A stretch of 62,236 nucleotides of DNA, counting the filler, from Hausera hauseri (lineage: Eukaryota), in NCBI GenBank assembly GCA_046269625.1. It is 11 parts of 11 records of this genome, joined end to end, with 100 filler letters (N's around TTAATTAATTAA, not from the genome) between each part and the next. Parts side by side here need not be neighbours in the genome. Positions count along the whole stretch, not along the records: positions 27,367 to 31,782 come from JBJURY010592778.1; positions 31,883 to 36,156 come from JBJURY010663774.1; 9 more parts are not named here. The stretch is one strand, 5' to 3'. A model generated the notes under the pieces. That model had not been told where the DNA came from and ran no database searches. It worked only from the letters and a program-made list of their open reading frames with translations. Positions within the stretch are counted from its first letter, which is position 1. Each line of letters starts with the position of its first letter. Shown here in pieces: positions 1 through 62,236 of the stretch. A program made the position numbers and the translations under genes.

Positions 1-1
1 T

Positions 2-517
2 GAAGGATTCGTTTGAAATTTCGTGTATTAGTGGCGTAGACTTTACACTTGGTTTTTCGTTGTGATATTCTTTGAGTGTGTTATACATATTTAATATAAT
101 TAAGGCTTTATCTCTCGTTCTGGTTGGGTATTTGATGTTATTGAATTTTAGAAAGATTTGCTTTTGGGTCAGTGTTCTTTTTGGATTAATATGTTCGTTA
201 TAGAATAGGTCACGAATGCCCACTATTTGATCAATGTTGAAAAGGGCTATTTGGGAATTAGTACTAAACACAGTCATCTCCATTATCATTTTTCCTACCA
301 ATTGATGTCGAATTGTAGGCCAGATTTGGTATTGGTCGGCTTGGCCGATTAAATCTGATTCTCTTATTTCAGTTATTTGGGTGTTATAGTTATCTACGCG
401 TTCTCGTGGGGCAATGAGCTGATCGAAGATAATTTTCCCGTTCAAATCCATTATAGTAATTTCTATAAGGGTAGCTCTTGAACGACTGTCTTTCTGATTG
501 TTGAGGTGGAGGATAAT
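2..517 (-). pseudogene. DEDDh (REX4/ISG20-like) 3'-5' exonuclease-like domain in LTR element A polyprotein; runs off window edge
   Basis: Hand translation (absent from the ORF track): RATLIEITIMDLNGKIIFDQLIAPRERVDNYNTQITEIRESDLIG...IRHQLVGKMIM...IVGIRDL. This follows the REX4 pattern LARVSIVN..G.V.YD.YV.P.E.V.DY.T..SGI...DL...L.GKILVGH. The Exo I DxE is replaced by IILHLNNQ; in-frame TAG at 518-520. Confidence 0.75.
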
Positions 518-554
518 CTATTCGTTGTTGTGTAGTTGGTGCTGATTCATATAT

Positions 555-884
555 TGTTGTATGAACCAGGCTAGAAATCCATCCACCTCTACATTTTACC
601 CATCCTTCAACATTAGCCTTTAACGCTCTTGTGTCAATTTCTATATTTCTTTCTACTTCCTCTTGATTTGGGTTTACTCAGTTCATTATCATTATTTTAT
701 ACAAGAGGTAGGACATAGCTGTTACGATTTTATTTCGAGATATGCCAGTTCCCATCATTCTCGAAAGAATATCTGTTTCCTGTATTTCGTTTATCCTCTC
801 ATCTATAGGAATGTCAGCAAACTGTTCACTAATTTTTGAAATATCATTTCTAATAGCTTGCATCAATGAATTCGGTATTTGCAA
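555..884 (-). pseudogene. Bcl-2-like domain (BH3/BH1/BH2) in LTR element A
   Basis: ORF 678-884 gives BH3-like LMQAIRNDISKISEQF and BH1-like MMGTGISRNKIVTAMSY. Reading past the TGA gives BH2-like EGWVKCRGGW, then a frameshift to FLAWF (compare WIQDNGGWDAFVELY in BCL2). Confidence 0.65.
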
Positions 885-2005
885 ATTGTATTGAATTCAA
901 CGAATGCATTATGCATTCTTGCTAACAAGGATTGTAATAATGTTGTTAATGGTACATTGTCCACATCATATTCATCCTCTGTTGTCAGAAATCTCCGGAC
1001 AACTTTATCGTCTCTGGAGTTTCTACCTTTGAGTTGATACAATTTTGTCGTTCCTTTTGGTCTTCCGCTATTTCTTTTATCCGTTTGTATTTGTTCTGAT
1101 ATAAGCATATTTATTTCAGTTTCTACTGGTTGAGCTTGATATTGATGTTCAACTTCTTGTATTTCTTTTCGCCTGACATCAGTGATAATTTCATCGATTA
1201 TCTCATGTTCTGACTGTCTATAGGTAATACATACCGGATTATATCGATTTTCCCAAATACCTACTTCGTATAGAGTTTTGTAATCTATCAACGTTCGTCC
1301 ATAAATGCGTAACTCCAACTCTCCTTGAGACTGACTTATTTTGTTGACCCTCTTTTAATATAGCTATTGTATCTAGTGATCTTATTCTTAGAACATGGAA
1401 GTCCTGATTATACTGTTGGAGGGTAACCATTACTTCGGGGTTTTCTCCAACTGCTCTCACTCTATCAGCATAACGATAAATTATATATCGCACAACATTT
1501 TGATATGGACTTGTGCCAGCTGCATACATCAGCAACAAGTTTAGTAAATGAACAAATTGTTGATGTGTGATTGTTGGTAACAATAGCATAGAAAGGTCTT
1601 GTCTAAACTGAACGCCATCAATTAGTTCTTGAATAGCATAATTTAATATTTTCCGGACTATTTCTGTGCCATCCTGATCTAAATCTACAGATGGAGATTC
1701 ATAACTCGGAGATTTTTCTTTCGTTCTCTTTTTCCTTATTCTTTTTATTTTCTCCTTCGGTTCATTTTCTCCACTTGATTTACTCTTCGCTTCCACTCTC
1801 GGAAGGTACATTCAGTTCTGGGGTCCTCAATTCCTCTTCTTGTATTAAGGGTTTATCCTTCTTTTTGACCCTTTTCTTTTCAGTATCTGATTCAGATGCA
1901 GGAGTCTTTTTAGGCCTGCCAACAACAGGAGCAATGAGTAGACTTTCGTCATTCATTTTCTGTCTCCTTTCACAAATTTGTTGCTCCTTTAATTCAAGGT
2001 ATTGC
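863..2005 (-). pseudogene. Unknown polyprotein segment of element A: charged linker, helical domain, AT-hook-like GRP motifs
   Basis: Overlapping ORFs 863-1318 and 1239-1811 on the same strand as Gag; motifs VVGRPKKT (~1905-1930) and NSGRPKGT (~1050-1075). Confidence 0.45.
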
Positions 2006-3118
2006 TATTTTAGTTCAGCTATTTTGTCTTCCTCTTCTACTATATTAGTTTTACTTTCTTTTAGTTTAGATCTAATCTTCAGCTGTAACTTTTCAATAGT
2101 TTCTTCTGGTTCTGTATCTGTAAGTTCATGCTCGTTATCAGTGTCAGATATATTGCCGACTATATCAACATTCTTTTTCTTCTGACTTGATTGTCCTTGG
2201 TTGGGACAGGAACGAGCCATATGTCCATATTTTTGACATACAAAACAAGAATTGCCCATCTTGGTTAACCGGAGGCTTTTTCATTGCAGGTTTCTGAGGC
2301 TGGTTTTGCCAAGAAACCCTCTTCTGCGGCTGCTGTTCCGGTTGATTCGAATATTTTTGAAAAGGCTTCTGCTGAAAGTTTTTCTTCTGTTGAAAATTTT
2401 TCGGTTTCTTATCATCATTTTTAAGATGTTTCTTTGTATTCTCAAGTCTCTCACTATTAACTTCAATCTTTCTTGCCTTACTGACGGCTTCTTTGTATGT
2501 ATCCGGATCTGCAACGATAATATAATTCTGGATTTCTTTATTTACTCCGTAACAAAATTGAGCCAGGAGGGCATCTTCCCTTGTATCAACATCTGCATAA
2601 GCTATCTGAGCCTATTTCTGAAGGGCACATGCAAACTCTTGCACGGTTTCGCCTTTTCGTTGACGTCTTCTATTGAATTCTCCAATTCGACCCTTTCCTA
2701 ACGGGTCTACTAAGAGCCTTTCCTCAAGAGCGTCCTTAAGACTAGCTCAATCAGCTTTGTCCTCTTCATCCTTTATTTGTGTATAAGCACTAAGTGTCAT
2801 GCCTTTGAGATGCAAGGGAAGCCTCTTCATCCTGAACTCGTCTGTCCAGCCAAAACTTTCAGAATACATTTCGTATTGCATAATGAATTCTGCATAATCC
2901 TGATCCGGTTTAGCCTCATATTTGTCCATTGGAAGCACCATGGTTCCTGATAAGTTATTTCCTAGGCCTTTACCTAATCCTGAATTCGACATTTCTGGAT
3001 TCTCAATCAAATTTATTTCAGGATTTTCGTCTAAATCGGGACTACTCCTTGCCGAATCAGTACGTGAAGTTGTGTTATTAGCGTATATACGTTTACTTCG
3101 TAAAGGATACGACGCCAG
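2005..3118 (-). pseudogene. gag: Ty3/Gypsy Gag (capsid domain plus CCHC zinc knuckle), disrupted
   Basis: DYAEFIMQYEMYSESFGWTDEFRMKRLPLHLKG...RRQRKGETVQEF...LLAQFCYGV (retrotransposon Gag); CFVCQKYGHMARSC knuckle; internal stops. Confidence 0.85.
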
Positions 3119-3123
3119 TGTGC

Positions 3124-3141
3124 CTCCTCACTCGGGCACCA
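3124..3141 (-). promoter_or_regulatory. Primer-binding site of element A (TGGTGCCCGAGTGAGG; possibly elongator tRNA-Met)
   Basis: TGG-initiated motif 1 nt inside the LTR's terminal CA; tRNA identity is tentative. Confidence 0.7.
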
Positions 3142-3142
3142 G

Positions 3143-4129
3143 TGATAAGTTTAAGGTTCGAATAAAATATAAATTTCTTCAGGAAAGTTTGGGTTTCGTA
3201 ACATCAAACTTATACTTACTTAAGTTGAAACTAGCTCAAAGTTTTTCCTTCCTTTAAGCCTCAGAAGATAATTAGTCTTAATAGCCGCCTGTGGGTCGGC
3301 CCAATAAATAATTTTAACCTAATAAATTCGATCACCAGGAGGAACACTGGTGTCGTTCCCGGATTTTATAAAGTTTAGGACTCTACGGTTTTTTATGACC
3401 GTAAGAGAAAGAAAGAGGGTCCCTGTTTAGTTTAATCAATTCCTATTGCTATACGTATTGATTAATTATATTCAAATAAAAATCAAAAATATACAGTTAC
3501 AATAAGTTTTAATAATCAGAAAAAAATTACAAGGTTAAAAATGAAAGATACTCAATGAAAGTAAAATGTAAAATACAAACTTACATGAAGTACAACTATG
3601 CATCATATAAACACTTTTTTGTCAACAATAATGTCTGCAAGGGTTTATATATAATGTCCGAGACTCTCAAAGATACAGAAATTCCATAATAAATAATAAT
3701 TAAATTTAACACTACCAAATAAAATAATGTTAATTTGTGTCTAAAATTCAATGACACACATAATATCAAATGAAATTAATTCAATGTAACACACAATTGT
3801 TTTCACAATAATAAAACACACAATTGTTTTCACAATAATACACACAATTGTTTTCACAATAATATAATAGGATCAGGTGAAAATAACAAGGTCACCATTT
3901 AGATCATCATTTGATCATCATTTGTCAACATTAAGGTTAATCGGATTGCCCAACTAAACAATTGGGTTCCAACACTCCTGATAGATTATTATCCAAATAT
4001 TCTACATTAAAACTTAATAAAGTAAGAAGTAAGAATATGTAAAATTCCATATACATCACCTTAAGGTTAATCATTATATGTTGACACGAAGCAAAGGTCA
4101 AACACCCTTGTGTTATCCCTGTGTTAACA
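3143..4129 (-). repeat. 5' LTR of element A (~987 bp, TG...CA)
   Basis: Minus strand begins TGTTA at 4129 and ends TATCA at 3143 next to the PBS. At 4130 the sequence resumes colinear with the second element-B copy (ATGCAAC.AATGGA, cf. 16511). Contains 3 direct repeats of CACACAATTGTTTTCACAATAATA (~3790-3865). Confidence 0.8.
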
Positions 4130-7100
4130 ATGCAACGAATGGAATCTGTTGAATGCTTCTTTTTGAAGCGATTTAGAGAGGATGACCTTAGGATTATTGG
4201 GTTTGAAAGTGTCAAAGGCCACACCGTCGATGGTTTTTCACGATTTAAAAGATTTAAGGATGTCAGGAGGTGGCTGGTTTGTTTAAGTTTGAATTGAGGA
4301 AAATTGGTGTGAAATCAATCGAGCTGACAGATCGAGACAAAAAATCAGCTACCAAATTGTCTACCTCGCTTAGGTGCTTAATTTCAAAATTAAATGTTGA
4401 AAAATACGATATTTGCCTCTCTTGACGTGGCGAAGGCGATTTCATAGTAAGAATTTGAAGCAATGGCTTGTGGTCCGTTTGTATTGTAAAAGTTCGTGCA
4501 GTTAATAGATGTTTGAAGTGTTTTATGGCAAGGACCATTGCAAGCAACTCTCTGTCAGAGGTGAAATATTTTGCTCTTGTGCCGTGAATTTTCGAGAGAA
4601 GAATTCTAATGGCTTATGGAATCAATTTTTGTCTTAATGGATGACAGCACCTGCAGCTGTTGTGTATGCGTCCGTGGTTAAGAAGAGTTCTGCATGGGAG
4701 TCTGAATAGGCCAGGATTCCCACGGTTGTTAAATTGTCTTTGAGGTGATCAAAAGCGTTGACTAGCTTGGCAGTCCATTAAATAGGCTGTTTCTTCTTGC
4801 CAGAGCTTAGTGATGCAAATGGAGCGGTTAAAGTGGAACAATGTGCAACATACTTATGAATAAAGTGCAAGGTTCTGAGGAAAGAACGCATCTCTGTTAA
4901 TGTACGTGGTAGTTTTATGTTTGTGAGCTGTTGTGGTGCGCTCTAGCTGAAGTGAATATCCGGAGGAGCTAATAACATATCCTAGGAAGTTGACCTTATC
5001 TTGAGAAAAGGAGAATTTGGCGAAATTAATTTGCAAATTGTTTTGGTGCAAGTGCTGGAAGATTAAACGTAAGTTTCCAGAGTGCGGCTTTTAGGAAGAT
5101 GATGCAATTAGGATATCATCAATATAGAGATAGGCAAAGTCTAAGCCTGACAGGACTGTATCGATATGCCTTTGGAAGGTCTGGGTAGAGCTACGGAGTC
5201 CAAAAGGCATGAAAGGGTATTTGAAGAAGCCGAAAGGTGTAATGACAGCCGTTTTCGGTATGTCTGCTGGGGCCACCGGAATTTGGTGGTATGCTTTGTG
5301 TAAATCAATGCAGGAAAAGATGATCGAACCGTGAAGCCTGTGGAGGATGTCGTTGATTAATGGTAGAGGGTAGACATCCATTATAGTTATGATATTGGGT
5401 TGGCGGTAATCACCGCATGGGCGAAAGGTACCATCTTTTTTGGAACCACATGTAGTGGTGAATTCCAGGGGGATTTTTATCTTCTGATTATGTCTGATTT
5501 TTTCAGTTCAAGAAACTCAACCTCCACTGCCTGTCTGCTACGAAGCGATAGCGGACGGACCTTTCGCCGTATTGGTCTCTGATGTGCTGTTACTATGTGA
5601 TGAAAGGTGGATTGAGGTGGTACGAATGATTTGTTATTTTGCAACAGACGCGTGCAGGAAGACGAAATGTATTGCTGTAGATTAGAAGGCAGCGAAGAAA
5701 AGTTACCCGATGTCGTCAATGCATCGTGACTGGATGCAGTTGAGATATGAGTTGTAAACGAGGTGTTGTGACTGGGTGGTATTTGGTGCAGGATGTTAGT
5801 GTTGAAAATAGTGTTGGCAGCTGTGCTATCAGTGATAAGTGTCACACAGCTGGCAATATCGTATTTCGCACCGTAGTAAATATTTCTGTATAATGTATGA
5901 TTATAAAAATAATTTAAATCGGAAGTCGTTGGTATTGGGTTTCTTGCTTTGTTGTACTGTTATCCATGGATAGCCAAAACTCGACAGAAAATAAAATGAT
6001 TACAATATTAAATCCAACATCAAAAGAGAGTAAATGGAAATCCGCGTGTTGTATTTCGTCTGTACAATATTAGCAAATTCTGAAACGTATCATATAACAA
6101 CAAATCTGCCCGTATTGAAAAACATTACATAATAATGAGAAACTTAAATATCAAAATTAGGCACAGTCGAGTGACAAAGCAAAAAATAGACGTGAAATAT
6201 TAAACGTTCGAAATTGGCTGAATACACCAGATTTTGATTTTATACATTTAAACAAGAAAATGTTTTTTTTTTATTTTTGTCAAAATTATCGAGTGGGTGA
6301 ATATGGGCACCATAGTTGGCTTCAGCATTGACTTGTTGAAAGCAATCGCCTTGGTGGTGACCGAAATGCTGCTAATTTGATTAAAATTATTTCCGAACTT
6401 TAAGGAGAATCGTTTGCAATCTACAATTAAATTATAGTGGGACAGAAAGTCTAAACCCAATATAGGTGTGCGTATATTGGCTACTGTAAATTTCCATGTG
6501 AATGTGTTTGGAAATTGTGGAAGAGTGAAAGTTAATTTGGTAACTCCACAAATTTGTAAGGGTTCACCGGACGCAGGGAACAGTTGCTTTTTTGACGTGA
6601 AATTGTTTTAAATGTGTTGTGTTGGTGGCAGTAGAGAGATTGCTGCGTCGATGTTTATAAGAAAGTTAATGTTTTGTTTGTTGGAGTGACGACTGCTGCT
6701 TCCAACGTGAATACAGCAAAGGAAATGTGTCGGCTATCTTTTTGTAAGTTGTTGCCTTTGTTAGGGCTTGCCGTGTGTCCTCGTCGCGAAATCAGTTTTT
6801 TGTAGTTGGTGAATTTGGCCTATTGTGCTGTGTAAATTTAGTTGTGTTGATTTTATTTTGTGTGTTGTAATTACAGGAAGGTAGAAATTTTTGTGCATTT
6901 GTGCCAAACTTCGAGTGATAGATGCAAACGATGTTGCTTGTATTAAAATCGGGGGAGTAAAATTTACAACCGATTCAAAATTTCTGGGCATTTTTACCAA
7001 ATTTGCTATGATAATAGCAAATATATGACCGCGCGGAGGCAGCGTTAATTCGCTTAATTTTTTGTTTATGTTGTTAATTGTCTTCTGTAATATTTCTTTT

Positions 7101-7344
7101 TCCGTGCGTAATTGCGCAATTTGTTGTGCAGCATTGCATTTTATTGTTGTTGGTCTGTTGTTAATGCCGCAGAAATAGTTGGTCTTGTGTGTGAGTGCAG
7201 TTCTTCATATACTTTGTCTGCCAGTTCGGCCAACTTGTCCAGAGCCATGGAGTCTTCGACCACAATAAGCAAAGTTCTTATTTGTAGGGGCAAGGCATTT
7301 AAAAATAGCGACAAATAAGTTTTGGACTATGCTCAGAGGTGCCG
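4130..7344 (-). mobile_element. Ty3/Gypsy element B copy 1 (CsRn1-like): gag end, protease, RT, RNase H, start of integrase; degenerate
   Basis: RT motifs YPLPLINDI, IDLHKAYHQIPV, MPFGL, YIDDIL; RNase H ELLAMVLAIKHF, TDHKPL, NLVADFLSR; colinear with 16511-19390. Confidence 0.9.
5933..6314. mobile_element. 382-bp insertion with 5-bp target-site duplication (GTTGG)
   Basis: Absent from element B copy 2 at ~18310; GTTGG at 5928-5932 and 6315-6319. Confidence 0.7.
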
Positions 7345-7444
7345 NNNNNNNNNNNNNNNNNNNNNNNNNNNNNNNNNNNNNNNNNNNNTTAATTAATTAA
7401 NNNNNNNNNNNNNNNNNNNNNNNNNNNNNNNNNNNNNNNNNNNN
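7345..7444. other. Artificial contig linker N44-TTAATTAATTAA-N44 (also at 15426-15525, 21578-21677, 27267-27366, 31783-31882, 36157-36256, 41347-41446, 45934-46033, 51704-51803, 56469-56568)
   Basis: Same 100-nt spacer with stops in all six frames, repeated 10 times; sequence character changes across each. Confidence 0.97.
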
Positions 7445-7650
7445 GTGTAATGTAATGTAGTGTAGTGTAGTGTAGTGTAGTTTAATGTAATGTAGTGTAA
7501 TGTAATGTAGTGCAGTGTAGTGTAATGTGGTGTAGTGTAGTGTAATGTAATGTAGTGTAGTGTAATGTAGTGTAGTGTAATGTAATGTAGTGTAATGTAA
7601 TGTAGTGTAATGTAGTGTAGTGCAGTGCAGTGTAATGTAGTGTAATGTAG
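7445..7650. repeat. Pentanucleotide microsatellite (GTGTA/ATGTA)n
   Basis: Direct reading. Confidence 0.95.
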
Positions 7651-8010
7651 GTGGAGAAAGGGGGCGTTTGTAAAATGAATGGAGAAAGTTGCTGTACTCT
7701 CATTCCTAACAATACTGCCCCTGATGGCACTATAACAAAGGCTTTTGAAGGTTAGAAATCATCAAGAATTGAATTGGCCGACAACAGTGGCACAGAAAAC
7801 CCATTCAGTATGTGGATGGGAACATTTTGTACAATATAAAGAAGTGATGCGGAGCTTTATGAGCTCTACCTGCTGTGCTCTGGCCCTGTTGGTAGTGTGT
7901 GGCTGCAGCTGTGTTGCCTTGCATGCGGACAGTACTATATGAGTCAGGAGACTGGGGAGTCATTGATGGGGAGTTATGCTCAGTCAGAGTTAGAGGTCGA
8001 AATATATTAA

Positions 8011-8290
8011 ATATCCATCCATCCATTATCTTTAACCCTTATCATAATTAGGGTCGGGTTGGGGTACTGGAGCCTATCCCAGGCTTATGGTAACAACCTG
8101 GATGGTGTGCCAGTCCATCACAGGTACTGACAGGGCAATTCAGTGTCTCCAATTAACCTGGAAGCATGTCTTTAGACTTTGGGAGGAAACCGGGGTACCC
8201 GGATGAAACCCACGTGGACACAGGGAGAACATGCAAACTCCACACAGAAAGGACCCAGATCGCCCCACCCGGCGATCGAACCCAGGAGCT
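8011..8290 (-). mobile_element. Fish V-SINE (Mermaid-type tRNA-derived SINE)
   Basis: (ATCC)n tail, CTGGAGCCTATCCCAG, V-domain-like GGGAGGAAACCGG...GGGAGAACATGCAAACTCCACACAGAAAGG, B-box GGTTCGATC on the minus strand. Confidence 0.85.
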
Positions 8291-8569
8291 CATTATTTGT
8301 GTTTGTGTTTATTGTATATTTAATGACATGATGTATTCTGAATCTGTTTAGTAATCTCTATGTAGTTAGATCATTATTTATAACTGGATGGATCACATGT
8401 GGACGTCAGAGCTTCTGCTGCAGATACACGTGTGCTGTCAGAGTCTCACCTGAGCTCAGCTACTCTTAGCATTACTCTCTGAATCATCAATAAACCTCTA
8501 CAAAATGGATAACTCTGCTAATGTGTGAGACTTCTCCATTGTTTTTAAAACTCAACACTTATCCCAAAA

Positions 8570-9520
8570 CAAAACCCTATTAAAATCAAATCTTAAAACC
8601 TAAATATATTAGTGGAAACACACAATACCTGTGATTCACCTAACAACAACACCACGCCATGAGTCCATGTAATTACACACAATGAACACCTGAGGGCGAC
8701 GATTAACCCTGAACTACAGATCTCAACACAAAGTGCTGCGGGTAGAAGAAGTAAATGAACGAAGTGAATGAGAGGAGTCGATTCTTTTTTACCACAAGTG
8801 TGCCAGTGCAAACAAAATGAAGTTTTTTATCCTTTGAGAATGATTCATAATGTTCTCTTAACCTACCCCGGATTTACTCACTCTTAACCATAACCTCAAT
8901 AATGATTTAAACATACTAATAATTAATAATAAACTGTAATACATACAATGGACAAGTAATGCAATATATGATTCATCCAGATAACTCGCAACTATGATTC
9001 ATTCAAATAACTCGCAAATATGATTCGTTCCCAAATATGATTCATGAACCCTATTCAAATGTAAAACCTCTATATTATATCGGCGGTGAGACACTTGGCG
9101 GAACTTATAGGAGTACTGGGAGTACACACATTGGGAATACCAGAACTGGGGGTTAGACAGACTTGATAGGAGAATAGTGAGGCCCATTCTGCAGAGTTTT
9201 ATCATCAATAAACCTCTACTAAATGGATTTTAACTCGCAACACTTCTCCCAAAACTAAACCCTATTAAAACCACCCTAAATATATTATAGGAAACACACA
9301 ATAGCTGTAATTCAAATAACAACATCAACATGATATGAGTCCATGTAATTACAAATAATGAACACCAGATGGCGACATTTAATCCTGAAATACAGAAATT
9401 AATGAAAAAATGCATAATATAGTGATTTTGTAGGATAGATAAATAATCTAGCACATGTGTTGGACGTGAGGAGAATCTTTGAAATAATACATTTTTATTT
9501 CTTATCCTTTGAGATTGTTT
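8570..9520. repeat. Dispersed non-autonomous repeat, two copies (related copies at ~13905-14520 and ~14920-14980)
   Basis: Shared CATGTAATTACA.A.AATG.ACACC.GA.GGCGACATTT..CCTGAA.TACAGA. Confidence 0.6.
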
Positions 9521-9849
9521 AAATGTTTATTAGATGGAGCTAATTTCCTCCCACGGTCGAAAGGCATGCTACCAGGTTAATAATACAGTTACAATAAGTA
9601 CAAAGATTAGTTTAGTTCTTACACAGAGCTTCAAAAATCATGCCTGGCTTGGTCTAGTTAATGAAACTGGTTTATTAATGATATTTTCTGAACTGGTAGA
9701 TTAATGAAGGGAAAATGTGTACATTTAATAGTATGCCCTGTTTATTAATGATTATTCAGTGTGAATAATTCACTAGAGATACCACAGGGCATCCAGAGCC
9801 AGACATGCCATTCCATCATCTACAGATTTTATTATCACCATGCTAAAAC

Positions 9850-10400
9850 AAAAGGTACCTGCTTGTGATCATTGACATGTTCTCCAAGTGGGTGGAAGCT
9901 CAACCTACCACTCACCAGGATGCACTAGCAGTGACAAAATGCCTACTAAGGGAAAATACTCCTAGATTTGCACTCCCTAGGAAAGGTACATCTGATATGA
10001 TGTTCCAGCATTTGTGAGTACTCATCACTGATGTGATGTTCCTGCACTCACACAAGCACTGTGCATATCACCCTCAACGTGCAGGTGTGGTGGAGAGAAC
10101 AAATAATACAATCACACAGAAAATGTCTCATGAGACAGGACTAGCCTGGGTGGAGGCCCTCCCACTAGTGTGGATGAGTTTGAGGGAAAGAAAATCCTCC
10201 AGAACTAAACTCTCACCATCTGAGATGATATTTGGGAGACACCGGCCCTAGAGGACGATCACATGTGAAGGTACCGTGCTATGTTGTGCTCTGTGCTATC
10301 TGATGTACACAGGAGGGTGAAGGAGACTCTTCCTACACCAGCAGTGAGACACGGAGCGTTCCAAGTGCTTCTAACAGCTCACACAGCAGATATAATAAAT
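9850..10400 (+). mobile_element. Endogenous retrovirus (class I / epsilon-like) integrase remnant
   Basis: RYLLVIIDMFSKWVEAQPT...AVTKCLLRE, HCAYHPQRAGVVERTN, WVEALPLV, LSPSEMIFGR. Confidence 0.8.
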
Positions 10401-10444
10401 AATGCACGCAGGGCTGAACGCAGGCCCCTCAGTGCAATTATCTT

Positions 10445-11160
10445 CCTCTATGTACCCCCTGTACATCTCAGTCCCTCTCAGTACCCTTCAGAAGATCACT
10501 GTGTACTCCCTGTACCTCCTGGTGCTCCTCAGTACCAATCTGAACCCCTCTGTGTACGCCCTGTACCTCCTGGTGCCCCTCAGTACCATTCTGAACTCCT
10601 CTGTGTACCCCTTGTACCTTCTGGTGCCTCTCATTTCGCTTTGTGAACCTCTCTGTGTGCCACCTGTACCTCTCAGTACCTCTCAGTACCTCTCAGCACC
10701 CTTCTGAACCACTCTGTGAACCCCCTGTACCTCCTGGTGCCTCATATTTCCCTTTGTGAACCTCTCTGTGAACCCCCTGCACATCCTGGTGACTATCAGT
10801 ACCCTTGTGAACCTCTCTGTGTTAACCCTCATAACACCTGGTGACTCTCAGTACCCTTCTGTGAACCCCCTGTACAAATAAGTACCCTTCTGAAGCTCTC
10901 TGTGTTAACCCCTGTACCTCCTGGTGACTCTCATTAAGCTTGGTAACCTCTCTGTGTATGCCCTGTACCTCCTGGTGCCTCTAAGTAAACTTCTGAACCT
11001 CTCTGTGTACCCCCTGTACCTCCTGGTGACTCTCAGTACCTTTCTGAACCCCTCTGTGTACCCCCTGTACCTCCTGGTGCCTCACATTACCCTTGTTAAC
11101 CTCTATGTGTAAACCCTGTAGCACCTGGTGTCTCTCAGAACCCTTCTGAACCTCCCTGTG
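10445..11160. repeat. ~50-bp minisatellite (CTCTGTGTACCCCCTGTACCTCCTGGTGCCTCTCAGTACCCTTCTGAAC); further arrays at 13710-13900 and 14520-14900
   Basis: Direct reading of tandem units. Confidence 0.9.
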
Positions 11161-11164
11161 TTAA

Positions 11165-11840
11165 TATGCACGAATCATACTAGGGAGTTTTGCGCATTTT
11201 TTATTTGCGATGAATGTGCATGAATAATTATCGCGAATTTTGCGCGTTTTGCCCGTTATTTGCTATTAATGTGCATTAATCATAATCGCGAGTTTGTCGC
11301 ATTTTGCGCGTTATTTGCGATTAATGTGCATGAATAATTATTGCGAGTTTTGCGCGTTATTTGTGATGAATGTGCATGAATCATAATCGCGAGTTTGTCG
11401 CATTTTTGCGCGTTATTTGCGATTAATGTGCATGAATAATTATCGCGAGTTTGTCGCATTTTTGCGCGTTATTTGCGATTAATGTGCATGAATCATAATC
11501 GCGAGTTTGTCGCATTTTTGCGCGTTATTTGCGATTAATGTGCATGAATAATTATCGNNNNNNNNNNNNNNNNNNNNNNNNNNNNNNNNNNNNNNNNNNN
11601 NNNNNNNNNNNNNNNNNNNNNNNNNNNNNNNNNNNNNNNNNNNNNNNNNNNNNNNNNCGTTATTTGCGATTAATGTGCATGAATCATAATCGCGAGTTTG
11701 TCGCATTTTTGCGCGTTATTTGCGATTAATGTGCGTGAATCATAATCGCGAGTTTTGCGCGTTATTTGCGGTTAATGTGCATGAATAATTATCGCGAGTT
11801 TTGCGCATTTTTGCGCGTTATTTGCGATTAATGTGCATGT
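11165..11840. repeat. 56-bp CpG-rich satellite, with an assembly gap at 11558-11657
   Basis: Unit TGCGATTAATGTGCATGAAT(AATT/CATA)ATCGCGAGTTTGTCGCATTTTTGCGCGTTATT. Confidence 0.9.
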
Positions 11841-12249
11841 AGTTTAATATAATGTAATGTAGAGCAGTTTTGGTTACCATGGTAATGATTGTAACAGGAA
11901 TATGAGCTCCTGAAACGTTAAGTGTTGTTGTTGATGTGTTGGACATGTACAACAGTAATAAATCATCTAAACCTTAGATAAACACATCGAGCACATGTGG
12001 AGCCATTTTTGGGATAATTGGACCATAAACAAAGAAGAACATCAATCAAGTTTTCAGCTCTCGACTCAGACCTGCTCAATCAAATCAAAACAACAGAACC
12101 TGACCAACAGAAGAAAGAAAGAAAAGAAGAAAATCAGAGGAAAACAACATTCAGGAACCCAGGCTGAGTAAAAGGAAGGGGTAAGCTTGTTATTGAGCAT
12201 TTCTTTTATTTACATCTGGAAATACTGTTAGCTTTAGCTTTAGCTACAA

Positions 12250-13264
12250 TCTACTGCCATCAACTGCCACCAACTGTCATCCTAACTGCCATCAACAGCC
12301 ATCAACTGCCATCAACTGCCATTAACTGCCACTCTTATCTGTTTACATTGAAACATGGACTCAGCACTGAGCCTCAGGTCTCTGAGCATCAGCTACCCTG
12401 AAGAGGCCAACAGTGATAGTAAGAAGAAAAAATACAAGGCAGAAGTACTGAGAAAGCACCCAGAGAGCCTGAGAGCAGATTCTACACTGCTCCATGGAAA
12501 GGAACCACCAAAACCAATATCAACACCAGCACCAGTACCAGCACCAACACTAGCAGCCCTGCAGGACCCAGATCACCCGCCACAATGGAGATGGAGCTAA
12601 TAGAGATGAAGAGGAAGAGTCCTGACCACACCCTAAAGAATGGGAGAGAACTAGTGCACCTCTGTCGATCTTCAGCTCTGTACACACTTAATGGTAGGAT
12701 CCGAGGGGACTCTTTTGGGAGGTTTACATGGTGTTCAGCTCTTGGAGCTAGTGTAGTAGATTATGTAAGTACTGACATGAACCCCTCCACTATTAGTGCA
12801 TTCACCCTCAGACCACAACTCCCACTTTCATCTGATCACTGCCAAGTCAATGTGTATCTAAAAAGAATCAGTCAGAATCAAATCACTAAATATGAGCCCT
12901 GCAAAACCTTCAAGTTAAATCCAACATCCAGATGGAACCATGACAGTGAAGCAAAATTTAAATCTGCTGTTCTTTCCCATAAAATTACCAACCATATTAA
13001 TACATTTCTACTAGAACCATTTGAACTAAATCAATCAGGTGTTAATAAGGCTGTTTCAAAAATATATGAAATATTTTATAAATCTGCTACAATTGCCGGT
13101 CTCAAATTTACAAACACCAAACCGAACCAAAAGAAGAAGAGAAGTCTTCACGCAGGGGCGTGGGGTGAGACAGGGCTGCAGTCTGTCTCCCACCCACTTT
13201 AATATCTACATCAAAGACCTTAAGATTCTACCCCCCCACACACACACTCAACACACATAAACAC

Positions 13265-13303
<39 letters not shown>

Positions 13304-13710
13304 GCACGCACGCTCACACGTACAGACAGTCAATATCCCCTCATTTTAAGCATCCAAAAAAGAGCTATAAAATTCTATAAACATATTAAAACCAGCGACC
13401 CCCAATCACTCCTTTACAAAGCTCTGTCAAATCAAGAACATTACATTCACAAAAGCCCCCTCAGCCAATTAATCCTAAACACCACCCACCTTACACCCAC
13501 CGACATCACACACTCCACACGCCCCCATCACACACTCATCAGAACCATCACACACTCCACACACCCCCATCACACACTCATCAGAACACACAGAGACAGG
13601 GAGAGAGAGACAGAGTCCAGACTCTGCCCTCACTGCGACTGGTCATTGGTGGAGACAGAGCTGCACTTTCTCACTGAATGTCCCAAATACAAACTTATCA
13701 GAAACAAATA
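12250..13710 (+). mobile_element. Heavily deleted non-LTR retrotransposon (RTE-X/L2-like)
   Basis: Endonuclease end NGRELVHLC...LNGRIRGDSFGRFT...SVVDY...SDHC; RT fragment GRGVRQGCSLSPT.FNIYI; C-terminal LCPHC...VETELHFLTECPKY. Confidence 0.8.
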
Positions 13711-14980
13711 TGTACCTCTGTACCCCACTGTACCTGCTGGTGCCTCTCAGTACCCTTCTGAACCTCTCTGTGTACCTCTCTGAACCCTTGTGAACCTGTC
13801 TGTATACCCCATGTACCTCCTGGTGTCTATCAGTACCCTTCGGAACCTCTATGTGTACCCCCTGTACCTCTCTGTACCTCTCAGTTCCCTTGTGGACCTC
13901 TCGTGTAGAATCTAATCTCCCTCATGTGTCCATAGTTTGTAATTGCATGGAATTTATGGCATTTTGGTTTTCTGAGGTGAATTCATTTTTAAACTTATTT
14001 AATTTATTGAGGCTATGCTTAAAAAAAGTTCATTAGGACAATGTAAGGGGGGGTCACAATAATTTCACTGATTAATCCCAACACTAAGCCATAACCCCAA
14101 TAATAAATACTATTAAAAAATAATTCACCTCATAAAAACAACAAAACATAAAGTTCATGTAATTGCACACAATGGAGATATTTCTCCTTAAAACTCCAGA
14201 GCTCAATAAAGTGCTGCAGGTAGAAGAAGTGAACAAGCACATGTTAGTGATTTGTTATTTAATTGTTTTCCCCACCAGTGAGCCAGTAAGGAAACAATTT
14301 GTATTTGAATTTATTTATAACATTCCCCTAATGTAGCCCCAATTTACTTATTCTTAACCATTACCTGAATAATTATAAAAAATAAATAACACGACATAAA
14401 GTCAACGTAATTACAAATAATGGACACCAGATGGCGACATTTCTCCAGGAACTCCACATTAAATGTCGCCCTCAAGTGTCCATTTTGTGTAATTACATGA
14501 ACTTTATGACATATTGGTTCTGTGTACCACCTGTGCCTCTCTGTGCTTCTCAGTACCTTTGTAAAACTCTCTGTGTACCCCCTGTGCCTCCTGGTGACTC
14601 TCAGTACCCTTCTGAACTTCTATGTGTACCTCCTATACCTCTCTGTACCCTTCTGAACCTCTCTGTGTACCCGCAGTACCTCCTGGTGCCCCTCAGTACC
14701 ATTCTGAACCCCTCTGTGTACCCCCTGTACCTCCTGGTGTCTCTCAGTACCGCTGTGAACCTCTCTGTGTACCACCTGCACCTCCAGGTGCCTTTTAGTA
14801 CCCTCATGAACTATCTATGTGTTCCCCCTGTACCTCTCAGTACCCTTCTGAACCTCTCTGTACACCCCCTGTACCTCTCTGTACCTCTCAGTACTTTTGT
14901 GATAATAAAAAAAACTGTAATTCACCCCAAAACACCTGAAGGCGACATTTAACCCTAAATTACAGAGGTTAATAAATGCT

Positions 14981-15021
<41 letters not shown>

Positions 15022-15039
15022 TATCATCTGCACAAAACT

Positions 15040-15425
15040 CGTACTGTGTAAAGTACTGTTGTGTATCTGTACTGTGTGTTGTACTGTTGTGTATGTGTAC
15101 TGTGTGTTGTACTGTTGTGTATCTGTACTGTGAGTTGTACTGTTGTATATATGTACTGCTGTGCATCTGTACTGTTGTGTATCTTTACTGTGTAATGTAC
15201 TGTTGTGTATCTCTACTGTGTATTGTACTGTTGTGTATCTGTACTGTGTGTTGTACTGTTGTGTATCTGTACTATGTATTGTACTGTTGTGTATGTGTAC
15301 TGTTTGTTGTACTGTTGTGTATATGCACTGTGTGTTGTACTGTTGTGTATCTGTACTGTTGTGTATCTTTACTGTGTAATGTACTGTTGTGTATCTCTAC
15401 TGTGTATTGTACTGTTGTGTATCTG
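15040..15425. repeat. Compound TGTTGTGTATCTGTAC minisatellite, preceded by (CA)n at ~14984-15018
   Basis: Direct reading. Confidence 0.9.
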
Positions 15426-15525
15426 NNNNNNNNNNNNNNNNNNNNNNNNNNNNNNNNNNNNNNNNNNNNTTAATTAATTAANNNNNNNNNNNNNNNNNNN
15501 NNNNNNNNNNNNNNNNNNNNNNNNN

Positions 15526-15796
15526 TGCACCTGCACATAATCAATCAAGGTGCAACTCGATGTGCTCTATCGATTAGCACTTTATCCCGATCGATTTGAT
15601 CAATACTGCACTGTGCAGCGATCGATTTGTCAAATGTGCAAAAGTGCCCTTAGCAACGGTGCCTAACGGTACCATTGCCTAGCACTTTATAGATCAATTG
15701 TGCTCCGGGTGCACTATCGATCGGCACATGTGCAAAATCGATTTATCGATTAACCCCCCGGGGGTTCTGTGCCCGAATCCCCATTTTCTCCCTACT
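15526..15796. mobile_element. Polinton/Maverick terminal inverted repeat (TGCAC/ATCGAT-rich family) ending in ...CTACT, inserted in Gypsy integrase
   Basis: Homologous to 27367-27592, 45510-45907 and 56015-56400; all end in CTACT (5'-AGTAG on the other strand, the canonical Polinton terminus). Confidence 0.8.
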
Positions 15797-18700
15797 TCTG
15801 ATCTCAATGAAGTGTCTCTGGGCCGCTAGTATGGTTTCGTCTGTAGGAATATTGTCCAGCTCAGCCAGCTCGAATAATGATCTGATAGAAGTACCAAATA
15901 ATGCTTCTGCAGGAGAGCAGCCTGTAGACGTAGATTGTGTGTTCCGCCAGCCAAGCGGAACGTACGGATGGAGTGCAGTCCAACTGCGATTGGATTCAGC
16001 AAGGATTTTGAGAGACGTTTTCATCATTCGGTGAAAGCGTTCGAGAACGCCATTCGATTGAGGGTGATATGGTGACATGTGAATGTGGTTAATACTCAAT
16101 CGATTTACAAGAGCTTTGAAGAGGTTGGATTCGAACTGTGGGCCTTGGTCCGAGATGATGTGGCGAGGTGATCCAAACCTGCTGATCCAAGTGCGGATGA
16201 AAACGCCTGCGATTGTTTCTGTGTTGGTGCTCCGAAGCGGGATAGCCTCTGGCCATCGCGAGAAACGGTCCATCATTGTGAGAATGGACTGATGGCCGTT
16301 GTCTAAGTGTAATGGGCTTAAAAGGTCAATGTGAACAGATTCGAAAGGAGACGTGCAGGAAAAATGAAATAATGGTGGCTTTAGGTGCTTAGTAACTTTG
16401 TATTTTTGGCATGCTACACACGGCCTAATCCATGCCTGAACGTCAGAGCGCATCGATGGCCATACTACTTGGTGTTGTAAGAGTCGAAGAGTGGCCTTGA
16501 CACCGGAATTATGCAACAAATGGATGCTGTGGAATGCTTCTTTTTGAAGCGATTCAGAAAGCATGACTTTATAATTATTATTAGGTTTGTAAATGTCAAA
16601 GGCCACACCGTCGGTGGTTTTGCACGATTCAAAAGATTTAAGCATGTCAGGAAGTGGCTGGTTTTGTTGAAGTTTGGATTGAGGAAAAATTGGAGTGGAA
16701 TCAATCGAGCTGATCGATCGGGACAAAAAGTCAGCTACTAAATTGTCGATTCCGTTTATGTGCTTAATTTGAAAATCAAACGTGGACAAATACGATATTT
16801 GCCTCTCCTGACGTGTAGAAGGCGATTTCATGGTGCGAATTTGAAGCAAGGGCTTGTGGTCCGTTTTTATTGTAAAGGTTCGTACGGTTATCAGATGTTT
16901 AAAGTGTTTTACGGCAAGGACCATTGCAAGCAACTCTCAGTCAAAGTTGGAATATCATTCTTCTTGTGCTGTAAATTTTTTAGAGAAGAATTCTAATGGC
17001 TCATGGGATCCATTTTTGACTTAATGGAGGACAGCACATGTAGCTGTTTTGGATGCGTCCGTGGTTAAGAAGAGTTCTGCATGGAAGTCTGGATAGGCCA
17101 GGATTTCCACGGATTTTAGATTGTCTTTGAAGTGATCGAAAGCGTTGACTAGCTTGGCAGTCCATTGAATAGGCTGTTTCTTCTTGCCAGAGCTTAGTGA
17201 TGCAAATGGAGAGGTTAGAGTGAAGCAGTGTGGAACGTACTTATGAATAAAGTGCAAGGTTCCGAAAAAAGAACGCATCTCTGTTGATGTACGTGGTAGT
17301 TGTATGTTTTTCAGCTGCGTGATGCGGTCTGGCTGAGGTGAGTATCCGGAGGAGCTAATAACATGTCCTAAGAAGTTGACCTTATGTTGAGAAAAGGAGA
17401 ATTTAGAAAAATTGATTTGCAAGTTGTTTTGGTGCAAGCGTTGGAAGATTATACGTAAGTGTTCAGAGTGCTGCTTCGAGGAAGATGATGCATTTAAGAT
17501 ATCATCAATGTAGGGATAAGCGAAGTCGAAACCTCATAGGACTGTATCAGTATGCCTTTGGAAGGTCTGGGAAGAGCTACTGAGTCCAAAAGGCGTAAAA
17601 AGGTATTCGAAAAGGCCAAAAGGTGTAATGACAGCCGTTTTCGGAATGTCTGCTGGGGCCACCGGAATTTAGTGGTATGCTTTGTGTAAATCAATGCAGG
17701 AGAAGATCGTTGAACCATGGAGCCTGTGAAGGATGTCGTTGATTAATGGTAGACGGTAGACATCCATTTTTGTTATGGTATTGAATTGGCGGTAATCACC
17801 GCATGGGAGAAAGTACCATATTTTTTGGAACCACATGCAGTGGTGAAGACCACGGGGATTTGGATCTTCTGATTATTCCTGATCTTTCCAGTTCGAGAAA
17901 TTCAGCGTCCACTGCCTGTCTGCGGCGAGGCGACAGCAAGCGTACCTTTTCACGTATTGGTCTTTGGTGTGCTGTTACTATGTGATGGAAGGTGGATTGA
18001 GGTGGTATGAATGATTTGTCCTTCTGCAGCGGACGCGTGCAGGAGGATGAAATGTGTTGCTGTAGATCAGAAGGCAACGATGAAAAGTTATCCAATGGTG
18101 TAGATGCATCGTGACTGGATGCAGTTGAGGTATGAGTTGTAGACGAGGTGTTATGACTGGGTGGTATTTGGTGCAGGATGTTCATGTTGAAGATGGTGTT
18201 TGCAGCTGTGCTATTAGTAATAGGCACCACGCAGTTGGCAATATTGTATTTGTTGCCGTAGTGAAAATTTCTGTATAATGTATTATTATAAAAATGATTC
18301 AAATCGAAAGTCGTTTTTTTCAGTATTGACTTGTTTGAGGTGATCGCCGGTGTGGTCACCGAAATGTTGCTAATTTGATTAAGATTATTTCCGCACTTTA
18401 AGTAACATCGTTTGCAATCTACAAGTAAATTGTAGTGGGACAGAAAGTCCGAACCCAATATAAGTGTGCATACATTGGCTATTGCAAATTTCCATGTGAA
18501 GGTGTTTGCGAGGTGTGGAAGAGTGAAAGTTAATTTGGTAACTCCAAAAATCTGTAAGGATTCACCGGATGCAGTGAACAGTTGCTTTTGTGAAGTGCAA
18601 TTGTTTTGTATCTGTTGTGTTGGTGACAGTAGAGAGATTGCTGTGCCGGTGTCTATAAGAAAGTTAATGTTTTGCATTGTGGAAGTGACGACTGGTGCTT

Positions 18701-20212
18701 CCAACGTGAAAACAGCAAAGAAAATGTGGCGGCTGTCTTTTTGCAGGTTGTTGCCTTTGCTAGGACTTGCCGTGTGTCCTATCGGCGAAATTAGTTTTTT
18801 GTAGTTGGTGAGTTTTTCCTACTGTGTTGTATGAATTTAGTAGTGTTGGTCTTGTTGTGTGTGTTGTAGGTACAGCCAGGTAGGCATTTTTGTGCTTTTG
18901 TTCTAAATTTTGAGTGGTAGATGCCAACAATGTTGCTTGTATTAAAATTGGGGGAGTAAAATTTTCAACCGATGCAGCATTTCTGAGCATTGTTACCAAA
19001 TTTGCTATGATAACAGCAAATAGACGTCCGCGCGGGCGAAGGCGACCGTCTTTGATGTTGATTAAATACGTTAGGGGAAACAGCCCTAGAAAAACCTCGT
19101 CGAGATAGAGTTAATTCGTTTAATTTTTCATTTATGTTGTTAATTGTATTCTGTAACTTTTCATTTTCCGTGCGTAAGTGCGCAATTTGTTGCTGCAGCA
19201 TTGCATTTTTTGTTGTTGATCTGTTGTTAATGCTGCATAGATAGTTGGTGCTGCATGTGAGTGCAGTACTTCGTATGCTTTGTCTGCCAGTTCGGCTAGC
19301 TTGTCAAGAGCCGTGGAGTCTTCTATCACAGTTATCAAAGCTCTTATTTAAAGGGGCAATGCATTTAAGAAGTAGCGTCGAATAAGTTTGGGATTGTACT
19401 AAAATGTTACGCCAAGGGTGTTGAGGTGAGACAAGGATGTGCGTAGGAATTCAGAAGGCTTCTAAAGGGCCATGGCGTTGTCGTTAAAGAATCTTTAAAT
19501 GATGGAGTCGATTGAAGGCTCAGTAAGCTTGAGAACGGCATTATGAAGTTAAGCATATGGATCAGCGTGCTGAAGGCTATCAATGGTATTGGTAATCTTA
19601 GTTTTGATGGAAGCTGGTAAGTGGAAAAAGAGGCTGTTGGCTTTGGCTAAAAAGTCGACGACGTTTTGTGATTGGAGCCAGAATTAGTGCAGTTTTACAC
19701 AAGTTTGAGTAGAGTTTTGACTGTCGAGGAAATATTCTGTGCAGGGTAAATGAGTGAGGAGTGTGTGTTGTGTAGAGATGTTGGAAGGGCTGTGCTTGGG
19801 TAAATGAATGACGTGGATCTGTGGTTTGGTAAGTTTGTACGTGGTATCAATTGTGGGTGATGAATCCATGTTACCACGGATACGGAAGTGGATGTGAATA
19901 CAAATGTGGGTTGACGATGATTGTAGAGTTCCAGCGAGGGGTATTAGAGATCCGTTGTATGTGAGGTAGAAATCAGACGAGTGGAGTAAGGCAGAGATGA
20001 AGTTGTGAATGTCTGCATTGTGTAAATGCAGTGCTGTGTATGTGTATATATATTTGTTATTTAGAAAAAGAAAGACGGAGAAGGGAGAGGTGATATGTCC
20101 GGGGGCGTGCTGCGGGACAACAGCGAACGGCGCCGTCTGACCCACCGGCGCAGGATGGGCGGCAGGGACTTCAGCCTCGTTGCGGCGGGTCCAAAATTTC
20201 GGGGTGACCGAA
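15797..20212 (-). mobile_element. Ty3/Gypsy element B copy 2 (CsRn1-like): Ubl-gag, protease, RT, RNase H, integrase; degenerate, no LTR visible
   Basis: CHCC Gag motif CCYHSKFGNNAQKCC; protease FLIDTG; RT/RNase H; integrase HSIHLLH...CVACQ, VHIDL, DRFSRWPEA, SDQGPQFES, PQSNGVLERFH. Degenerate tRNA-Trp-type PBS CGGTCACCCCGA at ~20199-20210. Confidence 0.9.
19870..20085 (-). other. Ubiquitin-like domain directly N-terminal to Gag of element B
   Basis: FSVFLFLNNK...DFYLTYNGSLI...TLQSSSTHICIHIHFRIRGN|MDSS resembles ubiquitin QRLIFAGKQL...TL...STLHLVLRLRGG|M. Confidence 0.55.
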
Positions 20213-20214
20213 TT

Positions 20215-21360
20215 CCTCCTCAAAGGACGTCTAATTATTCTCGCAGTTGACCCAATGAATTTCTTTTTACAAACCATACATTTGAATTTCCCATCGTCAA
20301 CAAATGAAAATAATTTATGTTCAAAATTAAAATTATTCTTTGTGTCTAAACCGGAACTTTCAGAATCACCTTTAAATTCGGATTTTGGGGATTCTTCTGA
20401 TGTTAGAGACACTGATAGGGGAGCGATTAGAAGATGGAACATATCCCTTATTGTCTGAGTGAAGAGATATGTTAGGATTGTAAAATGTAGGTGAACTGGA
20501 AGCAAGTTCATCGGATAAAAATAAACCGGCTTTTTATTTGAACATCACTTCCTTTTCTGAGAAAGTCGTTTAAGTGTTTGAGATTGACTAGAATCGAAAG
20601 GTATAATTCTTTTACTATTCGAGTTTATTAATCCAGAATTCTCAACTACTAACATATCTCTTTTTGTATCTGTTTTGATATTTGATAAGTTTGGAGTTTC
20701 TTTTGAGTAATTATCTGAACTTTTATCACAATTTTTACTTAAGCTCAATCGTCTTATTTTACATTTTTCAGTGAAAGTTTTAGTTTTTCATCGTATATAT
20801 TATTATCGCTGGACTGCTGAGAATCTAACATATTTTCCGAGCGTCGTTTAAAAATTACTTTTTGTTGATTGTTCTTCGACTTTTGTTCAGCATGGTTTTA
20901 TTCATATCACTGATAATTCTTAAGTTTCTCGTATCTGAAGTAGTATTTGCAATTTTTAACCAAGAATACGGCACAGTTTTTTCAATGTTGTCATAAAGAT
21001 AAATTGTGATATTCCTTAACTTTCGTATCAAATTTAGTTTTATTATTTATGTTTAGTATTTGAGATAAGTAATAATTATTATCATGCCATTTTGCTAGTA
21101 CAACATCACCTTTTTGAAATCCGTAATTAGTTAAGACAACTTTCAGATTAGACGAGTTAATAAATTGTCTCCAATTTCCCGAAGTGACGTCTATAATACG
21201 GCTGAAAGATTCCTGATCTTTGAGAAATAATTTATTATCTACAATATCTAATATTTCAGCTTCAGTCCAATTTCCATAATCATCTACAACTTCAATCTGA
21301 TCACCAATTCCGACTAACGATTGTTGATAATTTTTATCCGTATCATTTTCGTTGCTATAC
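20215..21360 (-). pseudogene. PHF20/PHF20L1-like tandem Tudor protein, frameshifted and truncated at its zinc finger
   Basis: IGDQIEVVDDYGNWTEAEI and FQKGDVVLAKWHDNNYYLSQI...(frameshift)TIYLYDNIEK; later FVDDGKFKCMVCKKKF just before the Gypsy junction. Confidence 0.6.
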
Positions 21361-22325
21361 TGCATGCAATTATAAGACGAAAATTTTGTAAAGACCAGGA
21401 CGATTATAATTTGTTGAGATATTACGAAAAGAAATGTTACCTGACACCAATTGTAGTCCCCATGAATCGTATCCGCTAACGTGAAAGCTGCGTTAGATGA
21501 AGGTACAAGCGATAATTCAAAAATTTCATCAGGCAGTTCATCAACATAATTCATATTAAAATGATTAAGGAGAAACANNNNNNNNNNNNNNNNNNNNNNN
21601 NNNNNNNNNNNNNNNNNNNNNTTAATTAATTAANNNNNNNNNNNNNNNNNNNNNNNNNNNNNNNNNNNNNNNNNNNNCACAGAAAAAAATACATTTATGT
21701 GAAATACGATTTAACATTAATTTTCATCTATAAATTTGTGTTGTTTATGATAGAGTAAACACTTAAATGCATCATTTGTTAACTCCAGTTAACTCCTTCT
21801 AAGAGATATAGATTAAACTATGGGCTAGTTTAAATGGAGAAATTGCATAACATATTAATGAAATGAAGAACATTAAGCCAAAGTTATGATATATCAGTTC
21901 TAAGAATAACATTTGGAATGAATGTCTGAGGTTTTTCACAGAAGAAGATGAAGACTAGTCTTCAGTCAAAAAACATGGCTGAAGCAAGCCATTACATAAT
22001 TTCATTTACACGTCAGCACCAAGCCATGTGCAGCACTTATCATGGAACTCCACATCTCTTAATTACTGGCGCCTCCTGTCATCTAAGTCAGTGGCTGTTT
22101 TCCAAGCCATTCCCTTGTTTTTTATTGTTCTCTGCTCCTTTTACATGGTATCTTGCTTATAGTGGCCATGTTCTTTAAACTATCTCATCTTAGATCATGG
22201 CATTCATGGAAAGTGCATACTGATTAAACCAATTTAGATGGGGGTAATTCTTATTTCATTTAATTTTTTAAAAAAAATGATTATAACGTGTATAGAGTGA
22301 ACTAGTGAAACTTTCTTGTTTTCAG

Positions 22326-22497
22326 CTTGGCTGGATAACAAAAGTTATGGCTGGAGGCACTGGATGTGGTTGTAAAGTGCTGAATCCAGCTCCTCCAGAA
22401 TCTGAAGCTGTGTTTCAGCTGGCAGCATCAGAAAGGTCATTTTACAATCAGCTCATTAAAACCAGCAACCTTTTGTTACGACCTCTTCAGAGATCTG
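22326..22497 (+). CDS. ALS2: Alsin exon (end of RCC1-like domain, start of DH domain)
   Basis: AG/GT bounded; LGWITKVMAG...FQLAASERSFYNQL...LLRPL compares with human LGYISRVTAG...ELATTERRFYSKL...ILRPL; ends phase 1. Confidence 0.85.
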
Positions 22498-23503
22498 GTG
22501 AGTTTCTTATCACATGTTTGTTGATTCAGTTTACGGGTTTGACTTAAGAATATGTATTTAAGAAAGTTTTTTTTTTTTATTTTCAAGCATTTTGTTGTTG
22601 TGAATATGTAAAATTAGTCCTGAGCATAAATTAATCACAGTCTGACAGAAATGGTTGAGTTCACTATTTACCTTCTTTAATTAGAGAGTCTGAATACATT
22701 TTTATTTACCTTTTTAAATTAGAGAGTCTGAATACATTTTTATTTATCTCTTATAATTAAAGCACTAACTAGGTTTTATTTATTGCACTTAAATAAAGAT
22801 CAGGAGGGGGAAGCTGAGAAACTAATATTATTCAAGGGAAAAGTTACATTCCTTGAAAAATGATTCAATAACTAGAAAATGAAGGTAAAAAATGATCCAT
22901 TAAAAATGGAACCGAAAGGATAGAATCTTCGAGGGAGAATTTTCAATATACTCTGCAACAGTGATTGCAAAACCAGTGGCAGAAATCAGACGATATATTT
23001 TGGGTGGAATTATGACTTGCTGTCTCTTAGTAACATTTTTGGATGTCATAAACGAAACACAGTTGGATTTTTTGGCAGCTCAGTGGATGTTGCTGGATGA
23101 CCTGACCATCACACATGTCTTCATATTTGAAAGCTTGATGGATGTCATTGAAAGTTGTGTAGATCAGCTGGAGTTCCAAGTTTCAAATCTCACTTGAAGC
23201 AGCAGGTGTTTTTTTCCTCATGTGGGTGGGCTGTGATGAATGCGACGCTCTGCAAAGAATGTGCTACTTGATGATAACGATGATTATTTTGATAGTTTAC
23301 AATTCTTGTTTCATGTGTATTATCTTGATAGTTTACCTTTCATGTTACATGTGTATTATCTTGACAGTTTGCCTTTTGTGTTACAATTGTCTTATCTTGA
23401 TAGTTTACATTTCAGGTTTCAGAAAAAGAATTTACATAAGAAGACCATTGTGCTGTGGCCTTGTCATTTTGTTCTGATCCTTTAATTATCTATTTAATTT
23501 CAG

Positions 23504-23586
23504 AATTTTACACTTCAATGGGAGTTTACCCATACAAGTCTTCACTTCGGAACTTGATTGCAACTTTTGGAGCACTCATTAAGAAG
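23504..23586 (+). CDS. ALS2: Alsin exon (DH domain)
   Basis: CAG/GTATG boundaries, phase-compatible; EFYTSMGVYPYKSSLRNLIATFGALIKK. Confidence 0.8.
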
Positions 23587-23996
23587 GTATGCCAGTGCTG
23601 TAAGGTTTTATTGTCTATATCTTGTGCTGTGTCCATTATATCTGTCTTCTGTCTTTGGCTTTGCTGATTTCCTTCCTTCCTTTCTTGATAATACAATTTA
23701 CCATATATTTCTGTGTGTGTGTGTGTGTGCGCATGTGCGCATGCATGTGTGGTGTAGGTGGGTAGGTTTTTGTCTGCTTAATTCTGACCTTCTTTCTTTG
23801 TCACTCTTGCTCCACACATGCTATGCATGCATGCAGAGAGATTGTTTTGCATTATAAGTTCTTTTATCTGGATCTGCTCTATTCATAGGAGAGTTCAAGA
23901 CTGCATGCTTTTAGAGAGAGAGGGGGGGGGGGGTGCTTGAATATATTATCCAAGAAACAAGACTCTTCTTATTGCTGTATTGCAATCTGATTTCAG

Positions 23997-24169
23997 ATTG
24001 GAGAAGGTATTACAGACCTAACCAGGTGCATACAGAATGCTACTCCACTGAATAACTCAGTAATGTTGGGCTGCCACAGTGAGTTTATTGAGGTCTTTCG
24101 CACATACTCCCAGGCATTCTCAGATTTTTTGGCTGTTGGAGGTTTTGACTACTGTACTCGTACTGGAAG
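23997..24169 (+). CDS. ALS2: Alsin exon (DH domain)
   Basis: IGEGITDL...FIEVFRTYSQAFSDFLAVGGF (human [21 protein letters not shown]); canonical splice sites, ends phase 2. Confidence 0.85.
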
Positions 24170-24254
24170 GTATGTCATTTCTGTTTCTCATGATCAATCA
24201 GTAGCTGTTATGGGGTACACACTAAAGTTGTTGATTACTGAACACATAGATACG

Positions 24255-24535
24255 TAAGTAAAGGGATCCCATTCATGCCGTAAATACGTATGAGGGAATG
24301 TGGAGTTAGTGGCCACATTTTTCATTGACCAACTGCATTTAATTAGATACGTGGTCAGTATAACGCCAGGCCGCCTTTACTTTCCCAGAGAATTTATCTG
24401 GTATCCATGTTTTGAGGCTGGGTGAACCCCTGGAGCTATTCTGGTTGGAAAAATTCAACCATCCACAGCTGGGATTGAATCCCCAACCACATGATCAAAT
24501 GCAAGCGCACTAACCACTATGCTATTGTGGCTCCG
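24255..24535 (-). mobile_element. tRNA-derived SINE (intronic)
   Basis: A/B-box-like head on the minus strand (TAGCATAGTGGTTAG...GGATTCAATCCC) and SINE-like body. Confidence 0.6.
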
Positions 24536-25229
24536 AACCCATAGATATGATGTCATATTCTTTTGGTTCTGTAAATGTTTAATTTGGTTATCTTGTAGTA
24601 GCAGTATTAGATCACTGTGAGGATCATCTCCTGGCAGTAGGTTCAGCTGTCATCTATCTGTACTTGTTCAGATGTTGCAGTCACCTTGTCAATAATGAAA
24701 TGTGGTTGCAGTAGCTTTAATGGATCCCAGTCTTGATAAGAGCATGGGTCCCACAATCACAGGGATTCACAGAGCTCTTCTTCTGTCCCAGGGCGATGGT
24801 TTTGGATGTACAGTCATCAATACAACTCCATTACTGCAGGGACTGTAGCGATCCTCGCATCGCTGGCCAGAATTTCTTCTGTTTCCAGGATGTGTAGCGT
24901 GGAAGTCATGAGAGGTCTTGACCAGTATGTTAATCCTGGCCCTGACTAAGATTGTGGAGCGATCTCAGTCTCTGTGTCCCTGGTTGTCTCGTATAAACAT
25001 AGTCCTTATGCCATATGAATTCTTTGTCTAGTCTTGTATCTTGTCTTTGATCCACAGTCATCGATCATCAGCTCTTGTTGACTTTGATGCAAATATGTGG
25101 TACTGCGCAGTCTTAATAAGCTGCTGTGGGCTGCAATATAGGATATTGTCTATGTTAGGGTTGACAGGTAGTAGACTCCGTCTTAGCTCCTGGAGAGCGG
25201 AGCATGACAGCAGGTGGTGCTTCGTTGTT

Positions 25230-25620
25230 TCATTCTCTACTGATGTTATGAATTCTTTAAAAGCAACAGAGATGTGGTTTCTCAGAAGAATGTTGAATAT
25301 CCCATGGACAGCAAAGAGAACAAATGAAGATGTTTTACATGTAGCAGACGCAGAAAGAACACTTATCGGTAATATCAGAAAGAGACAAACATCTATGATT
25401 GGCCATGTTTTAAGAAAAGAAGATGTGGAGAACTTGGTCACCACAGGCAAAATACCAGGAAATAGAAGTAGTGGTCGACAGATGATGAAGTGCCTGGATG
25501 GTTTGCGTGAATGGCTCAGAAGTAGGTCAGCAGCAGAAATGTTGGAGACACCAAGAATCGCGAGATATGGAGATCCATGATGACCCATGCTTCTCAGCAT
25601 GACACCTGATGATGATGATA
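25230..25620 (+). mobile_element. RTE-clade LINE 3' fragment with (GAT)n tail
   Basis: LKATEMWFLRRMLNIPWTAKRTNEDVL...GHVLR...GKIPGNRSSGRQ. Confidence 0.85.
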
Positions 25621-25734
25621 TGCCATATACATGTTTTTCTGAAGGCACTGAAGTAATTATCTTGCGTTAATATTGTTGCGCATTAACAGTTTATGTTGTA
25701 ATACTAAATGTCCTTTTTTCTTCTTTCAATCAAG

Positions 25735-25894
25735 TGAATTCTTTGATAAAATCCAAGGCACCGTTCGAGATCTCTCAGAGGAGCCAGAAAAGTCAACTGC
25801 ATCAAACAGTTTATTTTTAAGAGCTATGAAATACCCATTTTTTCGTATAGTCGAGTACAGTAGAGTCATCATCAAGATTTCGGCTGTTGTTACA
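25735..25894 (+). CDS. ALS2: Alsin exon (DH domain)
   Basis: EFFDKIQGTVRDLSEE...YPFFRIVEYSRVIIKI (human DFLNKNQELLQDLSE...LPIRRLHNYAKVLLKL); AG/GTGAGT boundaries. Confidence 0.85.
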
Positions 25895-26117
25895 GTGAGT
25901 AGGTTTTGAGAATATGCTTGACTGGTGCTTTACTTTTAACTAGACAATTGACCAACTTGTTTGCTGCTAACCTCTGGCTCCGATACACTCCTGTAGTGCT
26001 AGACAGAAGGAGGTGCCACTGAAGTACTTCGACCGAGCTTTTGTTAATGTAATATTTTAGCAGTATAAAATAATTTTAATAAAACATAAATTTTAAAAAA
26101 ATAAAAATTAATGTACT

Positions 26118-26495
26118 TTCATCATCAACACATGCCCTGCCTTAATGGTGTTGGCGATCACGTCTCTCCACATCTCCCTATCTCTTGTGCTTGTAAACAA
26201 AACCTGTTGATGTTTTTTGGCCATGCTATGTTGTCAAATCTTCTATAATTTTATGTTTCTGTCTTCCTCTGTCTCTCTTCCCGTCAGTTTTTGCCTGTTG
26301 TTATTAAGTTCTCAAATCCTCCCATTTCTCATTACATGTCTGAAAAAATTTGATTGTGGTTTTCTTCTATCCAAAGTTGTTCTTCTTTTCTCATTAGTTT
26401 CTTTCAATACATATTCATTTGACTTTTTCTCTGTCCATGATATTTTCAACATTTTTCTCAGAAACCACATCTCTGTGGCCTCTAGATACTTTCAA
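26118..26495 (-). mobile_element. RTE-clade LINE 3' fragment
   Basis: Reverse strand encodes LEATEMWFLRKMLKISWTEK..NE; short (GAT) tail. Confidence 0.75.
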
Positions 26496-26896
26496 AAAAT
26501 GTATAAATTTAAAACATTCTTTTGCAATACAAAATGATATCAAGAGTGTTCATAGTTGTAGTCGTTGTCCTCATTCTTCAGTGTTACAACTATCTGATTC
26601 TGATGCAAAACTGTGATTTCATTGAAATCAATGTCAAATGCATCTTCATTAGCAGATGTATTGTTCAGAGAAATAGAATGTGATTTAATGATAAACCAAT
26701 TCCAGAAATTGACAAGCCAGTGTAATAAAAATCCATTTAGTCAATACCATTTGTGACAAACCCACCAACATTTCTGGAACTTGGAACCTCATGTTTTAGA
26801 AATTATGATAAGAGCATAGTTTGTTTTTCTTAAAGATTCTCACAAATTGCGTTAAAAAAATTCTGACCTTATTTCCATGGAACAGGCCAGAAAACA

Positions 26897-27165
26897 GGAG
26901 CCACAGTGGTGTAGAGGTAAGTGTGCTCGTCTGGTCGTGGGTTCAATCCCAGCTATGGGCATTGGATTTATTCACTCGAAATGGCTCCAGGAGCACACCC
27001 GGCATCAAAAATGGGTACTTGAGAAATTCTCTGGCAAAGTAAGGGTGGCCTGGCATTATGCTGACAACATAACGCAATCATGTGCCAGTGTCAATAAAAA
27101 TGTGGACACTAACTCCACATTTTCCTACACGCCTGCCTTTAGGCGTGAAATGGACTTTACTTACT
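26897..27165 (+). mobile_element. tRNA-derived SINE
   Basis: GTGGTGTAGAGGTAAG A-box, GGTTCAATCCC B-box, AAATGGGTAC core, ACTTTACTT tail. Confidence 0.6.
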
Positions 27166-27366
27166 ACAACTTACTGGCCAGAAAATGTGAATTATTGAGA
27201 TAAACACAAGCGTACTCATGATGATTCAGTGATGATACTCAACATGATTAAGTCATGTTAGACGAGNNNNNNNNNNNNNNNNNNNNNNNNNNNNNNNNNN
27301 NNNNNNNNNNTTAATTAATTAANNNNNNNNNNNNNNNNNNNNNNNNNNNNNNNNNNNNNNNNNNNN

Positions 27367-27592
27367 AAATCCAATATTATTGATTTTTGCACACTTGCAC
27401 ATGTGCTGCACACTTGCACTGTGCACAAATCGATGCACCCTGATGTGCTCTATCGATTAGCGGCACCGTTGCTAGGCACTTTATGCATCGATAGTGTACA
27501 GTGTGCAATATCGATCGGCACATGTGCAAAATCGATTTACCGATTACCCGACGCCCCCTGGGGTGGGACAGAAAGCACATTTCCTCCCTACT
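27367..27592. mobile_element. Polinton/Maverick TIR (TGCAC family) ending in CTACT
   Basis: Close match to 56125-56400; ends CCCTACT at 27592. Confidence 0.8.
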
Positions 27593-28023
27593 GACATAGT
27601 CTTCATTTGACAGAAAGTATCCATTCTCCAGTTCATTAAGAAATTGTACACAATCAATTTTGCTACTGCATATTTCTTTTGTGAGCCATTTAATTTCAGC
27701 TTCTAAGTCTATTTTTGAAGTATATGGATAATTTAGGAAAAACATAATTAAATACATAACATTTGTCACAGAAATTGTTGAAACAATGCTATTAGCACAC
27801 CTTTATTTATATCCAAATAAAAGGGGTGGGAATAGTTAAACCCAATCCACCCCAGAAAATGCTTTGTCTACTGCTTTCCTATTGGTCAGTTTTCCTTACC
27901 CCGATGACGTGTTCTCATCTCATTGGTCCACTTTCCCTCCTCCGATGACGTGTTTTGCGCTGATTGCTAACTTTCCTTCCCTGGCGGGGGGTGGTTGGGG
28001 TAATGTCCTCCTTTCCACCTACT
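27593..28023 (-). mobile_element. End of a second, different Maverick-like element (AGTAGGTGGAAAGG...) with start of a first ORF
   Basis: CCACCTACT ends at 28023; GC-rich end with paired TGACGT and ATTGG boxes; resembles the AGTAGGTAGAAG terminus at 33176; cuts off the glycoprotein. Confidence 0.6.
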
Positions 28024-29625
28024 TATATTCAAATTCTGTGATGACCTATTTCTCGGATATTTTGAAATAATACGTGTTTTCTTACTGCTTCCAGATCTGT
28101 CAAGGAATGTAATCCACTGGTGGGAAGTACTCTATTAACTTTAAACTTTATACCTTTATCCACTGGTAATAATCCAATCGTCTGTGGTATATTCATCATA
28201 GTTGGTTGGCGTGTTTTAGTCCATCTTCCATCGTTGAGTTTGAAGGCCGGATAGAAGTCTTTATAACATAGTACGAAGCTGATTTCCGTAGGTAACAATA
28301 ACTTTCAGGTAATAGGGTCCACATATCCTACTTTAATTATGTTTTTATCGTTGTATTGGACCATTAATTCGTTCGTGCAATTTGCTTTTGGTGATGTTAC
28401 TGGCATTACCTCTATCGGTGGGCATTGGTACACATGAAGTGTCTCACCTTGTGCTCTACTAAATATTCCAGGGCGATATCCCATAATTAAGGCAATATGT
28501 TCGGAAAATTCTCTGGCTAATATCAAGTCGTGCTGGTTCAATTTGTGAATGATTTTACAGTCTCGCAGTACCATCGTCTTACACAACTCAACTAAATCCA
28601 TTTTTGCGGTGTAATAGATATAATCTATCTTGTTATTCGTATATAGTTACCACTTTATATCTTCGGTTGGTAACTTTCCTGTATTTGCAATAGTTATGTT
28701 TGTTACAAAAGATCTTTATTAGATGTAGAATAAACGGCATTCGATCCACAAGTTGATACTGCTCCTTTACGAGTTAGTACGATTCTGGCCTTGTCACTGG
28801 ATGACATTAGAACTTTCAGGGAAGTGGTTTGTTTTAAGGCTTGTGAATAGGTAAACTTATATTATGGTTATGCACAGGTTCTTGATATTCGTCATCATAA
28901 TATAAATCACCTTGTACTTCGTACATAGACACCTGTTTAAGGAAGACTAATGGACATATCATGATCGTTTTTCCCAGACTAATGTAGATTCTCCCAGGAT
29001 ACACACTCCGTCAGAATATGTGCAGGATGGTGCGGTTAACATTTTTCCTGTGATTGCATCGAAATTTACTTTACATTCCTTTATAGTGACGGTATAATCT
29101 TCTATTTGTACTATAGCGGATTCTTTTTGTCCATTTGTCATCATACTTTTTCCTTTACAAGCTCCACCGTATCCGGGCCATACTTTTCCGGCTGTAACTA
29201 CACGTGAATAAACTCGTTTTCCTATACCTGCCTGTACTGGCTGTTGAAGGCCTACATGAATTGAATCAGTAGCTTTTCTACAATTTTCAGCTGTTATTGT
29301 CACGAGTTTAGGTAGTCCTTGTGGAATAATTACTGAATTCCACGAATTATAGCCGCAGTTATAAGCGAATACAACTTAATTAACTTGACATTCCTTTACT
29401 TGAACGTGTTGGTAACTGATTCTTTGATACAGATTATAGTTATAAGGACCTTCTTTCTTTACTAATATTGGATTAGCGCTTTGACATTTACCTATATCCA
29501 CCAGTGAAAGTCTAGCTGTTATTTCCGATCTGGAACAATCATAGGCTTCTGACGCTTTCATGGTTTTTATACTACTCACAGCTATCAAGTATAGTAGCAG
29601 ATAAATAATTTCTACTACCCAACCT
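28024..29625 (-). pseudogene. env: Chuvirus-type (gB-related) envelope glycoprotein, disrupted and 3'-truncated
   Basis: Hydrophobic signal IIYLLLYLIAV, then AYDCS...LSLVDIGKC...LYQR...VKEC...CG...GACKG...CTYSDGVC...TLVW; later YTNNKIDY...RDC...GYRPG...GETLHVYQC..IEV...CTNELMV...DPIT...C...PAFKLNDGRW. Confidence 0.8.
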
Positions 29626-29659
29626 GAGACATTGGTATCCTTGGGGTACATTAATCTAG

Positions 29660-30043
29660 TGGGGTTAAATTTCTTCAGGATTTTATCCCAACCACCTTGT
29701 TTAGTTACCCAATCTTTTGTTAGTTTATCCATGTAATTGGCTAAGTCCCTTACTATATGGTATAACTTGGCATAGACCTCTGTTTGGTTTTTGAAGCTAA
29801 CCACTATGCATCCTTGTGCCATTAGCAATCGGTTTTGATCACATTTCTTTAATAATCGTGTTAAGGCTTTATTTGAATTCCTTTCAGTTTATACTTCTGA
29901 AGCAATTTTGTAATTTGCGATGAGAAATTTCTCGCGGTTTCTATTATGGATTGCAATGAAATTGTTGTAATTGTTGGTATCTTTTTGAGTTGATTTGGAT
30001 TAGCTTTCTTGACTAATTGTTCTAGGAGTTCATGGGTTGTCAA
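29660..30043 (-). pseudogene. Bcl-2-like domain directly upstream of, and in frame with, the glycoprotein
   Basis: BH2 LANYMDKLTKDWVTKQGGWDKILKKF; weak BH1 LLKKCDQNRLLMAQG; weak BH3 LQSIIETARNFSSQ. Confidence 0.65.
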
Positions 30044-30049
30044 TATTAC

Positions 30050-31200
30050 CTTTAATACACCTGTTTCGTTTTAATCCTATGTTCTCGTAGCAGGATTCTT
30101 TGTTTGTTCATTTTCATCATTACTAATAGTAAATCATTGGAAATTATCGTATAATACATGTTCTAACATTTCCCGTTGTTCCTTACGTTTTCGCGACAAA
30201 GGTCTTTTTTACTTCGCCTTTCTGGCGTTTCTTCTTCGGGGTTTTCTTCATCATCACTTATTGGAATAAAATCACATTTTCGTGGTCTTCTTCACTACTT
30301 CTTAGTACCAAATTCCATGGTAATCTGATGAATCTTTCTGGTAAGGAGTCCATAGTCCACAATGTAGTCATTGTCAGCGGCTAATCTACCATAAACATCA
30401 GTTTTCGATATTATATTAGTTTCTAGATTTAATTCATTTAATACTTTCCTTCGGTGGTCTGTAAATTTAGTGAACATTCCTGATGTTACTTCGATTACTT
30501 GTTCCCGCTCATTGGTTTTAATTTTTATACTTATAATATATGGTTGTTTTTGTCTGTGTTTTCGTCTTAAGTCTCTTCCAAGAGTTTTAAGTAACTTTCT
30601 TGCTGCTAAAAAGAGAATACATTGTCTTTTGTTAGAGGTAGGAGTAATGGTGCGCATTCTATTCGGCTAGTTAGTGGTAGTAACTCATTGTCGTAAAGCA
30701 TTCCATACCTCGTTAGGTGCTGTACTGGTCATTTGTAGTTTAGCTTTAACTATTTCAATTATTGATTCTGAGGGTTCGCCGTGTACTATGGAACCTGGGG
30801 AAATATTTATTTCTGGGATATTTCTTGGGTTTTCAATTGGTAATAACGTAGTTTCGGGATATTGTACTACGTCTGCTGTAGGAATGAGTTTATCGTCTTC
30901 TAAGACTTAAAACACTTCATCTTCGTCTATGTCTTTGGTCTTGTTTGTTACCTGTGGTTTCCTTTTAGATGTACCTCGTTGTATTGAATCCCTAATGGTG
31001 TCAAGTAATGTCGGTCTTTGAGGTGGAACATTAGATTGGGACAGTGGTGCGAGTAATCTGTCGTATAAGGTTCTATCCATTTTCCAGTTGGTCTTGTTCT
31101 GACGAGCTCATGTGAATAGTCGTCAGTGTCCATATCGGGGTGTCTTTGAGCGACTGGTTCGATTGCTGGGATTGCTGTTGCTTCGGTAGTTTTTTAAGTT
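30050..31200 (-). pseudogene. Unknown polyprotein segments between exonuclease-like and Bcl-2-like domains
   Basis: Consecutive same-strand ORFs 30948-31133 and 30295-30657; no family recognised. Confidence 0.35.
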
Positions 31201-31665
31201 TCCGTATTGCTGGTAAGGCTATTCGTAGTGTTTTCTGGCTTTCTATTACCCATGGTACATTGTATTCAACTTGTATAAGTTTTCCAGTATTTGTCGAGAT
31301 ATCTTTGCGCCATAATTTCTGAGTTATGACCATGATAAACATTTGTACGTTTTGTCGGTTTGTTCCATATCGTAAAGGGTGGTTAGATTTGCTGGATTTA
31401 TTTTCAGTGTATTCAGTAAATCTGGCAATTGGCGTCCGATGATTACTTTTCCTGGTAGATACTTATTCTTGAATTTGCTTACCGATTCTTGTCGTTGAGA
31501 GTTGGACCATCTACTGTATTCGGTATATTTTCTTGTGTCTGGTATGTTCCGGTACACATGAATATTAAGAATTGTCTTTCCTTCTACGTTTTTGGCAGTT
31601 ACATGAGTAAATCCTTTTTGATCTTCTTTGGTTTTGCATCTATCTGTGAATATTATTTCTCTTTC
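31200..31665 (-). pseudogene. Divergent DEDDh exonuclease-like domain
   Basis: IIFTDRCK...FTHVTAKNVEGKTILNIHV...YLPGKVIIGRQLPDLLNTLKI...LYDM follows VALDCE...LARVS.VN..G.VLLD..V...L.GKILVGH.L..DL..L...IRDT. Confidence 0.55.
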
Positions 31666-32150
31666 CTATGTTATAGGTTCATCCGCAGATAATATGGGTG
31701 TTTCCTTAAGCAATTGTATTAAGTATAACGAGCAGTTATCTAGTGGTTAGAACTTACAATCTCCTTCGTAGGGATAATTGGGNNNNNNNNNNNNNNNNNN
31801 NNNNNNNNNNNNNNNNNNNNNNNNNNTTAATTAATTAANNNNNNNNNNNNNNNNNNNNNNNNNNNNNNNNNNNNNNNNNNNNTAAACTTTTTATAGCAAT
31901 CGCCAGTGTTCCTTTTCTGCTTGTGGCAAAGTGATTTAATTGTATAATTGGCAAATGTTGCTAATGGGATGACTAATAAATACTGGGCACTTTTTTGCTC
32001 TGATCTATGATTATGTCTGCCAAAATTGTTGTGAACGTCTACTGTAGTATCTAATGAGCTAAAAAAGAAAGGATGTCAATCCTGCGCTAAGTTCTTGTCA
32101 ATGCCTTTAAATAATAAGGCTTATGAATCAAACTGAGCTATTACTTTGAA

Positions 32151-33175
32151 ATGAGCAAGCAGGGAACACGAAAATCAACTAACCGTACTGCATTGGGATT
32201 ATCATTGTCGTCATTACCAGTTTTTCAGCTTCCAACGCGACTGCAAGTTGGATGGCATTTTGTTTTTAAGGGCGAACAAGCATACTAGTAACAAGAACAT
32301 CGTTCCACAGTTAGCTGTGAGTATTATTGAGATATGGAATCATGCCAACATTTTACCCCAGTCTCTCGCAAATGTAAAGATTAAGTTGCTTCGATTGATG
32401 ATGAAGGATCACAGGCATCAAGGCAGGGCAAGGAGGCCGAAAAGATAAAAAGGTTTAGAAATAGTCTAGACAAGTTATTTGATATTGTGGCTTGTCAGTA
32501 CAAGGAACTCTCCTTGTACCTGCGACAAAGAATTTTAAAGTCTCACGACGACAGCGGGAGTTCTTACTTAACCAAAGAACTTCACGCATGATGCAGATCA
32601 GTGGAGTTGATAGAAAGGCTTCAAGTATAATGAAGAGAAAAGCGGCAAGACAAATTCGAATGAAAGAAAGACAAGAAAAGAAACGGCAAAGGACAGTTGA
32701 AAGTAGTCGAGAAATTTCATCAGATATTGTTGGCGGGGACATTTGATTCTCAAGTGACCTCGATATTATCGAATACAAAAAGACAATGATGATGCTGACA
32801 AGTGTCAGGGTACGAGCAATCCTGATATAAATACCACTCCAATTCCAAATGTCGAACTGGAAGAAAAACGATATGGGTGTAAAACAGAGCTGTTGCAGCA
32901 ATTAGTACTGCAACGCTGTTGGATTATGGTATTATCACTTCTGAAAATATGATAAATGTAACTGATCACAGAAAAGTGTGGAAAGCATGACAGAAGCTAA
33001 AAAGGAATTTGAGGAACGAGAGAACAGAAAAGGATGAGGATATAAAAGTTGTATTTTTTGATGGTCGCAAGGATCAGACACTTGTAAAAGAGAAAAGAGA
33101 AACAAAGTGGTAAAGTACTAAGAATTTGGAAGATCACTGTGTTAGTTGGGGAACCGGGGACATTTTATTTACATC
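32151..33175 (+). mobile_element. Degenerate DNA transposase (hAT/hATm-like), interrupted by a Maverick
   Basis: LPTRLQV...IIEIWNHANI...REFLLNQRTSRMMQISGVDR; VFFDGRKDQTL...EDH..GEPG. Confidence 0.55.
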
Positions 33176-33858
33176 AGTAGGTAGAAGTGTCCTTTCCACC
33201 GCACTTCTCTGATTGTTCGGAAAACCACTTTTCCCCATCTGATTGGCTATTTCGATCATTTGACTAAAAATTTCGCAGGAAACCCCCGACCGAAAAGGAG
33301 GTCGAACAATGGACTTTGGACCAAGTAGTATCGATAGCGCGTGAAGAGGTAAGCAAAAATCAATATAGGTGAGATATACGAAAAATGTAAGGGAGAGGCG
33401 CTAGAAAAGGAAAAAGCAAAACAGGAAATGCGCCACGTATAACGCGAAACATGTTTCTAGCACTCAGAAAATTTGTACTAGCTGTAAATAGGTGTAGGCG
33501 AATCAAATGAACACGGTTGCAACGTTGTCTGACCATGGGAACATGGGAAAAAAGCCGATGAAAAAATTTCAAACGGGTGAAATTTCCCCTTGAAAAAGTC
33601 AGACGGTGGTGAAAATGGGTTGAGCACGTAGCCCATCGATAGTTGAGCATTTCATATTATAGCCGCCTCACGATCAGACAATTGTAAGTCAGTGAAATTC
33701 GTCGTTAAAAATCATCATCATCATCATTATTGTAAAAGTCAAGTTTTATGCTTTTTTTGCGTACAAGACTAGTAATCGATTATCGTATCGGAATTTCACT
33801 AAACACAAACCAAAAGCAGCAGCAACAACAAAATGAAACATATTTCACAAAGCGTTTT

Positions 33859-34230
33859 TCATAAAAGTGACTGTAATGTAAGCCATAGTTGGCAGTAATG
33901 TCCACATAGTATAGTCACTGGATGTTGATAATGAAGTCTATTATATTCAAAACGGTACGATGATAATGATTGTCTTTCAATTTGAGAAAGTAACGGTGAC
34001 GGATAGTAAAATCCAAGCGGATCGAATACTCTAATGAAGGTCGGATGGATGTACATAGCAATACAATATTCACCCGGCAACGATGAAGTGTGTGTATTGA
34101 CAATGAAGCCCCCAGTTTGTCGTAAATCACGCGGCACACAGTTTAGTCGAAACACTCCACGAAAATTTGCGTCAAAGAGCACTTTTCCGTAGTGACTGAG
34201 CTCAGTGGAGCTAAATGTAAAATGTGATTT
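33859..34230 (-). pseudogene. Adenain-like cysteine (maturation) protease; catalytic His lost
   Basis: FRGVF...FIVNTHTSSLPGEYC (normally GEHW)...VFDPLG...YN...Q...CGHYC. Confidence 0.85.
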
Positions 34231-34322
34231 AAGCATAATAGTAGTAATTTTAAAAATAAATTTCTTCATAGTACGACGAAGAAGACGAAGATTATGAAAA
34301 CGTGAGATACATGGGATTTTAT

Positions 34323-35475
34323 TTATTTTTCCACCTCGGCATTAAATACACCGTAAATGTGCATCACACTATATTGTTCCAACGCTTTAGCAAAGTGAAC
34401 CTTCAATCGTAGGTTTCCTTGCTGAGGTAGTTGAGTCTGTTCAACGTCATAATCCGAAGCCAGGACAAAGGTGAAGAAGGGATAGGTGGACTTGAACAAA
34501 TCCATCGATATGCCATTGTTGACAATTTTGTTCAGCAAACCCATGTTGCGCAAGATAGATTGCATATATGTGCAAACGTAATCACCGATCTCAAAATCCT
34601 GCTGGTATGTCTCAACGAAATCAGCATTCTTACCCAAACTGATGTAATTCATGTTGCTATGGGTAAACGTTTCCGAATCGGTGGTATAACTGCCCGTTTG
34701 TTGACGAGTCCTTTAAAATGTAACAAGCACAAATTTCGGCAATCGCATGTCACCAAACAGTGCATCTTTGTAAAACGTAGTTGAATCTTTGGGTATAGCA
34801 TAAAACACGAGTTCGGTGCGTTGTAATGGGTAACAGGCATTTTGTGTTTCAAAGCCCAATAGATGTCTTATGAACATAGATGGTTCCACCTGTACACGAC
34901 GTACGTATAATCGTGCCTCGATAATTTTCAGTATGGGTTTGAGATTTGCAACTGAGGTTTACAAACAAAAGACATTGTCGTTGCGTTTGAGCCGAATCAT
35001 GGCTTTAACACCAAACAGTAGGTATTTCGGATGATCGAAAAAGTCAAACTACAGCAGTCCACACATTGCAAGCGCTTTTGATTCTGCCACCCATGCCTGA
35101 CGGTTTGCTGCAGTGGCGTCATATCCGATTTTTTCATCAAATGAGTCGTTTTCGTATCTGCACTGGTTCAGTTAGTGGTTTAATATTGTATTGACTGCTG
35201 TTGCCTTCAATTTTGACGCTGTTTAGAGTCAGCGAAGCCTCATGCAACAGTGTGAGGAAAAGGTAATTGACCTGTGTGACAGTGTCTGTTTCAGCGAGAA
35301 CCGTTGATGCATCCTTTCAACAATGACTTTTGCATAGAGTAGCGTATCGTTCAAATCAAGATATTCATTGTCCGATGCCATAATGTTGAATTGAATGCTG
35401 CATTGTCAATAACAACTTGTGGCGCTGCTTTGTTAAATAAAAACAATGCAGATTTTGCAGTGCCATTTGACTATG
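34323..35475 (-). pseudogene. Maverick major capsid protein (PY, hexon-like), frameshifted with internal deletions
   Basis: AKSALFLF..AAPQVVI; IQFNI...EYLDLNDTLLY; KYLLFGVK..IRLKR; ARLYVRRV; GNLRLKVHFAKAL. Confidence 0.8.
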
Positions 35476-35481
35476 AATCAA

Positions 35482-35840
35482 TCAATCGAAAATTGTACAA
35501 CGACGACATTTGTTTATAGTTAAAAAGTTAGCTGATCTAACATGTTTTCTCAAGCCACTACCAGCGAATTGCTTTTTGACCGATCTCAAGACTCCCGGTG
35601 CAGCCTTTTTTATTTCTGTCAAGGCGTGTTTCTTCAATAATGGTAAAATCGATTTGTTTTCACATAGTACGTCCTGTGCTGTTTTTGCTGCTACGGCTAG
35701 AATACGCTTCAGTACCGGAAATACCAATGTACGTGCCAATGTACGCAACCATCCAAGCCATATTGTTTACCAGCGAAATACGGCAGTTCACCGCCGTGCT
35801 GAGGTTTACTGTAAATGGAAAAGATTTCAGAATTAATCAT
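35482..35840 (-). pseudogene. Maverick basic core protein (PZ-like)
   Basis: MINSEIFSIYSKPQHGGELPYFAGKQYG..(frameshift)WLRTLAR..FPVLK...FAGSG, with adenain-type xxGG/GxG sites. Confidence 0.7.
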
Positions 35841-36156
35841 GTTGTTCTTGCTTTCGACGGACAAGAACAACAACTGGTTGCGGTTCCGTAAGGATATTCA
35901 ATAAAGTAGCCTACGTCACATCTAAAATTGACTTCAACTTTGTTTATATATGTAGTTGCCACAGGCAGGTACATTGGATTATCGAGCTTGACAGTAACAT
36001 TGTCACCAGCAGTATACTTGCTGCTTTCCGGACAAATTGCACGGAGTAGCTATACACGTACTTCACCCACCAAAATGGCTTCGGTGACGTTCACATAAAT
36101 ATACATTTGACTTAGTCCAGTTTTCAGTTTGGGTTTAAATGCTGTAACATGTGCCG
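35840..36156 (-). pseudogene. Maverick minor capsid (penton-like) C-terminal part
   Basis: MYIYVNVTEAILVGE...LLRAI...NPMYLPV...INKVEV. Confidence 0.75.
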
Positions 36157-38663
36157 NNNNNNNNNNNNNNNNNNNNNNNNNNNNNNNNNNNNNNNNNNNN
36201 TTAATTAATTAANNNNNNNNNNNNNNNNNNNNNNNNNNNNNNNNNNNNNNNNNNNNCCGTTCACTAATGTAAATGTAATGACAATTTTCTTCTTTTTTAA
36301 TATATGTACACACACATACATAAATGTCTAGACATGATCAAAACTGCATTTTCCGTGAAATTTGCAACTATTCCCTGCAATTCTTGTTCTTTACTTTACA
36401 TTCCTTACTCAACTATAATACTTTATACGTTCCGTTTTTTCATTTAATTAATTAATTAATTATTACTTTAGCCGCCTTGGGTAACAATAATGTACATGAA
36501 CAGCAATGGTGGAGACACCCATCAGTGGGTTTAACAATATCACAAGAGCAAGACGTTTATATATACAAGTATTTATTATTTATAAAATATTCACATAGTC
36601 ACAGTAACGATTGAACTGAAAAGTTCAAGATCACAAAATATCGTTATTCACGCCAATGTTTCGGATCACAATCACACTTAACAAAGCGTTATTTCTAATT
36701 TTCTGGACCACGAATCGGACGTTAAAATCGGTCATTCTGGTTTCGGTTCGATTCTTGAAGTTTGGATCGGTTCACTGTACAGAAAAATCGCTGAATTTTG
36801 GTGATAAATTTTCGTTTCTAAGTCAAATCTTAACTTTAATGAAGATATCAATGAGTTTTTGATTTGCCTTATTGATAAGTTTTTAAATTTTTATTAATAT
36901 TTTTAAAAGCGTTTAACAACCAATTCTTTTTTACCAGAAAATTAAAACAAAATATAATGCTGAACATAGTTCACCTGTCAAATGTAATACCAACCGTTGG
37001 CTATCATGATTCAGATATCGAAGAGTGTACCAAACTCAGCTCACTAAGCCTGTGTAAAGTAGACAATTTTTGGGGAAATCTACGAGACCGATATGAACAC
37101 TCTCGTAATACAGGACCCAACACCGGTACAGAGTGAAATGGACACCGCACAGATGCCCGTACTTCCTGAAGTGAAGCGTGCAACAATATGGCACAATTTT
37201 TGACGCACCATTCTAGAGTTGCACAAGAAGGGCAACAAAAATACCGAAACTTTACTAGGAACCTGGTACTTTAAAAAGAACAGGGGAGTATTGCGGAGTT
37301 TTGCTTTACAAACAGAACTAATTTAATTTAAATTTAATAACTCAATGTAATTTTAAATTTATACAACTCAAAAAGTAATAAAAAATTGAAATTTGTTTGT
37401 AAATTCAAAATTAATCAAAACAAATAACCTCTTTTTCCAAACGAACAACCCGACTTCAGAATCTCAAAAACAATTTTTCACATCACTCACTTTCAAGAAT
37501 CATATCCTGTCACAATATGTCTAGCAAAGAAGCCAACACAGCAACTGAAACTAAAACCAACAATTCATCCAAGATGCCAGAAATCCATGTCAAAAAACAA
37601 CAAACCGCGAAAAGAATGAAGACTATTGTGAGGCCCGGTGAGCCGATCACACAGAAGAGCTGCGCTGCAGTCATGCCGATATATTCAGTGATGGGTGCCA
37701 GAATTGGTGAGCCGATCGCAAAAGACGATAAAAAATTTCGAATTATTCCAAAAAAGAAATGCGAAATCTTTACGATTATGTACAATATGGCGTCGAGCAT
37801 ATCTGTCTCAGTCTCTTACATGGTTTCGAGTTCAATTCCAGCAACACAATACACGACATCGAGATCACCTGCGTCAAAATGCATTTTCAAATGTGTCTTT
37901 GAACATAAATTTTCTAGTCGGGAACTACTGTTCTCTATTACGTTTTTACCAGTCATTTTATTCGACATGTATGCGGCCTTAATCAGGCTCTTCGACAAAA
38001 CGAAACACCTAAAAGGATCAAGCCAAGTTTTGCATAAAGTGCATCAACCACCCAAAACAACCAGATCGTAACATTCCACATTCATTCACGGCTTTCGCGT
38101 GTGACTTATTTTATTTCAAACCAATTCAATTTCAAAATTGTATAATTAATAATGTGTTTCGTATTTACCAAGAAACATCGTATCATTGTTTCGATCCATT
38201 TAACGCATACCCATCAGATAGTGTGCTGTATCTGATTATTTAATATTTACAATTTAATAATTAATTTGAAAGTTAGAACTTATGTCAAGTTTTAAGGCAA
38301 AACAGAAAGTCCAAACTTAGGTCTCAAGTGTTTTACTTTGAATTAACAAATTGATATAATTATGCATTTTGTCTAAATCCGAGGTAAACATGATAACTTC
38401 ATACAATAGCAGATAGATTTTTGACGGGAAAATTCTCTTTAATCAAGACGACATTGATTGCAATTTTTATTCGATCTTCCTACTTCACACAAAACTATTT
38501 CATTCAACTCGAAACTTTAACAGAATTTACGAAATAATAAATAAAGGGTGCGTTACAATTTCTGTCTCAAAATTTAAATTTATGTAACCCAAAAATGAAA
38601 AATGGTAACGAAAAATAAAGTAATATAATAGAATGATCATTTATTTAACAATGAAAATAACAT

Positions 38664-39705
38664 TCATACAATATATCGTGATCCATTATCGCCGACTAAT
38701 CGAAACTTCTGTTTGAAGCCACTAAACAGTGATTTCGCATGTTTGAGTGCCACCAGAGTTGAGATTTGGGTCCACTCCCGCTTAAACGCCGTCACATCAG
38801 AAAGCTTTTTGCCAGTTTTAAAATACTCGAGCTTGAAGACGGCCCAAAAATTTTCAATAGGCCGGCATTGTAGCACATTTGGCGGGTTGCCGATTTTCTG
38901 CATTAACTCTATTTTCTGCTTCAAAAATTCAACCACCGGTTTTCAGTAGTGGCTTGTAGCCAAATCAGGCCAAAATAATAAGTTGCCCTTGTTCATATGC
39001 GACTTGAAAAATTCAAAAATGGGCCTCGAAGTATGTTATCAAGGTAGATTTGACCGTTCAAAAACTTTGACAATAAAGGGTTTGCTTACAGCTCCGTCTT
39101 GTGTTATTGCTTGCCATACAGGAAATTTGACCAGGAGTTTTTTTCTCCTTTTCACCTTGAAATCGTTTGGAATGTTTACGCCTGGTATGTCGTTCCAATA
39201 CTGTTTCTCGGGTAACTGAGTGGAATCACACGGCACATAAGTTTCGTCATCCATAATTACGAATTTCTCCCTTCCCTCCCGAGGAATTAACCGTGTGTAT
39301 AGCTTTCTGTAGCATCTCTGCACTTTCATCTTGATCCTCTTTATGCAAATGTGCATTCTGTTTGGTCCTTGTTACAATACCAAGATTTCGTTTCACTTTT
39401 CGGACACCGGCCTCAGAAATCTTTAGATTTTTTGCTGCGGCTCTTCCAGAAAGTGAAGGATTCTTGATTGGACGATGCTTCAGCTTTTTCGCGTTCTTTG
39501 GAGTCGCCACTTTCCGAATTCGGCCTGTTGACTGCTTGCATATGATGCTTTTATTCTTGCAATGCTGTTCTTGTGCTCGGTCGATGAATCGCATGTTGAA
39601 TCCTTGCTGACGAAAGTGATCTCCGGTTACTTTTTGGTTGGAATTATGATGCAGGAAAAACTCAATTATTTGAGTTATTTTAATTTCGTTGCTTATCGTT
39701 TTCAT
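38664..39705 (-). mobile_element. Tc1/mariner superfamily ITmD37E-type transposase, frameshifted
   Basis: HTH region SGRAAAKNLKISE; VIMDDETYV; FWPDLATSHY; NPPNVLQCRPIENFW. Confidence 0.85.
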
Positions 39706-41446
39706 TACGGCTTCACTGAAATTTTAAATTTTACTATTAAAAGCACTTGGAATGAAATAACGTCAAAATATCAAATCTTTGCGCATGCGCAGTAATACGG
39801 TACACTGGTTTAAGTTTTGAGACCATTTAGTTATTACTGACTTGGTGAATAAAAAATGAAAATGAATCCAGTTTATTCACAAATAAGAAAATCCCGTTAC
39901 AAAATGGAATTAAACATTCGTCAGTATGAACGCACAACCGTGTTTGTGGTATAAAAATGATGAGTCACTAAGTAGTTTTTTTATTACACTAAAACACAAT
40001 TCCCATCTTCATCATCACTATGATCATCTTCACGGGGGGTAACAAAATCAGACCAATCCTGACTATCCATTAAGTTTTGACTGGCATACGGAGTTTTCCT
40101 GTGACAAGCCTCTTCTATAACGACGTAATTCTTCATGCCAATTCAATAACAAACCTTTCGGTTTTTTCCCACAATCCGGCTTATTACTTTCATAGTGTTT
40201 CAAGGTCAATAACATTTTATTTAGGGAAGTTGCGCTTGTGCAACTTTTCTTGTAATGGGTTCGTGTGGTGGTTCAGCTACCGTATGAGTCAGTTCCATAA
40301 AATGTGGTTTAACCATACCTCGTACTCTGAATATCATAAACAAACACACTAGATTGACAAAACACACTGAATTTACTATTTTTAAATGTTATTAAATAAA
40401 ACGTATTTAAAATTTTTTGGCGGCATGTTGGTATAATTAATTGCAACAAACAAAATATACTTTCTCCCTGTTATTTAAATGTATCATCGCTATAGCATGA
40501 AGATGACCGACAAAAACTTAACTTACCCAAATTGTTTTCAGGTGCTTGATGCATCTGATCTTGATTTTATTGATCATCCGCGAAAATTTTTCTATTCATT
40601 TTATCCTGCATAAGATTTGGAACTGGCTTATCTGGATTGACTTCCTTGACCTTCCGTAAGATTGAACTTGATAAAATATTTTCTCTATAAAGCAAATTCT
40701 TAGTATAATATTAAATTTATTTACCCCAAATATCGGACGAATTACTGACTCCTAATTATCTTTAAAATCTGTTACAATATCAATTGTCTTCTAAAAATTC
40801 TTCAAGATTCTAATGATGACATGTAAAGGATAAAAACCAAGTAAAACTACTCACTTTGAATCACTATCGTATAGAATTGGCAATGTGATATTGCAAGCGA
40901 AAATTATGGTTAAATAATTTTTTTAAATTTTTGTTTTTTGGTCATTTGGACGCAGCTTATATAGTAGTTTGGACGACCATTATCGTTAATCAAATGTGGA
41001 GCGATAACTAAATTGACGTTTGGGTTTCCACATGAGTCCGGAACTTAAAACCCTTATCTGACAACCGCCTAATGGGTTTTCGTATATGAACCCGAGATCA
41101 TAATCTAATGCCATAAAATTGGCCTTCGGACACTCCATAGAACTAACAATCTCCAAAGATTAATTAGATTGATGTAATCAGCCCAAATGTTTAACTCGGG
41201 AAAACTCGACCTTCATTGACTGTACTAGTTAATTAACGAAACCAATATAAAACTTTTGTTAATTAACTTTGTTAACTTTTCGTAACTTTTCTTTTGTTCG
41301 AAACCCCTACTTCTCTTTATCATTTTGATCTGATCTTTTCAGCAATNNNNNNNNNNNNNNNNNNNNNNNNNNNNNNNNNNNNNNNNNNNNTTAATTAATT
41401 AANNNNNNNNNNNNNNNNNNNNNNNNNNNNNNNNNNNNNNNNNNNN

Positions 41447-44400
41447 AAAAGTAATTCAGTTGTGCGGCTCCTATGCTTATTGCACATCCAAAGCACATAA
41501 TCCGCAACAGTGCCATGAAACAATGCAGCGGTATTATGGACACAAATGCAAAAGGATCCAATATTATTATTATGTCCGGGATGTGAGACTGTATGCGGTG
41601 CAAATTACATACAGTTCTATCATGATCACAAACATCATTTGAGTCATTTTGCATCAAAGTCCAAAAAGATTATCTTCAATGCGCAACATAATCTTGATGC
41701 ATCTGCTTCGCAGTATTCTGCTTCACAGTATGCCGAGGGGGCTGCAGCAGCAGCTGTGAAGCATATTATATAATTGAAACGCGCAGCAGCATCATGCGCA
41801 GCAGGATCAGGCGCAGCCGCATCAAGCGCAACCACATCAGGCACAGCGGCTCCACCAAAAAGTCAAAGGCAGCGGCCAGTTGATGCTGCAGTTTTAAAGA
41901 GCAAAGTTCGCAGATATGTCATTGCAGCAACTGGCCAAACAACCCTCAAAGTGTTCCTTTTACACACAGAAGAAGAAGCAATAGGTATTCTCCAGGACAA
42001 CATGGCGGAGCTCAAAGCCATTAAGGTTAATATGAAACTGGAGGCCACATACATCAATTTTGATGACGATGAATCCAAAAGGGCCTTCAAGACCCTAAAT
42101 AGGCCAATATTTTGAGCCACCAATATAGTAGAATGGCTGCATGAGCAACATAGGAAGCTTATCCATGAGGCTGGACTCTGTCAGCCGTCAAGAGACTGCG
42201 TATGCATGTGCACAAGTACTCCCTCATGCGGGGCAGCTCCTTATATACAGCTCCCTGAGTGGATTCGCAAAAAAGGCATGCATTAATGTCCTTAATGATG
42301 ACAACATGTGCTTCATGTATGCCATTCTATGTAAACTCGTACGGGATCAACATAATGCTTCACGAGTTTGGCTATATAAGGATGTGCAGCACAACTATGA
42401 TTTCCAATGTATTAAGTTTCCTACATTCTTGGATGAAGTCAAAAAATTTGGGCTACTCAATAATATATGAATCAATATCTTTGGATTGGATGAGGAGGAC
42501 AAATTCTATCCGCTACAAATATGTAATGCCGAATTGGAAGATCATAGGGATCTGCTCCTACTAGACGATGGAGAAAAGAAACATTACGTATGGGTCAAGA
42601 ACTTTGAGCGTCTAGTCAGATCCCAAATAACAAAGCATTAGCACGGAATCGAAATATGCAAAAGATAATTGTCCTATTTCAGTGGCAAGTTAGCTGTGGA
42701 GAAGCTGAAAGAGCACAAGATGTACTGCAACAATAATTATTGTATCATGCCAGAATTTACCAAGGAGGACTACATCGAATTCAAGGAATTCGTGAAGAAG
42801 ATCAAGGTCCCAATAGTCATATATTGCGACTTTGAAGCGATCCTGCGTCCATTTCAGAGTTGCAGCCCTAATCCCTAACACAGCAGCACGACGGCATACA
42901 AATATTATGAACTTTCATAATATTGTATGTATGCAAAAGGACTGAACAGTGAATCATATCTATTCAGGGTCCAAATGCAGCAGCACATTTTATGAAACGA
43001 CTTGAAGACATGGCTCATAGGCTTGGAGATATGTTGCAGCAGAATAAGAATAAAATGAGCATGTTGAAGAAGCAAGAAGAAGAATGGCACAGGTCAACAG
43101 CATGTTACTTGTGCGACAAGTCCTTCACAGTGGAGAATTGGAAAATCAGGGATTATTGCCATTTTACAGGCATATATCGAGGCGCAGCCTTCAACAATTG
43201 CAATCTATGTTGCTGAACATGTACATATGTGCCTGTAGTGTTCCATAATCTCAGTGGCTATGATTCCCATTTCATTGTTCGGGAACTGGGCAACATTGAA
43301 GGAAACATTGATGTAATACCCAACAGTGTAGAAAAATACATCAACTTTACCAAGCATGTTGGGAAAATCAGGCTTCGCTTCATAGACAATTTCCATTTCA
43401 TGTCGTCTTCACTTGACAGTTCAGTGAAGAACCTCCCTGCAGAAGAACTCAAGGAGACGAAACTGTTCTTTCTCACTGCATTTGGCCTAGTCAAATGGTA
43501 AGGCGTGTTTCCCTATGACTATATAACATTATGAGAAACACTGGATGAGACCTCATTGCCGGCCAAGAAGGATTTTTAAAATATCCTCTCTGATTGCAAT
43601 ATCAATGATATGGATTACCAGCATGCTCAAAATGTCTGGCATGCATTCATATGCCGAACATTAGGAGAATACAGCAACATATACCTAAATACTGACGTGT
43701 TGCTTCTGACGGATGTCTTTGAGAGTTTCAGGGATGAAGAGCAATGCTTTGGATCCAGCTCATTTTTTTACGGCTCCAGGGATGAGTTGGGCAGTAATTC
43801 TGAGATATACCGGTATTATGTTGCAGATCATAAAGGATTATGACATGATCCTCATGATCGAGAGGAATATGCCAGGCCATCCACCGGCATAGCGAGGCCA
43901 ACAACAAGTATATGGCCGAATATGACCCAACAAAGGCATCTTCATATATTGCCTACCTAGATGCCAACAACTTATATGGATGGGTATTGCCATATGATGA
44001 CTTCAAGTGGGTCAAGCATCCCGAAGACATCTCTATACTGGACCTGGATACCAGTGGAGATACGGACTACATGCTGGAGGTGGATATGGAATATCCACAT
44101 AGCATCCACACAAGGCATGAACAGCTGCCTTTCCTCCTTGAGAGCAAGCCTTTGCTCCATGGAAAACATCGAAAGCTGCTCTGCCATTTGGATAGTAGGG
44201 AGAAGTATGTAGTCCACTACATAAATCTCCAGCAAGCGGTCAGGAATGGACTCCGCATTACGAAGATCCATCGGGCCCTGCAGTTCAGCCAGTCCATGTG
44301 GCTGCAGCCGTACATAGATCTCAATACGAAGCTGAGAGCTAATGTCAAAACGATTTCGAAAAGGATCAATTTAAACTGTATAATAACAGCGTTTTTGGCA

Positions 44401-45134
44401 AGACGATGGAGAATATCCGCAACAGGATTAACATCGATGTAGTCTCTGAGTAGAAGCGAGCAAAGAAGCTCATTGTCAAGCCCAACTTCCACAGCAGCAC
44501 CATTTATACGGAGAACTTGGTCAGCATCAATATGCGGAAAACATCCTTGCAATTCAACAAGCCAATATATGTGGGTATGTCAATACTAGACCTGTCAAAG
44601 ACCCTGATGTACATATTCCACTATGACATCATAGTCCACGCATTCCAGTCAATAAAACTGATGTACATGGATACTGATAGTTTCATCTATCAGATCCATA
44701 CTGAGTACATTTATGAAGACTTTGCTAAATTATCTCAGAATATGGATACGTCTGACTATCCGAAGGAGCATCCGAATTATTGAGTTAACAAGAAAGTCCT
44801 TGGGAAATTCAAAGACGAGGTGAGTGGGGCAGTCATCTCGAGATTTGTGGCTCTTGGGTCCCAAATGTATGCCCTTGATGTATGTGGCCAGATGAAAAAG
44901 AGAGCCAGGGGCGTTCAAAGGGCTACCTTGGCCAAGAAGATCGGCTTCGATGACTATGTGAGAGTTTTTCAGGAGCAAACTCATATCATATCAGAGATGC
45001 GAAGGATCCAGTCTAGGGCTCATGACACCGAGGCAGTAACAGTGCAGAAGAAAAGCCTAGATAGGATGGATGACAAAAGGCAGATCCTGGGTGATGGAAT
45101 AAGCACACTACCTCACGAGCATATGACACTGTAA
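41447..45134 (+). pseudogene. Protein-primed family B DNA polymerase (Maverick/adintovirus type, with endonuclease VII-like insert), multiply disrupted
   Basis: Exonuclease IYCDFEA, FHNLSGYDSHF, RFID; CYLC...RDYCHFTG.YRGAA..NCNL; polymerase YLDANNLYGW, KLYNNSVFGKTMEN, YMDTDSF, KKVLGKFKDE, DDKR. Confidence 0.92.
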
Positions 45135-45239
45135 ATATTTAAATACCGTTATTCTTTGTTAATACATTTTATATCAAAATATTATGTTGTCTTCTCGATA
45201 AAGTAATGTGGGACATAGGATAATAATGGAACAATTTTA

Positions 45240-45907
45240 ATGGACTTAGGCGTTTTCGGACATGGGGAATCGAATTCCGTTGTCAGATTTTTCGAAAAGT
45301 TCGAAATTCCATATTTGGGTCAAAAATGTTCCTATTTCGAATATTCGACTCGATATTCAAGATCTCCATACTCGGTTTCATATCTGTCCCTGCTAAATAT
45401 AATATCGATTTGTGATTCCTTAGGGAAAAATAATACCTATGGGAAGTCTGCCACAGTTTCACTTCGAGTCGATATTATTCGAAATTCACTCGATCGATTG
45501 AAATTATAATCACACATTCGTATAGTGCATCGTATTTGAGTTCAAACATACCCGGCCACACGTGGTAATTATCAATATTGGAATTATCGGAAAACCGATA
45601 TTATTGATTTTTGCACACTTGCACTTGTGTTGCGCATCTGCACAGTGCATATCAAAATGCGTATTGGTATGCAATATCGAATAGCACTTTGTCCCAATCG
45701 ATTTGATCAATTGTGCAATGTTTGTGTTATCGATTTGTGAAATGTGCAAAAATGTGCATAGGAACGGTTCCTAACGGCACCGTCGCATAGCACATTACCG
45801 ATCGATAGTGCTCCATGTGCACCATCGACTGGCACATGTGCCAATTGATTTATCGATTCGCAAACCCCCCGGAGGAGGTAGTGCAGATTTCCCATTTTCT
45901 AGCTACT
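45240..45907. mobile_element. Subterminal block plus TIR of the PolB element, ending in CTACT
   Basis: GAATCGA.TTCC...AGATTTTTCGAA.AGTTCGAA block shared with 55360-55460; TGCAC-rich TIR; CTACT ends at 45907. Confidence 0.8.
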
Positions 45908-46236
45908 GTGGTGGCCTTTCTTATTGACGATAGNNNNNNNNNNNNNNNNNNNNNNNNNNNNNNNNNNNNNNNNNNNNTTAATTAATTAANNNNNNNNNNN
46001 NNNNNNNNNNNNNNNNNNNNNNNNNNNNNNNNNGATTTTGTGGTGAGCGTGATTGAATATATTTATAATTATGCATGTAATTTGAACGAAACGTCTGCTT
46101 CGATGGGCGCAATTCTTTTTAATTGTGTAACTTTCTGTTTCCATTTGCATGATGAAAACAATAACGACTGTGTTGATATTTCCTTGGCAGGTGCGTTGAA
46201 GAAATTTGCTTCCTTTTTGCTAGTTGATCAACCGTC

Positions 46237-47672
46237 ATGCCTAGACATTGTTTAAATAAGCCGGACAGTTTCTGCTACGTTTGTGGTTCTTTTACAACAA
46301 AATCGCAACGTCGTAAAATTACCGCAGATCTTAAAAAGATTTACAAGTTATACTTCGGCTGTCCATTAGGTGACCAGGATAAGCCTTGGGCACCGCATGT
46401 AGTATGTACCAGTTGTTCTAATGGACTGCGTGACTGGTTAAATAAGCGTAAGGCAGCGATGGCATTTGCTATACCCATGATATGGAGAGAGCCCCGAGAC
46501 CATCACAGTGATTGCTATTTTTGTTGTGTTAAGACAAGTGGGTTCTCCTCTAAAAGCAAGCACAAAATAGCATATCCCAACCTGGATTCTGCAATTAGAC
46601 CTGTCCCCCATGATGACTCTTTACCGATCCCTCATCCTCCATCAGATGGACTCTCATCTGTGCATGACGAATACGATGAAGATTGTGGTGAAGGCTCCAA
46701 CTCGGATTCATCTGATACTGACTATGTGGCTGATGAAGATTCAGAACCAGAGGTATTTACTCAGGAAGAACTGAATGATCTCGTTCGGGACTTAAGTCTA
46801 TCCAAAGACAAAGCGGAGCTACTTGCTTCTAGACTGAAGCAGAAGCACTTGCTTGCAAAAGGTGGTCAAGCATGAAAGTACTTCTTCAAGCTATCCAGTA
46901 CAATATTCATCAGTGGAACATCTGTGGTGACCTGAAAGTCATTGGCATGCTGATGGGAATGCAGGGAGGGTTCACCAAATACTGCTGTTTTTTATGCCTG
47001 TGGGACAGTCGTGCTAAGGCAGATCATTATGTCAAGCGTGATTGGGAGGAAAGAAGTACATATAACCCGGGAACAAGCAGTGTCAAGTTCCTTCCTTTGG
47101 TTGATCCACATAAAATATTTCTTCCTCCTCTCCATATCAAGCTAGGTTTGATGAAAAATCTGGTAAAGCAGATGGGTAAAACAAACTCACCAGGTTTCCA
47201 GTATCTTGTACAGAAGTTCCCCAGCATCAGCGCTGCAAAAATGAAGGAGGGAATCTTCGTAGGTCCTCAGATCAAATCTGTTTTGCGCGATGAAGTTTTC
47301 ACAAATTCTCTCTCAGAGGTAGAGCTCCAAGCATGGACAGCATTCAAATGGGTGTGTGAAAACTTCCTGGGTAACCAGAGGTTGCCTTCATACAGGGAAG
47401 AGGTCCAGGTTCTTCTTGATGCCTACCAAAAACTGAATTGTAATATGTCACTGAAGATACATTTCTTGCATTCACACCTCGACTTTTTTCCCGAAAATCT
47501 CGGCATGGTGAGTGACGAGCAGGGAGAACGTTTCCACCAAGACATTCAGTTGATGGAGCGACGCTACCAGGGTTTCTGGAATGCGAGCATGATGGCAGAC
47601 TATTGTTGGATGTTGTATCGTGACAATCCAGACACAGTTTATGACAGACAATCATCGGCCAAACATTTTTAA
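46237..47672 (+). mobile_element. Chapaev3 (CMC) transposase with an internal deletion at ~46865
   Basis: CLNKPDSFCYVCG, GDQDKPWAPH, WREP.DH..DCYFC; ICGDLKV, CFLCLWDSR, LPPLHIKLGL, SDEQGERFHQD. Confidence 0.85.
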
Positions 47673-47948
47673 TGATATATATTGTGTTATAATATGCAAA
47701 ATAACTTTCATTTCTATTTTGTACATTTTTGTTTTATCTTCCATGATTAATTACACTTAGAGTTAAACAATTTCACAATTTAATCATTTTTCAAACTGTG
47801 CAAATCGTACAGTCGGACACTGTAATGTTAATAAAAGTTAATTATGTCATAAATCAAAAACTTGACGTGATGGAATAAAAATGAATACATATCTGAAATC
47901 AGCATAAAAAATTGGTTTAGAAAATGGTACTCGCACTTCTGATGATTA

Positions 47949-50900
47949 CTTCTTCTTCTTCTTCTTCTTCTATCCAGACTCTTGAGCTGCTTGCTCTTTA
48001 AGAGCCAATGCCAGATTGAAAAAGTGACTGGTCCTCATTAGTTGGTCCCGTCCGCTGTATAATGTGTTTGATATTGTTGGCTGGTGTGGGAGTAACTTGG
48101 TCCTTAATTGAGTCAGTTGTGGGCATTGTAAAAGAAAGTGCTCTACTGTTTCATAAGGGTGGCTGCAATGTCTGCATAGTGGAGGATGTGTAGGGTCTAT
48201 TCTGTTTAAGTGCATGTTTAATTTAATGTGTCCTGTTCTTAGTTGAAAGATGGTGCTCTGGTCTTTGCGAGGGAGGAAGTTGATGCTGTCTTGTTTTTTT
48301 GGTGTTGTCATCTCTCTGTATAGTGATCTTCCTGTTTTTCCTAGTGCCCATTCATTTAGCCACTCTTCTCTAAAATTATTTCTAAGGATTTGTCTGATGG
48401 TGTTGTAGCTAGTGGGTCTGTTTATCTGCTCCATGTTTGCGCCTATCTTGGCTAACTTGTCTGCTTTTTCATTTCCTCTTATCCCTATGTGTCCTGGGAT
48501 CCACTGGAGGGTGATGGTGATGTTGTAGGAATTCATTATTTTGTTGATAGTGTGAGCAAGGGTGCCTAATTCTTTCATGTTAGATGTGCTGTGTGATAAA
48601 GATTGAAGAGTTGACTGTGAGTCTGTAAAGATTACTATGTTAGCCTGGAGGTCCTTTGTCTGCGTGTATGCTCTGTCAATTGCTTCTAGTGCTATCTGTA
48701 TGGCTTCAATTTCCGCCTGAAAATTTGAGCAGTATTCACCACAGGGTGCACTTATCTCATCAGTACTACCATCAGGGAAGGTCAGGAAGGCGCCTAGACC
48801 AGCATTTATTGTGGCTTTGAAGGCTGATCCATCGGTGTAAACTAGTGTAGATGATGTGGGGTAACTGTCTATAGTTTCTAGTGCTCCTACTTTTAAATCT
48901 AAAGGGTTGGAATTTTTGGTTAAGTCTGGGTTCATAAGGTGAGTTTTGATGTCTGGGCGTTTGTAGCTTTCACCAGGTGGGGGGATGGTGTATCTTGTAA
49001 TGCTTTCTCTGTTTTCTGGAAGGTGGTGTTTAGTTTTTAAGTCATCAGCGCAGTGCAGGAGTGTTTTTCGCTTCTTTGTTGTTTTTTTTCTGGGCTTTTC
49101 TACTAGTTGTTTATTTGGATGGTCTCGCTCCAGTCTTTCATACCTTTCCACTGCTTCAAGGACTGCTCTTCTGCGCCTATGGCCTAGAGGTTCGATGTTG
49201 GCGTCAATTTCACAAGCTGCAGTTGGGGTGGTTCTTAGAGCTCCACAAATAAGGCGTAGGGCTTGATTTTGGACTTTATCAAGGGTTTCTTGTTGGTTTT
49301 TACTAGCCACAGCCTGCAGTGGAAGGCAGTTGTCCAGCACTGACCTAATATAGCCAACGTATAACTGCCTTAGTGTTTTCTTTTCGGCTCCCCAGGATGT
49401 ACTTGCTAAATGTTTTAAGATGTTTAGTCTTCTGGAGGCTTTTTCTTTTAGGGATGTGATGAAGTGATTCAGGGATAGTTTTCTGTCTAGTTTTACTCCC
49501 AAATAGACTGGGTTATCATCTTTCTTTAAAGGGACTGAGTCTAATTTTAGGTTGTATTGTCTGTTCGCAATTTTTGGGCTGTTGCTAAAAATACTGTATA
49601 CAGTCTTTTCCTTGTTGATGTTAAGTTTTCAGAGTTTGTTGTAGGTGGAAATTGTTGCTAGGGCTTGATTTAGTTTTATTCTAGTAAGAACAGGGTACTT
49701 TTCGGTAGTCCAGATGAGAAGGTCGTCTGTGTATAGGGCTTTGTTTACTGTAATTAAGTCAGGGAGGTCATTGATGAAGATAAGGAAAAGGGTGCAGCTG
49801 AGGGAAGATCCTTGGGGGAGTCCTTCTTCAAGCGTTTTTTTCGATGAGAGGGCACCTTCAAAGCTGGTTCGCACTGTCCTGTTTTGTAGGAAGGCTTTTA
49901 TCCAGTTGTACATTTTGCCATGTATGCCCATTTTTCTCATCTTCAGGAAGAGGCCCATGCGCCATACTCTGTCATACGCCTGTTGAAGGTCAATGAACAC
50001 AGCTGTAGTGTGCTTCTCATCTTAAAATCCTTCAACTGTTTCTTGGATAAATCGGAAAAGGTGGTCTTCAGTCCTACTGGCTTTTCTGAAACCTGCCTGG
50101 GCATTGTTTAGAAGATGGGAATTTTCTAGCCACCAATACAACCTATTATTAATCATCCTTTCTGCCAGCTTTCCTAGATTAGAGGTTAAGGAGATGGGGC
50201 GATAGCTTTTAGGGTCATCTGCAGGTTTGTCTTTTTTTAGGATTGGCTTTAGATGGGCTTCTTTCCATTCTGCTGGCAATTTTCCTGTTGACCAAGTTAG
50301 GTTTATAAATTTTAGTATAGCAGCTTTTGCTAAAGGTCCTAATCCCTGAATCATCTCATTGGTGATTTTGTCTGGCCCTGGTGATTTTTTGTTCTTGAGT
50401 TTCTTTAGTGCGCTATCTAATTCAGTTTCTGTGAAAGGTGTATCAAACAATCTTACACTTGCTGTTGAACTTTTTTCATGTAGGCGTAATATTTGTTTGA
50501 AAGCTTTGTCAATTTTTTTCTTGGGTTGTGATTTGTTTGTTTTTGTGAAGTGTTTATTGAAGATCTCTGCCTTTTTGGTGTTTTCAATAATTTTCTTTGT
50601 ACCTGTATTCATTGGTCTTGTGTGAGTTCTTTTGTTGCTGCCTGCAATGTTATGGATGAGGTTCCATGCTTTTTTCCCATCTTTACGAAGGTCTAGTTCT
50701 TCACATGACTGGATCCACCTGGCTTTTTTGTTGGTTTTTATTGTATGTCTGATGCGGGCTGTGAGTTTGTTGTATTTTGTTCTATTTTCTTTAAGTGGGT
50801 TCTTCTCTAGTGTTGTCCTAGCTTTATTTCTTTCCTTTACTAAGTTTTTTAGTTCAGGTGTCCAATAGGGGGTGTACTTCTTTCTACTGCCTCTAGGGAT

Positions 50901-51703
50901 GTTTTTCTTTGCTGCTTCTAGTATTCCTGTGGTGATTTTTTTGTAATAGGTACTGGGATCAGTTTCTTCAATGTCTGTTAGTAACTTGTCTGTGTCGAGT
51001 GCGTATGTTGTCCAGTTGGTTTTTTTTATAATTCCAGAAGGTTCGCTTGGGTTGTTTGGGTCTTCCTGACCTTCCAATACTGACAAGTAGAGGTTTGTGA
51101 TCACTGCCCACATTATCAAGCACAGAAAGTGTGCACATGTCTAATAGATCAGTTGATGCAAGTGTTAGGTCTGGTCTGCTAGTAGTGTTGTGTGCTCTGT
51201 GCAAAAATGTAGGTGGGGAGTTTTTATTCTGTAGTAGGTGGAGGTTTGAGGAGTTTATTATGTCTTCAACTTCTTTGCCTCTCTCGTTTTGTCTGGCATA
51301 GCCTAGAATGGGTAAATGGGCATTAAAGTCTCCAGCTATGATTGTTTTGGTATAGTTTGGTTCAGAGATGTTTATGTTTTCTTTAGAAGAAGGGGGGCAG
51401 TAAATGTTTGTGATGTGGTATCTTGTTCCTCCCTTCCAAAGAAGTATTTCTTGTTTGTCTATGTTTGTGTTGCTGTTGTTCTCTTTAACCTCTGCGTGTA
51501 TATCGTTTCTAATGAGTGTCATTATTCCTTGGCATTTATTGCATCTGCATTTGTATTGCGTGTATCCTGTGATATGTATGTCTTTCTTAGGTAATAGTGT
51601 TTCTTGTAGAAGTGCTATGTGTATGTCGTGGTTTTTCAGTATAAATTCAAGTTCTTGTTCTGGAGGCCTAATACGTTAAGCTGTAGTATGTTGAGGTGGG
51701 AAT
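47949..51703 (-). mobile_element. I-group LINE (Ingi/Nimb-like): APE endonuclease, RT, RNase H, CCHC; (GAA)n tail
   Basis: AGDFNAH, PDLT, GSDH; KSPGPD, YRPISLTS, GLPQGS, YTDD; VYTDGS...QAEI...FTDSQS...WIPGHIGIRGNEKAD; CRHC...HFLLQC; only a few frameshifts. Confidence 0.92.
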
Positions 51704-52367
51704 NNNNNNNNNNNNNNNNNNNNNNNNNNNNNNNNNNNNNNNNNNNNTTAATTAATTAANNNNNNNNNNNNNNNNNNNNNNNNNNNNNNNNNNNNNNNNN
51801 NNNGTGATGTAACTGATAATTAAACGAATACATTGTTCTTTAACATAACATAAATGACAAATTGGAAATCCGATATTCGTAAAATATTGGTTGAAAAAAG
51901 AAAAAATTTTATAAAATTTCAAAAAGGGGAAATTGAAGAAGTGCTGAATGACGTAGCACGTGGAAGTCCGTATTGCATAATTTTAACTTTTTCTGCAAAT
52001 ATTTATTAATCAGGATGAAAATTTGTAGAACCTGTAAACTTGCAAAAACCTGAGTAGCAATAAGGTAATAACCATTGTAACAAAATTGACAAAAATACAA
52101 TAATAAACAAATTAATAACAACAATTCTACACTAACAATATGCATCGTGTGACTTTATTTCAGCACCATCCGCACCGGTCGCATCAAAACAAACTAGGCC
52201 GTCCTAAGTTGTATTCAATAAAAGACAACAGTATGGACGTTTCGGAACGTGTTTTAATTTACTTCTAGAAAACCGTGAATCCTACTCCACAATCCGATTG
52301 TTTCAGAAGAATATATTTTTCATTTAAAAGCATAACGATTTATATAAAATATCACTCTCAATCTCAC

Positions 52368-52493
52368 CTTACCAGCAAACTTTGACTGTACGTCATGTAC
52401 AACTTCCGGAGCAAGAAAGGCAGGTGATCCCAACGTATCTTGAAGAAAAATATCATCACCAGTGAACTGGCAACTAACGCCAAAATCAATCAA
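52368..52493 (-). CDS. Exon of a CaMKK-like Ser/Thr kinase (DFG to APE)
   Basis: LIDFGVSCQFTGDDIFLQDTLGSPAFLAPEVVHDVQSKFAGK; 126 nt, CAG/GTGAG bounded. Confidence 0.8.
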
Positions 52494-52812
52494 CTGAAAG
52501 TAAATACATATAAAGAAACATTTTACAAAATCAGAAAAATAAGAACAAGTTTCTGTGAGTTGAAATGATAAATGACGTTCCATGCGAATCAGTTTGTTTA
52601 CAAAGGTATGCAAACTGATAATCAATAACAGAAACATTTATTTGTCAAAACATTGTTCAACAGTGCCTCAAAGAGCACCGAGGGACTGATAGCAGCACTG
52701 GAGTGTTATTCATAAAAACACTTAAATTCAGTGGAAAATATCTTCCGTATACTTTTATGAAGTACTCAATTGAGGGTGTTGTTACTGTTCAGTTAAATGA
52801 AACAATCCACTA

Positions 52813-54750
52813 TTAAATTAGAGACTTATCACACAAGTGCCATAATGCTGCTTTGCGCCATTCTTGTTCTTGTATCCAAGACATGCTTATGTCGTACTTA
52901 TGCTGCTGCAACATATCGCCAAGCCTATGAGCCATGTCTTCAAGTCTCTTCATGAAATATGCTGTTGCACCTGGACCCCTGAATAAATATAGTTCACTGT
53001 CCAATCCTTTGGCATACATACAATACGATGAGTGTTCGTGATATTGGTATGCCGTTGTACTGCTATGTTGAGGACTGGGACTGCATGTGTGAACTGGCCT
53101 GAGAATGGCCTCAAAGTCGCAATAGATGACAATTGGGACCTTAATCTTATTTTCGAATTCCTTAAATTCGATATAGTTTTCTTTGAGAAATTCCGGCCTT
53201 ACACAATAATTGTTGTTACAGTATATCGTGTGCTCTTTAAGCCTGTCCATGGTCTCTTCATCACTGAAATGGGGCAAGCATCGTTTGCATATTTCAATTC
53301 CGTGTTTATAATTTGTTATTTGGGATCTGACTAGACGCTCAAAATTCTTTATCCAAACATAATGTTTCTTATCAATATCGTCTAGTAAGAGCATATCCCT
53401 ATGATCTTCCAATTTAGCATCACATATTTGCAAGGGGTAAAATTTGTCCTTCTCATCCAATTTAAAGATATTGATGGATATTTTGTTGATGCGGCTAAAC
53501 TTCTTCATTTCATCTATGGGTGGAGGGAATGTGATACACCGAAAGTCGTAGTTGTGTTGGAGATCACTGTATAGCCAAATTCTATCTGCTGCAAGTTTTT
53601 GATCCCGCACGACTTTACATAAAATAGCATACATGAAGAACTTGTTGTCACTATTATGAACATTGATGCAAGCATTTTTCTGCCGAATCCATTCCGGAAG
53701 CTGTATATATGAACTGCCTCGCCTGGGGGAGTATCTGTGTACATATATAAGCAGTCTCTTGATGGTTGACAGAGCCCATCTACTCTTCTTATCCTGGCTC
53801 TCATCAGCTTCACGGATCAGCTTCGTATGCTCTTCATGCAACCATTCAGGTATATTCGTGTTTTACAATATGGGCCTATTTTTGGTCTTGAAGTTCCTAT
53901 TTGATTCTTCACATCGACATTGACGCATGTGGCCTCAAGTTTCATATTAATCTTAAGGGCCGCGAGCTCAGTCATATTGTCCTGGGGGATCCACATTGCT
54001 TCTTTCTTTGCATATTCCAGGAACTCCTTGATGGTTGTTTGCCCAGCTGCATCAATGACATATTTGCGGATTTTATTCTTTAATGAAGCAGCATCAACTG
54101 GCCGCTGTCTTTGGCTTTTTGGCTGAGCCGCTATGCCTGTTGACCCTGAGGCATCTGATGGATCTGATGGGCGTTTTATTCCTGCGGACTGTACTGTGGA
54201 CTGTACTGCGGATTGTACTGTGGACTGTACTGTGGACTGTACTGCGGACAGTGCAACTGGTCTATGCTCATTAAATATGATCTTTTTGGACTTTGATGCA
54301 AAGTTAGTCAGATGATGCTTATGATCTTCATAGAACTGTATGTATTCGCCATCACATACAGTCTCACATCCTGGGCATATATAATAAAGGATCCGATTGA
54401 ATTTGTGGCCATAATAGATCCTCATGGTATTATGGAAATTCTCGGGGTTATGTATTGTACATGTGCAATACATATATGAATTGCACCTTTTGTTTTCTTT
54501 TGACACGATATACGTTGTTGACATATTGTTATAGAATATTTCTTTTTTCGACTTGACGAAGGAAATCACGTGTTGTTTATGTACATTAGTGAATTCCTCG
54601 TATCATATCCTGCACACTACTTCATATGTAAGGCATATATAGTATTGGATTCTGTTGAATATATGGCCATAATATTTCATTATGGTACTATGGCAGGTTT
54701 CTAGCTCATGAATTTGAGACAGACATTCTTGGTACAGTTTGCACATCTAA
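52813..54750 (-). pseudogene. N-terminal half of a second Maverick-type pPolB, 3'-truncated
   Basis: Homologous to 41447-43130 (PKSQRQRPVDAA.LK, GSSYIQLPEWI, HYVWIKNFERLV, IYCDFEAIL, FMKRLEDMAHRLGDMLQQ). Confidence 0.9.
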
Positions 54751-55339
54751 AACAAAAGCAATTATTTGATGAAGACAAAATAAGAAAAAACTTACTATTC
54801 TCGGAAGTTATTTTTGGAAGTGAATTTGGAAATAATGCAAAATATAGCTATGTCAGCATGACTTTCTAATTTTGATAATTGATGTAGTAAAACAAAACAC
54901 GTAAGGAAATAATTTCTTTTAATGGTGGGATAAATTAGGCACTTCATATTGTTGTTGTATAGTCAATATAATGTGCATTTGTTTTAATGCATCAAATGCA
55001 TAAACTTTCAATAGTATGTTTTTCATGCGTTTGTTTTAATGCACAAATGATTTAAAATATCACGCGCGCCAGATTTGAATAGGTTTTCATACATGCCGAA
55101 TCGATTGGCACCATCATATTCTTCGAATAATGCACGCTTCATCGAATATTCGAGTTCGAATCGATATTTCCTCAAGTTCGAATATTCTTTTCCATCATCT
55201 AACATCATATTCCGATTCACCACACGACTTCCTATCCCGCCTCGCTATTACATTTATCGATTTCCGCTTCACTGCACTTTAAATTCACATTTTGCTTAAT
55301 TCGACATACTGATTTTGTATCTATATAGTACATTTTCAT

Positions 55340-56432
55340 GAAATAATTTTTATGCACACGGGGGTTTTCATATATGACGAATCGATTCCCACTATTAGAT
55401 TTTTCGAATAGTTCGAACTTCGATTTTCGAACTCGGAAATTTTCGAATTTTCGACTTAATATTCGAGTTCCCAATATTGGATTTCCTATTTTTCCCCGCT
55501 TAATGTTGCATCGAATTTTGCTTCCTTACCACTTAAAAACATCGAAAATATACCCAATTTGCTCTTTAGATCGATATTAATCAATAATTAATCAATAAAT
55601 TTAAATTCTAACTGCACATTCATATACTACATCATGTTTCCTTCTGATTGCACCCGGTCACGAGTGCTAATCATCCATATTGGAAATATCGGAAATTCGA
55701 TATTGATTTTCGCACACTTGCACACATGTTTTTGCACTACACACCACATATTAAGGTGCATCTCGATGTGCTCTATCTACCTGCACTTGATCCCGATAAA
55801 TTCCACCATTCCTACGCTGCACAACTCAAAAAGTGCTCAAAGTGAAAAAGTGCTCCGACAACCCGATCAATAAACACACCAATCTCGATTAGTACACTAT
55901 TCGATACTACATCAAGTACTTCACACGCGAGTATGTGCCATATTCATATCATTGATTTAAAATTTATATCGGGAAGGTCTGTGGCGGTTCTGTCCCACTT
56001 GCGAATTATTCAAAAACTAATCAATCGATTTAAATTCTAATTGCACATTCACACACACCATCATGTGCACTACCCATTGCACCCGGTCACGAGTGCTAAT
56101 CAGCACTTTTGGACAATTCAGAAATCCAATATTATTGATGTTTGCACACTTGCACATGTGCTGCACACTTGCACTTGCACCAATCGATGTGCACTGATGT
56201 ATACTATCGATTAGCACTTTGTCCCGATCGATTCGATCCATAGTGCACTGTTCAGCTATCGATTTGTGAAAAGTGCAAAAATGTGCGTAGCAACGGCGCC
56301 TAGCGGCACCGTTGCTAGGCACTTTTTAGATCGATAGTGCACATCGCAATATCGATTCGCACACCCACTGATGGGGCAGAACCGCCATTTCAACACTACT
56401 TGCTGAGGCAGAACCACCATTTATATCTTACT
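55340..56432. mobile_element. Subterminal block and two tandem TIR copies of the PolB element; CTACT at 56400 and a second short end at 56432
   Basis: TTTAAATTCTAA.TGCACATTCA...TTGCACCCGGTCACGAGTGCTAATCA at ~55600 and ~56030; GGCAGAACC.CCATTT...TACT occurs twice. Confidence 0.8.
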
Positions 56433-58426
56433 ATTAATTCTCATTCATTTGCCCTTAATTTCACTAAANNNNNNNNNNNNNNNNNNNNNNNNNNNNNNNN
56501 NNNNNNNNNNNNTTAATTAATTAANNNNNNNNNNNNNNNNNNNNNNNNNNNNNNNNNNNNNNNNNNNNAAGGTGGGGAATATTGTACAAGTACCATAAAT
56601 GAGGGATTTTACTGTAAATATGGGTCATTTTTATAACAAATAATCGGAGAGACATACAAAATATAATGATGATTAATAATATGAGAAAATTAAATTTTGT
56701 TTCAATCTTTCTGGAATTAGATCTTTTCCATATAGAATGATCAGCAAAAAATCAGATATCAGTTACTGCAAATAGCCGACACAAATATCCGATTTTTTGC
56801 TGATCACCCGTAGGTTCAGTCACTCAATTTATTTTATTTTTAAGGTAGTTTAAAATTTAAAATCTGGCTACTTTAAGTAAAATAAATGAATTTGAGTAAA
56901 TTGGAAATTTATGATATAACAATTAATTTAAATAATAAAATTTAACATTGTTCAACACGTACCTGATTACTTATAGAAAATAAAAATATCCTAATTTTAG
57001 ATGTATTTTTGGTTTCATATTGGGGAACCACGTATGCATGAAGTCTGTATATATTCGTAATGAAATGAACTTTGACCAATTTCAAGAATCGTTTATTTAT
57101 AGCTACATTTATCCTTGAAAACTAATAGACAAGGCTATTTATGTTGAACATTACAGTTAAATAGCAAACAGCAAGTACCAGAGGTAAGTACACTTTAGTA
57201 AATACATAAAATCATTAGTCTCTGATTTGCTCGGATATTTTTGGTTTTAAACCGCTCATAAATGTCTACCATTGGTTTTCAAAAATTACACAGATCACAG
57301 ACTTTATCACAAGCATAAACCGTCATATTCTATATTATTAAAATTATTAATGAACAACTTTTATGAATTTAGAAAACAATAATAATTCGATGCATTTCCC
57401 AATTTCCTTATATTATATACATAATGTAGTAAATATATTATCCATAATATACAAAATTCTCAATTATTAATAAACTTCTTTTCATATCACACCGTGAAAA
57501 TTTCTCGCCTCAGCAAATTCCTACAGCTAACAGCAAACGGCAACAAACTATTACAACTGCAACAGAAAAAAAAATCAATAATAATTTCTACTCCTAAATT
57601 ATCGATCGGTAATTTTCCACTCTTATCTGAAATACTTACGTAATTAGGTAAAGTTCTGTGAAAAATGTGTTGGCTATTGAAATCAAATTAACTCACAAAT
57701 CATTACACCGGTGTTACTTTAAAACTATGTGTGTTTGAGACGACGAAAGACAAAACAGAAAACAACGACATTAAACAAAAATAATAAATTTATAAAAACT
57801 AAATCGTATTCCATCGTGTATGATTTGTTTCGAATTTTTTTTCTCCTGGCTTTTACTAATATTTCTTTAGTACACGCTACGATAAATATTTGTACAAGTC
57901 ATACATTACAAAATACATTTGCCATCCTTTGAAACAAGAAAGCAAGTAAATCTATGCAAAACACAACAGTGAAATAAATTCCAAAATCCATAAAAAAAAA
58001 ATATTTCTTTCCAAAACAAAACAGCAACAAACCCTGCAATTTGATTGATGGTCATTACACGTCAAATTGATTTCGTTTTTTTAAATAATAAAGTAGAATA
58101 ATGTCACAAAACTACCATTGGAGAATTTCTAATTGCAAGATAATAATAATAATAAACATTGATAATTATAGACAATTCAAAAACAACAAAAAAACAATTC
58201 ATACTTTTGCATGGTATATAAAGTTTATGATCTTCATTTCGTAATAAAAAAACAGTAGCAGAATAAAGAACCTCAGATAACGTATATTGAATCGTATTGA
58301 GTTGGTTTGAATAATTCCGCATGTAATGCGTTGAAAACAACAAATGGAAAAACAGAATATTGAACAACCGCGCACGAATAAGTAACCGGAAAACAAGCCT
58401 AATGAATGACTCAAGAACAACGTCAA

Positions 58427-59026
58427 TTATTTACTCGGCTTGGATGTCCAAACCAAACACGAAGAATCCCACGACCCGGTAGCAATACCGACTCCACTAG
58501 GACTGACGGAAACACAACTAACACGTCCATCATGCGCCGACATAATACCAACGCGTTCTTCACGCAAAATATCCCAAACGCGACAATTATAATCGTCATA
58601 ACAGGCAATTAACAACCGACCGGATTTACTCAAACTGACACTCGTACTACCGCACGTGATATAGTCATCCGTATAAACGGCAATCGACTGATCGGCTCGC
58701 AGATCCCACAGACGACACGTTCCGTCATCGGACGACGTTACGAAACCGTAATTGTCTTTCGGGAAAAATTCCACACCGTTTATGTCTTCGGTATGTCCTT
58801 CGAATATTTGACAACATCTCGTCATTCTCGTGTCCCAAATTCGACAGGTTTTGTCGGTGGAAACCGACACGAACATTTCGGATTTTGTCGGAGACAACGA
58901 AATTGCGGTAACATCGTTCTGATGACCGATAAATTGTGATAATGGTTTTCCGCCAGCAGAAATATCCCATAGAATACAGGTTTTATCACCAGATGACGAA
59001 ATAATCGCTGAGTCATTAACGAATTC
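58427..59026 (-). CDS. Heterotrimeric G-protein beta subunit, C-terminal ~200 aa (divergent; 5' part missing)
   Basis: SSSGDKTCILWD, GHQNDV, FEGHTEDIN, SDDGTCRLWDLRADQ, ITCGSTSVSLSKSGRLL, YDDYNC.VWD, HDGRVSC, ATGSWDS. Confidence 0.9.
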   Translation of the reverse strand, partial: EFVNDSAIISSSGDKTCILWDISAGGKPLSQFIGHQNDVTAISLSPTKSEMFVSVSTDKTCRIWDTRMTRCCQIFEGHTEDINGVEFFPKDNYGFVTSSDDGTCRLWDLRADQSIAVYTDDYITCGSTSVSLSKSGRLLIACYDDYNCRVWDILREERVGIMSAHDGRVSCVSVSPSGVGIATGSWDSSCLVWTSKPSK

Positions 59027-59767
59027 AAATGTGAAAATTCAAATGTGAAATAAACAAAATAAATATTGAAACAAATTATTTTATAACATTATCAAAAAAA
59101 AATAATTATTTTGCCATGATTCCGTTAATTTTCTATTAAAATGAAATTTAATTTTTTCAAAACAATCATGGCGCCATTGCAAAAATTTTTTTCATATTCA
59201 CAATCAGCATCAAAAATAGTATATTACTGAATAGATGGCAACTAAAAAGCCCACTACCAGCGGGGTAAGTTCCCTTGTAAGTTTTAATTGAATAGAGTTA
59301 TGCTAAGTACTTATTTGACGACAATTATTTTCGAAAAGATGTTTGTCACATAGTTGAACTTAAAAGAGACAATTTAAGACTATTAGAAAACCGTATCCTG
59401 ATTTAGCGCAGTTACTATTGAACACCTAAAACTGCGTGGCCAATTTAAATATGCTTAGGAATATGCTACCAGATTTTGAAGTTTCATGATTTGAACAGTT
59501 TTTCCAGAAGTAGTATTTGGATTTTACCTATCAGTGAAGATGAATTAATGAATTACTGCTATGTGGATGTTATCAAAGAATGACTTTTGTTTAAATAATA
59601 TTGGTCTGTGTTCAAATTTTCACCAAAACATTCTTCAACAAGAAAATTTTCCATTATTTAGGTATTTCGTTGTTTTTCTGTTGGGGAAAGTTAAAAGAAA
59701 ATTCCAATGAGCAAAGAAACCAGTAAATATTACATGATTCATCAATGTCATTGTTATGTGTAACAGG

Positions 59768-60355
59768 CAGTCAATTAAAAGAAATAGATTGTCGTATACG
59801 AGAAAGCGACAGTACAGTTAACAAATTGCTGAGTGAAAAACGGAAATTATTGGAGAAAAGGAAAATGGTTGTTACATAAATCTAATTTTACATTCATCCT
59901 ATTTTATTTGGCTGTTACTTCCGATTGAGATGTCATCAAATAAAGTGGTTGCAGTTGATAATTAGAATTATGACTGTGAAACAATGCCATGGTCAGCAAC
60001 AGTGAAATCGTTTTTGCATGACAAATATAAAATGACCGAATTTCGTTCTGATCAATTGAAGACAATAAATTCAACGTTGAGTAATCGACATTATATTCTG
60101 ATAAAACCCACAGGTATCTCGACTTTAAACAATTCACTTGATTTTGATTTATTGCTAAGGAGGAGAAAAGAGTCTGTTATCAATTTCGATCGTTAATATC
60201 GGGATTTACGATTGTTGTCACACCTCTTGTGTCGCTCATGTATTACCAAATAATCAGCAGTGAGAAATTCTATATTTCCTGTGTGGCATTGGATGCCAGT
60301 TGTCCGGCGAAATTGCAGAATGATGTTTATAACGCGATGCAAAATGATCGTGTGA
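59768..60355 (+). pseudogene. RECQL: RECQL/RecQ1 helicase N-terminal exons, apparently disrupted
   Basis: Coiled coil VNKLLSEKRKLLEKRK; PWSATVK...FRSDQLKTINSTL...PTG, ~47-nt intron, GEKSL (frameshift) YQF...GFTIVVTPLVSLM. Confidence 0.75.
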
Positions 60356-60619
60356 GTAAATGAATTATATTAATTAACTAGATTCAATTATTCATTTGTT
60401 TTTTTTAATTTCCGAAAATTATACAGAAATTGCAATTTTTGACATTTTCCAATCTCATGGAGTAAATATTTCATTTTTAGTAAAATTTAAAGGCTGATTA
60501 TTCCAAAGGTTATGCTTTAGACGCTCTCAATGTGACAAGATTTTGTTGCTGAAAAATGCTATTGTCTCATGTTGACCTGATTGAGAAGTTACTAATTTAT
60601 GCTCCTTTAACAAAGCTGA

Positions 60620-61830
60620 ATGCTGACTATAAACGACACGTGCGCATGGGATCAGAATCATTTAAGAAACTCGTGTACAGCATTCACGGGAATAGACTCA
60701 GACGACAGAAATCAACAACAGTTGATGACAAGTGTCGACGATTTCTTATGCGTGCGATTATTCCATTTGTGTCGTGCTTACGTATCATCGGATGAGCCTC
60801 CATCACTCGGCCAATTGCAGAAGATGACCGTCGACGAGTACGGTAAATTGTATTTCCAAGCCCAAAGTCAACCGATAACGTTCGGTGTTGCGCTATTCAT
60901 TCGGCAATTGCATTGCGACACGAAAGGCTGTTGCCCGTGCAGGATGATCTACAGGCTTCACTATGTGATTTTGTTTGTTTCCATTGGCGATGATTTCCCG
61001 TTCTGTAGTGAATACAGGTAAACAGAACGTCACACTGTTACGACTGAATGTTGAACGAGTTTCCACTCTGTATACGTGCAAATTTGAGTCTACCAACCAA
61101 CGAGAGGCGTTGGATATATTTTACCTTTTACAGGGATTGCTGTGAAAATGACAATGTCGATGCATTCGTAATTCTAGCCAGCAATCTTATTGTCTAACAC
61201 GACCACGTTGACGTTTTCTTTTCCGGTATCAATGAGTACAGCCGGCCATCGACAGCAGGGTTGTTGAAAAAAAACGGGCGTGTGGCTGGTACCGTCCTTC
61301 TGTGTGTGACTGCACGGCTGCGGACAATGGACCGCATTGAGGATGTCTGTTGATTGTTACACAAGAAGAAGCGGACGTCGACATGATGGAATTACTGGCC
61401 TCAACAATAAGCTACCCGTCGCGTCTTCCGGATGGTATGAGACTGTGTGATAAAGCCCAGTTGATGATGACGTATCTTGGAAGTTGCCAATTTCCGTGCA
61501 TTGAGTGTCGAGAAGAACTGCGAAGCGGCTTTGACTGCATTTGACGACACGGGATTATTCCCAACGTCTTCAGAAGCCGGCTCCATCCAATCGGCTACTG
61601 AGGCGTTTCATTGACTACCTGAATTGATACGGTCAATGGTTCTTGCATTGCTTGTGAAGACCATGTGTACACTGCGCGATGCAGCTGCTTACTGCCAACA
61701 CTTTAAAGAAGCTCTGCCCGATATTTATCGTCTCGCTAAGACACTAATCACATTCACGGATCAGCTGCCGTATTACATGCCAGCTAACGTGCACGCAAAT
61801 TTGAGCCAGTTTGAGATGGATATGAAATAG
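60620..61830 (+). mobile_element. Very degenerate transposase remnant (possibly hAT)
   Basis: Coding-like GC island with many stops; C-terminal LPDIYRLAKTLIT resembles the hAT dimerisation region. Confidence 0.3.
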
Positions 61831-62236
61831 ATACTGTGTAAATAAATGTTTGTATTTTATTCATGTCATTTGCGTTGCGTTTCTATGATGGTTTTCGATC
61901 AAATTCTGCAAACTTTCAAATTCTTCTTAAATTAATTAGTTCTTACTCATTTACTCACAAGGGACAGCATCTTACTGATAAATGGAGTTTTACAAGTTCT
62001 ACAAGTGCAAACCGTATGGAACGTATTAATACGAAAAATTTTGCAAACAAACCTAAGATGATGCAATATGTGCTTTAAAATGTTACGTTAATTTGCACTT
62101 CTTCAATTTACCTTCTAACATGCACAAGAATTTTATGACTTAACAACACTTTTGCATGCATCTAATATTTGACTAATTGTGTTTTGTCCACCTAATAAAT
62201 ATCTATGTAACATTTGACTAATTATGTTTTGTTGAT

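Follow-up and report, generated by a model that had tools for sequence, protein, structure and literature searches.

A decayed multi-copy LTR retroelement of Hausera hauseri, represented by its 5' part, with a Bcl-2-like domain in its Gag polyprotein and a probable Burro-like layout

The minus strand of positions 2 to 4129 of the window (the whole stretch of 62,236 nucleotides, filler included, from assembly GCA_046269625.1) carries the 5' part of an LTR retroelement. In our reading, which we hold to be probable, this is a decayed copy of a multi-copy element with the layout of the Burro retrotransposons, and the exonuclease-like piece at its downstream end was likely joined to the Bcl-2-like domain by an internal deletion. 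The LTR with its insertion point, the colinearity with an intact relative down to nucleotide 486, the Env that follows the Bcl-2-like domain in this relative and in a second element, and the junction to the exonuclease-like piece were read directly from the sequences.

The 5' LTR (3143..4129, minus strand, 987 bp) has the termini TGTTAA...TTATCA, an imperfect terminal inverted repeat, and lies within an older Gypsy element, whose integrase it interrupts. Upstream of the LTR this integrase matches that of a second Gypsy copy (16511 onward) as far as 4130 and not beyond, so that the 5' edge of the LTR can be placed exactly at 4130/4129. One base after the LTR lies a PBS-like tract starting with TGG (3125..3141, minus strand), read from the sequence, for which the tRNA is presumably elongator Met; no tRNA gene is present in the window. 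The TG...CA LTR of about 1 kb and the PBS of the original prediction are thus borne out, and the TG...CA ends, the adjacent PBS and the sharp insertion boundary are all features of an LTR retrotransposon, the 3' LTR and any target-site duplication lying beyond the contig end. The contig terminates at window position 1, and the absence of pol is therefore in part an effect of truncation. As expected from the first inspection, neither of the protease and RT motifs D[ST]G[ASC] and Y[VILM]DD occurs in the three minus frames of 1-3140, nor do they occur in the intact relative.

The element is an abundant, multi-copy LTR retroelement. With a query that includes 270 nt of the adjoining Gypsy, 11,736 of 15.5 million records matched in one sequencing run (X1) and 1,192 of 9.55 million in another (X2). 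The matching contigs cover 30 of 30 bins of the query, are mostly less than 95% alike and include diverged exonuclease pieces. Gag-Bcl-2 has a greater contig depth than the exonuclease or mid-LTR positions, although such depth cannot rank the parts.

The intact relative, P0002, is a protein of 1130 aa in a single open frame that ends inside Env. It aligns to the window copy in five pieces, in the same order and with 63-84% identity. Its order is Gag, knuckle, charged coil, helical domain, ubiquitin-like segment, Bcl-2-like domain, hydrophobic segment and mononegaviral-type Env; the Pfam matches are zf-CCHC (197-212), ubiquitin (473-522, E 0.03), Bcl-2 (651-748, E 0.055, or 0.002 as a domain) and Monjiviricetes_fusion (PF24664, from residue 793, E 6e-19). 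No exonuclease and no match to MATH, BIR or ankyrin was found across the 1130 aa. P0002 is the only intact relative from protein searches of up to 1.84 billion sequences: a homologue search with the Bcl-2 piece retrieved one protein among 1.84 billion, residues 375-800 of P0002 retrieved P0002 itself alone from 6720 candidates, none of 4193 proteins was a longer relative, and its sequence cluster has one member. Related loci were found neither in viral contigs nor in metagenome contigs. Because P0002 holds the same order in one frame, the Bcl-2 cargo is, as far as sequence comparison goes, a trait of the family and not a peculiarity of the window copy. Protease-RT directly after Gag was not seen in this single relative, where the Bcl-2-like domain is followed by Env; Env and the ubiquitin-like segment had both been missed in the element order first proposed.

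All parts of the window copy lie on the minus strand. The Gag capsid region (2429..2992, from the ATG at 2992) is 84% identical to P0002 3-189 and has two premature stops; it matches Ty3_capsid under the Pfam cut-off (E 0.005-0.025), and the top PDB match of P0002 is the dArc2 capsid (E 0.007). A single CCHC zinc knuckle follows (2206..2247, PF00098, E 2.8e-5), and Gag capsid and knuckle thereby stand as predicted. The next 1.1 kb or so had been described as charged and helical. This is correct for a charged region, probably coiled-coil or disordered (1786..2205, P0002 197-348, 71%), and for a conserved domain of helical appearance that belongs to no known family (1401..1709, P0002 369-489, 74%) and whose sole profile match is a weak one to PDH_C (E 0.03-0.09). 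The description overlooked a weak ubiquitin-like segment (1256..1400, mapped by alignment from PF00240 on P0002 473-522, E 0.031), through which a frame change near 1353 runs. The Bcl-2-like domain (579..950) changes frame near 887 and is interrupted by a stop at 680. The window copy is a pseudogene: the pieces aligned to P0002 contain four frame changes, together with stops at positions 2749, 2614, 2007 and 680.

The presence of a Bcl-2-like domain inside the Gag polyprotein, as in the original prediction, is supported by the single frame of P0002 and by PF00452, matched over positions 5-100 of 100 with E 0.002 on the P0002 domain. In alignment A2, three of three rows match this family (best E 0.0016-0.0022), including that of the barely related second element, at 19 bits against a curated cut-off of 31.4 bits; the Bcl-2 and ubiquitin matches are all under the Pfam cut-offs, and the support is consistent though below threshold. 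A PDB search with the domain gave Bcl-2 or Bax in 37 of 40 weak matches (E 0.18-1.8), over the C-terminal third only. The position of BH1 is occupied by SRNK instead of the usual NWGR signature. It could be argued that the helical domain ahead of Env has no homology to Bcl-2 and that its GGW likeness arose by chance. The sub-threshold PF00452 scores, the lack of a usable match to this part in the ESM Atlas and the weak similarity between the domains of the P0002 family and the second element (16 of 1000 shuffles reach the score) are in line with such an explanation. However, the near-complete PF00452 match in all three rows, the dominance of Bcl-2/Bax among the PDB rows and the place ahead of Env, the same as that of the Burro BCL2, make it highly improbable.

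The AlphaFold model of the domain (pLDDT 40) has six helices in an order compatible with Bcl-2; VIA-align of this model and of the exonuclease model (pLDDT 39) gave only generic helical matches, with neither the Bcl-2 nor the exonuclease family among them, and the models are too weak to weigh either way. NCBIfam and PHROGs profiles gave nothing relevant (one SrsR match of 16 bits, the cut-off being 425), and a match of the Bcl-2 piece to a designed repeat protein was set aside as a sum of weak repeats. The BH2 motif had been thought to continue through a frameshift into FLAWF. This reading is rejected: P0002 aligns in frame through GGWISSL up to nucleotide 486.

The second element (27367-31782) likewise carries Bcl-2 (E 0.01) and a hydrophobic segment, and its Env falls in the same family (E 1e-8 and 6e-14). 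It is very diverged, the identity between its Env and that of P0002 being 34%. The hydrophobic segment lies between BH2 and the Env start AYDC, which is 36 aa after BH2 in P0002 and 22 aa in the second element, and in both the strongest hydrophobic 19-mer is the one between GGW and AYDC, with KD values of 1.77 and 2.03. Both thus have a C-terminal hydrophobic anchor feature after BH2. Past BH2 the window copy has no 19-mer over KD 1.2, and both the hydrophobic segment and Env are missing; the Env of P0002 is in frame after Bcl-2. A stretch of the second element upstream of its Bcl-2 (31309-31662) looked exonuclease-like by eye and was rejected: it had no PDB match, a two-sequence profile gave nothing relevant, and 1825 of 2000 shuffles equalled or bettered its similarity to the first piece. 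The two elements also matched each other in a ubiquitin-like stretch, at a score that was non-significant (84 of 1000 shuffles).

The exonuclease-like piece (2..476, minus strand) is N-truncated, out of frame with Bcl-2 and open to the contig end. A DEDDh-like fold of ISG20/REX/RNase_T type, predicted as a REX4/ISG20-like domain, is supported by RNase_T in 23 of 30 ESM Atlas matches (score 0.91; 148-157 shared features, hence distant) and by the only three PDB matches at E<=10, ISG20L2, ISG20 and SDN1 (E 0.2-0.56). Pfam gave no match, and a homologue search none among 368 candidates. The catalytic D-E-D-H-D set was not recovered in the window copy, the one copy assessed: the match begins past ExoI, the HND of ExoII lies opposite non-acidic residues and ExoIII was aligned by no method. 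One related contig differs here by two gaps, so that the family may differ from this copy. Similarity to P0002 stops at 486 and similarity to the exonuclease contigs starts at 476, which places the junction at 477..485 (minus strand). Two relatives' contigs cease to match at 476, one of them running on for 71 letters of unlike sequence, and 476-486 is bridged by none of the 16 pieces displayed out of about 13,000, so that the junction rests on this assembly.

Since Env follows Bcl-2 in P0002 and the piece is N-truncated and in another frame, starting at the junction, the proposed placement of the exonuclease within Gag and its proposed replacement of protease/RT are not supported, and decay is the most likely source of the latter layout. 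An internal deletion in the window copy likely brought the two parts together. Alternatively, the exonuclease could derive from another repeat or a nested element, joined by recombination, insertion or misassembly, and would then not be family cargo. Its absence from P0002, its truncation and frame, the unlike continuation of one contig past 476, the lack of bridging pieces among those shown and the sharing of DEDD exonucleases among rotifer retroelements that are unrelated to one another, as described in PMC5408684, are compatible with such an origin; yet the piece is oriented like Gag, its base composition is ordinary, diverged copies of it occur in both runs that have the Gag-Bcl-2 family, and neither a new LTR nor a terminal repeat was seen where the two parts meet, and we regard a foreign origin as unlikely. 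Nearest to the idea of the original prediction is a non-autonomous subfamily that has been amplified with the order Gag-Ubl-Bcl-2-exonuclease, lacks Env and pol, and is mobilised in trans. Diverged contigs with the exonuclease in two runs and the lack of protease/RT motifs in 1-3140 would fit. We consider it quite improbable, given that the junction removes the region of the first exonuclease motif and the hydrophobic anchor and breaks the frame, that the relatives' contigs end or diverge at 476, and that the sole intact relative has Env at that place.

To the debit of our overall reading stand the absence of a family pol from 1-3140 and from P0002, the sub-cut-off Bcl-2 and ubiquitin scores, the weak and partial PDB matches and the lack of a usable Atlas match for Bcl-2, SRNK at BH1, the single intact relative, which ends in Env, and the lack of bridging pieces among those displayed. 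Under this reading, cleavage of the polyprotein would release capsid, nucleocapsid and cargo. The hydrophobic segment may act as an internal signal sequence of Env and, after cleavage, stay behind to anchor the tail of the Bcl-2 mimic, which would then be held at membranes and dampen apoptosis in element-expressing cells. By analogy with Burro, in which PR-dUTPase-RT-RH-IN come after Env, protease-RT-RNase H-integrase probably lie after Env. The ISG20-like domain would probably derive from a region nearer the 3' end of the element, and may trim or shield its RNA. Both the anti-death and the RNA counter-defence functions are inferred. A bolder proposal, which we judge doubtful, is that of a compact enveloped Burro-like lineage, possibly non-planarian, with a dual anchor/signal segment and a family-wide RNA counter-defence of ISG20/REX type, its families having split in one genome with an Env identity of only about 34%. 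If one segment served as both anchor and signal, each envelope made would also deliver the anti-death protein.

Large DNA viruses encode Bcl-2 mimics of divergent fold with a C-terminal hydrophobic anchor, which are presumably anti-apoptotic. The domain described here may be comparable in its divergence, its anchor and its presumed function, but it lies inside a retroelement polyprotein, and its anchor may double as an Env signal.

Retroelements with apoptosis regulators are already known from Burro, and the IAP module of Burro1 is said to protect planarian stem cells (PMC13465017, citing Lee et al. 2026). If confirmed, a much smaller Gag-Ubl-Bcl-2-Env core in two distant families of one genome would point to the minimal conserved part of the Burro design, and the Bcl-2 module, a natural domain of about 140 aa, would be easy to test. 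The ISG20-like nuclease could be a second counter-defence or RNA-processing module and, if the host lies outside planarians, a lineage described as planarian-specific becomes wider.

Burro (GYPSM1) elements are giant gypsy-like LTR retrotransposons of planarians, described in PMC6431247 with Gag, CCHC, a Ubi2/SUMO-like domain, BCL-2 and then a mononegaviral-fusion-like Env in frame before the protease. The suspicion that the present element may be a Burro relative is supported by the order Ubl, BCL2, Env in P0002, although both cargo matches are weak (E 0.03; 0.002-0.055) and the likeness is drawn from the published layout and not from sequence alignment to Burro. As described there, the two share many copies, an N-terminal Gag with CCHC in a long cargo-bearing polyprotein, ubiquitin-like, BCL2-like and Env parts in frame, and a protease that does not directly follow Gag. 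Burro differs in having two to three knuckles instead of one, MATH, BIR or ankyrin cargo and a length of about 30 kb, whereas the present element is compact in the part covered here (Env from residue ~793, LTR below 1 kb, 3' part off the contig) and accompanied by an ISG20-like piece, no exonuclease being named in the PMC6431247 description. Moreover, the GC content of the contigs is 34-42%, against more than 70% AT reported for S. mediterranea in PMC11410931. Relative to the Burro description in PMC6431247, the compact layout, the DEDDh-type cargo and the possible dual anchor/Env-signal segment may be new. No paper on a Burro-like element with ISG20/DEDDh, or on one from outside the planarians, came up in the literature consulted; such a domain may already have been named in Grohme 2018 or Lee 2026.

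Accessory DEDD 3'-5' exonucleases are shared with the Juno/Vesta LTR elements and Terminons of bdelloid rotifers. According to the account in PMC5408684, theirs are RNase D-like DEDDy enzymes with intact catalytic residues in a separate ORF3, unlike the truncated, ISG20/REX/SDN1-like piece (RNase_T, DEDDh) found here. Fusion glycoproteins shared with viruses are also carried by Env-bearing Ty3/gypsy elements and Anakin, reported as widespread in invertebrates (PMC13524379; PMC12440569); a word search of PMC13524379 returned no mention of Burro, Bcl or exonuclease. The element described here differs from these, as far as they are described in the two papers, in that its Env shares the frame of Gag and comes after a Bcl-2-like domain.

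The window was built from about 12 separate contigs of 4-7 kb each with N spacers between them (N44-TTAATTAATTAA-N44, one being N100); the apparent repeats D1 and I5-I25 are these spacers. The element under study belongs to contig 1-7344. This contig breaks off at position 1, and the element's second LTR and target-site duplication fall beyond its end. The same contig carries a degenerate, decayed Gypsy pol (RT and RNase H, minus strand) from about 7300 (7344) to 4130. A second decayed copy of ordinary Gypsy pol (minus strand, 15746-19371, match 16511-19371), 85-87% identical to the first, continues into integrase; the first is split by the studied element within the integrase zinc-binding region. 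Because Gypsy similarity stops at 4130 with TGTTAA next, the point where the insertion begins on its 5' side is fixed. The predicted LTR of about 1 kb with its PBS is thus borne out: on the minus strand it starts with TGTTAA directly after 4130 and ends with TTATCA at 3143 (987 bp), and a PBS-like tract with a TGG start runs from 3141 (minus), a putative match to the end of elongator tRNA-Met.

Queried by HMMER with the window Bcl-2 piece (X at its stop), a set of 1.84 billion representative proteins returned a sole match, P0002, an intact polyprotein relative of 1130 aa, 76% identical to that piece. By tblastn, P0002 aligns to window positions 2989 to 486 as five pieces in order, crossing four frame changes. 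These, together with stops at 2749, 2614, 2007 and 680, disrupt the window copy, which is therefore a pseudogene; about 55 additional Q/K/P-rich residues precede its knuckle compared with P0002. Pfam assigns to P0002 a CCHC knuckle (197-212), ubiquitin (473-522, E 0.031), Bcl-2 (651-748, E 0.055) and Monjiviricetes_fusion (Env, from 793, E 6e-19). A helical-looking domain before the ubiquitin-like segment (window 1401-1709, P0002 369-470) is well conserved (74%) and is assigned to no family. The Gag-to-pol cargo as a whole is not peculiar to the window locus, since P0002 carries it too, and no protease or RT motif was found in the 1130 aa of P0002, which end within Env. The proposed placing of an exonuclease after Bcl-2 is not supported as a family layout, since in intact P0002 Env comes after Bcl-2.

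All three rows of the Bcl-2-like domain alignment match PF00452. The isolated P0002 domain covers positions 5-100 of the 100-position model (19 bits, E 0.002), a score below the cut-off. A profile from the three rows drew 40 PDB sequences at E<=10 (best E 0.18), 37 of them Bcl-2 or Bax. The ESM Atlas search with the Bcl-2 part gave no usable match, and the predicted fold (pLDDT 40) left fold comparison uninformative. The near-full-length match and the PDB rows speak for the original prediction of a Bcl-2 module, the sub-threshold score and the Atlas result against it; the domain is likely homologous to Bcl-2, with a putative anti-death role. The claimed BH2 running into FLAWF is replaced by GWVKCRGGWISSL, which the P0002 alignment places in frame.

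The exonuclease piece gave nothing relevant in Pfam, NCBIfam or PHROGs. Its only three matches at E<=10 among 177,635 PDB sequences were ISG20L2, ISG20 and SDN1, and 23 of 30 ESM Atlas matches were RNase_T clusters (score 0.91, feature counts of a distant relative); rows below 0.9 include arenavirus NP and DEDDh_C. Because of these PDB and Atlas matches, the proposed RNase_T/DEDDh fold class is probably correct. Its inclusion in the Gag polyprotein is not supported: the piece and Bcl-2 lie in different frames in the window copy, P0002 similarity stops at 486, and the ISG20 alignment begins past the ExoI region, with ExoII falling on non-acidic residues. P0002 Env finds no match below 490 in the window copy. 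The exonuclease piece may be 3' cargo native to the element, or it may be of foreign origin. One contig from each of two sequencing runs, X1 and X2, reaches 476 across it at about 85% identity; beyond 476 the X2 contig has 71 more letters unlike the window, and none of the 16 matches listed (of about 13,000 contig pieces) bridges the junction. We read 477-485 as a break that would have taken away the hydrophobic segment and Env, and probably pol as well.

Pfam and P0002 comparison revealed another element of this type, strongly diverged, at 27367-31782 (minus). On this strand it has a Bcl-2-like domain (~29670-29870, E 0.01), a mononegaviral-type Env with stops and frameshifts (~29600-27900, E 1e-8 and 6e-14), of the same family as P0002 Env and 34% identical to it, and a hydrophobic segment between the two. 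In both P0002 and this element, the most hydrophobic 19-mer sits between the BH2 GGW and the AYDC opening Env. Cellular Bcl-2 proteins end with a tail anchor soon after BH2; the segment could serve at once as internal signal of Env and anchor of Bcl-2. Two upstream stretches picked out by eye were rejected: an exonuclease-like one (31309-31662) failed all tests, and a ubiquitin-like one (30301-30666) passed none.

Contigs matching window 1-4400, a stretch that takes in 270 nt of older Gypsy, numbered 11,736 of 15.5 million in X1, possibly related to the source sample, and 1,192 of 9.55 million in X2; contig depth yields no copy number. All 30 bins were covered in each run, and only 774 (X1) and 60 (X2) records were at least 99% alike. 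Judged from these contigs, the element is a large, diverged repeat family present in two organisms.

Elsewhere in the window, Polinton/Maverick-like fragments occupy 31883-36156 (capsid-like ORFs by eye, 33862-34712), 41447-45933 (weak DNA_pol_B_2 match, 43858-44439, E 0.01) and 51804-56468, with an inverted ~80% copy at 52823-54142. A LINE ORF2 broken by stops (47973-51675, minus) has endonuclease, RT, RNase H and zinc finger. Two plus-strand ORFs with Cys-rich motifs (46228-47669) look DNA transposase-like by eye and have no Pfam match at E 0.01. Host genes are represented by a G-protein beta WD40 frame of 203 uninterrupted aa (58430-59038, minus, E 3e-66) and a Nup93/Nic96 fragment (60620-61018, plus, E 9e-7). 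Taken with the LINE, Gypsy and Polinton-like pieces, these fragments would be in keeping with an animal host. Satellite arrays lie at 10400-11170, 13700-14870, 11185-11885, 15013-15431 and 7445-7660 (periods 51, 46/56, 28 and 5 nt); two contigs share the unit of 51 nt.

In the published account, Burro, the giant planarian LTR elements, opens with a Gag that has 2-3 knuckles, followed in order by Smc, MATH, Ubi2/SUMO-like, BCL2, in-frame Env, PR, dUTPase, RT, RH and IN, and its Env matches mononegaviral fusion proteins (PMC6431247). Another account describes an IAP module of Burro1 that protects stem cells and terms Burro1 planarian-specific (PMC13465017), and rotifer LTR elements are described in a third as carrying DEDDy exonucleases (PMC5408684). 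Our literature search, which lay outside the primary Burro accounts and supplements (these may name an exonuclease), turned up no paper that places a DEDDh domain in a Burro-like element. A non-planarian Burro-like provirus combining a dual-use anchor with a family-wide ISG20-like module seems rather improbable. The suggested kinship with Burro fares better in architecture than in membership, which is unproven without pol: the Ubl-BCL2-Env order is common to Burro and P0002, the P0002 protein being shorter. By analogy, the element would work like Burro; known here through a broken copy, this compact form of the Burro-type design is new.

Follow-up and report, generated by a model that had tools for sequence, protein, structure and literature searches.

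Two of the 11 contigs that are joined by N-spacers in the window, the stretch of 62,236 nucleotides analysed here, encode a Bcl-2-like domain together with a DEDDh-like exonuclease domain (Exo). On contig 1 (1–7344) the pair is preceded by an LTR and gag, and on contig 5 (27367–31782) it is followed by an Env. Are these parts of one element, or copies of two? The initial annotation offered both answers: a single family LTR-Gag-Bcl2-Exo-...-Bcl2-Env with pol elsewhere or supplied in trans, or two sister families with shuffled modules.

The building blocks were recovered as described there (Table 1). Pfam and profile matches, weak singly, place both domains on both contigs. Contig 1 has an LTR-like segment, a PBS-like TGG and a zf-CCHC match (E 2.8e-5), and the Env of contig 5 matches PF24664 (E 1.2e-20). 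Furthermore, a likely ubiquitin-like domain (Ubl), absent from the earlier description, precedes Bcl2 on both. The domains had been called only distantly alike, and this holds: the best Exo against Exo match has E 3.6, the sole Bcl2 match is a BH2-like stretch of 10 residues (E 0.036), and the best blastn match between the contigs is 15 nt (E 0.095). The similar AT-rich composition stands for the coding strands, whose A fractions are equal (0.396 and 0.395, against 0.31–0.33 in ordinary gypsy elements), but not for GC (0.367 and 0.370), which lies inside the span of all 11 contigs (0.342–0.417).

Table 1. Features of the elements on contigs 1 and 5
Feature	Position	Strand	Evidence
5' LTR of the contig-1 element, ~987 bp, TG...CA, TATA-like box at 3651	3143..4129	-	sequence
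Primer-binding-site-like motif (TGG...), ~150 nt 5' of gag ATG	3124..3141	-	sequence
Gag capsid, Ty3/gypsy-like, 2 stops	2429..2992	-	86% to P0038; Pfam Ty3_capsid E 0.008
Single CCHC zinc knuckle	2202..2247	-	Pfam zf-CCHC E 2.8e-5; 88% to P0038
Small helical domain, no family assigned	1457..1685	-	75% to P0038
Ubiquitin-like domain (likely), one frame change	1225..1454	-	73% to P0038
Bcl-2-like domain, one stop and one frame change	569..962	-	86% to P0038; Pfam Bcl-2 E 0.015 (below cut-off); fold-search trend
Rearrangement junction; P0038 match stops just short of TM helix and Env, Exo next in other frame	480..490	-	alignment to P0038
DEDDh (ISG20/REXO4-like) exonuclease-like piece, 5'-truncated, Exo II/III altered, reaches contig end	2..485	-	
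Unrelated ordinary gypsy element (RT, RNase H)	4130..7326	-	85–87% to contig 3; Pfam RVT_1, RT_RNaseH
DEDDh-like pseudo-nuclease (matches 2nd of two P0008 copies) and end of domain upstream	31227..31782	-	49% to P0008; HMM E 0.0025
Small helical domain, no family assigned	30558..30783	-	52% to P0008
Ubiquitin-like domain (likely)	30315..30555	-	75% to P0008; P0008-vs-P0038 shuffle z 3.7
Bcl-2-like domain, one frame change	29663..30052	-	75% to P0008; Pfam Bcl-2 E 0.01; P0008-vs-P0038 z 6.4
Hydrophobic helix linking Bcl2 and Env	29576..29630	-	Kyte-Doolittle; PF24664 match begins inside helix
Class III (gB/GP64-like) Env ectodomain, stops and frame changes, ends before membrane anchor	28052..29555	-	PF24664; 61–67% to P0008
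Non-coding tail: purine tract, two 41-nt repeats, TATA/AATAAA-like box	27600..28050	-	sequence

Each family is known from one natural ORF, and both ORFs are uninterrupted. For the contig-1 family (family 1) this is P0038 (1130 aa; one match among 6498 candidates, E 8e-168), which runs Gag-CCHC-helical-Ubl-Bcl2-TM-Env. For the contig-5 family (family 5) it is P0008 (1963 aa; one match among 2733 candidates, E 3e-140), with the order RS-rich-Exo-Exo-helical-Ubl-Bcl2-TM-Env. Contig 1 is 69–88% identical to P0038 in eight of nine aligned segments, and contig 5 is 61–75% identical to P0008 in Ubl, Bcl2, TM and Env. Judging from P0038, the contig-1 family is also one that carries an Env. Across Bcl2-TM-Env the two ORFs share 155 of 521 residues (30%, E 2e-51), and comparison with shuffled sequences gave z 76.8 for Env, 6.4 for Bcl2 (score reached in none of 2000 shuffles) and 3.7 for Ubl (11 of 2000). 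No significant similarity between them was found upstream of Ubl. No relationship was detectable between their helical domains (z 0.5), and no Gag is recognisable in P0008, whose N-terminus gave z -1.5 against the P0038 Gag. A collinear Ubl-Bcl2-TM-Env at 30% identity behind different upstream cargo supports the proposal of sister families with shuffled modules.

A single family would account for the Bcl2-like and Exo-like domains on both contigs and for their equal strand bias and A-richness. However, P0038 holds Gag, one Bcl2 and Env but lacks an Exo (family HMM E 1), so that Gag, Bcl2 and Env do co-occur in a natural ORF as had been suggested, but Exo is not among them. P0008 has no second Bcl2 in the 1190 aa upstream of its single one and nothing better than E 2.9 against contig 1, and in the region common to both families their identity is 30%, compared with 61–88% in structured domains within a family. 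We find the single-family architecture hardly credible. It is in our view quite probable that each of the two contigs is a decayed copy from its own family of LTR retrotransposons with an envelope, and that these are sister families, likely from a flatworm and likely Ty3/gypsy elements related in type to planarian Burro. They share a one-frame Ubl-Bcl2-helix-Env cassette and are predicted to carry pol downstream of it.

According to the sections used here of PMC6431247 (for Burro) and PMC13524379 (for flatworm errantiviruses), env is followed by pol. A pol supplied in trans is unnecessary, because a downstream pol would fall beyond the ends of the fragments. In these fragments, which end in or at Env, no own pol, 3' LTR or full-length copy was found for either family. 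The pol on contig 1 was considered as that of the Bcl2 element and rejected, as it sits in another gypsy element, 85–87% identical to contig 3. This ordinary gypsy is the insertion target of the ~987-bp LTR element. The TG start of the LTR is exactly where identity to the contig-3 gypsy ends (4130), and its CA end is one base ahead of the PBS-like TGG (3141). No second copy of this LTR was found in the window.

Contig 1 tracks P0038 to position ~486 and then continues into Exo, whereas P0038 there enters TM-Env. The Exo piece has 26 matches at E ≤ 1e-3 among 1.84 billion representatives, 13 of them with Pfam RNase_T, and a profile made from eight of its relatives found ISG20L2 (E 8e-14). It begins mid-domain, without Exo I and the ~180-aa N-terminal domain of full-length relatives. 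The absence of TM and Env from contig 1 is due to the junction, and the Exo I motif was likely lost in this way and not by substitution. The opposite orders, Bcl2-Exo and Exo-Bcl2, are real on the contigs, but that of contig 1 is a junction product and not native. Likewise, the description of its nuclease as catalytically altered applies to Exo II/III but probably not to Exo I. On balance we favour that the piece was the element's own 3' accessory gene, placed next to Bcl2 by an internal deletion; a separate insertion would be an alternative origin.

Contig 1 could instead represent a real env-less, non-autonomous subfamily (LTR-Gag-Ubl-Bcl2-Exo) that spread in trans, and not a one-off deletion. 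The Exo piece is on the same strand as Gag-Bcl2 and of similar A-richness (0.403 vs 0.396), and a Bcl2-Exo product without the TM helix would be soluble. That Exo starts inside its domain, with Exo I and the N-terminal domain missing, argues against this, as does its being out of frame with Bcl2, although the latter is a weak point given four other frame changes in this copy. We regard such a subfamily as improbable.

The contig-5 nuclease was detected with an HMM built from 24 natural exonuclease relatives and run against 13 sequences. Active DEDDh enzymes (ISG20/REXO4-like) were recognised by D-x-E in Exo I, D in Exo II and H...D in Exo III, and D-x-E is kept in 18 of the 24 relatives (alignment A1). 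In the uninterrupted P0008, neither copy has the Exo I pair or the aspartate of Exo II, and in contig 1 Exo I is gone and Exo II/III are altered. The motifs suggest that the nuclease cargo is likely inactive. Copies without catalytic residues may act as RNA-binding decoys or chaperones and not as nucleases, a role that we put forward with some reserve.

Juno/Vesta LTR retrotransposons and Terminons of bdelloid rotifers also carry a DEDD-superfamily exonuclease as cargo, a DEDDy ORF3. According to part of PMC5408684, it is RNase D-like, has its residues intact and is encoded as a separate ORF3, whereas contigs 1 and 5 and P0008 have a catalytically degenerate ISG20/REXO4-like DEDDh, which in family 5 is in tandem and inside the polyprotein. 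A DEDDh cargo is not given for Burro in the portion of PMC6431247 drawn on, and no degenerate DEDDh in Burro-like elements was found in the literature covered, where coverage of Burro is incomplete. To that extent it is a cargo type not found for Burro.

PF24664 also matches P0008 (E 1.9e-63) and P0038, and class III fusogens make up all 32 of the matches listed by Foldseek for the P0038 model. The final ~100 aa of the P0008 Env have no counterpart on contig 5. Compared by eye with the six S. mediterranea Env rows from part of the PMC13524379 supplement, the Env of P0038 is collinear and, against one of them, about one third identical, similar to the 32–38% between most of the S. mediterranea families listed there. 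This match is not blind, since the motifs were chosen after viewing these rows. In the sections used, this source further reports six HSV/gB-type errantiviruses from S. mediterranea, and GAG-ENV-POL elements with gB-type Env from flatworms, nematodes and bryozoans. Errantiviruses of Platyhelminthes have a class III Env after gag, as P0038 does, and family 1 shows the Ty3/gypsy-type gag, LTR and PBS, together with a gB-type env, of an errantivirus as Chary and Hayashi use the term, which takes in gB- and F-type env. Cargo domains are undiscussed in the main text as available, where the words Bcl, Burro, exonuclease and ubiquitin do not occur.

PF24664-type glycoproteins are also present in BEL/Pao elements and Chuviridae (PMC13524379, in part). 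Together with the lack of an own pol in the fragments, this would fit elements that share the fusogen class but are not related to Burro, either BEL/Pao retrotransposons or endogenised chuvirus-like pieces. We consider this very unlikely. The Gag resembles a Ty3/Arc capsid (that of P0038 matches the dArc2 capsid, E 0.0068) and has one knuckle, the LTR and PBS are gypsy-like, and the Ubl-BCL2-Env order agrees with Burro.

Burro/GYPSM1 are giant gypsy LTR retrotransposons of dugesiid planarians, with an internal region of up to 25 kb and an ORF1 near 5000 aa, in which Gag is followed by SUMO-like, BCL2, Env and PR in one ORF, and PR-dUTPase-RT-RH-IN are in frame after Env (PMC6431247, in part). 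As in this description, Gag is at the N-terminus of the ORF holding Env (P0038, family 1 only), a BCL2-like domain is followed directly and in frame by Env in contig 5, P0008 and P0038 (Bcl-2 below cut-off singly), and the Env of P0008 and P0038 is related to mononegavirus (class III) fusion glycoproteins. A candidate Ubl/SUMO-like domain has the right place before BCL2 and the right pattern, with weak scores (Pfam E 0.031, PDB profile E 1.1, z 3.7). Unlike Burro with two or three CCHC knuckles, contig 1 and P0038 have one. A Pfam search of P0038 and P0008 gave none of the MATH, BIR/RING and ankyrin domains of Burro at E ≤ 1; both are partial ORFs, and no accessory ORFs were seen. Family 1 is also compact, with only ~800 aa from Gag to Env and an LTR of ~1 kb; family 5 spans 1963 aa or more, in which neither Gag nor pol is included. 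Nothing in these fragments points to the giant size named in the initial annotation. The Ubl-Bcl2-Env layout is already published for planarian Burro, which limits the surprise, and the likely inactive nuclease cargo is less familiar. The present families extend the Burro design past the known Schmidtea and Dugesia elements.

Taken one by one, the Bcl2 and Ubl calls are weak (E 0.005–1), but they agree across Pfam, PDB-profile and fold searches. No match of either kind was above the curated cut-off; the best for Pfam Bcl-2 was E 0.0046. Pfam ubiquitin matches the P0038 Ubl weakly (E 0.031), and the contig-5 Ubl had no Pfam match in its own right. Profile A3 gave only two matches in PDB, a Bcl-2 protein (E 0.54) and the UHRF1 Ubl (E 1.1), both at the expected positions. 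Bcl-2-family chains were 28 of the 45 matches listed by Foldseek for the cassette model, all with E>0.5 and not independent of one another, and the Bcl-2 fold search gave VIA Z 5.2–5.9 only (7 of the 50 matches listed); BHRF1, KsBcl-2 and CNP058 were among the fold-search matches. The two AlphaFold models were poor (mean pLDDT 36), and no beta-grasp fold formed for Ubl in the cassette model. A fold search with the contig-1 helical domain gave no specific match.

Conservation is consistent with these assignments. Both domains are more conserved than the linkers. Bcl2 equals the capsid in family 1 (86% vs 86%) and in family 5 (75%) exceeds Env (61–67%) and linkers (18–51%). At 30% identity, both families still have a BH2-like W..GGW motif and the tail anchor after Bcl2, and the Bcl2-Env helix has Kyte-Doolittle values of 1.8–2.0 in P0007, P0008 and P0038.

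We propose that the LTR drives a single polyprotein, in which the single hydrophobic helix would serve as internal signal sequence; on contig 5 it is predicted to be both the Bcl2 tail anchor and the Env signal sequence. Cleavage after the helix would direct the fusogen into the secretory pathway, and the Bcl-2-like domain would stay behind on the cytosolic side, held by a tail anchor as cellular Bcl-2 proteins are. We lean slightly towards a role there in damping host stem or germ cell death during particle assembly. The canonical BH1 motif is NWGR, and since the BH1-like stretch lacks it, the direction of apoptosis control is not fixed by sequence. BHRF1, KsBcl-2 and CNP058, which are stand-alone genes of DNA viruses, resemble both families in having a Bcl-2-like fold and a C-terminal hydrophobic helix on a mobile carrier. 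In contrast, the domain in these families forms part of a retroelement polyprotein, where the tail helix doubles as Env leader.

Bcl-2-fold proteins with non-apoptotic roles exist in poxviruses, and the domain might likewise have moved past apoptosis control, and now couple Gag to Env as a matrix-like membrane tether or a signalling inhibitor. Its divergent BH1-like stretch and its place between Gag and the Env signal helix, topologically apt for a tether, are in line with this, as is the ascription of the demonstrated Burro1 survival function to the RING-BIR region (reported second-hand in PMC13465017). The W..GGW motif and tail anchor are nevertheless kept in both families, as in a working Bcl-2 protein, and we think a tether rather unlikely. 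With a survival role, the constrained Bcl-2-like domain would be a possible second retroelement route to host cell-death control, besides the BIR region through which Burro1 is reported to protect planarian stem cells (second-hand, same source).

That the cassette is kept in families 30% identical while other cargo was swapped points to the cassette as the conserved core of the lineage. More doubtful is a joint reading for an ancient flatworm lineage, in which one helix anchors the tail of a functional Bcl-2 survival factor and doubles as signal peptide for a class III fusogen, and families with this Bcl2-Env core swap ISG20-like pseudo-nucleases acting as decoys for host RNA surveillance. If true, each envelope molecule would bring one membrane-bound apoptosis inhibitor, and it would be the Bcl2-Env cassette rather than BIR that forms the conserved core by which Burro-like elements manipulate their host.

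The non-coding tail of contig 5 may be a piece of the 3' LTR or an unrelated insertion; its best match to the contig-1 LTR is 20 nt (E 0.18), which is no real similarity. In run X1, which may be the source sample, the contig-5 family is present in many copies, with 26,428 contigs aligned at ≥80%.

The window consists of 11 short contigs separated by N-spacers, with contig 1 at 1-7344 and contig 5 at 27367-31782. The relevant coding of contigs 1 and 5 lies entirely on the minus strand, and is interrupted by stops and frame changes. A search with a single-frame read-through of contig 1, with X, as query returned a single matching protein among 6498 candidates, the uninterrupted P0038 (1130 aa) from an ENA contig. 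Contig 1 tracks this protein over five segments, with identities of 86% in the capsid, 88% in the CCHC knuckle, 75% in a helical domain, 73% in a ubiquitin-like domain (Ubl), 86% in the Bcl-2-like domain (Bcl2), 69–76% in the linkers and 41% over the last 27 residues. Past Bcl2, P0038 runs on into a hydrophobic helix (TM, residues 784–802) and then an Env of the class III family PF24664 (E 6e-19), whereas contig 1 switches into a DEDDh-like exonuclease (Exo) piece. The family of contig 1 thus has an Env, and the Bcl2 then Exo order of the contig is a rearrangement. The initial annotation had pointed to opposite orders on the two contigs (Bcl2 then Exo, Exo then Bcl2); both can be seen, but that of contig 1 is created by the junction.

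The Exo piece of contig 1 has 26 relatives at E<=1e-3, 13 of which match Pfam RNase_T, and a profile built from eight of its relatives matches ISG20L2 (E 8e-14). It had been described as catalytically altered. This holds for the Exo II and III positions, but the piece begins past the Exo I motif, which was probably cut off by the junction rather than mutated. The A-richness of the piece (0.403) is like that of Gag-Bcl2 (0.396) and unlike that of the host gypsy element (0.325), which weakly favours a 3' accessory gene of the element itself over a separate insertion.

Inspection of the other end of contig 1 revealed an ordinary gypsy element with RT and RNase H, 85–87% identical to the gypsy element of contig 3. 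Where this identity ends a TG follows directly, and about 987 bp further on there is a CA, one base ahead of a PBS-like TGG. We take the TG...CA segment for the 5' LTR of a second element, whose insertion hit the pol of the first. The pol of contig 1 was considered as that of the Bcl2 element and rejected, since it belongs to the gypsy element hit by the LTR insertion. The Gag of the second element has one CCHC knuckle.

For contig 5, the Bcl2-Env read-through likewise matched a single protein, among 2733 candidates, the uninterrupted P0008 (1963 aa) from ENA. Contig 5 aligns to residues 615–1861 in six segments with 12 stops, at identities of 49% in Exo, 18–51% in the linkers, 52% in the helical domain, 75% in Ubl, 75% in Bcl2, 74% in TM and 61–67% in Env, and lacks the last ~100 residues of P0008, the Env anchor among them. 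P0008 itself is without Gag or pol; its N-terminus is RS/N-rich, and it carries a DEDDh-like domain in two copies. With an HMM of 24 natural relatives the first of these gave E 8.6e-5, the second aligned but with a score below zero, and the copy of contig 5 gave E 0.0025; the two copies of P0008 resemble each other at z 3.8 in a shuffle test. The catalytic acidic residues are missing from both copies in an otherwise intact ORF, while D-x-E is kept in 18 of the 24 relatives, and the domains are therefore likely pseudo-nucleases. A basic stretch with a terminal di-glycine follows Ubl at residues ~1105–1115 of P0008, a possible processing signal absent from P0038 and contig 5. In run X1, which may be the source sample, 26,428 contigs align on contig 5 (at least 80%), and the contig-5 family is multicopy. 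Beyond Env, contig 5 continues into a promoter-like tail and then a short repeat common to contigs 3, 8 and 10.

Compared directly, contigs 1 and 5 show no similarity beyond chance, in line with the earlier remark that their domains are only distantly alike. Their natural relatives, however, align over Bcl2-TM-Env (155/521 identities, E 2e-51). In a shuffle test of P0038 against P0008 (2000 shuffles, domain borders placed by eye), the observed score was reached by none of the shuffles for Env (z 76.8) or Bcl2 (z 6.4), by 11 for Ubl (z 3.7), by 582 for the helical domain (z 0.5) and by 1958 for the P0038 Gag region against the P0008 N-terminus (z -1.5). Of the two options originally raised, one giant 'anti-apoptotic' family or two sister families with shuffled modules, the comparison thus argues for the latter: contigs 1 and 5 represent sister families with a common cassette but different cargo, and not a single family.

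The Env assignment is firm (PF24664, Pfam E 1.9e-63). With the P0038 model, each of the 32 listed Foldseek rows is a class III fusogen, one of them at E<=1e-3; the model has a pLDDT of 36 overall and higher at 855–1000, and both structure predictions are of low confidence. The Bcl2 assignment is weak but consistent, each test being weak and the tests agreeing: Pfam Bcl-2 gave E 0.005–0.055; profile against PDB gave Bcl-2-like 4 (E 0.54) and A1 (E 0.38), alongside one unrelated catalase; 28 of the 45 Foldseek rows listed for the cassette model are Bcl-2 family, every one at E>0.5; and VIA placed Bcl-2 in 7 of 50 rows (Z 5.2–5.9) with a poor model. Ubl is weaker than Bcl2 (Pfam E 0.031; UHRF1 Ubl E 1.1, profile against PDB), and the fold search with the helical domain gave generic helical matches only. 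As single sequences against PDB, contig-5 Exo had no matches, contig-1 Bcl2 a designed repeat protein only and P0008 one match (E 1.1); the ESM Atlas gave no usable match. For the domain that precedes Exo, a cupin was considered by eye but gained no support. The BH3 motif includes a conserved aspartate position; this is not kept in the helix before the Ubl of contig 5, and a BH3 reading of that helix was dropped. Conservation of Bcl2 and Ubl matches or exceeds that of the structural genes, as protein identity from one pair per family and not dN/dS, which suggests that both were under selection during element activity.

A single LTR transcript could encode a polyprotein of Gag, cargo and Env, and pol is predicted to lie further downstream. 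The stretch from Gag to the Env anchor contains only one hydrophobic helix, within which the Env profile begins, and the simplest role of this helix would be an internal signal sequence. If the chain is cut behind the helix, the fusogen would be freed into the ER, and the Bcl-2-like domain would stay tail-anchored, facing the cytosol. The pseudo-nucleases may bind RNA rather than cut it. We lean slightly towards a pro-survival role for the Bcl-2-like domain. The main rival is a role as tether or in signalling, because the canonical BH1 motif, a known feature of Bcl-2 proteins, is missing.

ORF1 of the planarian element Burro, in the portion of Arkhipova and Yushenova (2019, PMC6431247) covered, encodes Gag with 2–3 CCHC, MATH, Ubi2/SUMO-like, BCL2, mononegavirus-like Env, PR, dUTPase, RT, RH and IN, and its Ubl-BCL2-Env order is exactly that of both families described here, in which Ubl and Bcl2 are likely assignments. 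The elements work like Burro, but they are not classed as Burro proper: one knuckle is present here against 2–3 in Burro, MATH or BIR were not seen in P0038 or P0008, and the sequences end in or at Env. A survival function of Burro1 via RING-BIR is reported second-hand in PMC13465017, and the part of PMC8532177 covered gives expression data only. GAG-ENV-POL elements of gB type have been reported from flatworms, nematodes and bryozoans (Chary and Hayashi 2026, PMC13524379, in part). By eye, the P0038 Env is collinear with six S. mediterranea Env rows of that study. Six motifs, chosen after viewing the rows, occur 17 times in total in the portion covered of its supplement, 16 times in these six rows, and one of the motifs has no occurrence; its main text makes no mention of Bcl, Burro, ubiquitin or exonuclease. 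Rotifer retroelements carry DEDD cargo as intact DEDDy ORF3s (PMC5408684, in part), whereas the DEDDh-like domains of the contig-5 family are likely pseudo-nucleases. In the literature on Burro-like elements we found no account of DEDDh cargo or of a shared anchor/signal helix; either may be described in Grohme 2018 or Lee 2026 (Dev Cell), both outside this comparison.

No shorter relatives of P0008 residues 370–1345 were found among 8000 scored candidates, four of four locus scans of viral contigs gave no confirmed locus, and a scan of metagenome contigs with P0038 gave none. A scan for the exonuclease subfamily gave nine loci. Eight of them are short contigs whose ORF stands alone, and the ninth looks like a bacterial DnaQ. 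No locus had a match to P0008 or P0038 at E<=0.1, and five neighbouring ORFs had no pol or env match. The stand-alone ORFs (L001-L008 and P0009-P0036) form a widespread family of 420–680 aa with several paralogues per assembly. They combine a ~180-aa N-terminal domain with an ISG20L2-like DEDDh, and 6 of 24 aligned are without D-x-E.

Positions of features along the window
Feature	Position	Strand	Remarks
Env-less gypsy family (RT, RNase H, integrase), decayed copy, contig 1	7326 to 4130		Apparently broken by the LTR of the Bcl2 element
Second decayed gypsy copy, contig 3	15743-19393
Putative 5' LTR, contig 1	TG 4129, CA 3143	-
Gag start, contig 1	2992	-
Region tracking P0038	2989 to 486	-
Junction into Exo piece, contig 1	~486	-
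Contig 2	7445-15425		51-nt and 56-nt tandem arrays, CA microsatellites, LINE-like pieces
Palindromic short repeat (partly)	15531-15796, 27367-27593, 45474-45908, 55576-56373		MITE-like by appearance
Tail behind truncated Env, contig 5	27600-28050	-	CCAAT/ACGTCA repeats, varying between X1 contigs; then short open frame without Pfam match
Presumed adenain-type protease and capsid ORFs	33859-34712	-	No Pfam match
Protein-primed polB-like region, copy 1	41774-45134	+	Weak DNA_pol_B_2; copies 79-80% identical
polB-like region, copy 2	52813-54602	-
Near-complete LINE	47970-51675	-	Endonuclease-like, RT-like, RNase H parts (RNase_H E 1.8e-17)
Divergent G-protein beta subunit	58427-59038	-	Host gene, E 3.4e-66
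Nup93/Nic96 piece	60620-61021	+	Host gene

Along contig 5, the partly palindromic short repeat stands far above all other parts in summed depth from run X1. The two polB-like regions are likely Polinton/Maverick, and the adenain-type protease and capsid ORFs resemble those of a Polinton-like element. Contig 2 is unlike the other contigs and may stem from a different animal if the sample was mixed. The two host genes could serve to place the host taxon.

Follow-up and report, generated by a model that had tools for sequence, protein, structure and literature searches.

Why a Bcl-2-like domain should lie in front of a chuvirus-type glycoprotein, and what kind of element would carry both, are the questions raised by a contig of Hausera hauseri (27367-31782, minus strand), one of the 11 joined contigs that make up the stretch analysed here (62,236 nt, filler included; hereafter, the window). 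Very probably, this contig is what remains of a now dead, envelope-carrying LTR retroelement, a Ty3/gypsy member of the GAG-ENV-POL type. We consider it equally probable that, in one branch of these elements, host-derived domains form an in-frame cassette that separates Gag from Env, and hold with the same high confidence that the cassette consists of ubiquitin-like and Bcl-2-like domains, plus a degenerate exonuclease in some elements. To identity and mechanism taken together, i.e., a Ty3/gypsy element whose anchored cytosolic Bcl-2-like domain protects the producing cell, we assign a probability of roughly 55%. Domain order, homologies and selective conservation form the observed basis of this explanation (Table 1).

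Table 1. Features of the two elements, in positions of the window.
Feature	Position	Strand	Support
Contig 27367-31782
End of domain preceding the exonuclease-like domain, cut by contig end 31782	31666..31782	-	50% identity to P0004 residues 615-652
Exonuclease-like domain, degenerate, N-terminal two thirds, tentative	31333..31665	-	57% to P0004 653-762
Poorly conserved linker and start of helical region	30685..31107	-	45% to P0004 880-985
Ubiquitin-like domain	30298..30555	-	76% to P0004
Bcl-2-like domain	29670..30040	-	PF00452 E 0.037; 75-76% to P0004
Hydrophobic segment, envelope internal signal, putative C-terminal anchor of the upstream Gag/accessory piece	29568..29624	-	Hydropathy
Chuvirus-type (Monjiviricetes fusion, gB-like) envelope ectodomain, four frame blocks	28024..29549	-	PF24664; 62-67% to P0004
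Unrelated segment in place of the env end and the whole of pol	27594..28023	.	CCAAT and ACGTCA repeat-rich
Contig 1-7344
PBS-like sequence after CA dinucleotide	3126..3141	-	About 150 nt before gag start
gag: capsid 2992-2429, zinc knuckle about 2250-2200	2200..2992	-	Ty3_capsid E 0.022, zf-CCHC E 6e-5; 84% to P0012
Helical region and ubiquitin-like domain	1208..1691	-	70-81% to P0012; profile matches
Bcl-2-like domain	552..893	-	PF00452 E 0.0074, profile positions 6-100; 87% to P0012
ISG20/REX4-type exonuclease-like domain, directly after Bcl-2; contig end	2..517	-	PDB sequence matches

The contig is colinear with P0004, an intact natural relative consisting of a single ORF of 1963 aa, whose residues 615-1861 match it in six colinear blocks (43-69% identity), and thus the polyprotein-like strand proposed in an earlier note on this DNA is borne out. 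At least five frame changes separate these blocks and 10 stops were counted in eight blocks, so this copy must be called dead. It is a decayed, 3'-truncated copy without gag, pol or LTR, in which the envelope homology stops at 28024, short of the C-terminal membrane anchor (last matching residues VITEFEYK), and the segment that follows showed no match to P0004, no other copy within the window and no Pfam match. The ORF 29376-29828, which the earlier note had read as joining the Bcl-2-like domain to the glycoprotein, is only a decay fragment, with a TTG start and a terminal stop that is read through in P0004. Of the Bcl-2-like domain it covers just the C-terminal half, since the BH1-BH2 half (29873-29670) lies in a different frame from the N-terminal helices (about 30040-29879).

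The glycoprotein is certain. PF24664 matches two window pieces (E 3.9e-20 and 5.1e-22; 71.8 and 78 bits) and P0004 (215 bits), the cut-off being 27 bits, and the cysteine-pattern motifs AYDCS (29546-29532) and GETLHVYQC (28448-28422) were recovered on the minus strand. In P0004, the glycoprotein is fused behind 1360 residues that begin like a gag tail, and the protein ends after env; a Pfam scan of the contig and of 20 relatives detected neither an N nor an L domain, so that the locus does not look like a plain endogenous chuvirus.

The class of the element was assigned by Pfam domain content and order in its relatives, and these point to Ty3/gypsy. We found 69 relatives and scanned 20 of them for domains: in nine, env is followed by an aspartic protease, and four of these nine continue into RT, RNase H and integrase. 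The nearest envelope relatives are single-ORF Gag-Env-PR-RT-RH-IN Ty3/gypsy elements. The BEL-typical Pfam markers are Peptidase_A17 and DUF1758/1759, and BEL-typical domains were present in none of the 20, which, with env before protease, argues against the BEL/Pao carrier suggested previously. Gag lies upstream of env in P0012, P0007, P0019 and P0056, and, by similarity to the gag of the second element (Table 1), in P0018. In P0012, gag and a zinc knuckle are joined to ubiquitin-like and Bcl-2-like domains and then env, and in P0010 a Bcl-2-like domain is joined to env and protease; no Bcl-2-bearing protein running on into RT was seen among the relatives. In the envelope tree, P0004 and the other polyprotein rows, 11 in number, group together (SH-aLRT 96), with five stand-alone glycoproteins outside this group. 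One of the 20 (P0047), outside the polyprotein group, has a chromodomain before env, and therefore an env-last relative exists.

Elements with this architecture have been described. GAG-ENV-POL errantiviruses (Ty3/gypsy) with an HSV/gB-type env, for which a class III (gB-like) fold is reported, are known from Nematoda, Bryozoa and Platyhelminthes (PMC13524379). As far as their description goes, they share with the present elements a gB-type, chuvirus-related env between gag and pol, the Ty3/gypsy pol order seen in the relatives, and an ectodomain that has a signal or TM on one side and a second TM on the other. They are set apart by their description, since the ubiquitin-like/Bcl-2-like/exonuclease-like cassette lies here in frame between gag and env; the main text consulted makes no mention of Bcl, exonuclease or apoptosis, nor do the supplements consulted mention Bcl, ubiquitin, exonuclease or apoptosis. 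Anakin elements also carry a chuvirus glycoprotein on an LTR retroelement (PMC7642597); however, they belong to BEL/Pao, whereas the relatives here have a gypsy-type pol with env before it, and 'Bcl' is absent from the main text of that source as available.

The identity of the Bcl-2-like domain is well supported by sequence. The stretch DWVTKQGGWDKI, cited in the earlier note, was confirmed at 29714-29679, minus strand. PF00452 matches the window piece (E 0.037, 15 bits), six of seven aligned rows (best E 2.5e-5), P0068 (E 0.002) and P0005 (20.1 bits), all PF00452 scores being below the curated cut-off of 31.4 bits. A joint profile searched against PDB (177,635 sequences) found Bcl-2-family chains in 59 of the best 60 rows listed, the best of the family being Bcl-xL (E 2.5e-4) over BH1-BH2, in the right order. 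The AlphaFold model (pLDDT 45) has seven helices in a fitting pattern; with this low-confidence model, all 45 Foldseek matches listed belonged to the Bcl-2 family (best E 0.32, partly sequence-driven), and BALF1 was the top match in a viral library (E 0.46).

The second element, on a separate contig (1-7344, minus strand, spanning 2-3141), carries the same cassette behind a PBS-like site and gag. The first 8 nt of this site are complementary to the 3' end common to several tRNA types, including Met_CAU, in supplement 1 of PMC13524379 as consulted. Here the exonuclease-like domain, and not a TM, follows the Bcl-2-like domain. No LTR pair was found on either short contig (27367-31782, 1-7344).

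The region called unknown in the earlier note contains a putative ubiquitin-like domain that had escaped notice. Of the 15 PDB matches to a four-row profile (rows picked by eye), 14 are named ubiquitin-like proteins, the best being ubiquilin-2 (E 0.008), and PF00240 matches P0012 (E 0.031); the window row searched alone gave no match, and in the leave-one-out search its score fell below the best decoy. The DEDDh-like call is weak: it has no Pfam support and only a weak indirect link to the ISG20-like domain of the second element, the two scoring 8.3 bits, a score that an unrelated stretch equalled (the best decoy reached 4.9). The domain of the second element, also without a Pfam match, gave three PDB sequence matches (ISG20L2, ISG20 and SDN1, E 0.21-0.51). 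The domain of the first contig corresponds to the second of two similar domains in P0004 (internal repeat E 0.001), and its model (pLDDT 44) shows three strands followed by helices, with no meaningful Foldseek match. The D-E-D-D-H catalytic set is not intact: where D-x-E would stand in the first motif (the acidic ExoI motif), the window has FTDRC and P0004 has LAGRC (alignment by eye), and the domain looks catalytically dead; P0021 has an exonuclease domain whose acidic motifs appear intact by eye. Exonuclease-family cargo is known in LTR retrotransposons, where DEDD-type accessory ORFs have been described (PMC5408684, PMC6338049). As far as those accounts go, however, they are DEDDy ORF3s located after pol with intact catalytic residues, whereas the present domains are ISG20/REX4-like, degenerate and in frame before env.

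What, then, might the Bcl-2-like domain do? The hydrophobic stretch after it, confirmed on the minus strand (Kyte-Doolittle 19-mer mean 2.0), precedes AYDC in 21/21 sequences checked, 15 of them without the BH2 motif, and is thus the envelope's own signal, not brought in by Bcl-2. The suggestion that the signal peptide doubles as a Bcl-2 tail anchor holds in that an anchored topology follows from the domain order, but the segment is the ordinary env signal of the family. An SRP-type signal points to the ER rather than to mitochondria. The Bcl-2-TM-Env precursor was not sustained, as the precursor begins with Gag and, in relatives, continues into protease and pol. Overall, the earlier observation stands for the motifs, the glycoprotein and the polyprotein, but not for the ORF extent, the DEDDh-like call or the 'unknown region'; of its interpretation we keep the polyprotein, a Bcl-2-like domain before the env signal, the chuvirus-type env and an LTR host, but neither BEL/Pao nor the precursor.

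From this arrangement we infer the topology, cleavage and function of the polyprotein. Synthesis would take place at the ER, with Gag and the accessory domains remaining cytosolic; the hydrophobic segment would serve as an internal signal, and signal peptidase would cut immediately ahead of AYDC, where the envelope starts. The envelope ectodomain would enter the lumen, and a second membrane helix would bring protease and pol back to the cytosolic side. What lies upstream would be left C-terminally anchored, its Bcl-2 domain exposed to the cytosol as in cellular Bcl-2 proteins, and would most likely protect the producing cell during particle production by binding BH3-type host proteins of apoptosis or autophagy. 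We regard the odds on this mechanism as a whole (ER synthesis, signal cleavage, anchored cytosol-facing domain, cell protection) as evenly balanced. Since the NWGR and BH3 motifs are lost and the hydrophobic segment is an ordinary env signal, inhibition of apoptosis is put forward as a putative role only.

This motif loss leads to the strongest alternative, rather unlikely in our view, in which the same element has repurposed the Bcl-2 fold as a scaffold that acts away from the BH3 groove to block signalling in innate immunity or stress, the ubiquitin-like domain and the dead exonuclease being decoys. The canonical BH1 NWGR and BH3 LxxxGD are found in none of the seven aligned rows though the domain is conserved, it travels with ubiquitin-like and ISG20-like domains, and the poxvirus Bcl-2-fold proteins vaccinia A49, N1 and N2 offer a precedent, as far as documented in the material consulted. 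However, BH2 (W..GGW) follows two core helices in six of the seven rows, i.e., in every member covering it, since the seventh does not reach that part, and BH1 aligns by profile with its glycine replaced relative to Bcl-xL yet its basic residue kept. Moreover, viral Bcl-2 proteins may lack BH motifs entirely, as stated in the portion of PMC7022251 consulted, and thus motif loss does not settle function.

It is less likely still that the domain is purely structural, a helical membrane-facing module that helps the env signal to tether Gag to the membrane during budding and regulates nothing. With the domain in frame after Gag and ahead of the hydrophobic segment, uncleaved Gag would be anchored through it, and it is as conserved as gag; but P0007, P0018, P0019 and P0056 run from gag to env without it, and tethering therefore does not need it.

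We find it improbable that an unrelated helical domain bears W..GGW by chance. Besides the low model confidence, the single-sequence search gave a best Bcl-2-family E of 0.52, ranked under three unrelated matches, and one designed helical-repeat protein scores as well as Bcl-xL in the PDB profile search. Nevertheless, several very divergent members each match PF00452, two of them over profile positions 6-100, the joint profile singles out the Bcl-2 family, and the predicted helix pattern fits. In leave-one-out searches the domain scored 12.3 bits (window) and 21.2 bits (P0004) against a best decoy of 4.3. A six-frame search of the window finds the pattern [WY]xxxxGGW three times, two of these inside these elements; in the 69 relatives (43,707 residues) it occurs six times, five of them just upstream of the env signal; BH2 lies 23-56 residues from the hydrophobic segment in six sequences.

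The Bcl-2-like domain is among the best-conserved parts, at least as well conserved as env or gag: between the contig and P0004 it exceeds env and linker (75-76%, 62-67% and 45%), and between the second element and P0012 it reaches 87%, with gag at 86% and linker at 67%. It occurs in five of 17 relatives with at least 100 upstream residues; the other 12 lack the BH2 motif, and the env tree rejects a single clade of carriers (AU p 0.029), which makes the domain either dispensable or mobile. That it is a functionless captured host passenger, as patchy distribution, degenerate motifs and the dead contig copy could suggest, is highly improbable, since it is conserved better than linkers and env in two independent pairs and kept in frame in P0004, P0005, P0010, P0012 and P0068, although the aligned carriers are only 15-19% identical to P0004.

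The closest functional parallels to an anchored, protective Bcl-2-like domain are the viral Bcl-2 homologues of large DNA viruses (herpesvirus BHRF1, BALF1 and M11; poxvirus F1L and N1; ASFV A179L), for which the sections consulted of PMC5691641 describe tail anchors and roles in autophagy. In both cases a viral element encodes a divergent domain of Bcl-2 type that ends in a hydrophobic segment; however, the homologues are stand-alone genes, whereas here the domain is predicted inside the polyprotein of a reverse-transcribing element, from sequence alone. No report of a Bcl-2 domain in a retrotransposon or retroelement was found in the literature searched, which lay mostly outside subscription papers and without Repbase. 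Only tentatively do we propose that an infectious Ty3/gypsy lineage encodes a working viral Bcl-2, which would be the first from a reverse-transcribing element. It would be tail-anchored by the signal segment of the envelope, made in a one-to-one ratio to Gag and Env, and part of an exchangeable cassette for evading host defence, with ubiquitin-like and dead ISG20-like decoys; cassettes of this kind have so far been associated with large DNA viruses.

If the domain is under selection in a Gag-Env-Pol polyprotein, invertebrate retroelements would carry accessory genes against host cell-death or immune pathways, as complex retroviruses do. Bcl-2 mimicry is a trick otherwise known, in the portion of PMC5691641 consulted, from large DNA viruses. 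If true, the domain would also be a very divergent new Bcl-2 branch for structural studies, its presence would imply that cell death restricts these retroelements, and it would offer a concrete way of testing whether errantiviruses of the gB type are true viruses in their behaviour.

The window consists of 11 short contigs separated by N-spacer runs and is not a single locus. The finding takes up most of contig 27367-31782 (minus strand), while the remaining contigs hold unrelated animal-type repeats; thus the host would be an animal, and the ORFs found nearby in the window are uninformative as context. The motifs described in the earlier note are present where it placed them. A homologue search retrieved an intact relative, P0004, a single ORF of 1963 residues with 69% identity across the query, that is colinear in six blocks with the whole contig, supporting the proposal that exonuclease, Bcl-2 and glycoprotein parts belong to one polyprotein. 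With at least 5 frame changes, and with 10 stops among those blocks that were counted, the window copy is dead. Given this decay with respect to P0004, ORF 29376-29828, formerly read as a coding unit, is a decay fragment: its start, a TTG, falls midway through the Bcl-2-like domain, and its stop lies within the envelope (env). Env homology ends at 28024, short of the second membrane helix (P0004 1911-1929), and an unrelated segment replaces the sequence beyond. This segment begins with AGTAGGT on the minus strand, a start also found on the plus strand of the following contig, at 33176, and contains repeated CCAAT and ACGTCA boxes.

The glycoprotein was correctly recognized as chuvirus-type, since two pieces match PF24664 (E 3.9e-20 and 5.1e-22). 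A full HMMER search with query 28968-29873 yielded 69 proteins, and 20 of the longer ones were scanned for domains. In 9 of these 20, env is followed in the same ORF by a retroviral-type protease, and 4 of the 9 go on to encode RT, RNase H and integrase; at the N-terminus of several scanned relatives is gag or a zinc knuckle. The relatives share this GAG-ENV-POL arrangement, and its gB-type, chuvirus-related env, with Ty3/gypsy elements reported from nematodes, bryozoans and flatworms in PMC13524379. P0004 clusters with the 11 other polyproteins (SH-aLRT 96), separately from 5 stand-alone glycoproteins, in a quickly built tree of 17 long envelope rows, and in a 53-row tree the window env piece pairs with P0004. 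This order and grouping show that the BEL/Pao precedent cited in the earlier note is the wrong branch. A plain chuvirus EVE is excluded by the protease/pol continuation in the relatives and by the grouping of P0004 with polyproteins. The element type and its envelope are, then, already known. None of the Bcl-2 carriers found extends as far as RT; the carrier P0010 extends to the protease, and the carrier P0005 adjoins the full-pol protein P0016 on the envelope tree (support 96). P0007, P0010, P0016, P0023 and P0056 have two to four aspartic-protease domains in tandem after env. By eye, the ORFs of P0016, P0021 and P0022 extend hundreds of residues past the integrase; this extension includes another hydrophobic stretch and a region containing cysteines, and may be a second protein that is secreted or membrane-bound. 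P0027 has a mitochondrial ribosomal L47 domain ahead of its env piece and is perhaps a gene-prediction chimera.

The Bcl-2 piece of the finding matches PF00452 with E 0.037. Of the relatives, 17 have 100 residues or more ahead of the env start, and 5 of these show a BH2-type motif there. In an alignment of seven rows (four relatives' domains and three window pieces), PF00452 was found in six, with a best E of 2.5e-5, all under the cut-off. When the alignment profile was compared with the PDB, Bcl-2-family chains made up 59 of the best 60 rows, the best match being Bcl-xL (E 2.5e-4, spanning BH1-BH2), with whose score one designed repeat protein tied. A leave-one-out profile lacking P0004 and the window scored 21.2 bits on P0004 and 12.3 bits on the window, the best reversed decoy reaching 4.3. 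The domain model has seven helices at a low pLDDT of 45; the Foldseek rows listed were all Bcl-2-family, though with E 0.32 or worse, and the best match in a viral structure library was a weak one, BALF1 (E 0.46). The domain called in the earlier note is thus upheld, and its homology to Bcl-2 is highly probable (about 0.9). NWGR and LxxxGD are absent from all seven rows, so that it is not a canonical Bcl-2 member.

Between the finding and P0004, identity is 75-76% in the Bcl-2-like domain, 62-67% in env and 45% in a linker; between a second element of the window and its relative P0012, it is 87% in the Bcl-2-like domain, 86% in gag and 67% in a linker. Since the domain exceeds the linkers in both pairs and env in the first, and about equals gag in the second, sequence comparison indicates that it was under selection. 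The env tree does not group the Bcl-2 carriers into a single clade (AU p 0.029), which fits a single gain followed by losses, or module exchange.

Features in the window and in relatives of the finding
Feature	Position	Strand	Remarks
Second element	2-3141	-	PBS-like site, gag, zinc knuckle, ubiquitin-like, Bcl-2-like, ISG20-like exonuclease
Exonuclease-like domain	31665-31333	-	P0004 has a second, similar domain
Ubiquitin-like domain (likely)	30555-30298	-	76% identity to P0004
Helical region	about 30790-30600; 1691-1440		P0004 950-1022, P0012 375-455, P0007 402-467
Segment truncating env	27594-28023		
Gypsy pol region	4300-7305; 16686-19371		two copies on different contigs, 84-90% identical
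Short repeat family	27367-27593; 15531-15796; 45591-45908; 55576-56373		four contigs
Polinton/adintovirus-like pieces	33859-34341; 41835-44442; 52813-54602		protease-like ORF (by eye), DNA_pol_B_2 E 0.01, 79% inverted copies across two contigs
Non-LTR retrotransposon	47970-51675	-	endonuclease, RT, RNase H
G-protein beta subunit coding stretch	58427-59038	-	203 residues, intronless, PF25391 E 3e-66
ORF	20994-21575	-	weak Tudor-domain matches

The short repeat common to four contigs suggests that these come from one genome. P0012, which is 65-84% identical to contig 1-7344, has the order gag, zinc knuckle, ubiquitin-like, Bcl-2-like, signal and env. In the second element, the PBS-like sequence follows CA at 3141, some 150 nt ahead of gag, and the capsid and zinc knuckle are followed by the Bcl-2-like domain (PF00452 E 0.0074 over profile 6-100). 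The only three PDB sequence matches of the domain after it are ISG20L2, ISG20 and SDN1. The modules of these elements thus reappear in another order.

The region earlier left as unknown contains a domain whose four-row profile, with rows picked by eye, matches ubiquilin-2 (E 0.008), 14 of 15 matches being named ubiquitin-like proteins. Because of this choice of rows and a failed leave-one-out test, the ubiquitin-like assignment is at most likely. A helical region just precedes it in several members (P0012 to P0007, 8.8 bits). The DEDDh-like call is tentative. No Pfam match supports it directly, and the one link of the finding's exonuclease-like domain to this family is a match of 8.3 bits to its ISG20-like counterpart in the second element. 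The first of its acidic motifs is not intact, and a model of its fold brought no meaningful Foldseek match. Between the two exonuclease-like domains of P0004 lies a beta-rich domain (about 500-650), whose last 35 residues correspond to window 31782-31681 and which, by eye, may resemble an AlkB/cupin fold. P0021 has at about 115-295 a DEDDh-like exonuclease adjoining the env signal, its acidic and histidine motifs apparently intact by eye. Exonuclease cargo in LTR elements is described in PMC5408684 and PMC6338049.

The accessible literature, which comprised neither subscription papers nor Repbase entries, yielded no retroelement reported to carry a Bcl-2-like domain. 'Bcl' is absent from the main text and seven supplements of PMC13524379, and Bcl-2 from the main texts of PMC7642597, PMC5408684 and PMC6338049.

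The order Gag, accessory domains, hydrophobic segment, ectodomain, membrane helix and protease/pol would set the topology of the polyprotein: under standard membrane topology, the N-terminal part would be cytosolic and the hydrophobic segment before AYDC, the start of the ectodomain, would act as an internal signal. In most relatives AYDC is preceded by small residues, as expected for signal-peptidase cleavage. Such cleavage would leave the upstream piece C-terminally anchored, with the Bcl-2-like domain on the cytosolic side, 23-56 residues from the segment. The earlier idea that the signal doubles as a Bcl-2 tail anchor is thus topologically sound, but the segment is present in 21 of 21 sequences checked, 15 of them without BH2, and is therefore env's own signal; a further limit is that the exonuclease-like domain comes after Bcl-2 in the second element.

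Viral Bcl-2 proteins act on apoptosis or autophagy (PMC5691641). A serious rival, because NWGR and LxxxGD have been lost, is that the domain might be an immune antagonist working without the groove, like poxvirus Bcl-2-fold proteins. The domain is less likely to be a plain structural tether or neutral cargo or, against the profile matches, to resemble Bcl-2 by chance. A retroelement with a Bcl-2-like domain appears to be real and new, in a dead copy and with a putative function, of which the likeliest is protection of the producing cell, where the domain would engage BH3-type partners of apoptosis or autophagy.

Follow-up and report, generated by a model that had tools for sequence, protein, structure and literature searches.

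Does a polymerase gene lying directly beside Polinton-type ends in Hausera hauseri belong to a full-size Polinton or to a much shorter element? Polintons are 13–25 kb long and carry integrase, ATPase, protease, and two capsid genes (according to excerpts of PMC10748475), and their tips have (AG)3 and (AGT)2 motifs (according to excerpts of PMC8097293). A sequence-only reading had instead proposed a unit of about 6.5 kb with the layout TIR-polB-TIR, acting as a linear-plasmid-like replicon or a genome segment. We analyzed the window, a stretch of 62,236 nt from assembly GCA_046269625.1 in which 11 contigs are joined by N44-TTAATTAATTAA-N44 spacers. We lean, by a little over even chances, toward a long-lived polB-only Polinton derivative that replicates itself and borrows an integrase.

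Two polymerase genes beside related ends

The genes lie on contig 8 (41447–45933) and contig 10 (51804–56468), and related ends occur on other contigs of the window:

41447..45134, + strand: decayed Polinton-type pPolB gene of contig 8, truncated on its 5′ side where the contig begins; parts are a candidate terminal-protein and vOTU region, an EndoVII-like insert, an exonuclease, and a polymerase
45135..45225, unstranded: 91-bp gene-free spacer from the polB stop to the end block (contig 8)
45226..45907, unstranded: palindrome-rich end block of contig 8 (inferred right TIR), terminus 5′-AGTAGCTAGAAAATGG read from outside
52820..54746, − strand: another pPolB copy (contig 10), 5′ half only, broken off at ~52820; parts are two N-terminal Cys/His repeats, a low-complexity linker, and a terminal-protein/vOTU region
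54747..54795, − strand: candidate 49-nt GT-AG intron abutting the polB ATG upstream (contig 10)
54796..55069, unstranded: upstream spacer of contig 10, presumed promoter and leader, within the repeat family
55070..56400, unstranded: end block of contig 10 (inferred left TIR), terminus 5′-AGTAGTGTTGAAATGG; inner edge at ~55070 approximate
55082–55129/55363–55410 and 55576–55724/56005–56156: internal repeats in the contig 10 end block
56401..56432, unstranded: unexplained degenerate repeat of the terminal ~32 bp (contig 10)
15526..15796, unstranded: third same-family end (contig 3), inside a gypsy integrase reading frame
27367..27592, unstranded: fourth same-family end (contig 5), with an internal deletion
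33176..36156, − strand: terminal part of another, capsid-bearing Polinton on contig 6, with its terminus 5′-AGTAGGTAGAA at 33176
33892–34233 and 34329–35102, − strand: contig 6 genes for a decayed protease and the major capsid protein, respectively, with a weak minor-capsid match

The polB stop of contig 8 at 45134 lies 773 bp from the AGTAG terminus at 45907, and the first polB ATG of contig 10 at 54746 lies 1,654 bp from the terminus at 56400, in agreement with earlier estimates of ~770 bp and ~1.65 kb. The homology read between the two contigs was likewise confirmed, both for pPolB (74% over 1,680 bp) and for the subterminal block (74% over 368 bp, E = 3e-51; 68% over 475 bp, E = 3e-38). 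The claim that only end sequence separates the contig 10 polB start from its terminus held beyond ~55070 but failed for the ~320 bp of 54747–55070, which the copies do not share; integrase, ATPase, capsid, and protease references found no match in that interval. The end blocks of contigs 8 and 10 face opposite ways relative to polB.

No contig among the 11 carries both ends. The contig 10 copy is one-ended, its polB giving way to single-copy host DNA at ~52820, and is lightly decayed; the contig 8 copy is decayed, with at least 13 in-frame stops and four frameshifts where its pieces align to P0017. Part lengths summed from the two copies give ~6.36 kb, and the unit is likely a TIR-polB-TIR element of ~6.4–7 kb whose integrase, ATPase, and capsid genes have been lost. 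Here, “TIR” is an inferred label for matching ends that sit on separate contigs without a readable TSD of the 5–8 bp typical of Polintons.

Matching AGTAG ends sharing 0.2–0.7 kb occur on four of the 11 contigs (3, 5, 8, and 10). Their termini are 78–82% alike in all six pairs, and on each of the four contigs the end is joined to host or other-transposon DNA. A gapped end motif was found three times in the window and in none of 100 shuffles, and the terminal 318 nt of contig 8 fold more stably than expected (z = −3.4, with 0 of 100 shuffles equally stable). The final 55 bp of contig 10 are atypical.

A Polinton-type polymerase that diverged under selection

The contig 8 pPolB matched Pfam DNA_pol_B_2 (PF03175) at E = 5e-6, at the cut-off, and Endonuclease_7 at E = 0.003, below it; the PolB profile had no sequence match in the PDB. 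From an FGKTMEN motif, we take the window PolB to be probably of the Beta class. Protein-primed, with a terminal-protein and a vOTU domain, it is of the kind that characterizes Polintons; both window copies are broken. The vOTU region is a candidate assignment from motifs and from PMC11071308, in which a Cys/His pair is proposed to release the terminal-protein domain by cleavage; in our alignment the candidate Cys is present in 62 of 63 rows and the His in all 63. The predicted model of a relative, P0133 (54% to the window’s polB piece; pLDDT 92–98 in most blocks of residues 141–390), resembles Y-family polymerase chains over ~115 columns (best E = 8e-4) in a little-finger-like terminal-protein fold, a likeness reported for the terminal-protein domain of Polinton pPolBs (PMC11071308). 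The same model matches Drosophila-associated adintovirus 2 (E = 8e-33).

In a PolB protein search, 6,755 of the 8,000 proteins scored reached E ≤ 1e-60. The closest named proteins come from insects and spiders (50–57%), P0016 and P0017 being the nearest insect relatives, and the closest relatives on the head side, P0132–P0134 (55–66%), lie on contigs of 1,037, 2,812, and 3,095 bp. Between the polB genes of contigs 8 and 10, 106 of 333 third codon positions differ vs. 40 of 334 second positions (p = 4e-10), which points to selection before decay. Having diverged under selection, the two copies are different subfamilies, and a shared layout is therefore not a necessity. The candidate intron uses the sole donor-like and the sole acceptor-like site in 54701–55100; judged by sequence, the copies look nuclear and spliced.

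Abundance of the two junctions

In sequencing run X1, 84,040 contig pieces span contig 10 gap-free from the polB head to the terminus. Summed depth, which is not copy number, leaps from 0–6 to 3e5 in the bin from 52808 and stays at 6,278–858,839 in 26 of 26 bins across 52808–56343, with 0–6 in three flanking bins; it is 62,000–87,000 over 54712–55119 and only 570 in the last bin. This gap-free cover makes the head-to-end junction a high-copy family trait. Of the words, 41% occur in run X1; the run may stem from the source species and so does not count as an independent genome. Contig 8 is covered by 61,497 pieces with depth in 30 of 30 bins. At its 91-bp tail junction, depth drops to 8,452, a level that the neighboring polB or end-block sequence might account for; with 150-bp bins, this junction is therefore not provably common.

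A close relative with the tail-side junction

Among 21 metagenome loci, one (L012) is a close relative. It carries an unbroken 336-codon polB 3′ end (72% nucleotide identity to contig 8), then one 110-codon acidic ORF, and then the same end block, which like that of contig 10 has an internal repeat (~140 bp); core genes had no match in the 1,486 bp 3′ of its polB. Divergence at third positions is strong, with the frame intact throughout. The small ORF recurs in three more records, one at 88% identity, and the atlas gave no usable match for it. A Pfam match of this ORF to rve_2 was below threshold (E = 0.004) and was not counted.

Contig 8 and L012 group with SH-aLRT 100 in a quick tree of 84 rows (among them 35 further loci and 47 rank-selected proteins), in which the pair has no sister of known layout and from which contig 10 is absent. 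Third-position differences from contig 8 number 106 of 333 for contig 10 vs. 165 of 332 for L012 (p = 3e-6), and four-fold-site differences number 23 of 54 vs. 42 of 69 (p = 0.048), a comparison that assumes similar rates in different polB halves, contig 10 and L012 sharing no polB overlap. On this measure, divergence would place contig 10 within the contig 8 and L012 group. Because contig 8 is nearer to contig 10 than to L012, the simplest reading is a single TIR-polB-TIR unit, and one loss of the other genes accounts for all three copies. The proposed ~6.5-kb unit is thus favored by the high-copy head-to-end junction, the tail-to-end junction of L012, and the divergence grouping, although no single molecule shows it whole.

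Alternative arrangements

The copies might instead derive from full-size Polintons of two subfamilies in which polB sits beside one end in opposite orientations. We consider this unlikely, though the copies are indeed distinct subfamilies and gene order varies widely among relatives. Across distant relatives of at least 8 kb, 38 of 41 loci have another core gene and three have other ORFs, with no polB-only unit in any of the 41 (layouts were counted in 81 of 100 loci, leaving out 10 duplicates and nine chance loci). Both end-adjacent orientations also occur together with more core genes, polB being head-at-end in L010 and tail-at-end in L060. However, two such subfamilies would require a clean one-gene inversion between copies that are 74% alike, either once in the line of contig 10 or twice, in contig 8 and in L012. 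Moreover, no piece of integrase, ATPase, capsid, or protease is attached to the AGTAG end block at any of five ends (two of them too short to tell), and no rve integrase lies between polB and the end on either side, the far side of each copy being missing.

IMG/VR alignments gave 11 and 24 distant loci, and a search there for the window’s C-terminal peptide patterns gave nothing. GTDB contigs yielded 37 loci, mostly at 39–56%, and the AGTAG end block is absent from all 37. Inverted repeats flanking polB in L030 were rejected as mariner-like pieces by eye.

Rather more doubtful is an abundant family of full-size elements with the polB head at the left end, from which contig 8 and L012 arose by separate chance internal deletions as TIR-polB-TIR-shaped dead ends. 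High copy has been shown for the head-at-end junction and not for the tail junction, and integrase directly follows polB in the insect-type relatives L042–L044 and L061 (47–55%). The post-stop spacers are also unequal (91 bp in contig 8 vs. about 600 bp in L012) and cannot be aligned, with 206 of 500 shuffles reaching the score of their best likeness, so the tail junctions may be independent. Dead ends, however, sit poorly with the unbroken 336-codon frame of L012 and with a small ORF found in three further records, and two independent deletions just past the stop would be a coincidence unless retention of polB was favored, which leads back to a polB-only derivative.

About as doubtful is a multipartite Polinton-like virus, arranged as in bidnaviruses and Vesanto virus. 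Its self-replicating ~6.4-kb polB segment would have reached thousands of integrated copies; genes for capsid, ATPase, and integrase would sit on further segments linked to it solely by the AGTAG tip and a brief common motif, and all segments would rely on shared proteins for integration and packaging. The unit does match bidnavirus VD1 in size (6.5 kb; PMC4061559) and is near the Vesanto segments (3.3–5.8 kb; PMC8363768). Behind a tip that agrees with that of contig 8 at 10 of 11 bases, contig 6 has tblastn matches to capsid (E = 9e-21) and protease (E = 8e-8) references, and it shares with the contig 8 end, in the same orientation, a 13-mer that was spotted post hoc and occurs in 0 of 1,744 overlapping background windows. 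These two likenesses weakly favor the earlier genome-segment claim, but contig 6 shows the capsid-protease-end order of full-size elements such as L010, and its end block has no significant overall homology to the five ends (scores as high arise in 72, 32, 8, 9, and 69 of 200 shuffles). Same-end segments with integrase, ATPase, or capsid were found neither in the window nor in IMG/VR, where the gapped motif had no match and a 16-mer had nine chance matches without likeness to the window. From polB to the ends there is likewise no gene for a parvovirus-type NS1 helicase or a single-jelly-roll capsid. By its tip and 13-mer, contig 6 is a candidate helper family of the polB unit.

A proposed cycle and its significance

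For the preferred polB-only derivative, the host nucleus would transcribe and splice polB. The protein would act as its own primer, given an N-terminal part predicted to fold like the terminal-protein domain of Polinton pPolBs, which the candidate vOTU Cys/His pair may then free. It would replicate an excised linear copy starting at the TIR tips, and the rve integrase of a full-size family would recognize the AGTAG tips and insert the products; such an intracellular cycle would need no capsid. Retained polB would allow autonomous amplification off the chromosome and would thereby account for the selection seen on the reading frame as well as for the copy number. With polB kept and the rest seemingly lost, the element would be independent in replication and dependent in integration.

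Our search of main texts in the open literature found polB-less derivatives and no polB-only Polinton family; the known reduced Polintons kept their ends and lost the polymerase. If true, a polB-only family would be an integrase-parasitizing replicator, a nuclear and integrating parallel to the step from Polinton to linear plasmid or bidnavirus segment. It would also be a natural minimal test of the unproven idea that a pPolB with its fused terminal protein alone replicates a Polinton. Surveys that require polB to be linked to integrase (as described in excerpts of PMC10748475) would miss such families, which may explain some lone “uncharacterized” PolB genes in arthropod annotations.

Comparison with known systems

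The element resembles Polintons/Mavericks (animal adintoviruses) in its pPolB with a terminal-protein and vOTU region, its long AGT/AG-tipped end blocks, and its host integration. It differs from them in the ~6.4 kb of the inferred unit and in having no integrase, ATPase, protease, or capsid gene in the stretch that separates polB from the end on either side. Mobile Polinton derivatives of butterflies (10.1101/2025.02.07.637071, in the part available) are likewise reduced, with Polinton ends and a need for full-size helpers; as described there, they lost polB, whereas in the present unit polB is what remains and the other genes are seemingly gone.

Bidnavirus BmBDV VD1 and the Drosophila Vesanto segments are also linear, 3–6.5 kb long, and bounded by terminal repeats, which are related among Vesanto segments (PMC8363768), and some of these units carry a Polinton-derived PolB (PMC4061559, PMC8363768). 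Unlike the probable Beta-class PolB of the present unit, theirs is of the Alpha class with an inactivated vOTU (PMC11071296, PMC11071308). VD1 in addition encodes a helicase and a capsid protein, and bidnaviruses and Vesanto are free ssDNA viruses rather than high-copy integrated repeats.

Fungal linear plasmids of the pGKL1 type are capsid-less Polinton descendants that use a pPolB to copy themselves from their terminal repeats (PMC11071308), and the suggested linear-plasmid-like replicon holds up in this mode of replication alone. Those plasmids are cytoplasmic, extrachromosomal, and unintegrated; the present element has its ends joined to host or transposon DNA, is integrated in many copies, and carries a candidate spliceosomal intron.

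Results

The window is made up of 11 short contigs and spacers, in which fragments of gypsy, non-LTR and DDE transposons lie beside animal host genes. Two contigs carry a Polinton-type protein-primed DNA polymerase B gene (polB) next to an end block with an AGTAG tip, and the anatomy of polB and its end blocks is real and unusual:

Contig 8, contig start to stop at 45134: polB, decayed
Contig 8, 91 bp between the stop and the end block: spacer
Contig 8, 682 bp finishing at 45907: end block
Contig 10, ATG at 54746, strand opposite to contig 8 polB: 5′ half of polB
Contig 10, finishing at 56400: end block of the same family as that of contig 8

Identity between the two polB copies is 74% over 1,680 bp; between their end blocks it is 74% across one alignment of 368 bp and 68% across another of 475 bp. 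Relative to polB, the end block is inverted between the contigs, the pattern expected of a TIR pair. Contigs 3 and 5 start within the same end block, which runs out to the same AGTAG tip, so that the family's end is present in 4 of the 11 contigs. The polB-to-terminus distances proposed in the sequence-only reading were borne out (773 bp in contig 8; 1,654 bp in contig 10). A point absent from that reading is that the contig 10 copy is broken at ∼52820, beyond which the sequence is host DNA, single-copy and including a kinase exon; the whole element is therefore seen in neither contig.

Several observations accompany these features. At 56401-56432, the terminal ∼32 bp recur as a degenerate tandem repeat, which could be the tip of an older copy or a slip during insertion. 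A candidate GT-AG intron of 49 nt (54747-54795), which would be very short by animal standards, runs right up to the polB ATG. A gypsy element occurs in two copies 85–87% alike (4130-7326 and 16511-19393), and it is in the contig 3 copy that an end of the polB family is inserted. Contig 5 holds a broken Monjiviricetes-type fusion glycoprotein gene (28305-29888, minus strand; Pfam E=1e-8 and 7e-12), probably retroelement cargo or an RNA-virus relic. Contig 2 (7445-15425) is dense in CA runs and in tandem repeats of 5, 28, 46/56, and 51 bp; it is unlike the others and possibly from another organism. An intronless stretch of ∼200 codons from a G-protein beta subunit gene lies at 58427-59038 (minus strand; Pfam E=3e-66).

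Contig pieces from a public sequencing run, X1 (contigs only, with 41% of sampled words), were mapped to contigs 8 and 10 at 80% likeness. Contig 8 drew 61,497 pieces, with depth in all 30 bins, and 52400-56468 drew 84,040. Along the latter, summed depth was 6, 2, and 0 in the three flank bins, 6,278 to 858,839 in the next 26, and 570 in the last. Summed depth is not a copy number, but set beside a flank of ∼5 it still indicates very many copies, likely in the thousands. The spacer between the contig 10 ATG and the end block lies at repeat depth (62,000–87,000), so the end-to-head junction is a family trait and no single-copy accident. At the contig 8 tail junction, depth is 8,452, which neighboring sequence could supply, the 91-bp junction being smaller than a bin.

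The tail junction was compared with L012 (JACCDN010132290.1; 2,494 bp), one of 21 metagenome loci and 72% identical to contig 8, with which it groups in a quick tree (SH-aLRT 100). Its polB frame is unbroken over 336 codons. From ∼600 bp past the polB stop, it shows patchy end-block matches, the strongest being 71% identical along 162 bp (E=8e-12 in a small test set), and its DNA downstream of polB matched no core gene. The post-stop spacers of contig 8 and L012 aligned no better than shuffles. L012 has one further feature:

L012:1228-1557, minus strand, opposite polB, in the interval from polB to the end block: small acidic ORF of 110 codons containing a CxxC motif

This ORF was found again in three further records, is absent from the window, and had no usable match in Pfam or Atlas.

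Between contigs 10 and 8, codon positions differ by 20% (first), 12% (second), and 32% (third), a pattern of divergence under selection (p=4e-10) that makes the two copies separate subfamilies; between L012 and contig 8, the values are 22%, 13%, and 50%. The comparison thus places contig 10 closer to contig 8 than L012 is (third positions, p=3e-6; four-fold sites, p=0.048), subject to the gene halves compared being different ones. The end blocks agree, alignments being long between contigs 8 and 10 and patchy with L012. If the tail-to-end junction predates the contig 8/10 split, both junctions belong to contig 10's line, barring a polB inversion there. Adding the parts (1,654 + 276 + 3,657 + 773) gives a unit of ∼6.36 kb, or >7 kb with an L012-type tail.

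The polB of the window is probably Beta class. A read-through piece of the contig 8 gene matches DNA_pol_B_2 at cut-off and Endonuclease_7 weakly; homologues have 1,100–1,400 aa, and those with names belong to insects, spiders, and one sea anemone. Candidate vOTU residues are conserved among 63 aligned rows (Cys in 62, His in 63). At the N terminus, a Cys/His-rich repeat of ∼75 aa without a Pfam match occurs twice (54495-54746 and 54300-54470, minus strand). P0133, a naturally occurring protein closely related to the N-terminal half (527 aa; mean pLDDT 78), has one copy of this repeat. Best PDB matches of its model were Y-family polymerases (∼115 columns, best E=8e-4), and the top viral match was Drosophila-associated adintovirus 2 (E=8e-33). 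PMC11071308 reports such Y-family likeness for the Polinton pPolB terminal-protein domain and models primer, release protease, and polymerase in one polypeptide; on that model, polB by itself might in principle suffice to replicate a linear unit.

Discussion

The sequence-only reading proposed a short TIR-polB-TIR unit. Both of its junctions are seen, but on separate copies, and no single contig holds the whole element; the balance of evidence leans toward the short unit. We lean, somewhat beyond an even chance, toward a polB-only Polinton derivative. Its polB would be transcribed in the nucleus, with the candidate intron ahead of the ATG; the element would replicate itself through protein priming and be inserted by an integrase borrowed from elsewhere.

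Full-size Polinton subfamilies with polB inverted are an unlikely but appreciable alternative. Full-size relatives L010 and L060 have polB at an end in opposite orientations, and among 41 related loci of at least 8 kb, 38 carry another core gene and none is polB-only. These loci are distant (∼30–55% protein identity) and indicate the usual layout, not that of the window family. A single loss of the other genes accounts for the contig 8, contig 10, and L012 copies, whereas inversion is the rarer event. An odd layout occurs in L069 (11212-20999), L070, and L076, contigs assigned to a bacterial MAG but likely host contaminants: behind a Polinton polB, integrase is present twice, within an inverted repeat of ∼1.9 kb (98% in L069).

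Chance deletions from a full-size family are quite improbable; they, the multipartite reading, and the polB-only derivative all give the TIR-polB-TIR shape in at least some copies. Contig 6 bears on the multipartite reading:

Contig 6, 33176-36156: terminus of another Polinton family, one that has capsid genes (protease, major capsid, and a weak minor-capsid hit)

Its tip, at 33176, lies inside a DDE-type transposase frame, and the protease and capsid genes behind it are decayed. The tips of contigs 6 and 8 share 10 of their first 11 bases, and one 13-mer occurs, in the same orientation, both in contig 6 and in the best-conserved stretch of the terminus of the polB family (0 of 1,744 overlapping background windows). 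That the family is a segment of a multipartite virus is very doubtful. The tip and 13-mer are a weak sign of such segments, and the contig 6 end block is otherwise unrelated. Contig 6 is consistent with a distinct family of full size, and that family's integrase might serve both.

Known systems offer comparisons: Polinton size and gene set (PMC10748475), end motifs (PMC8097293), and Alpha and Beta PolB classes (PMC8502044). No polB-only Polinton family was found in the openly available papers searched; a curated nonautonomous family of this shape may exist, for example in Repbase. The converse, mobile Polintons without polB, has been described (10.1101/2025.02.07.637071), and the polB-only derivative may be set beside bidnaviruses (PMC4061559, PMC11071296) and Vesanto virus (PMC8363768).
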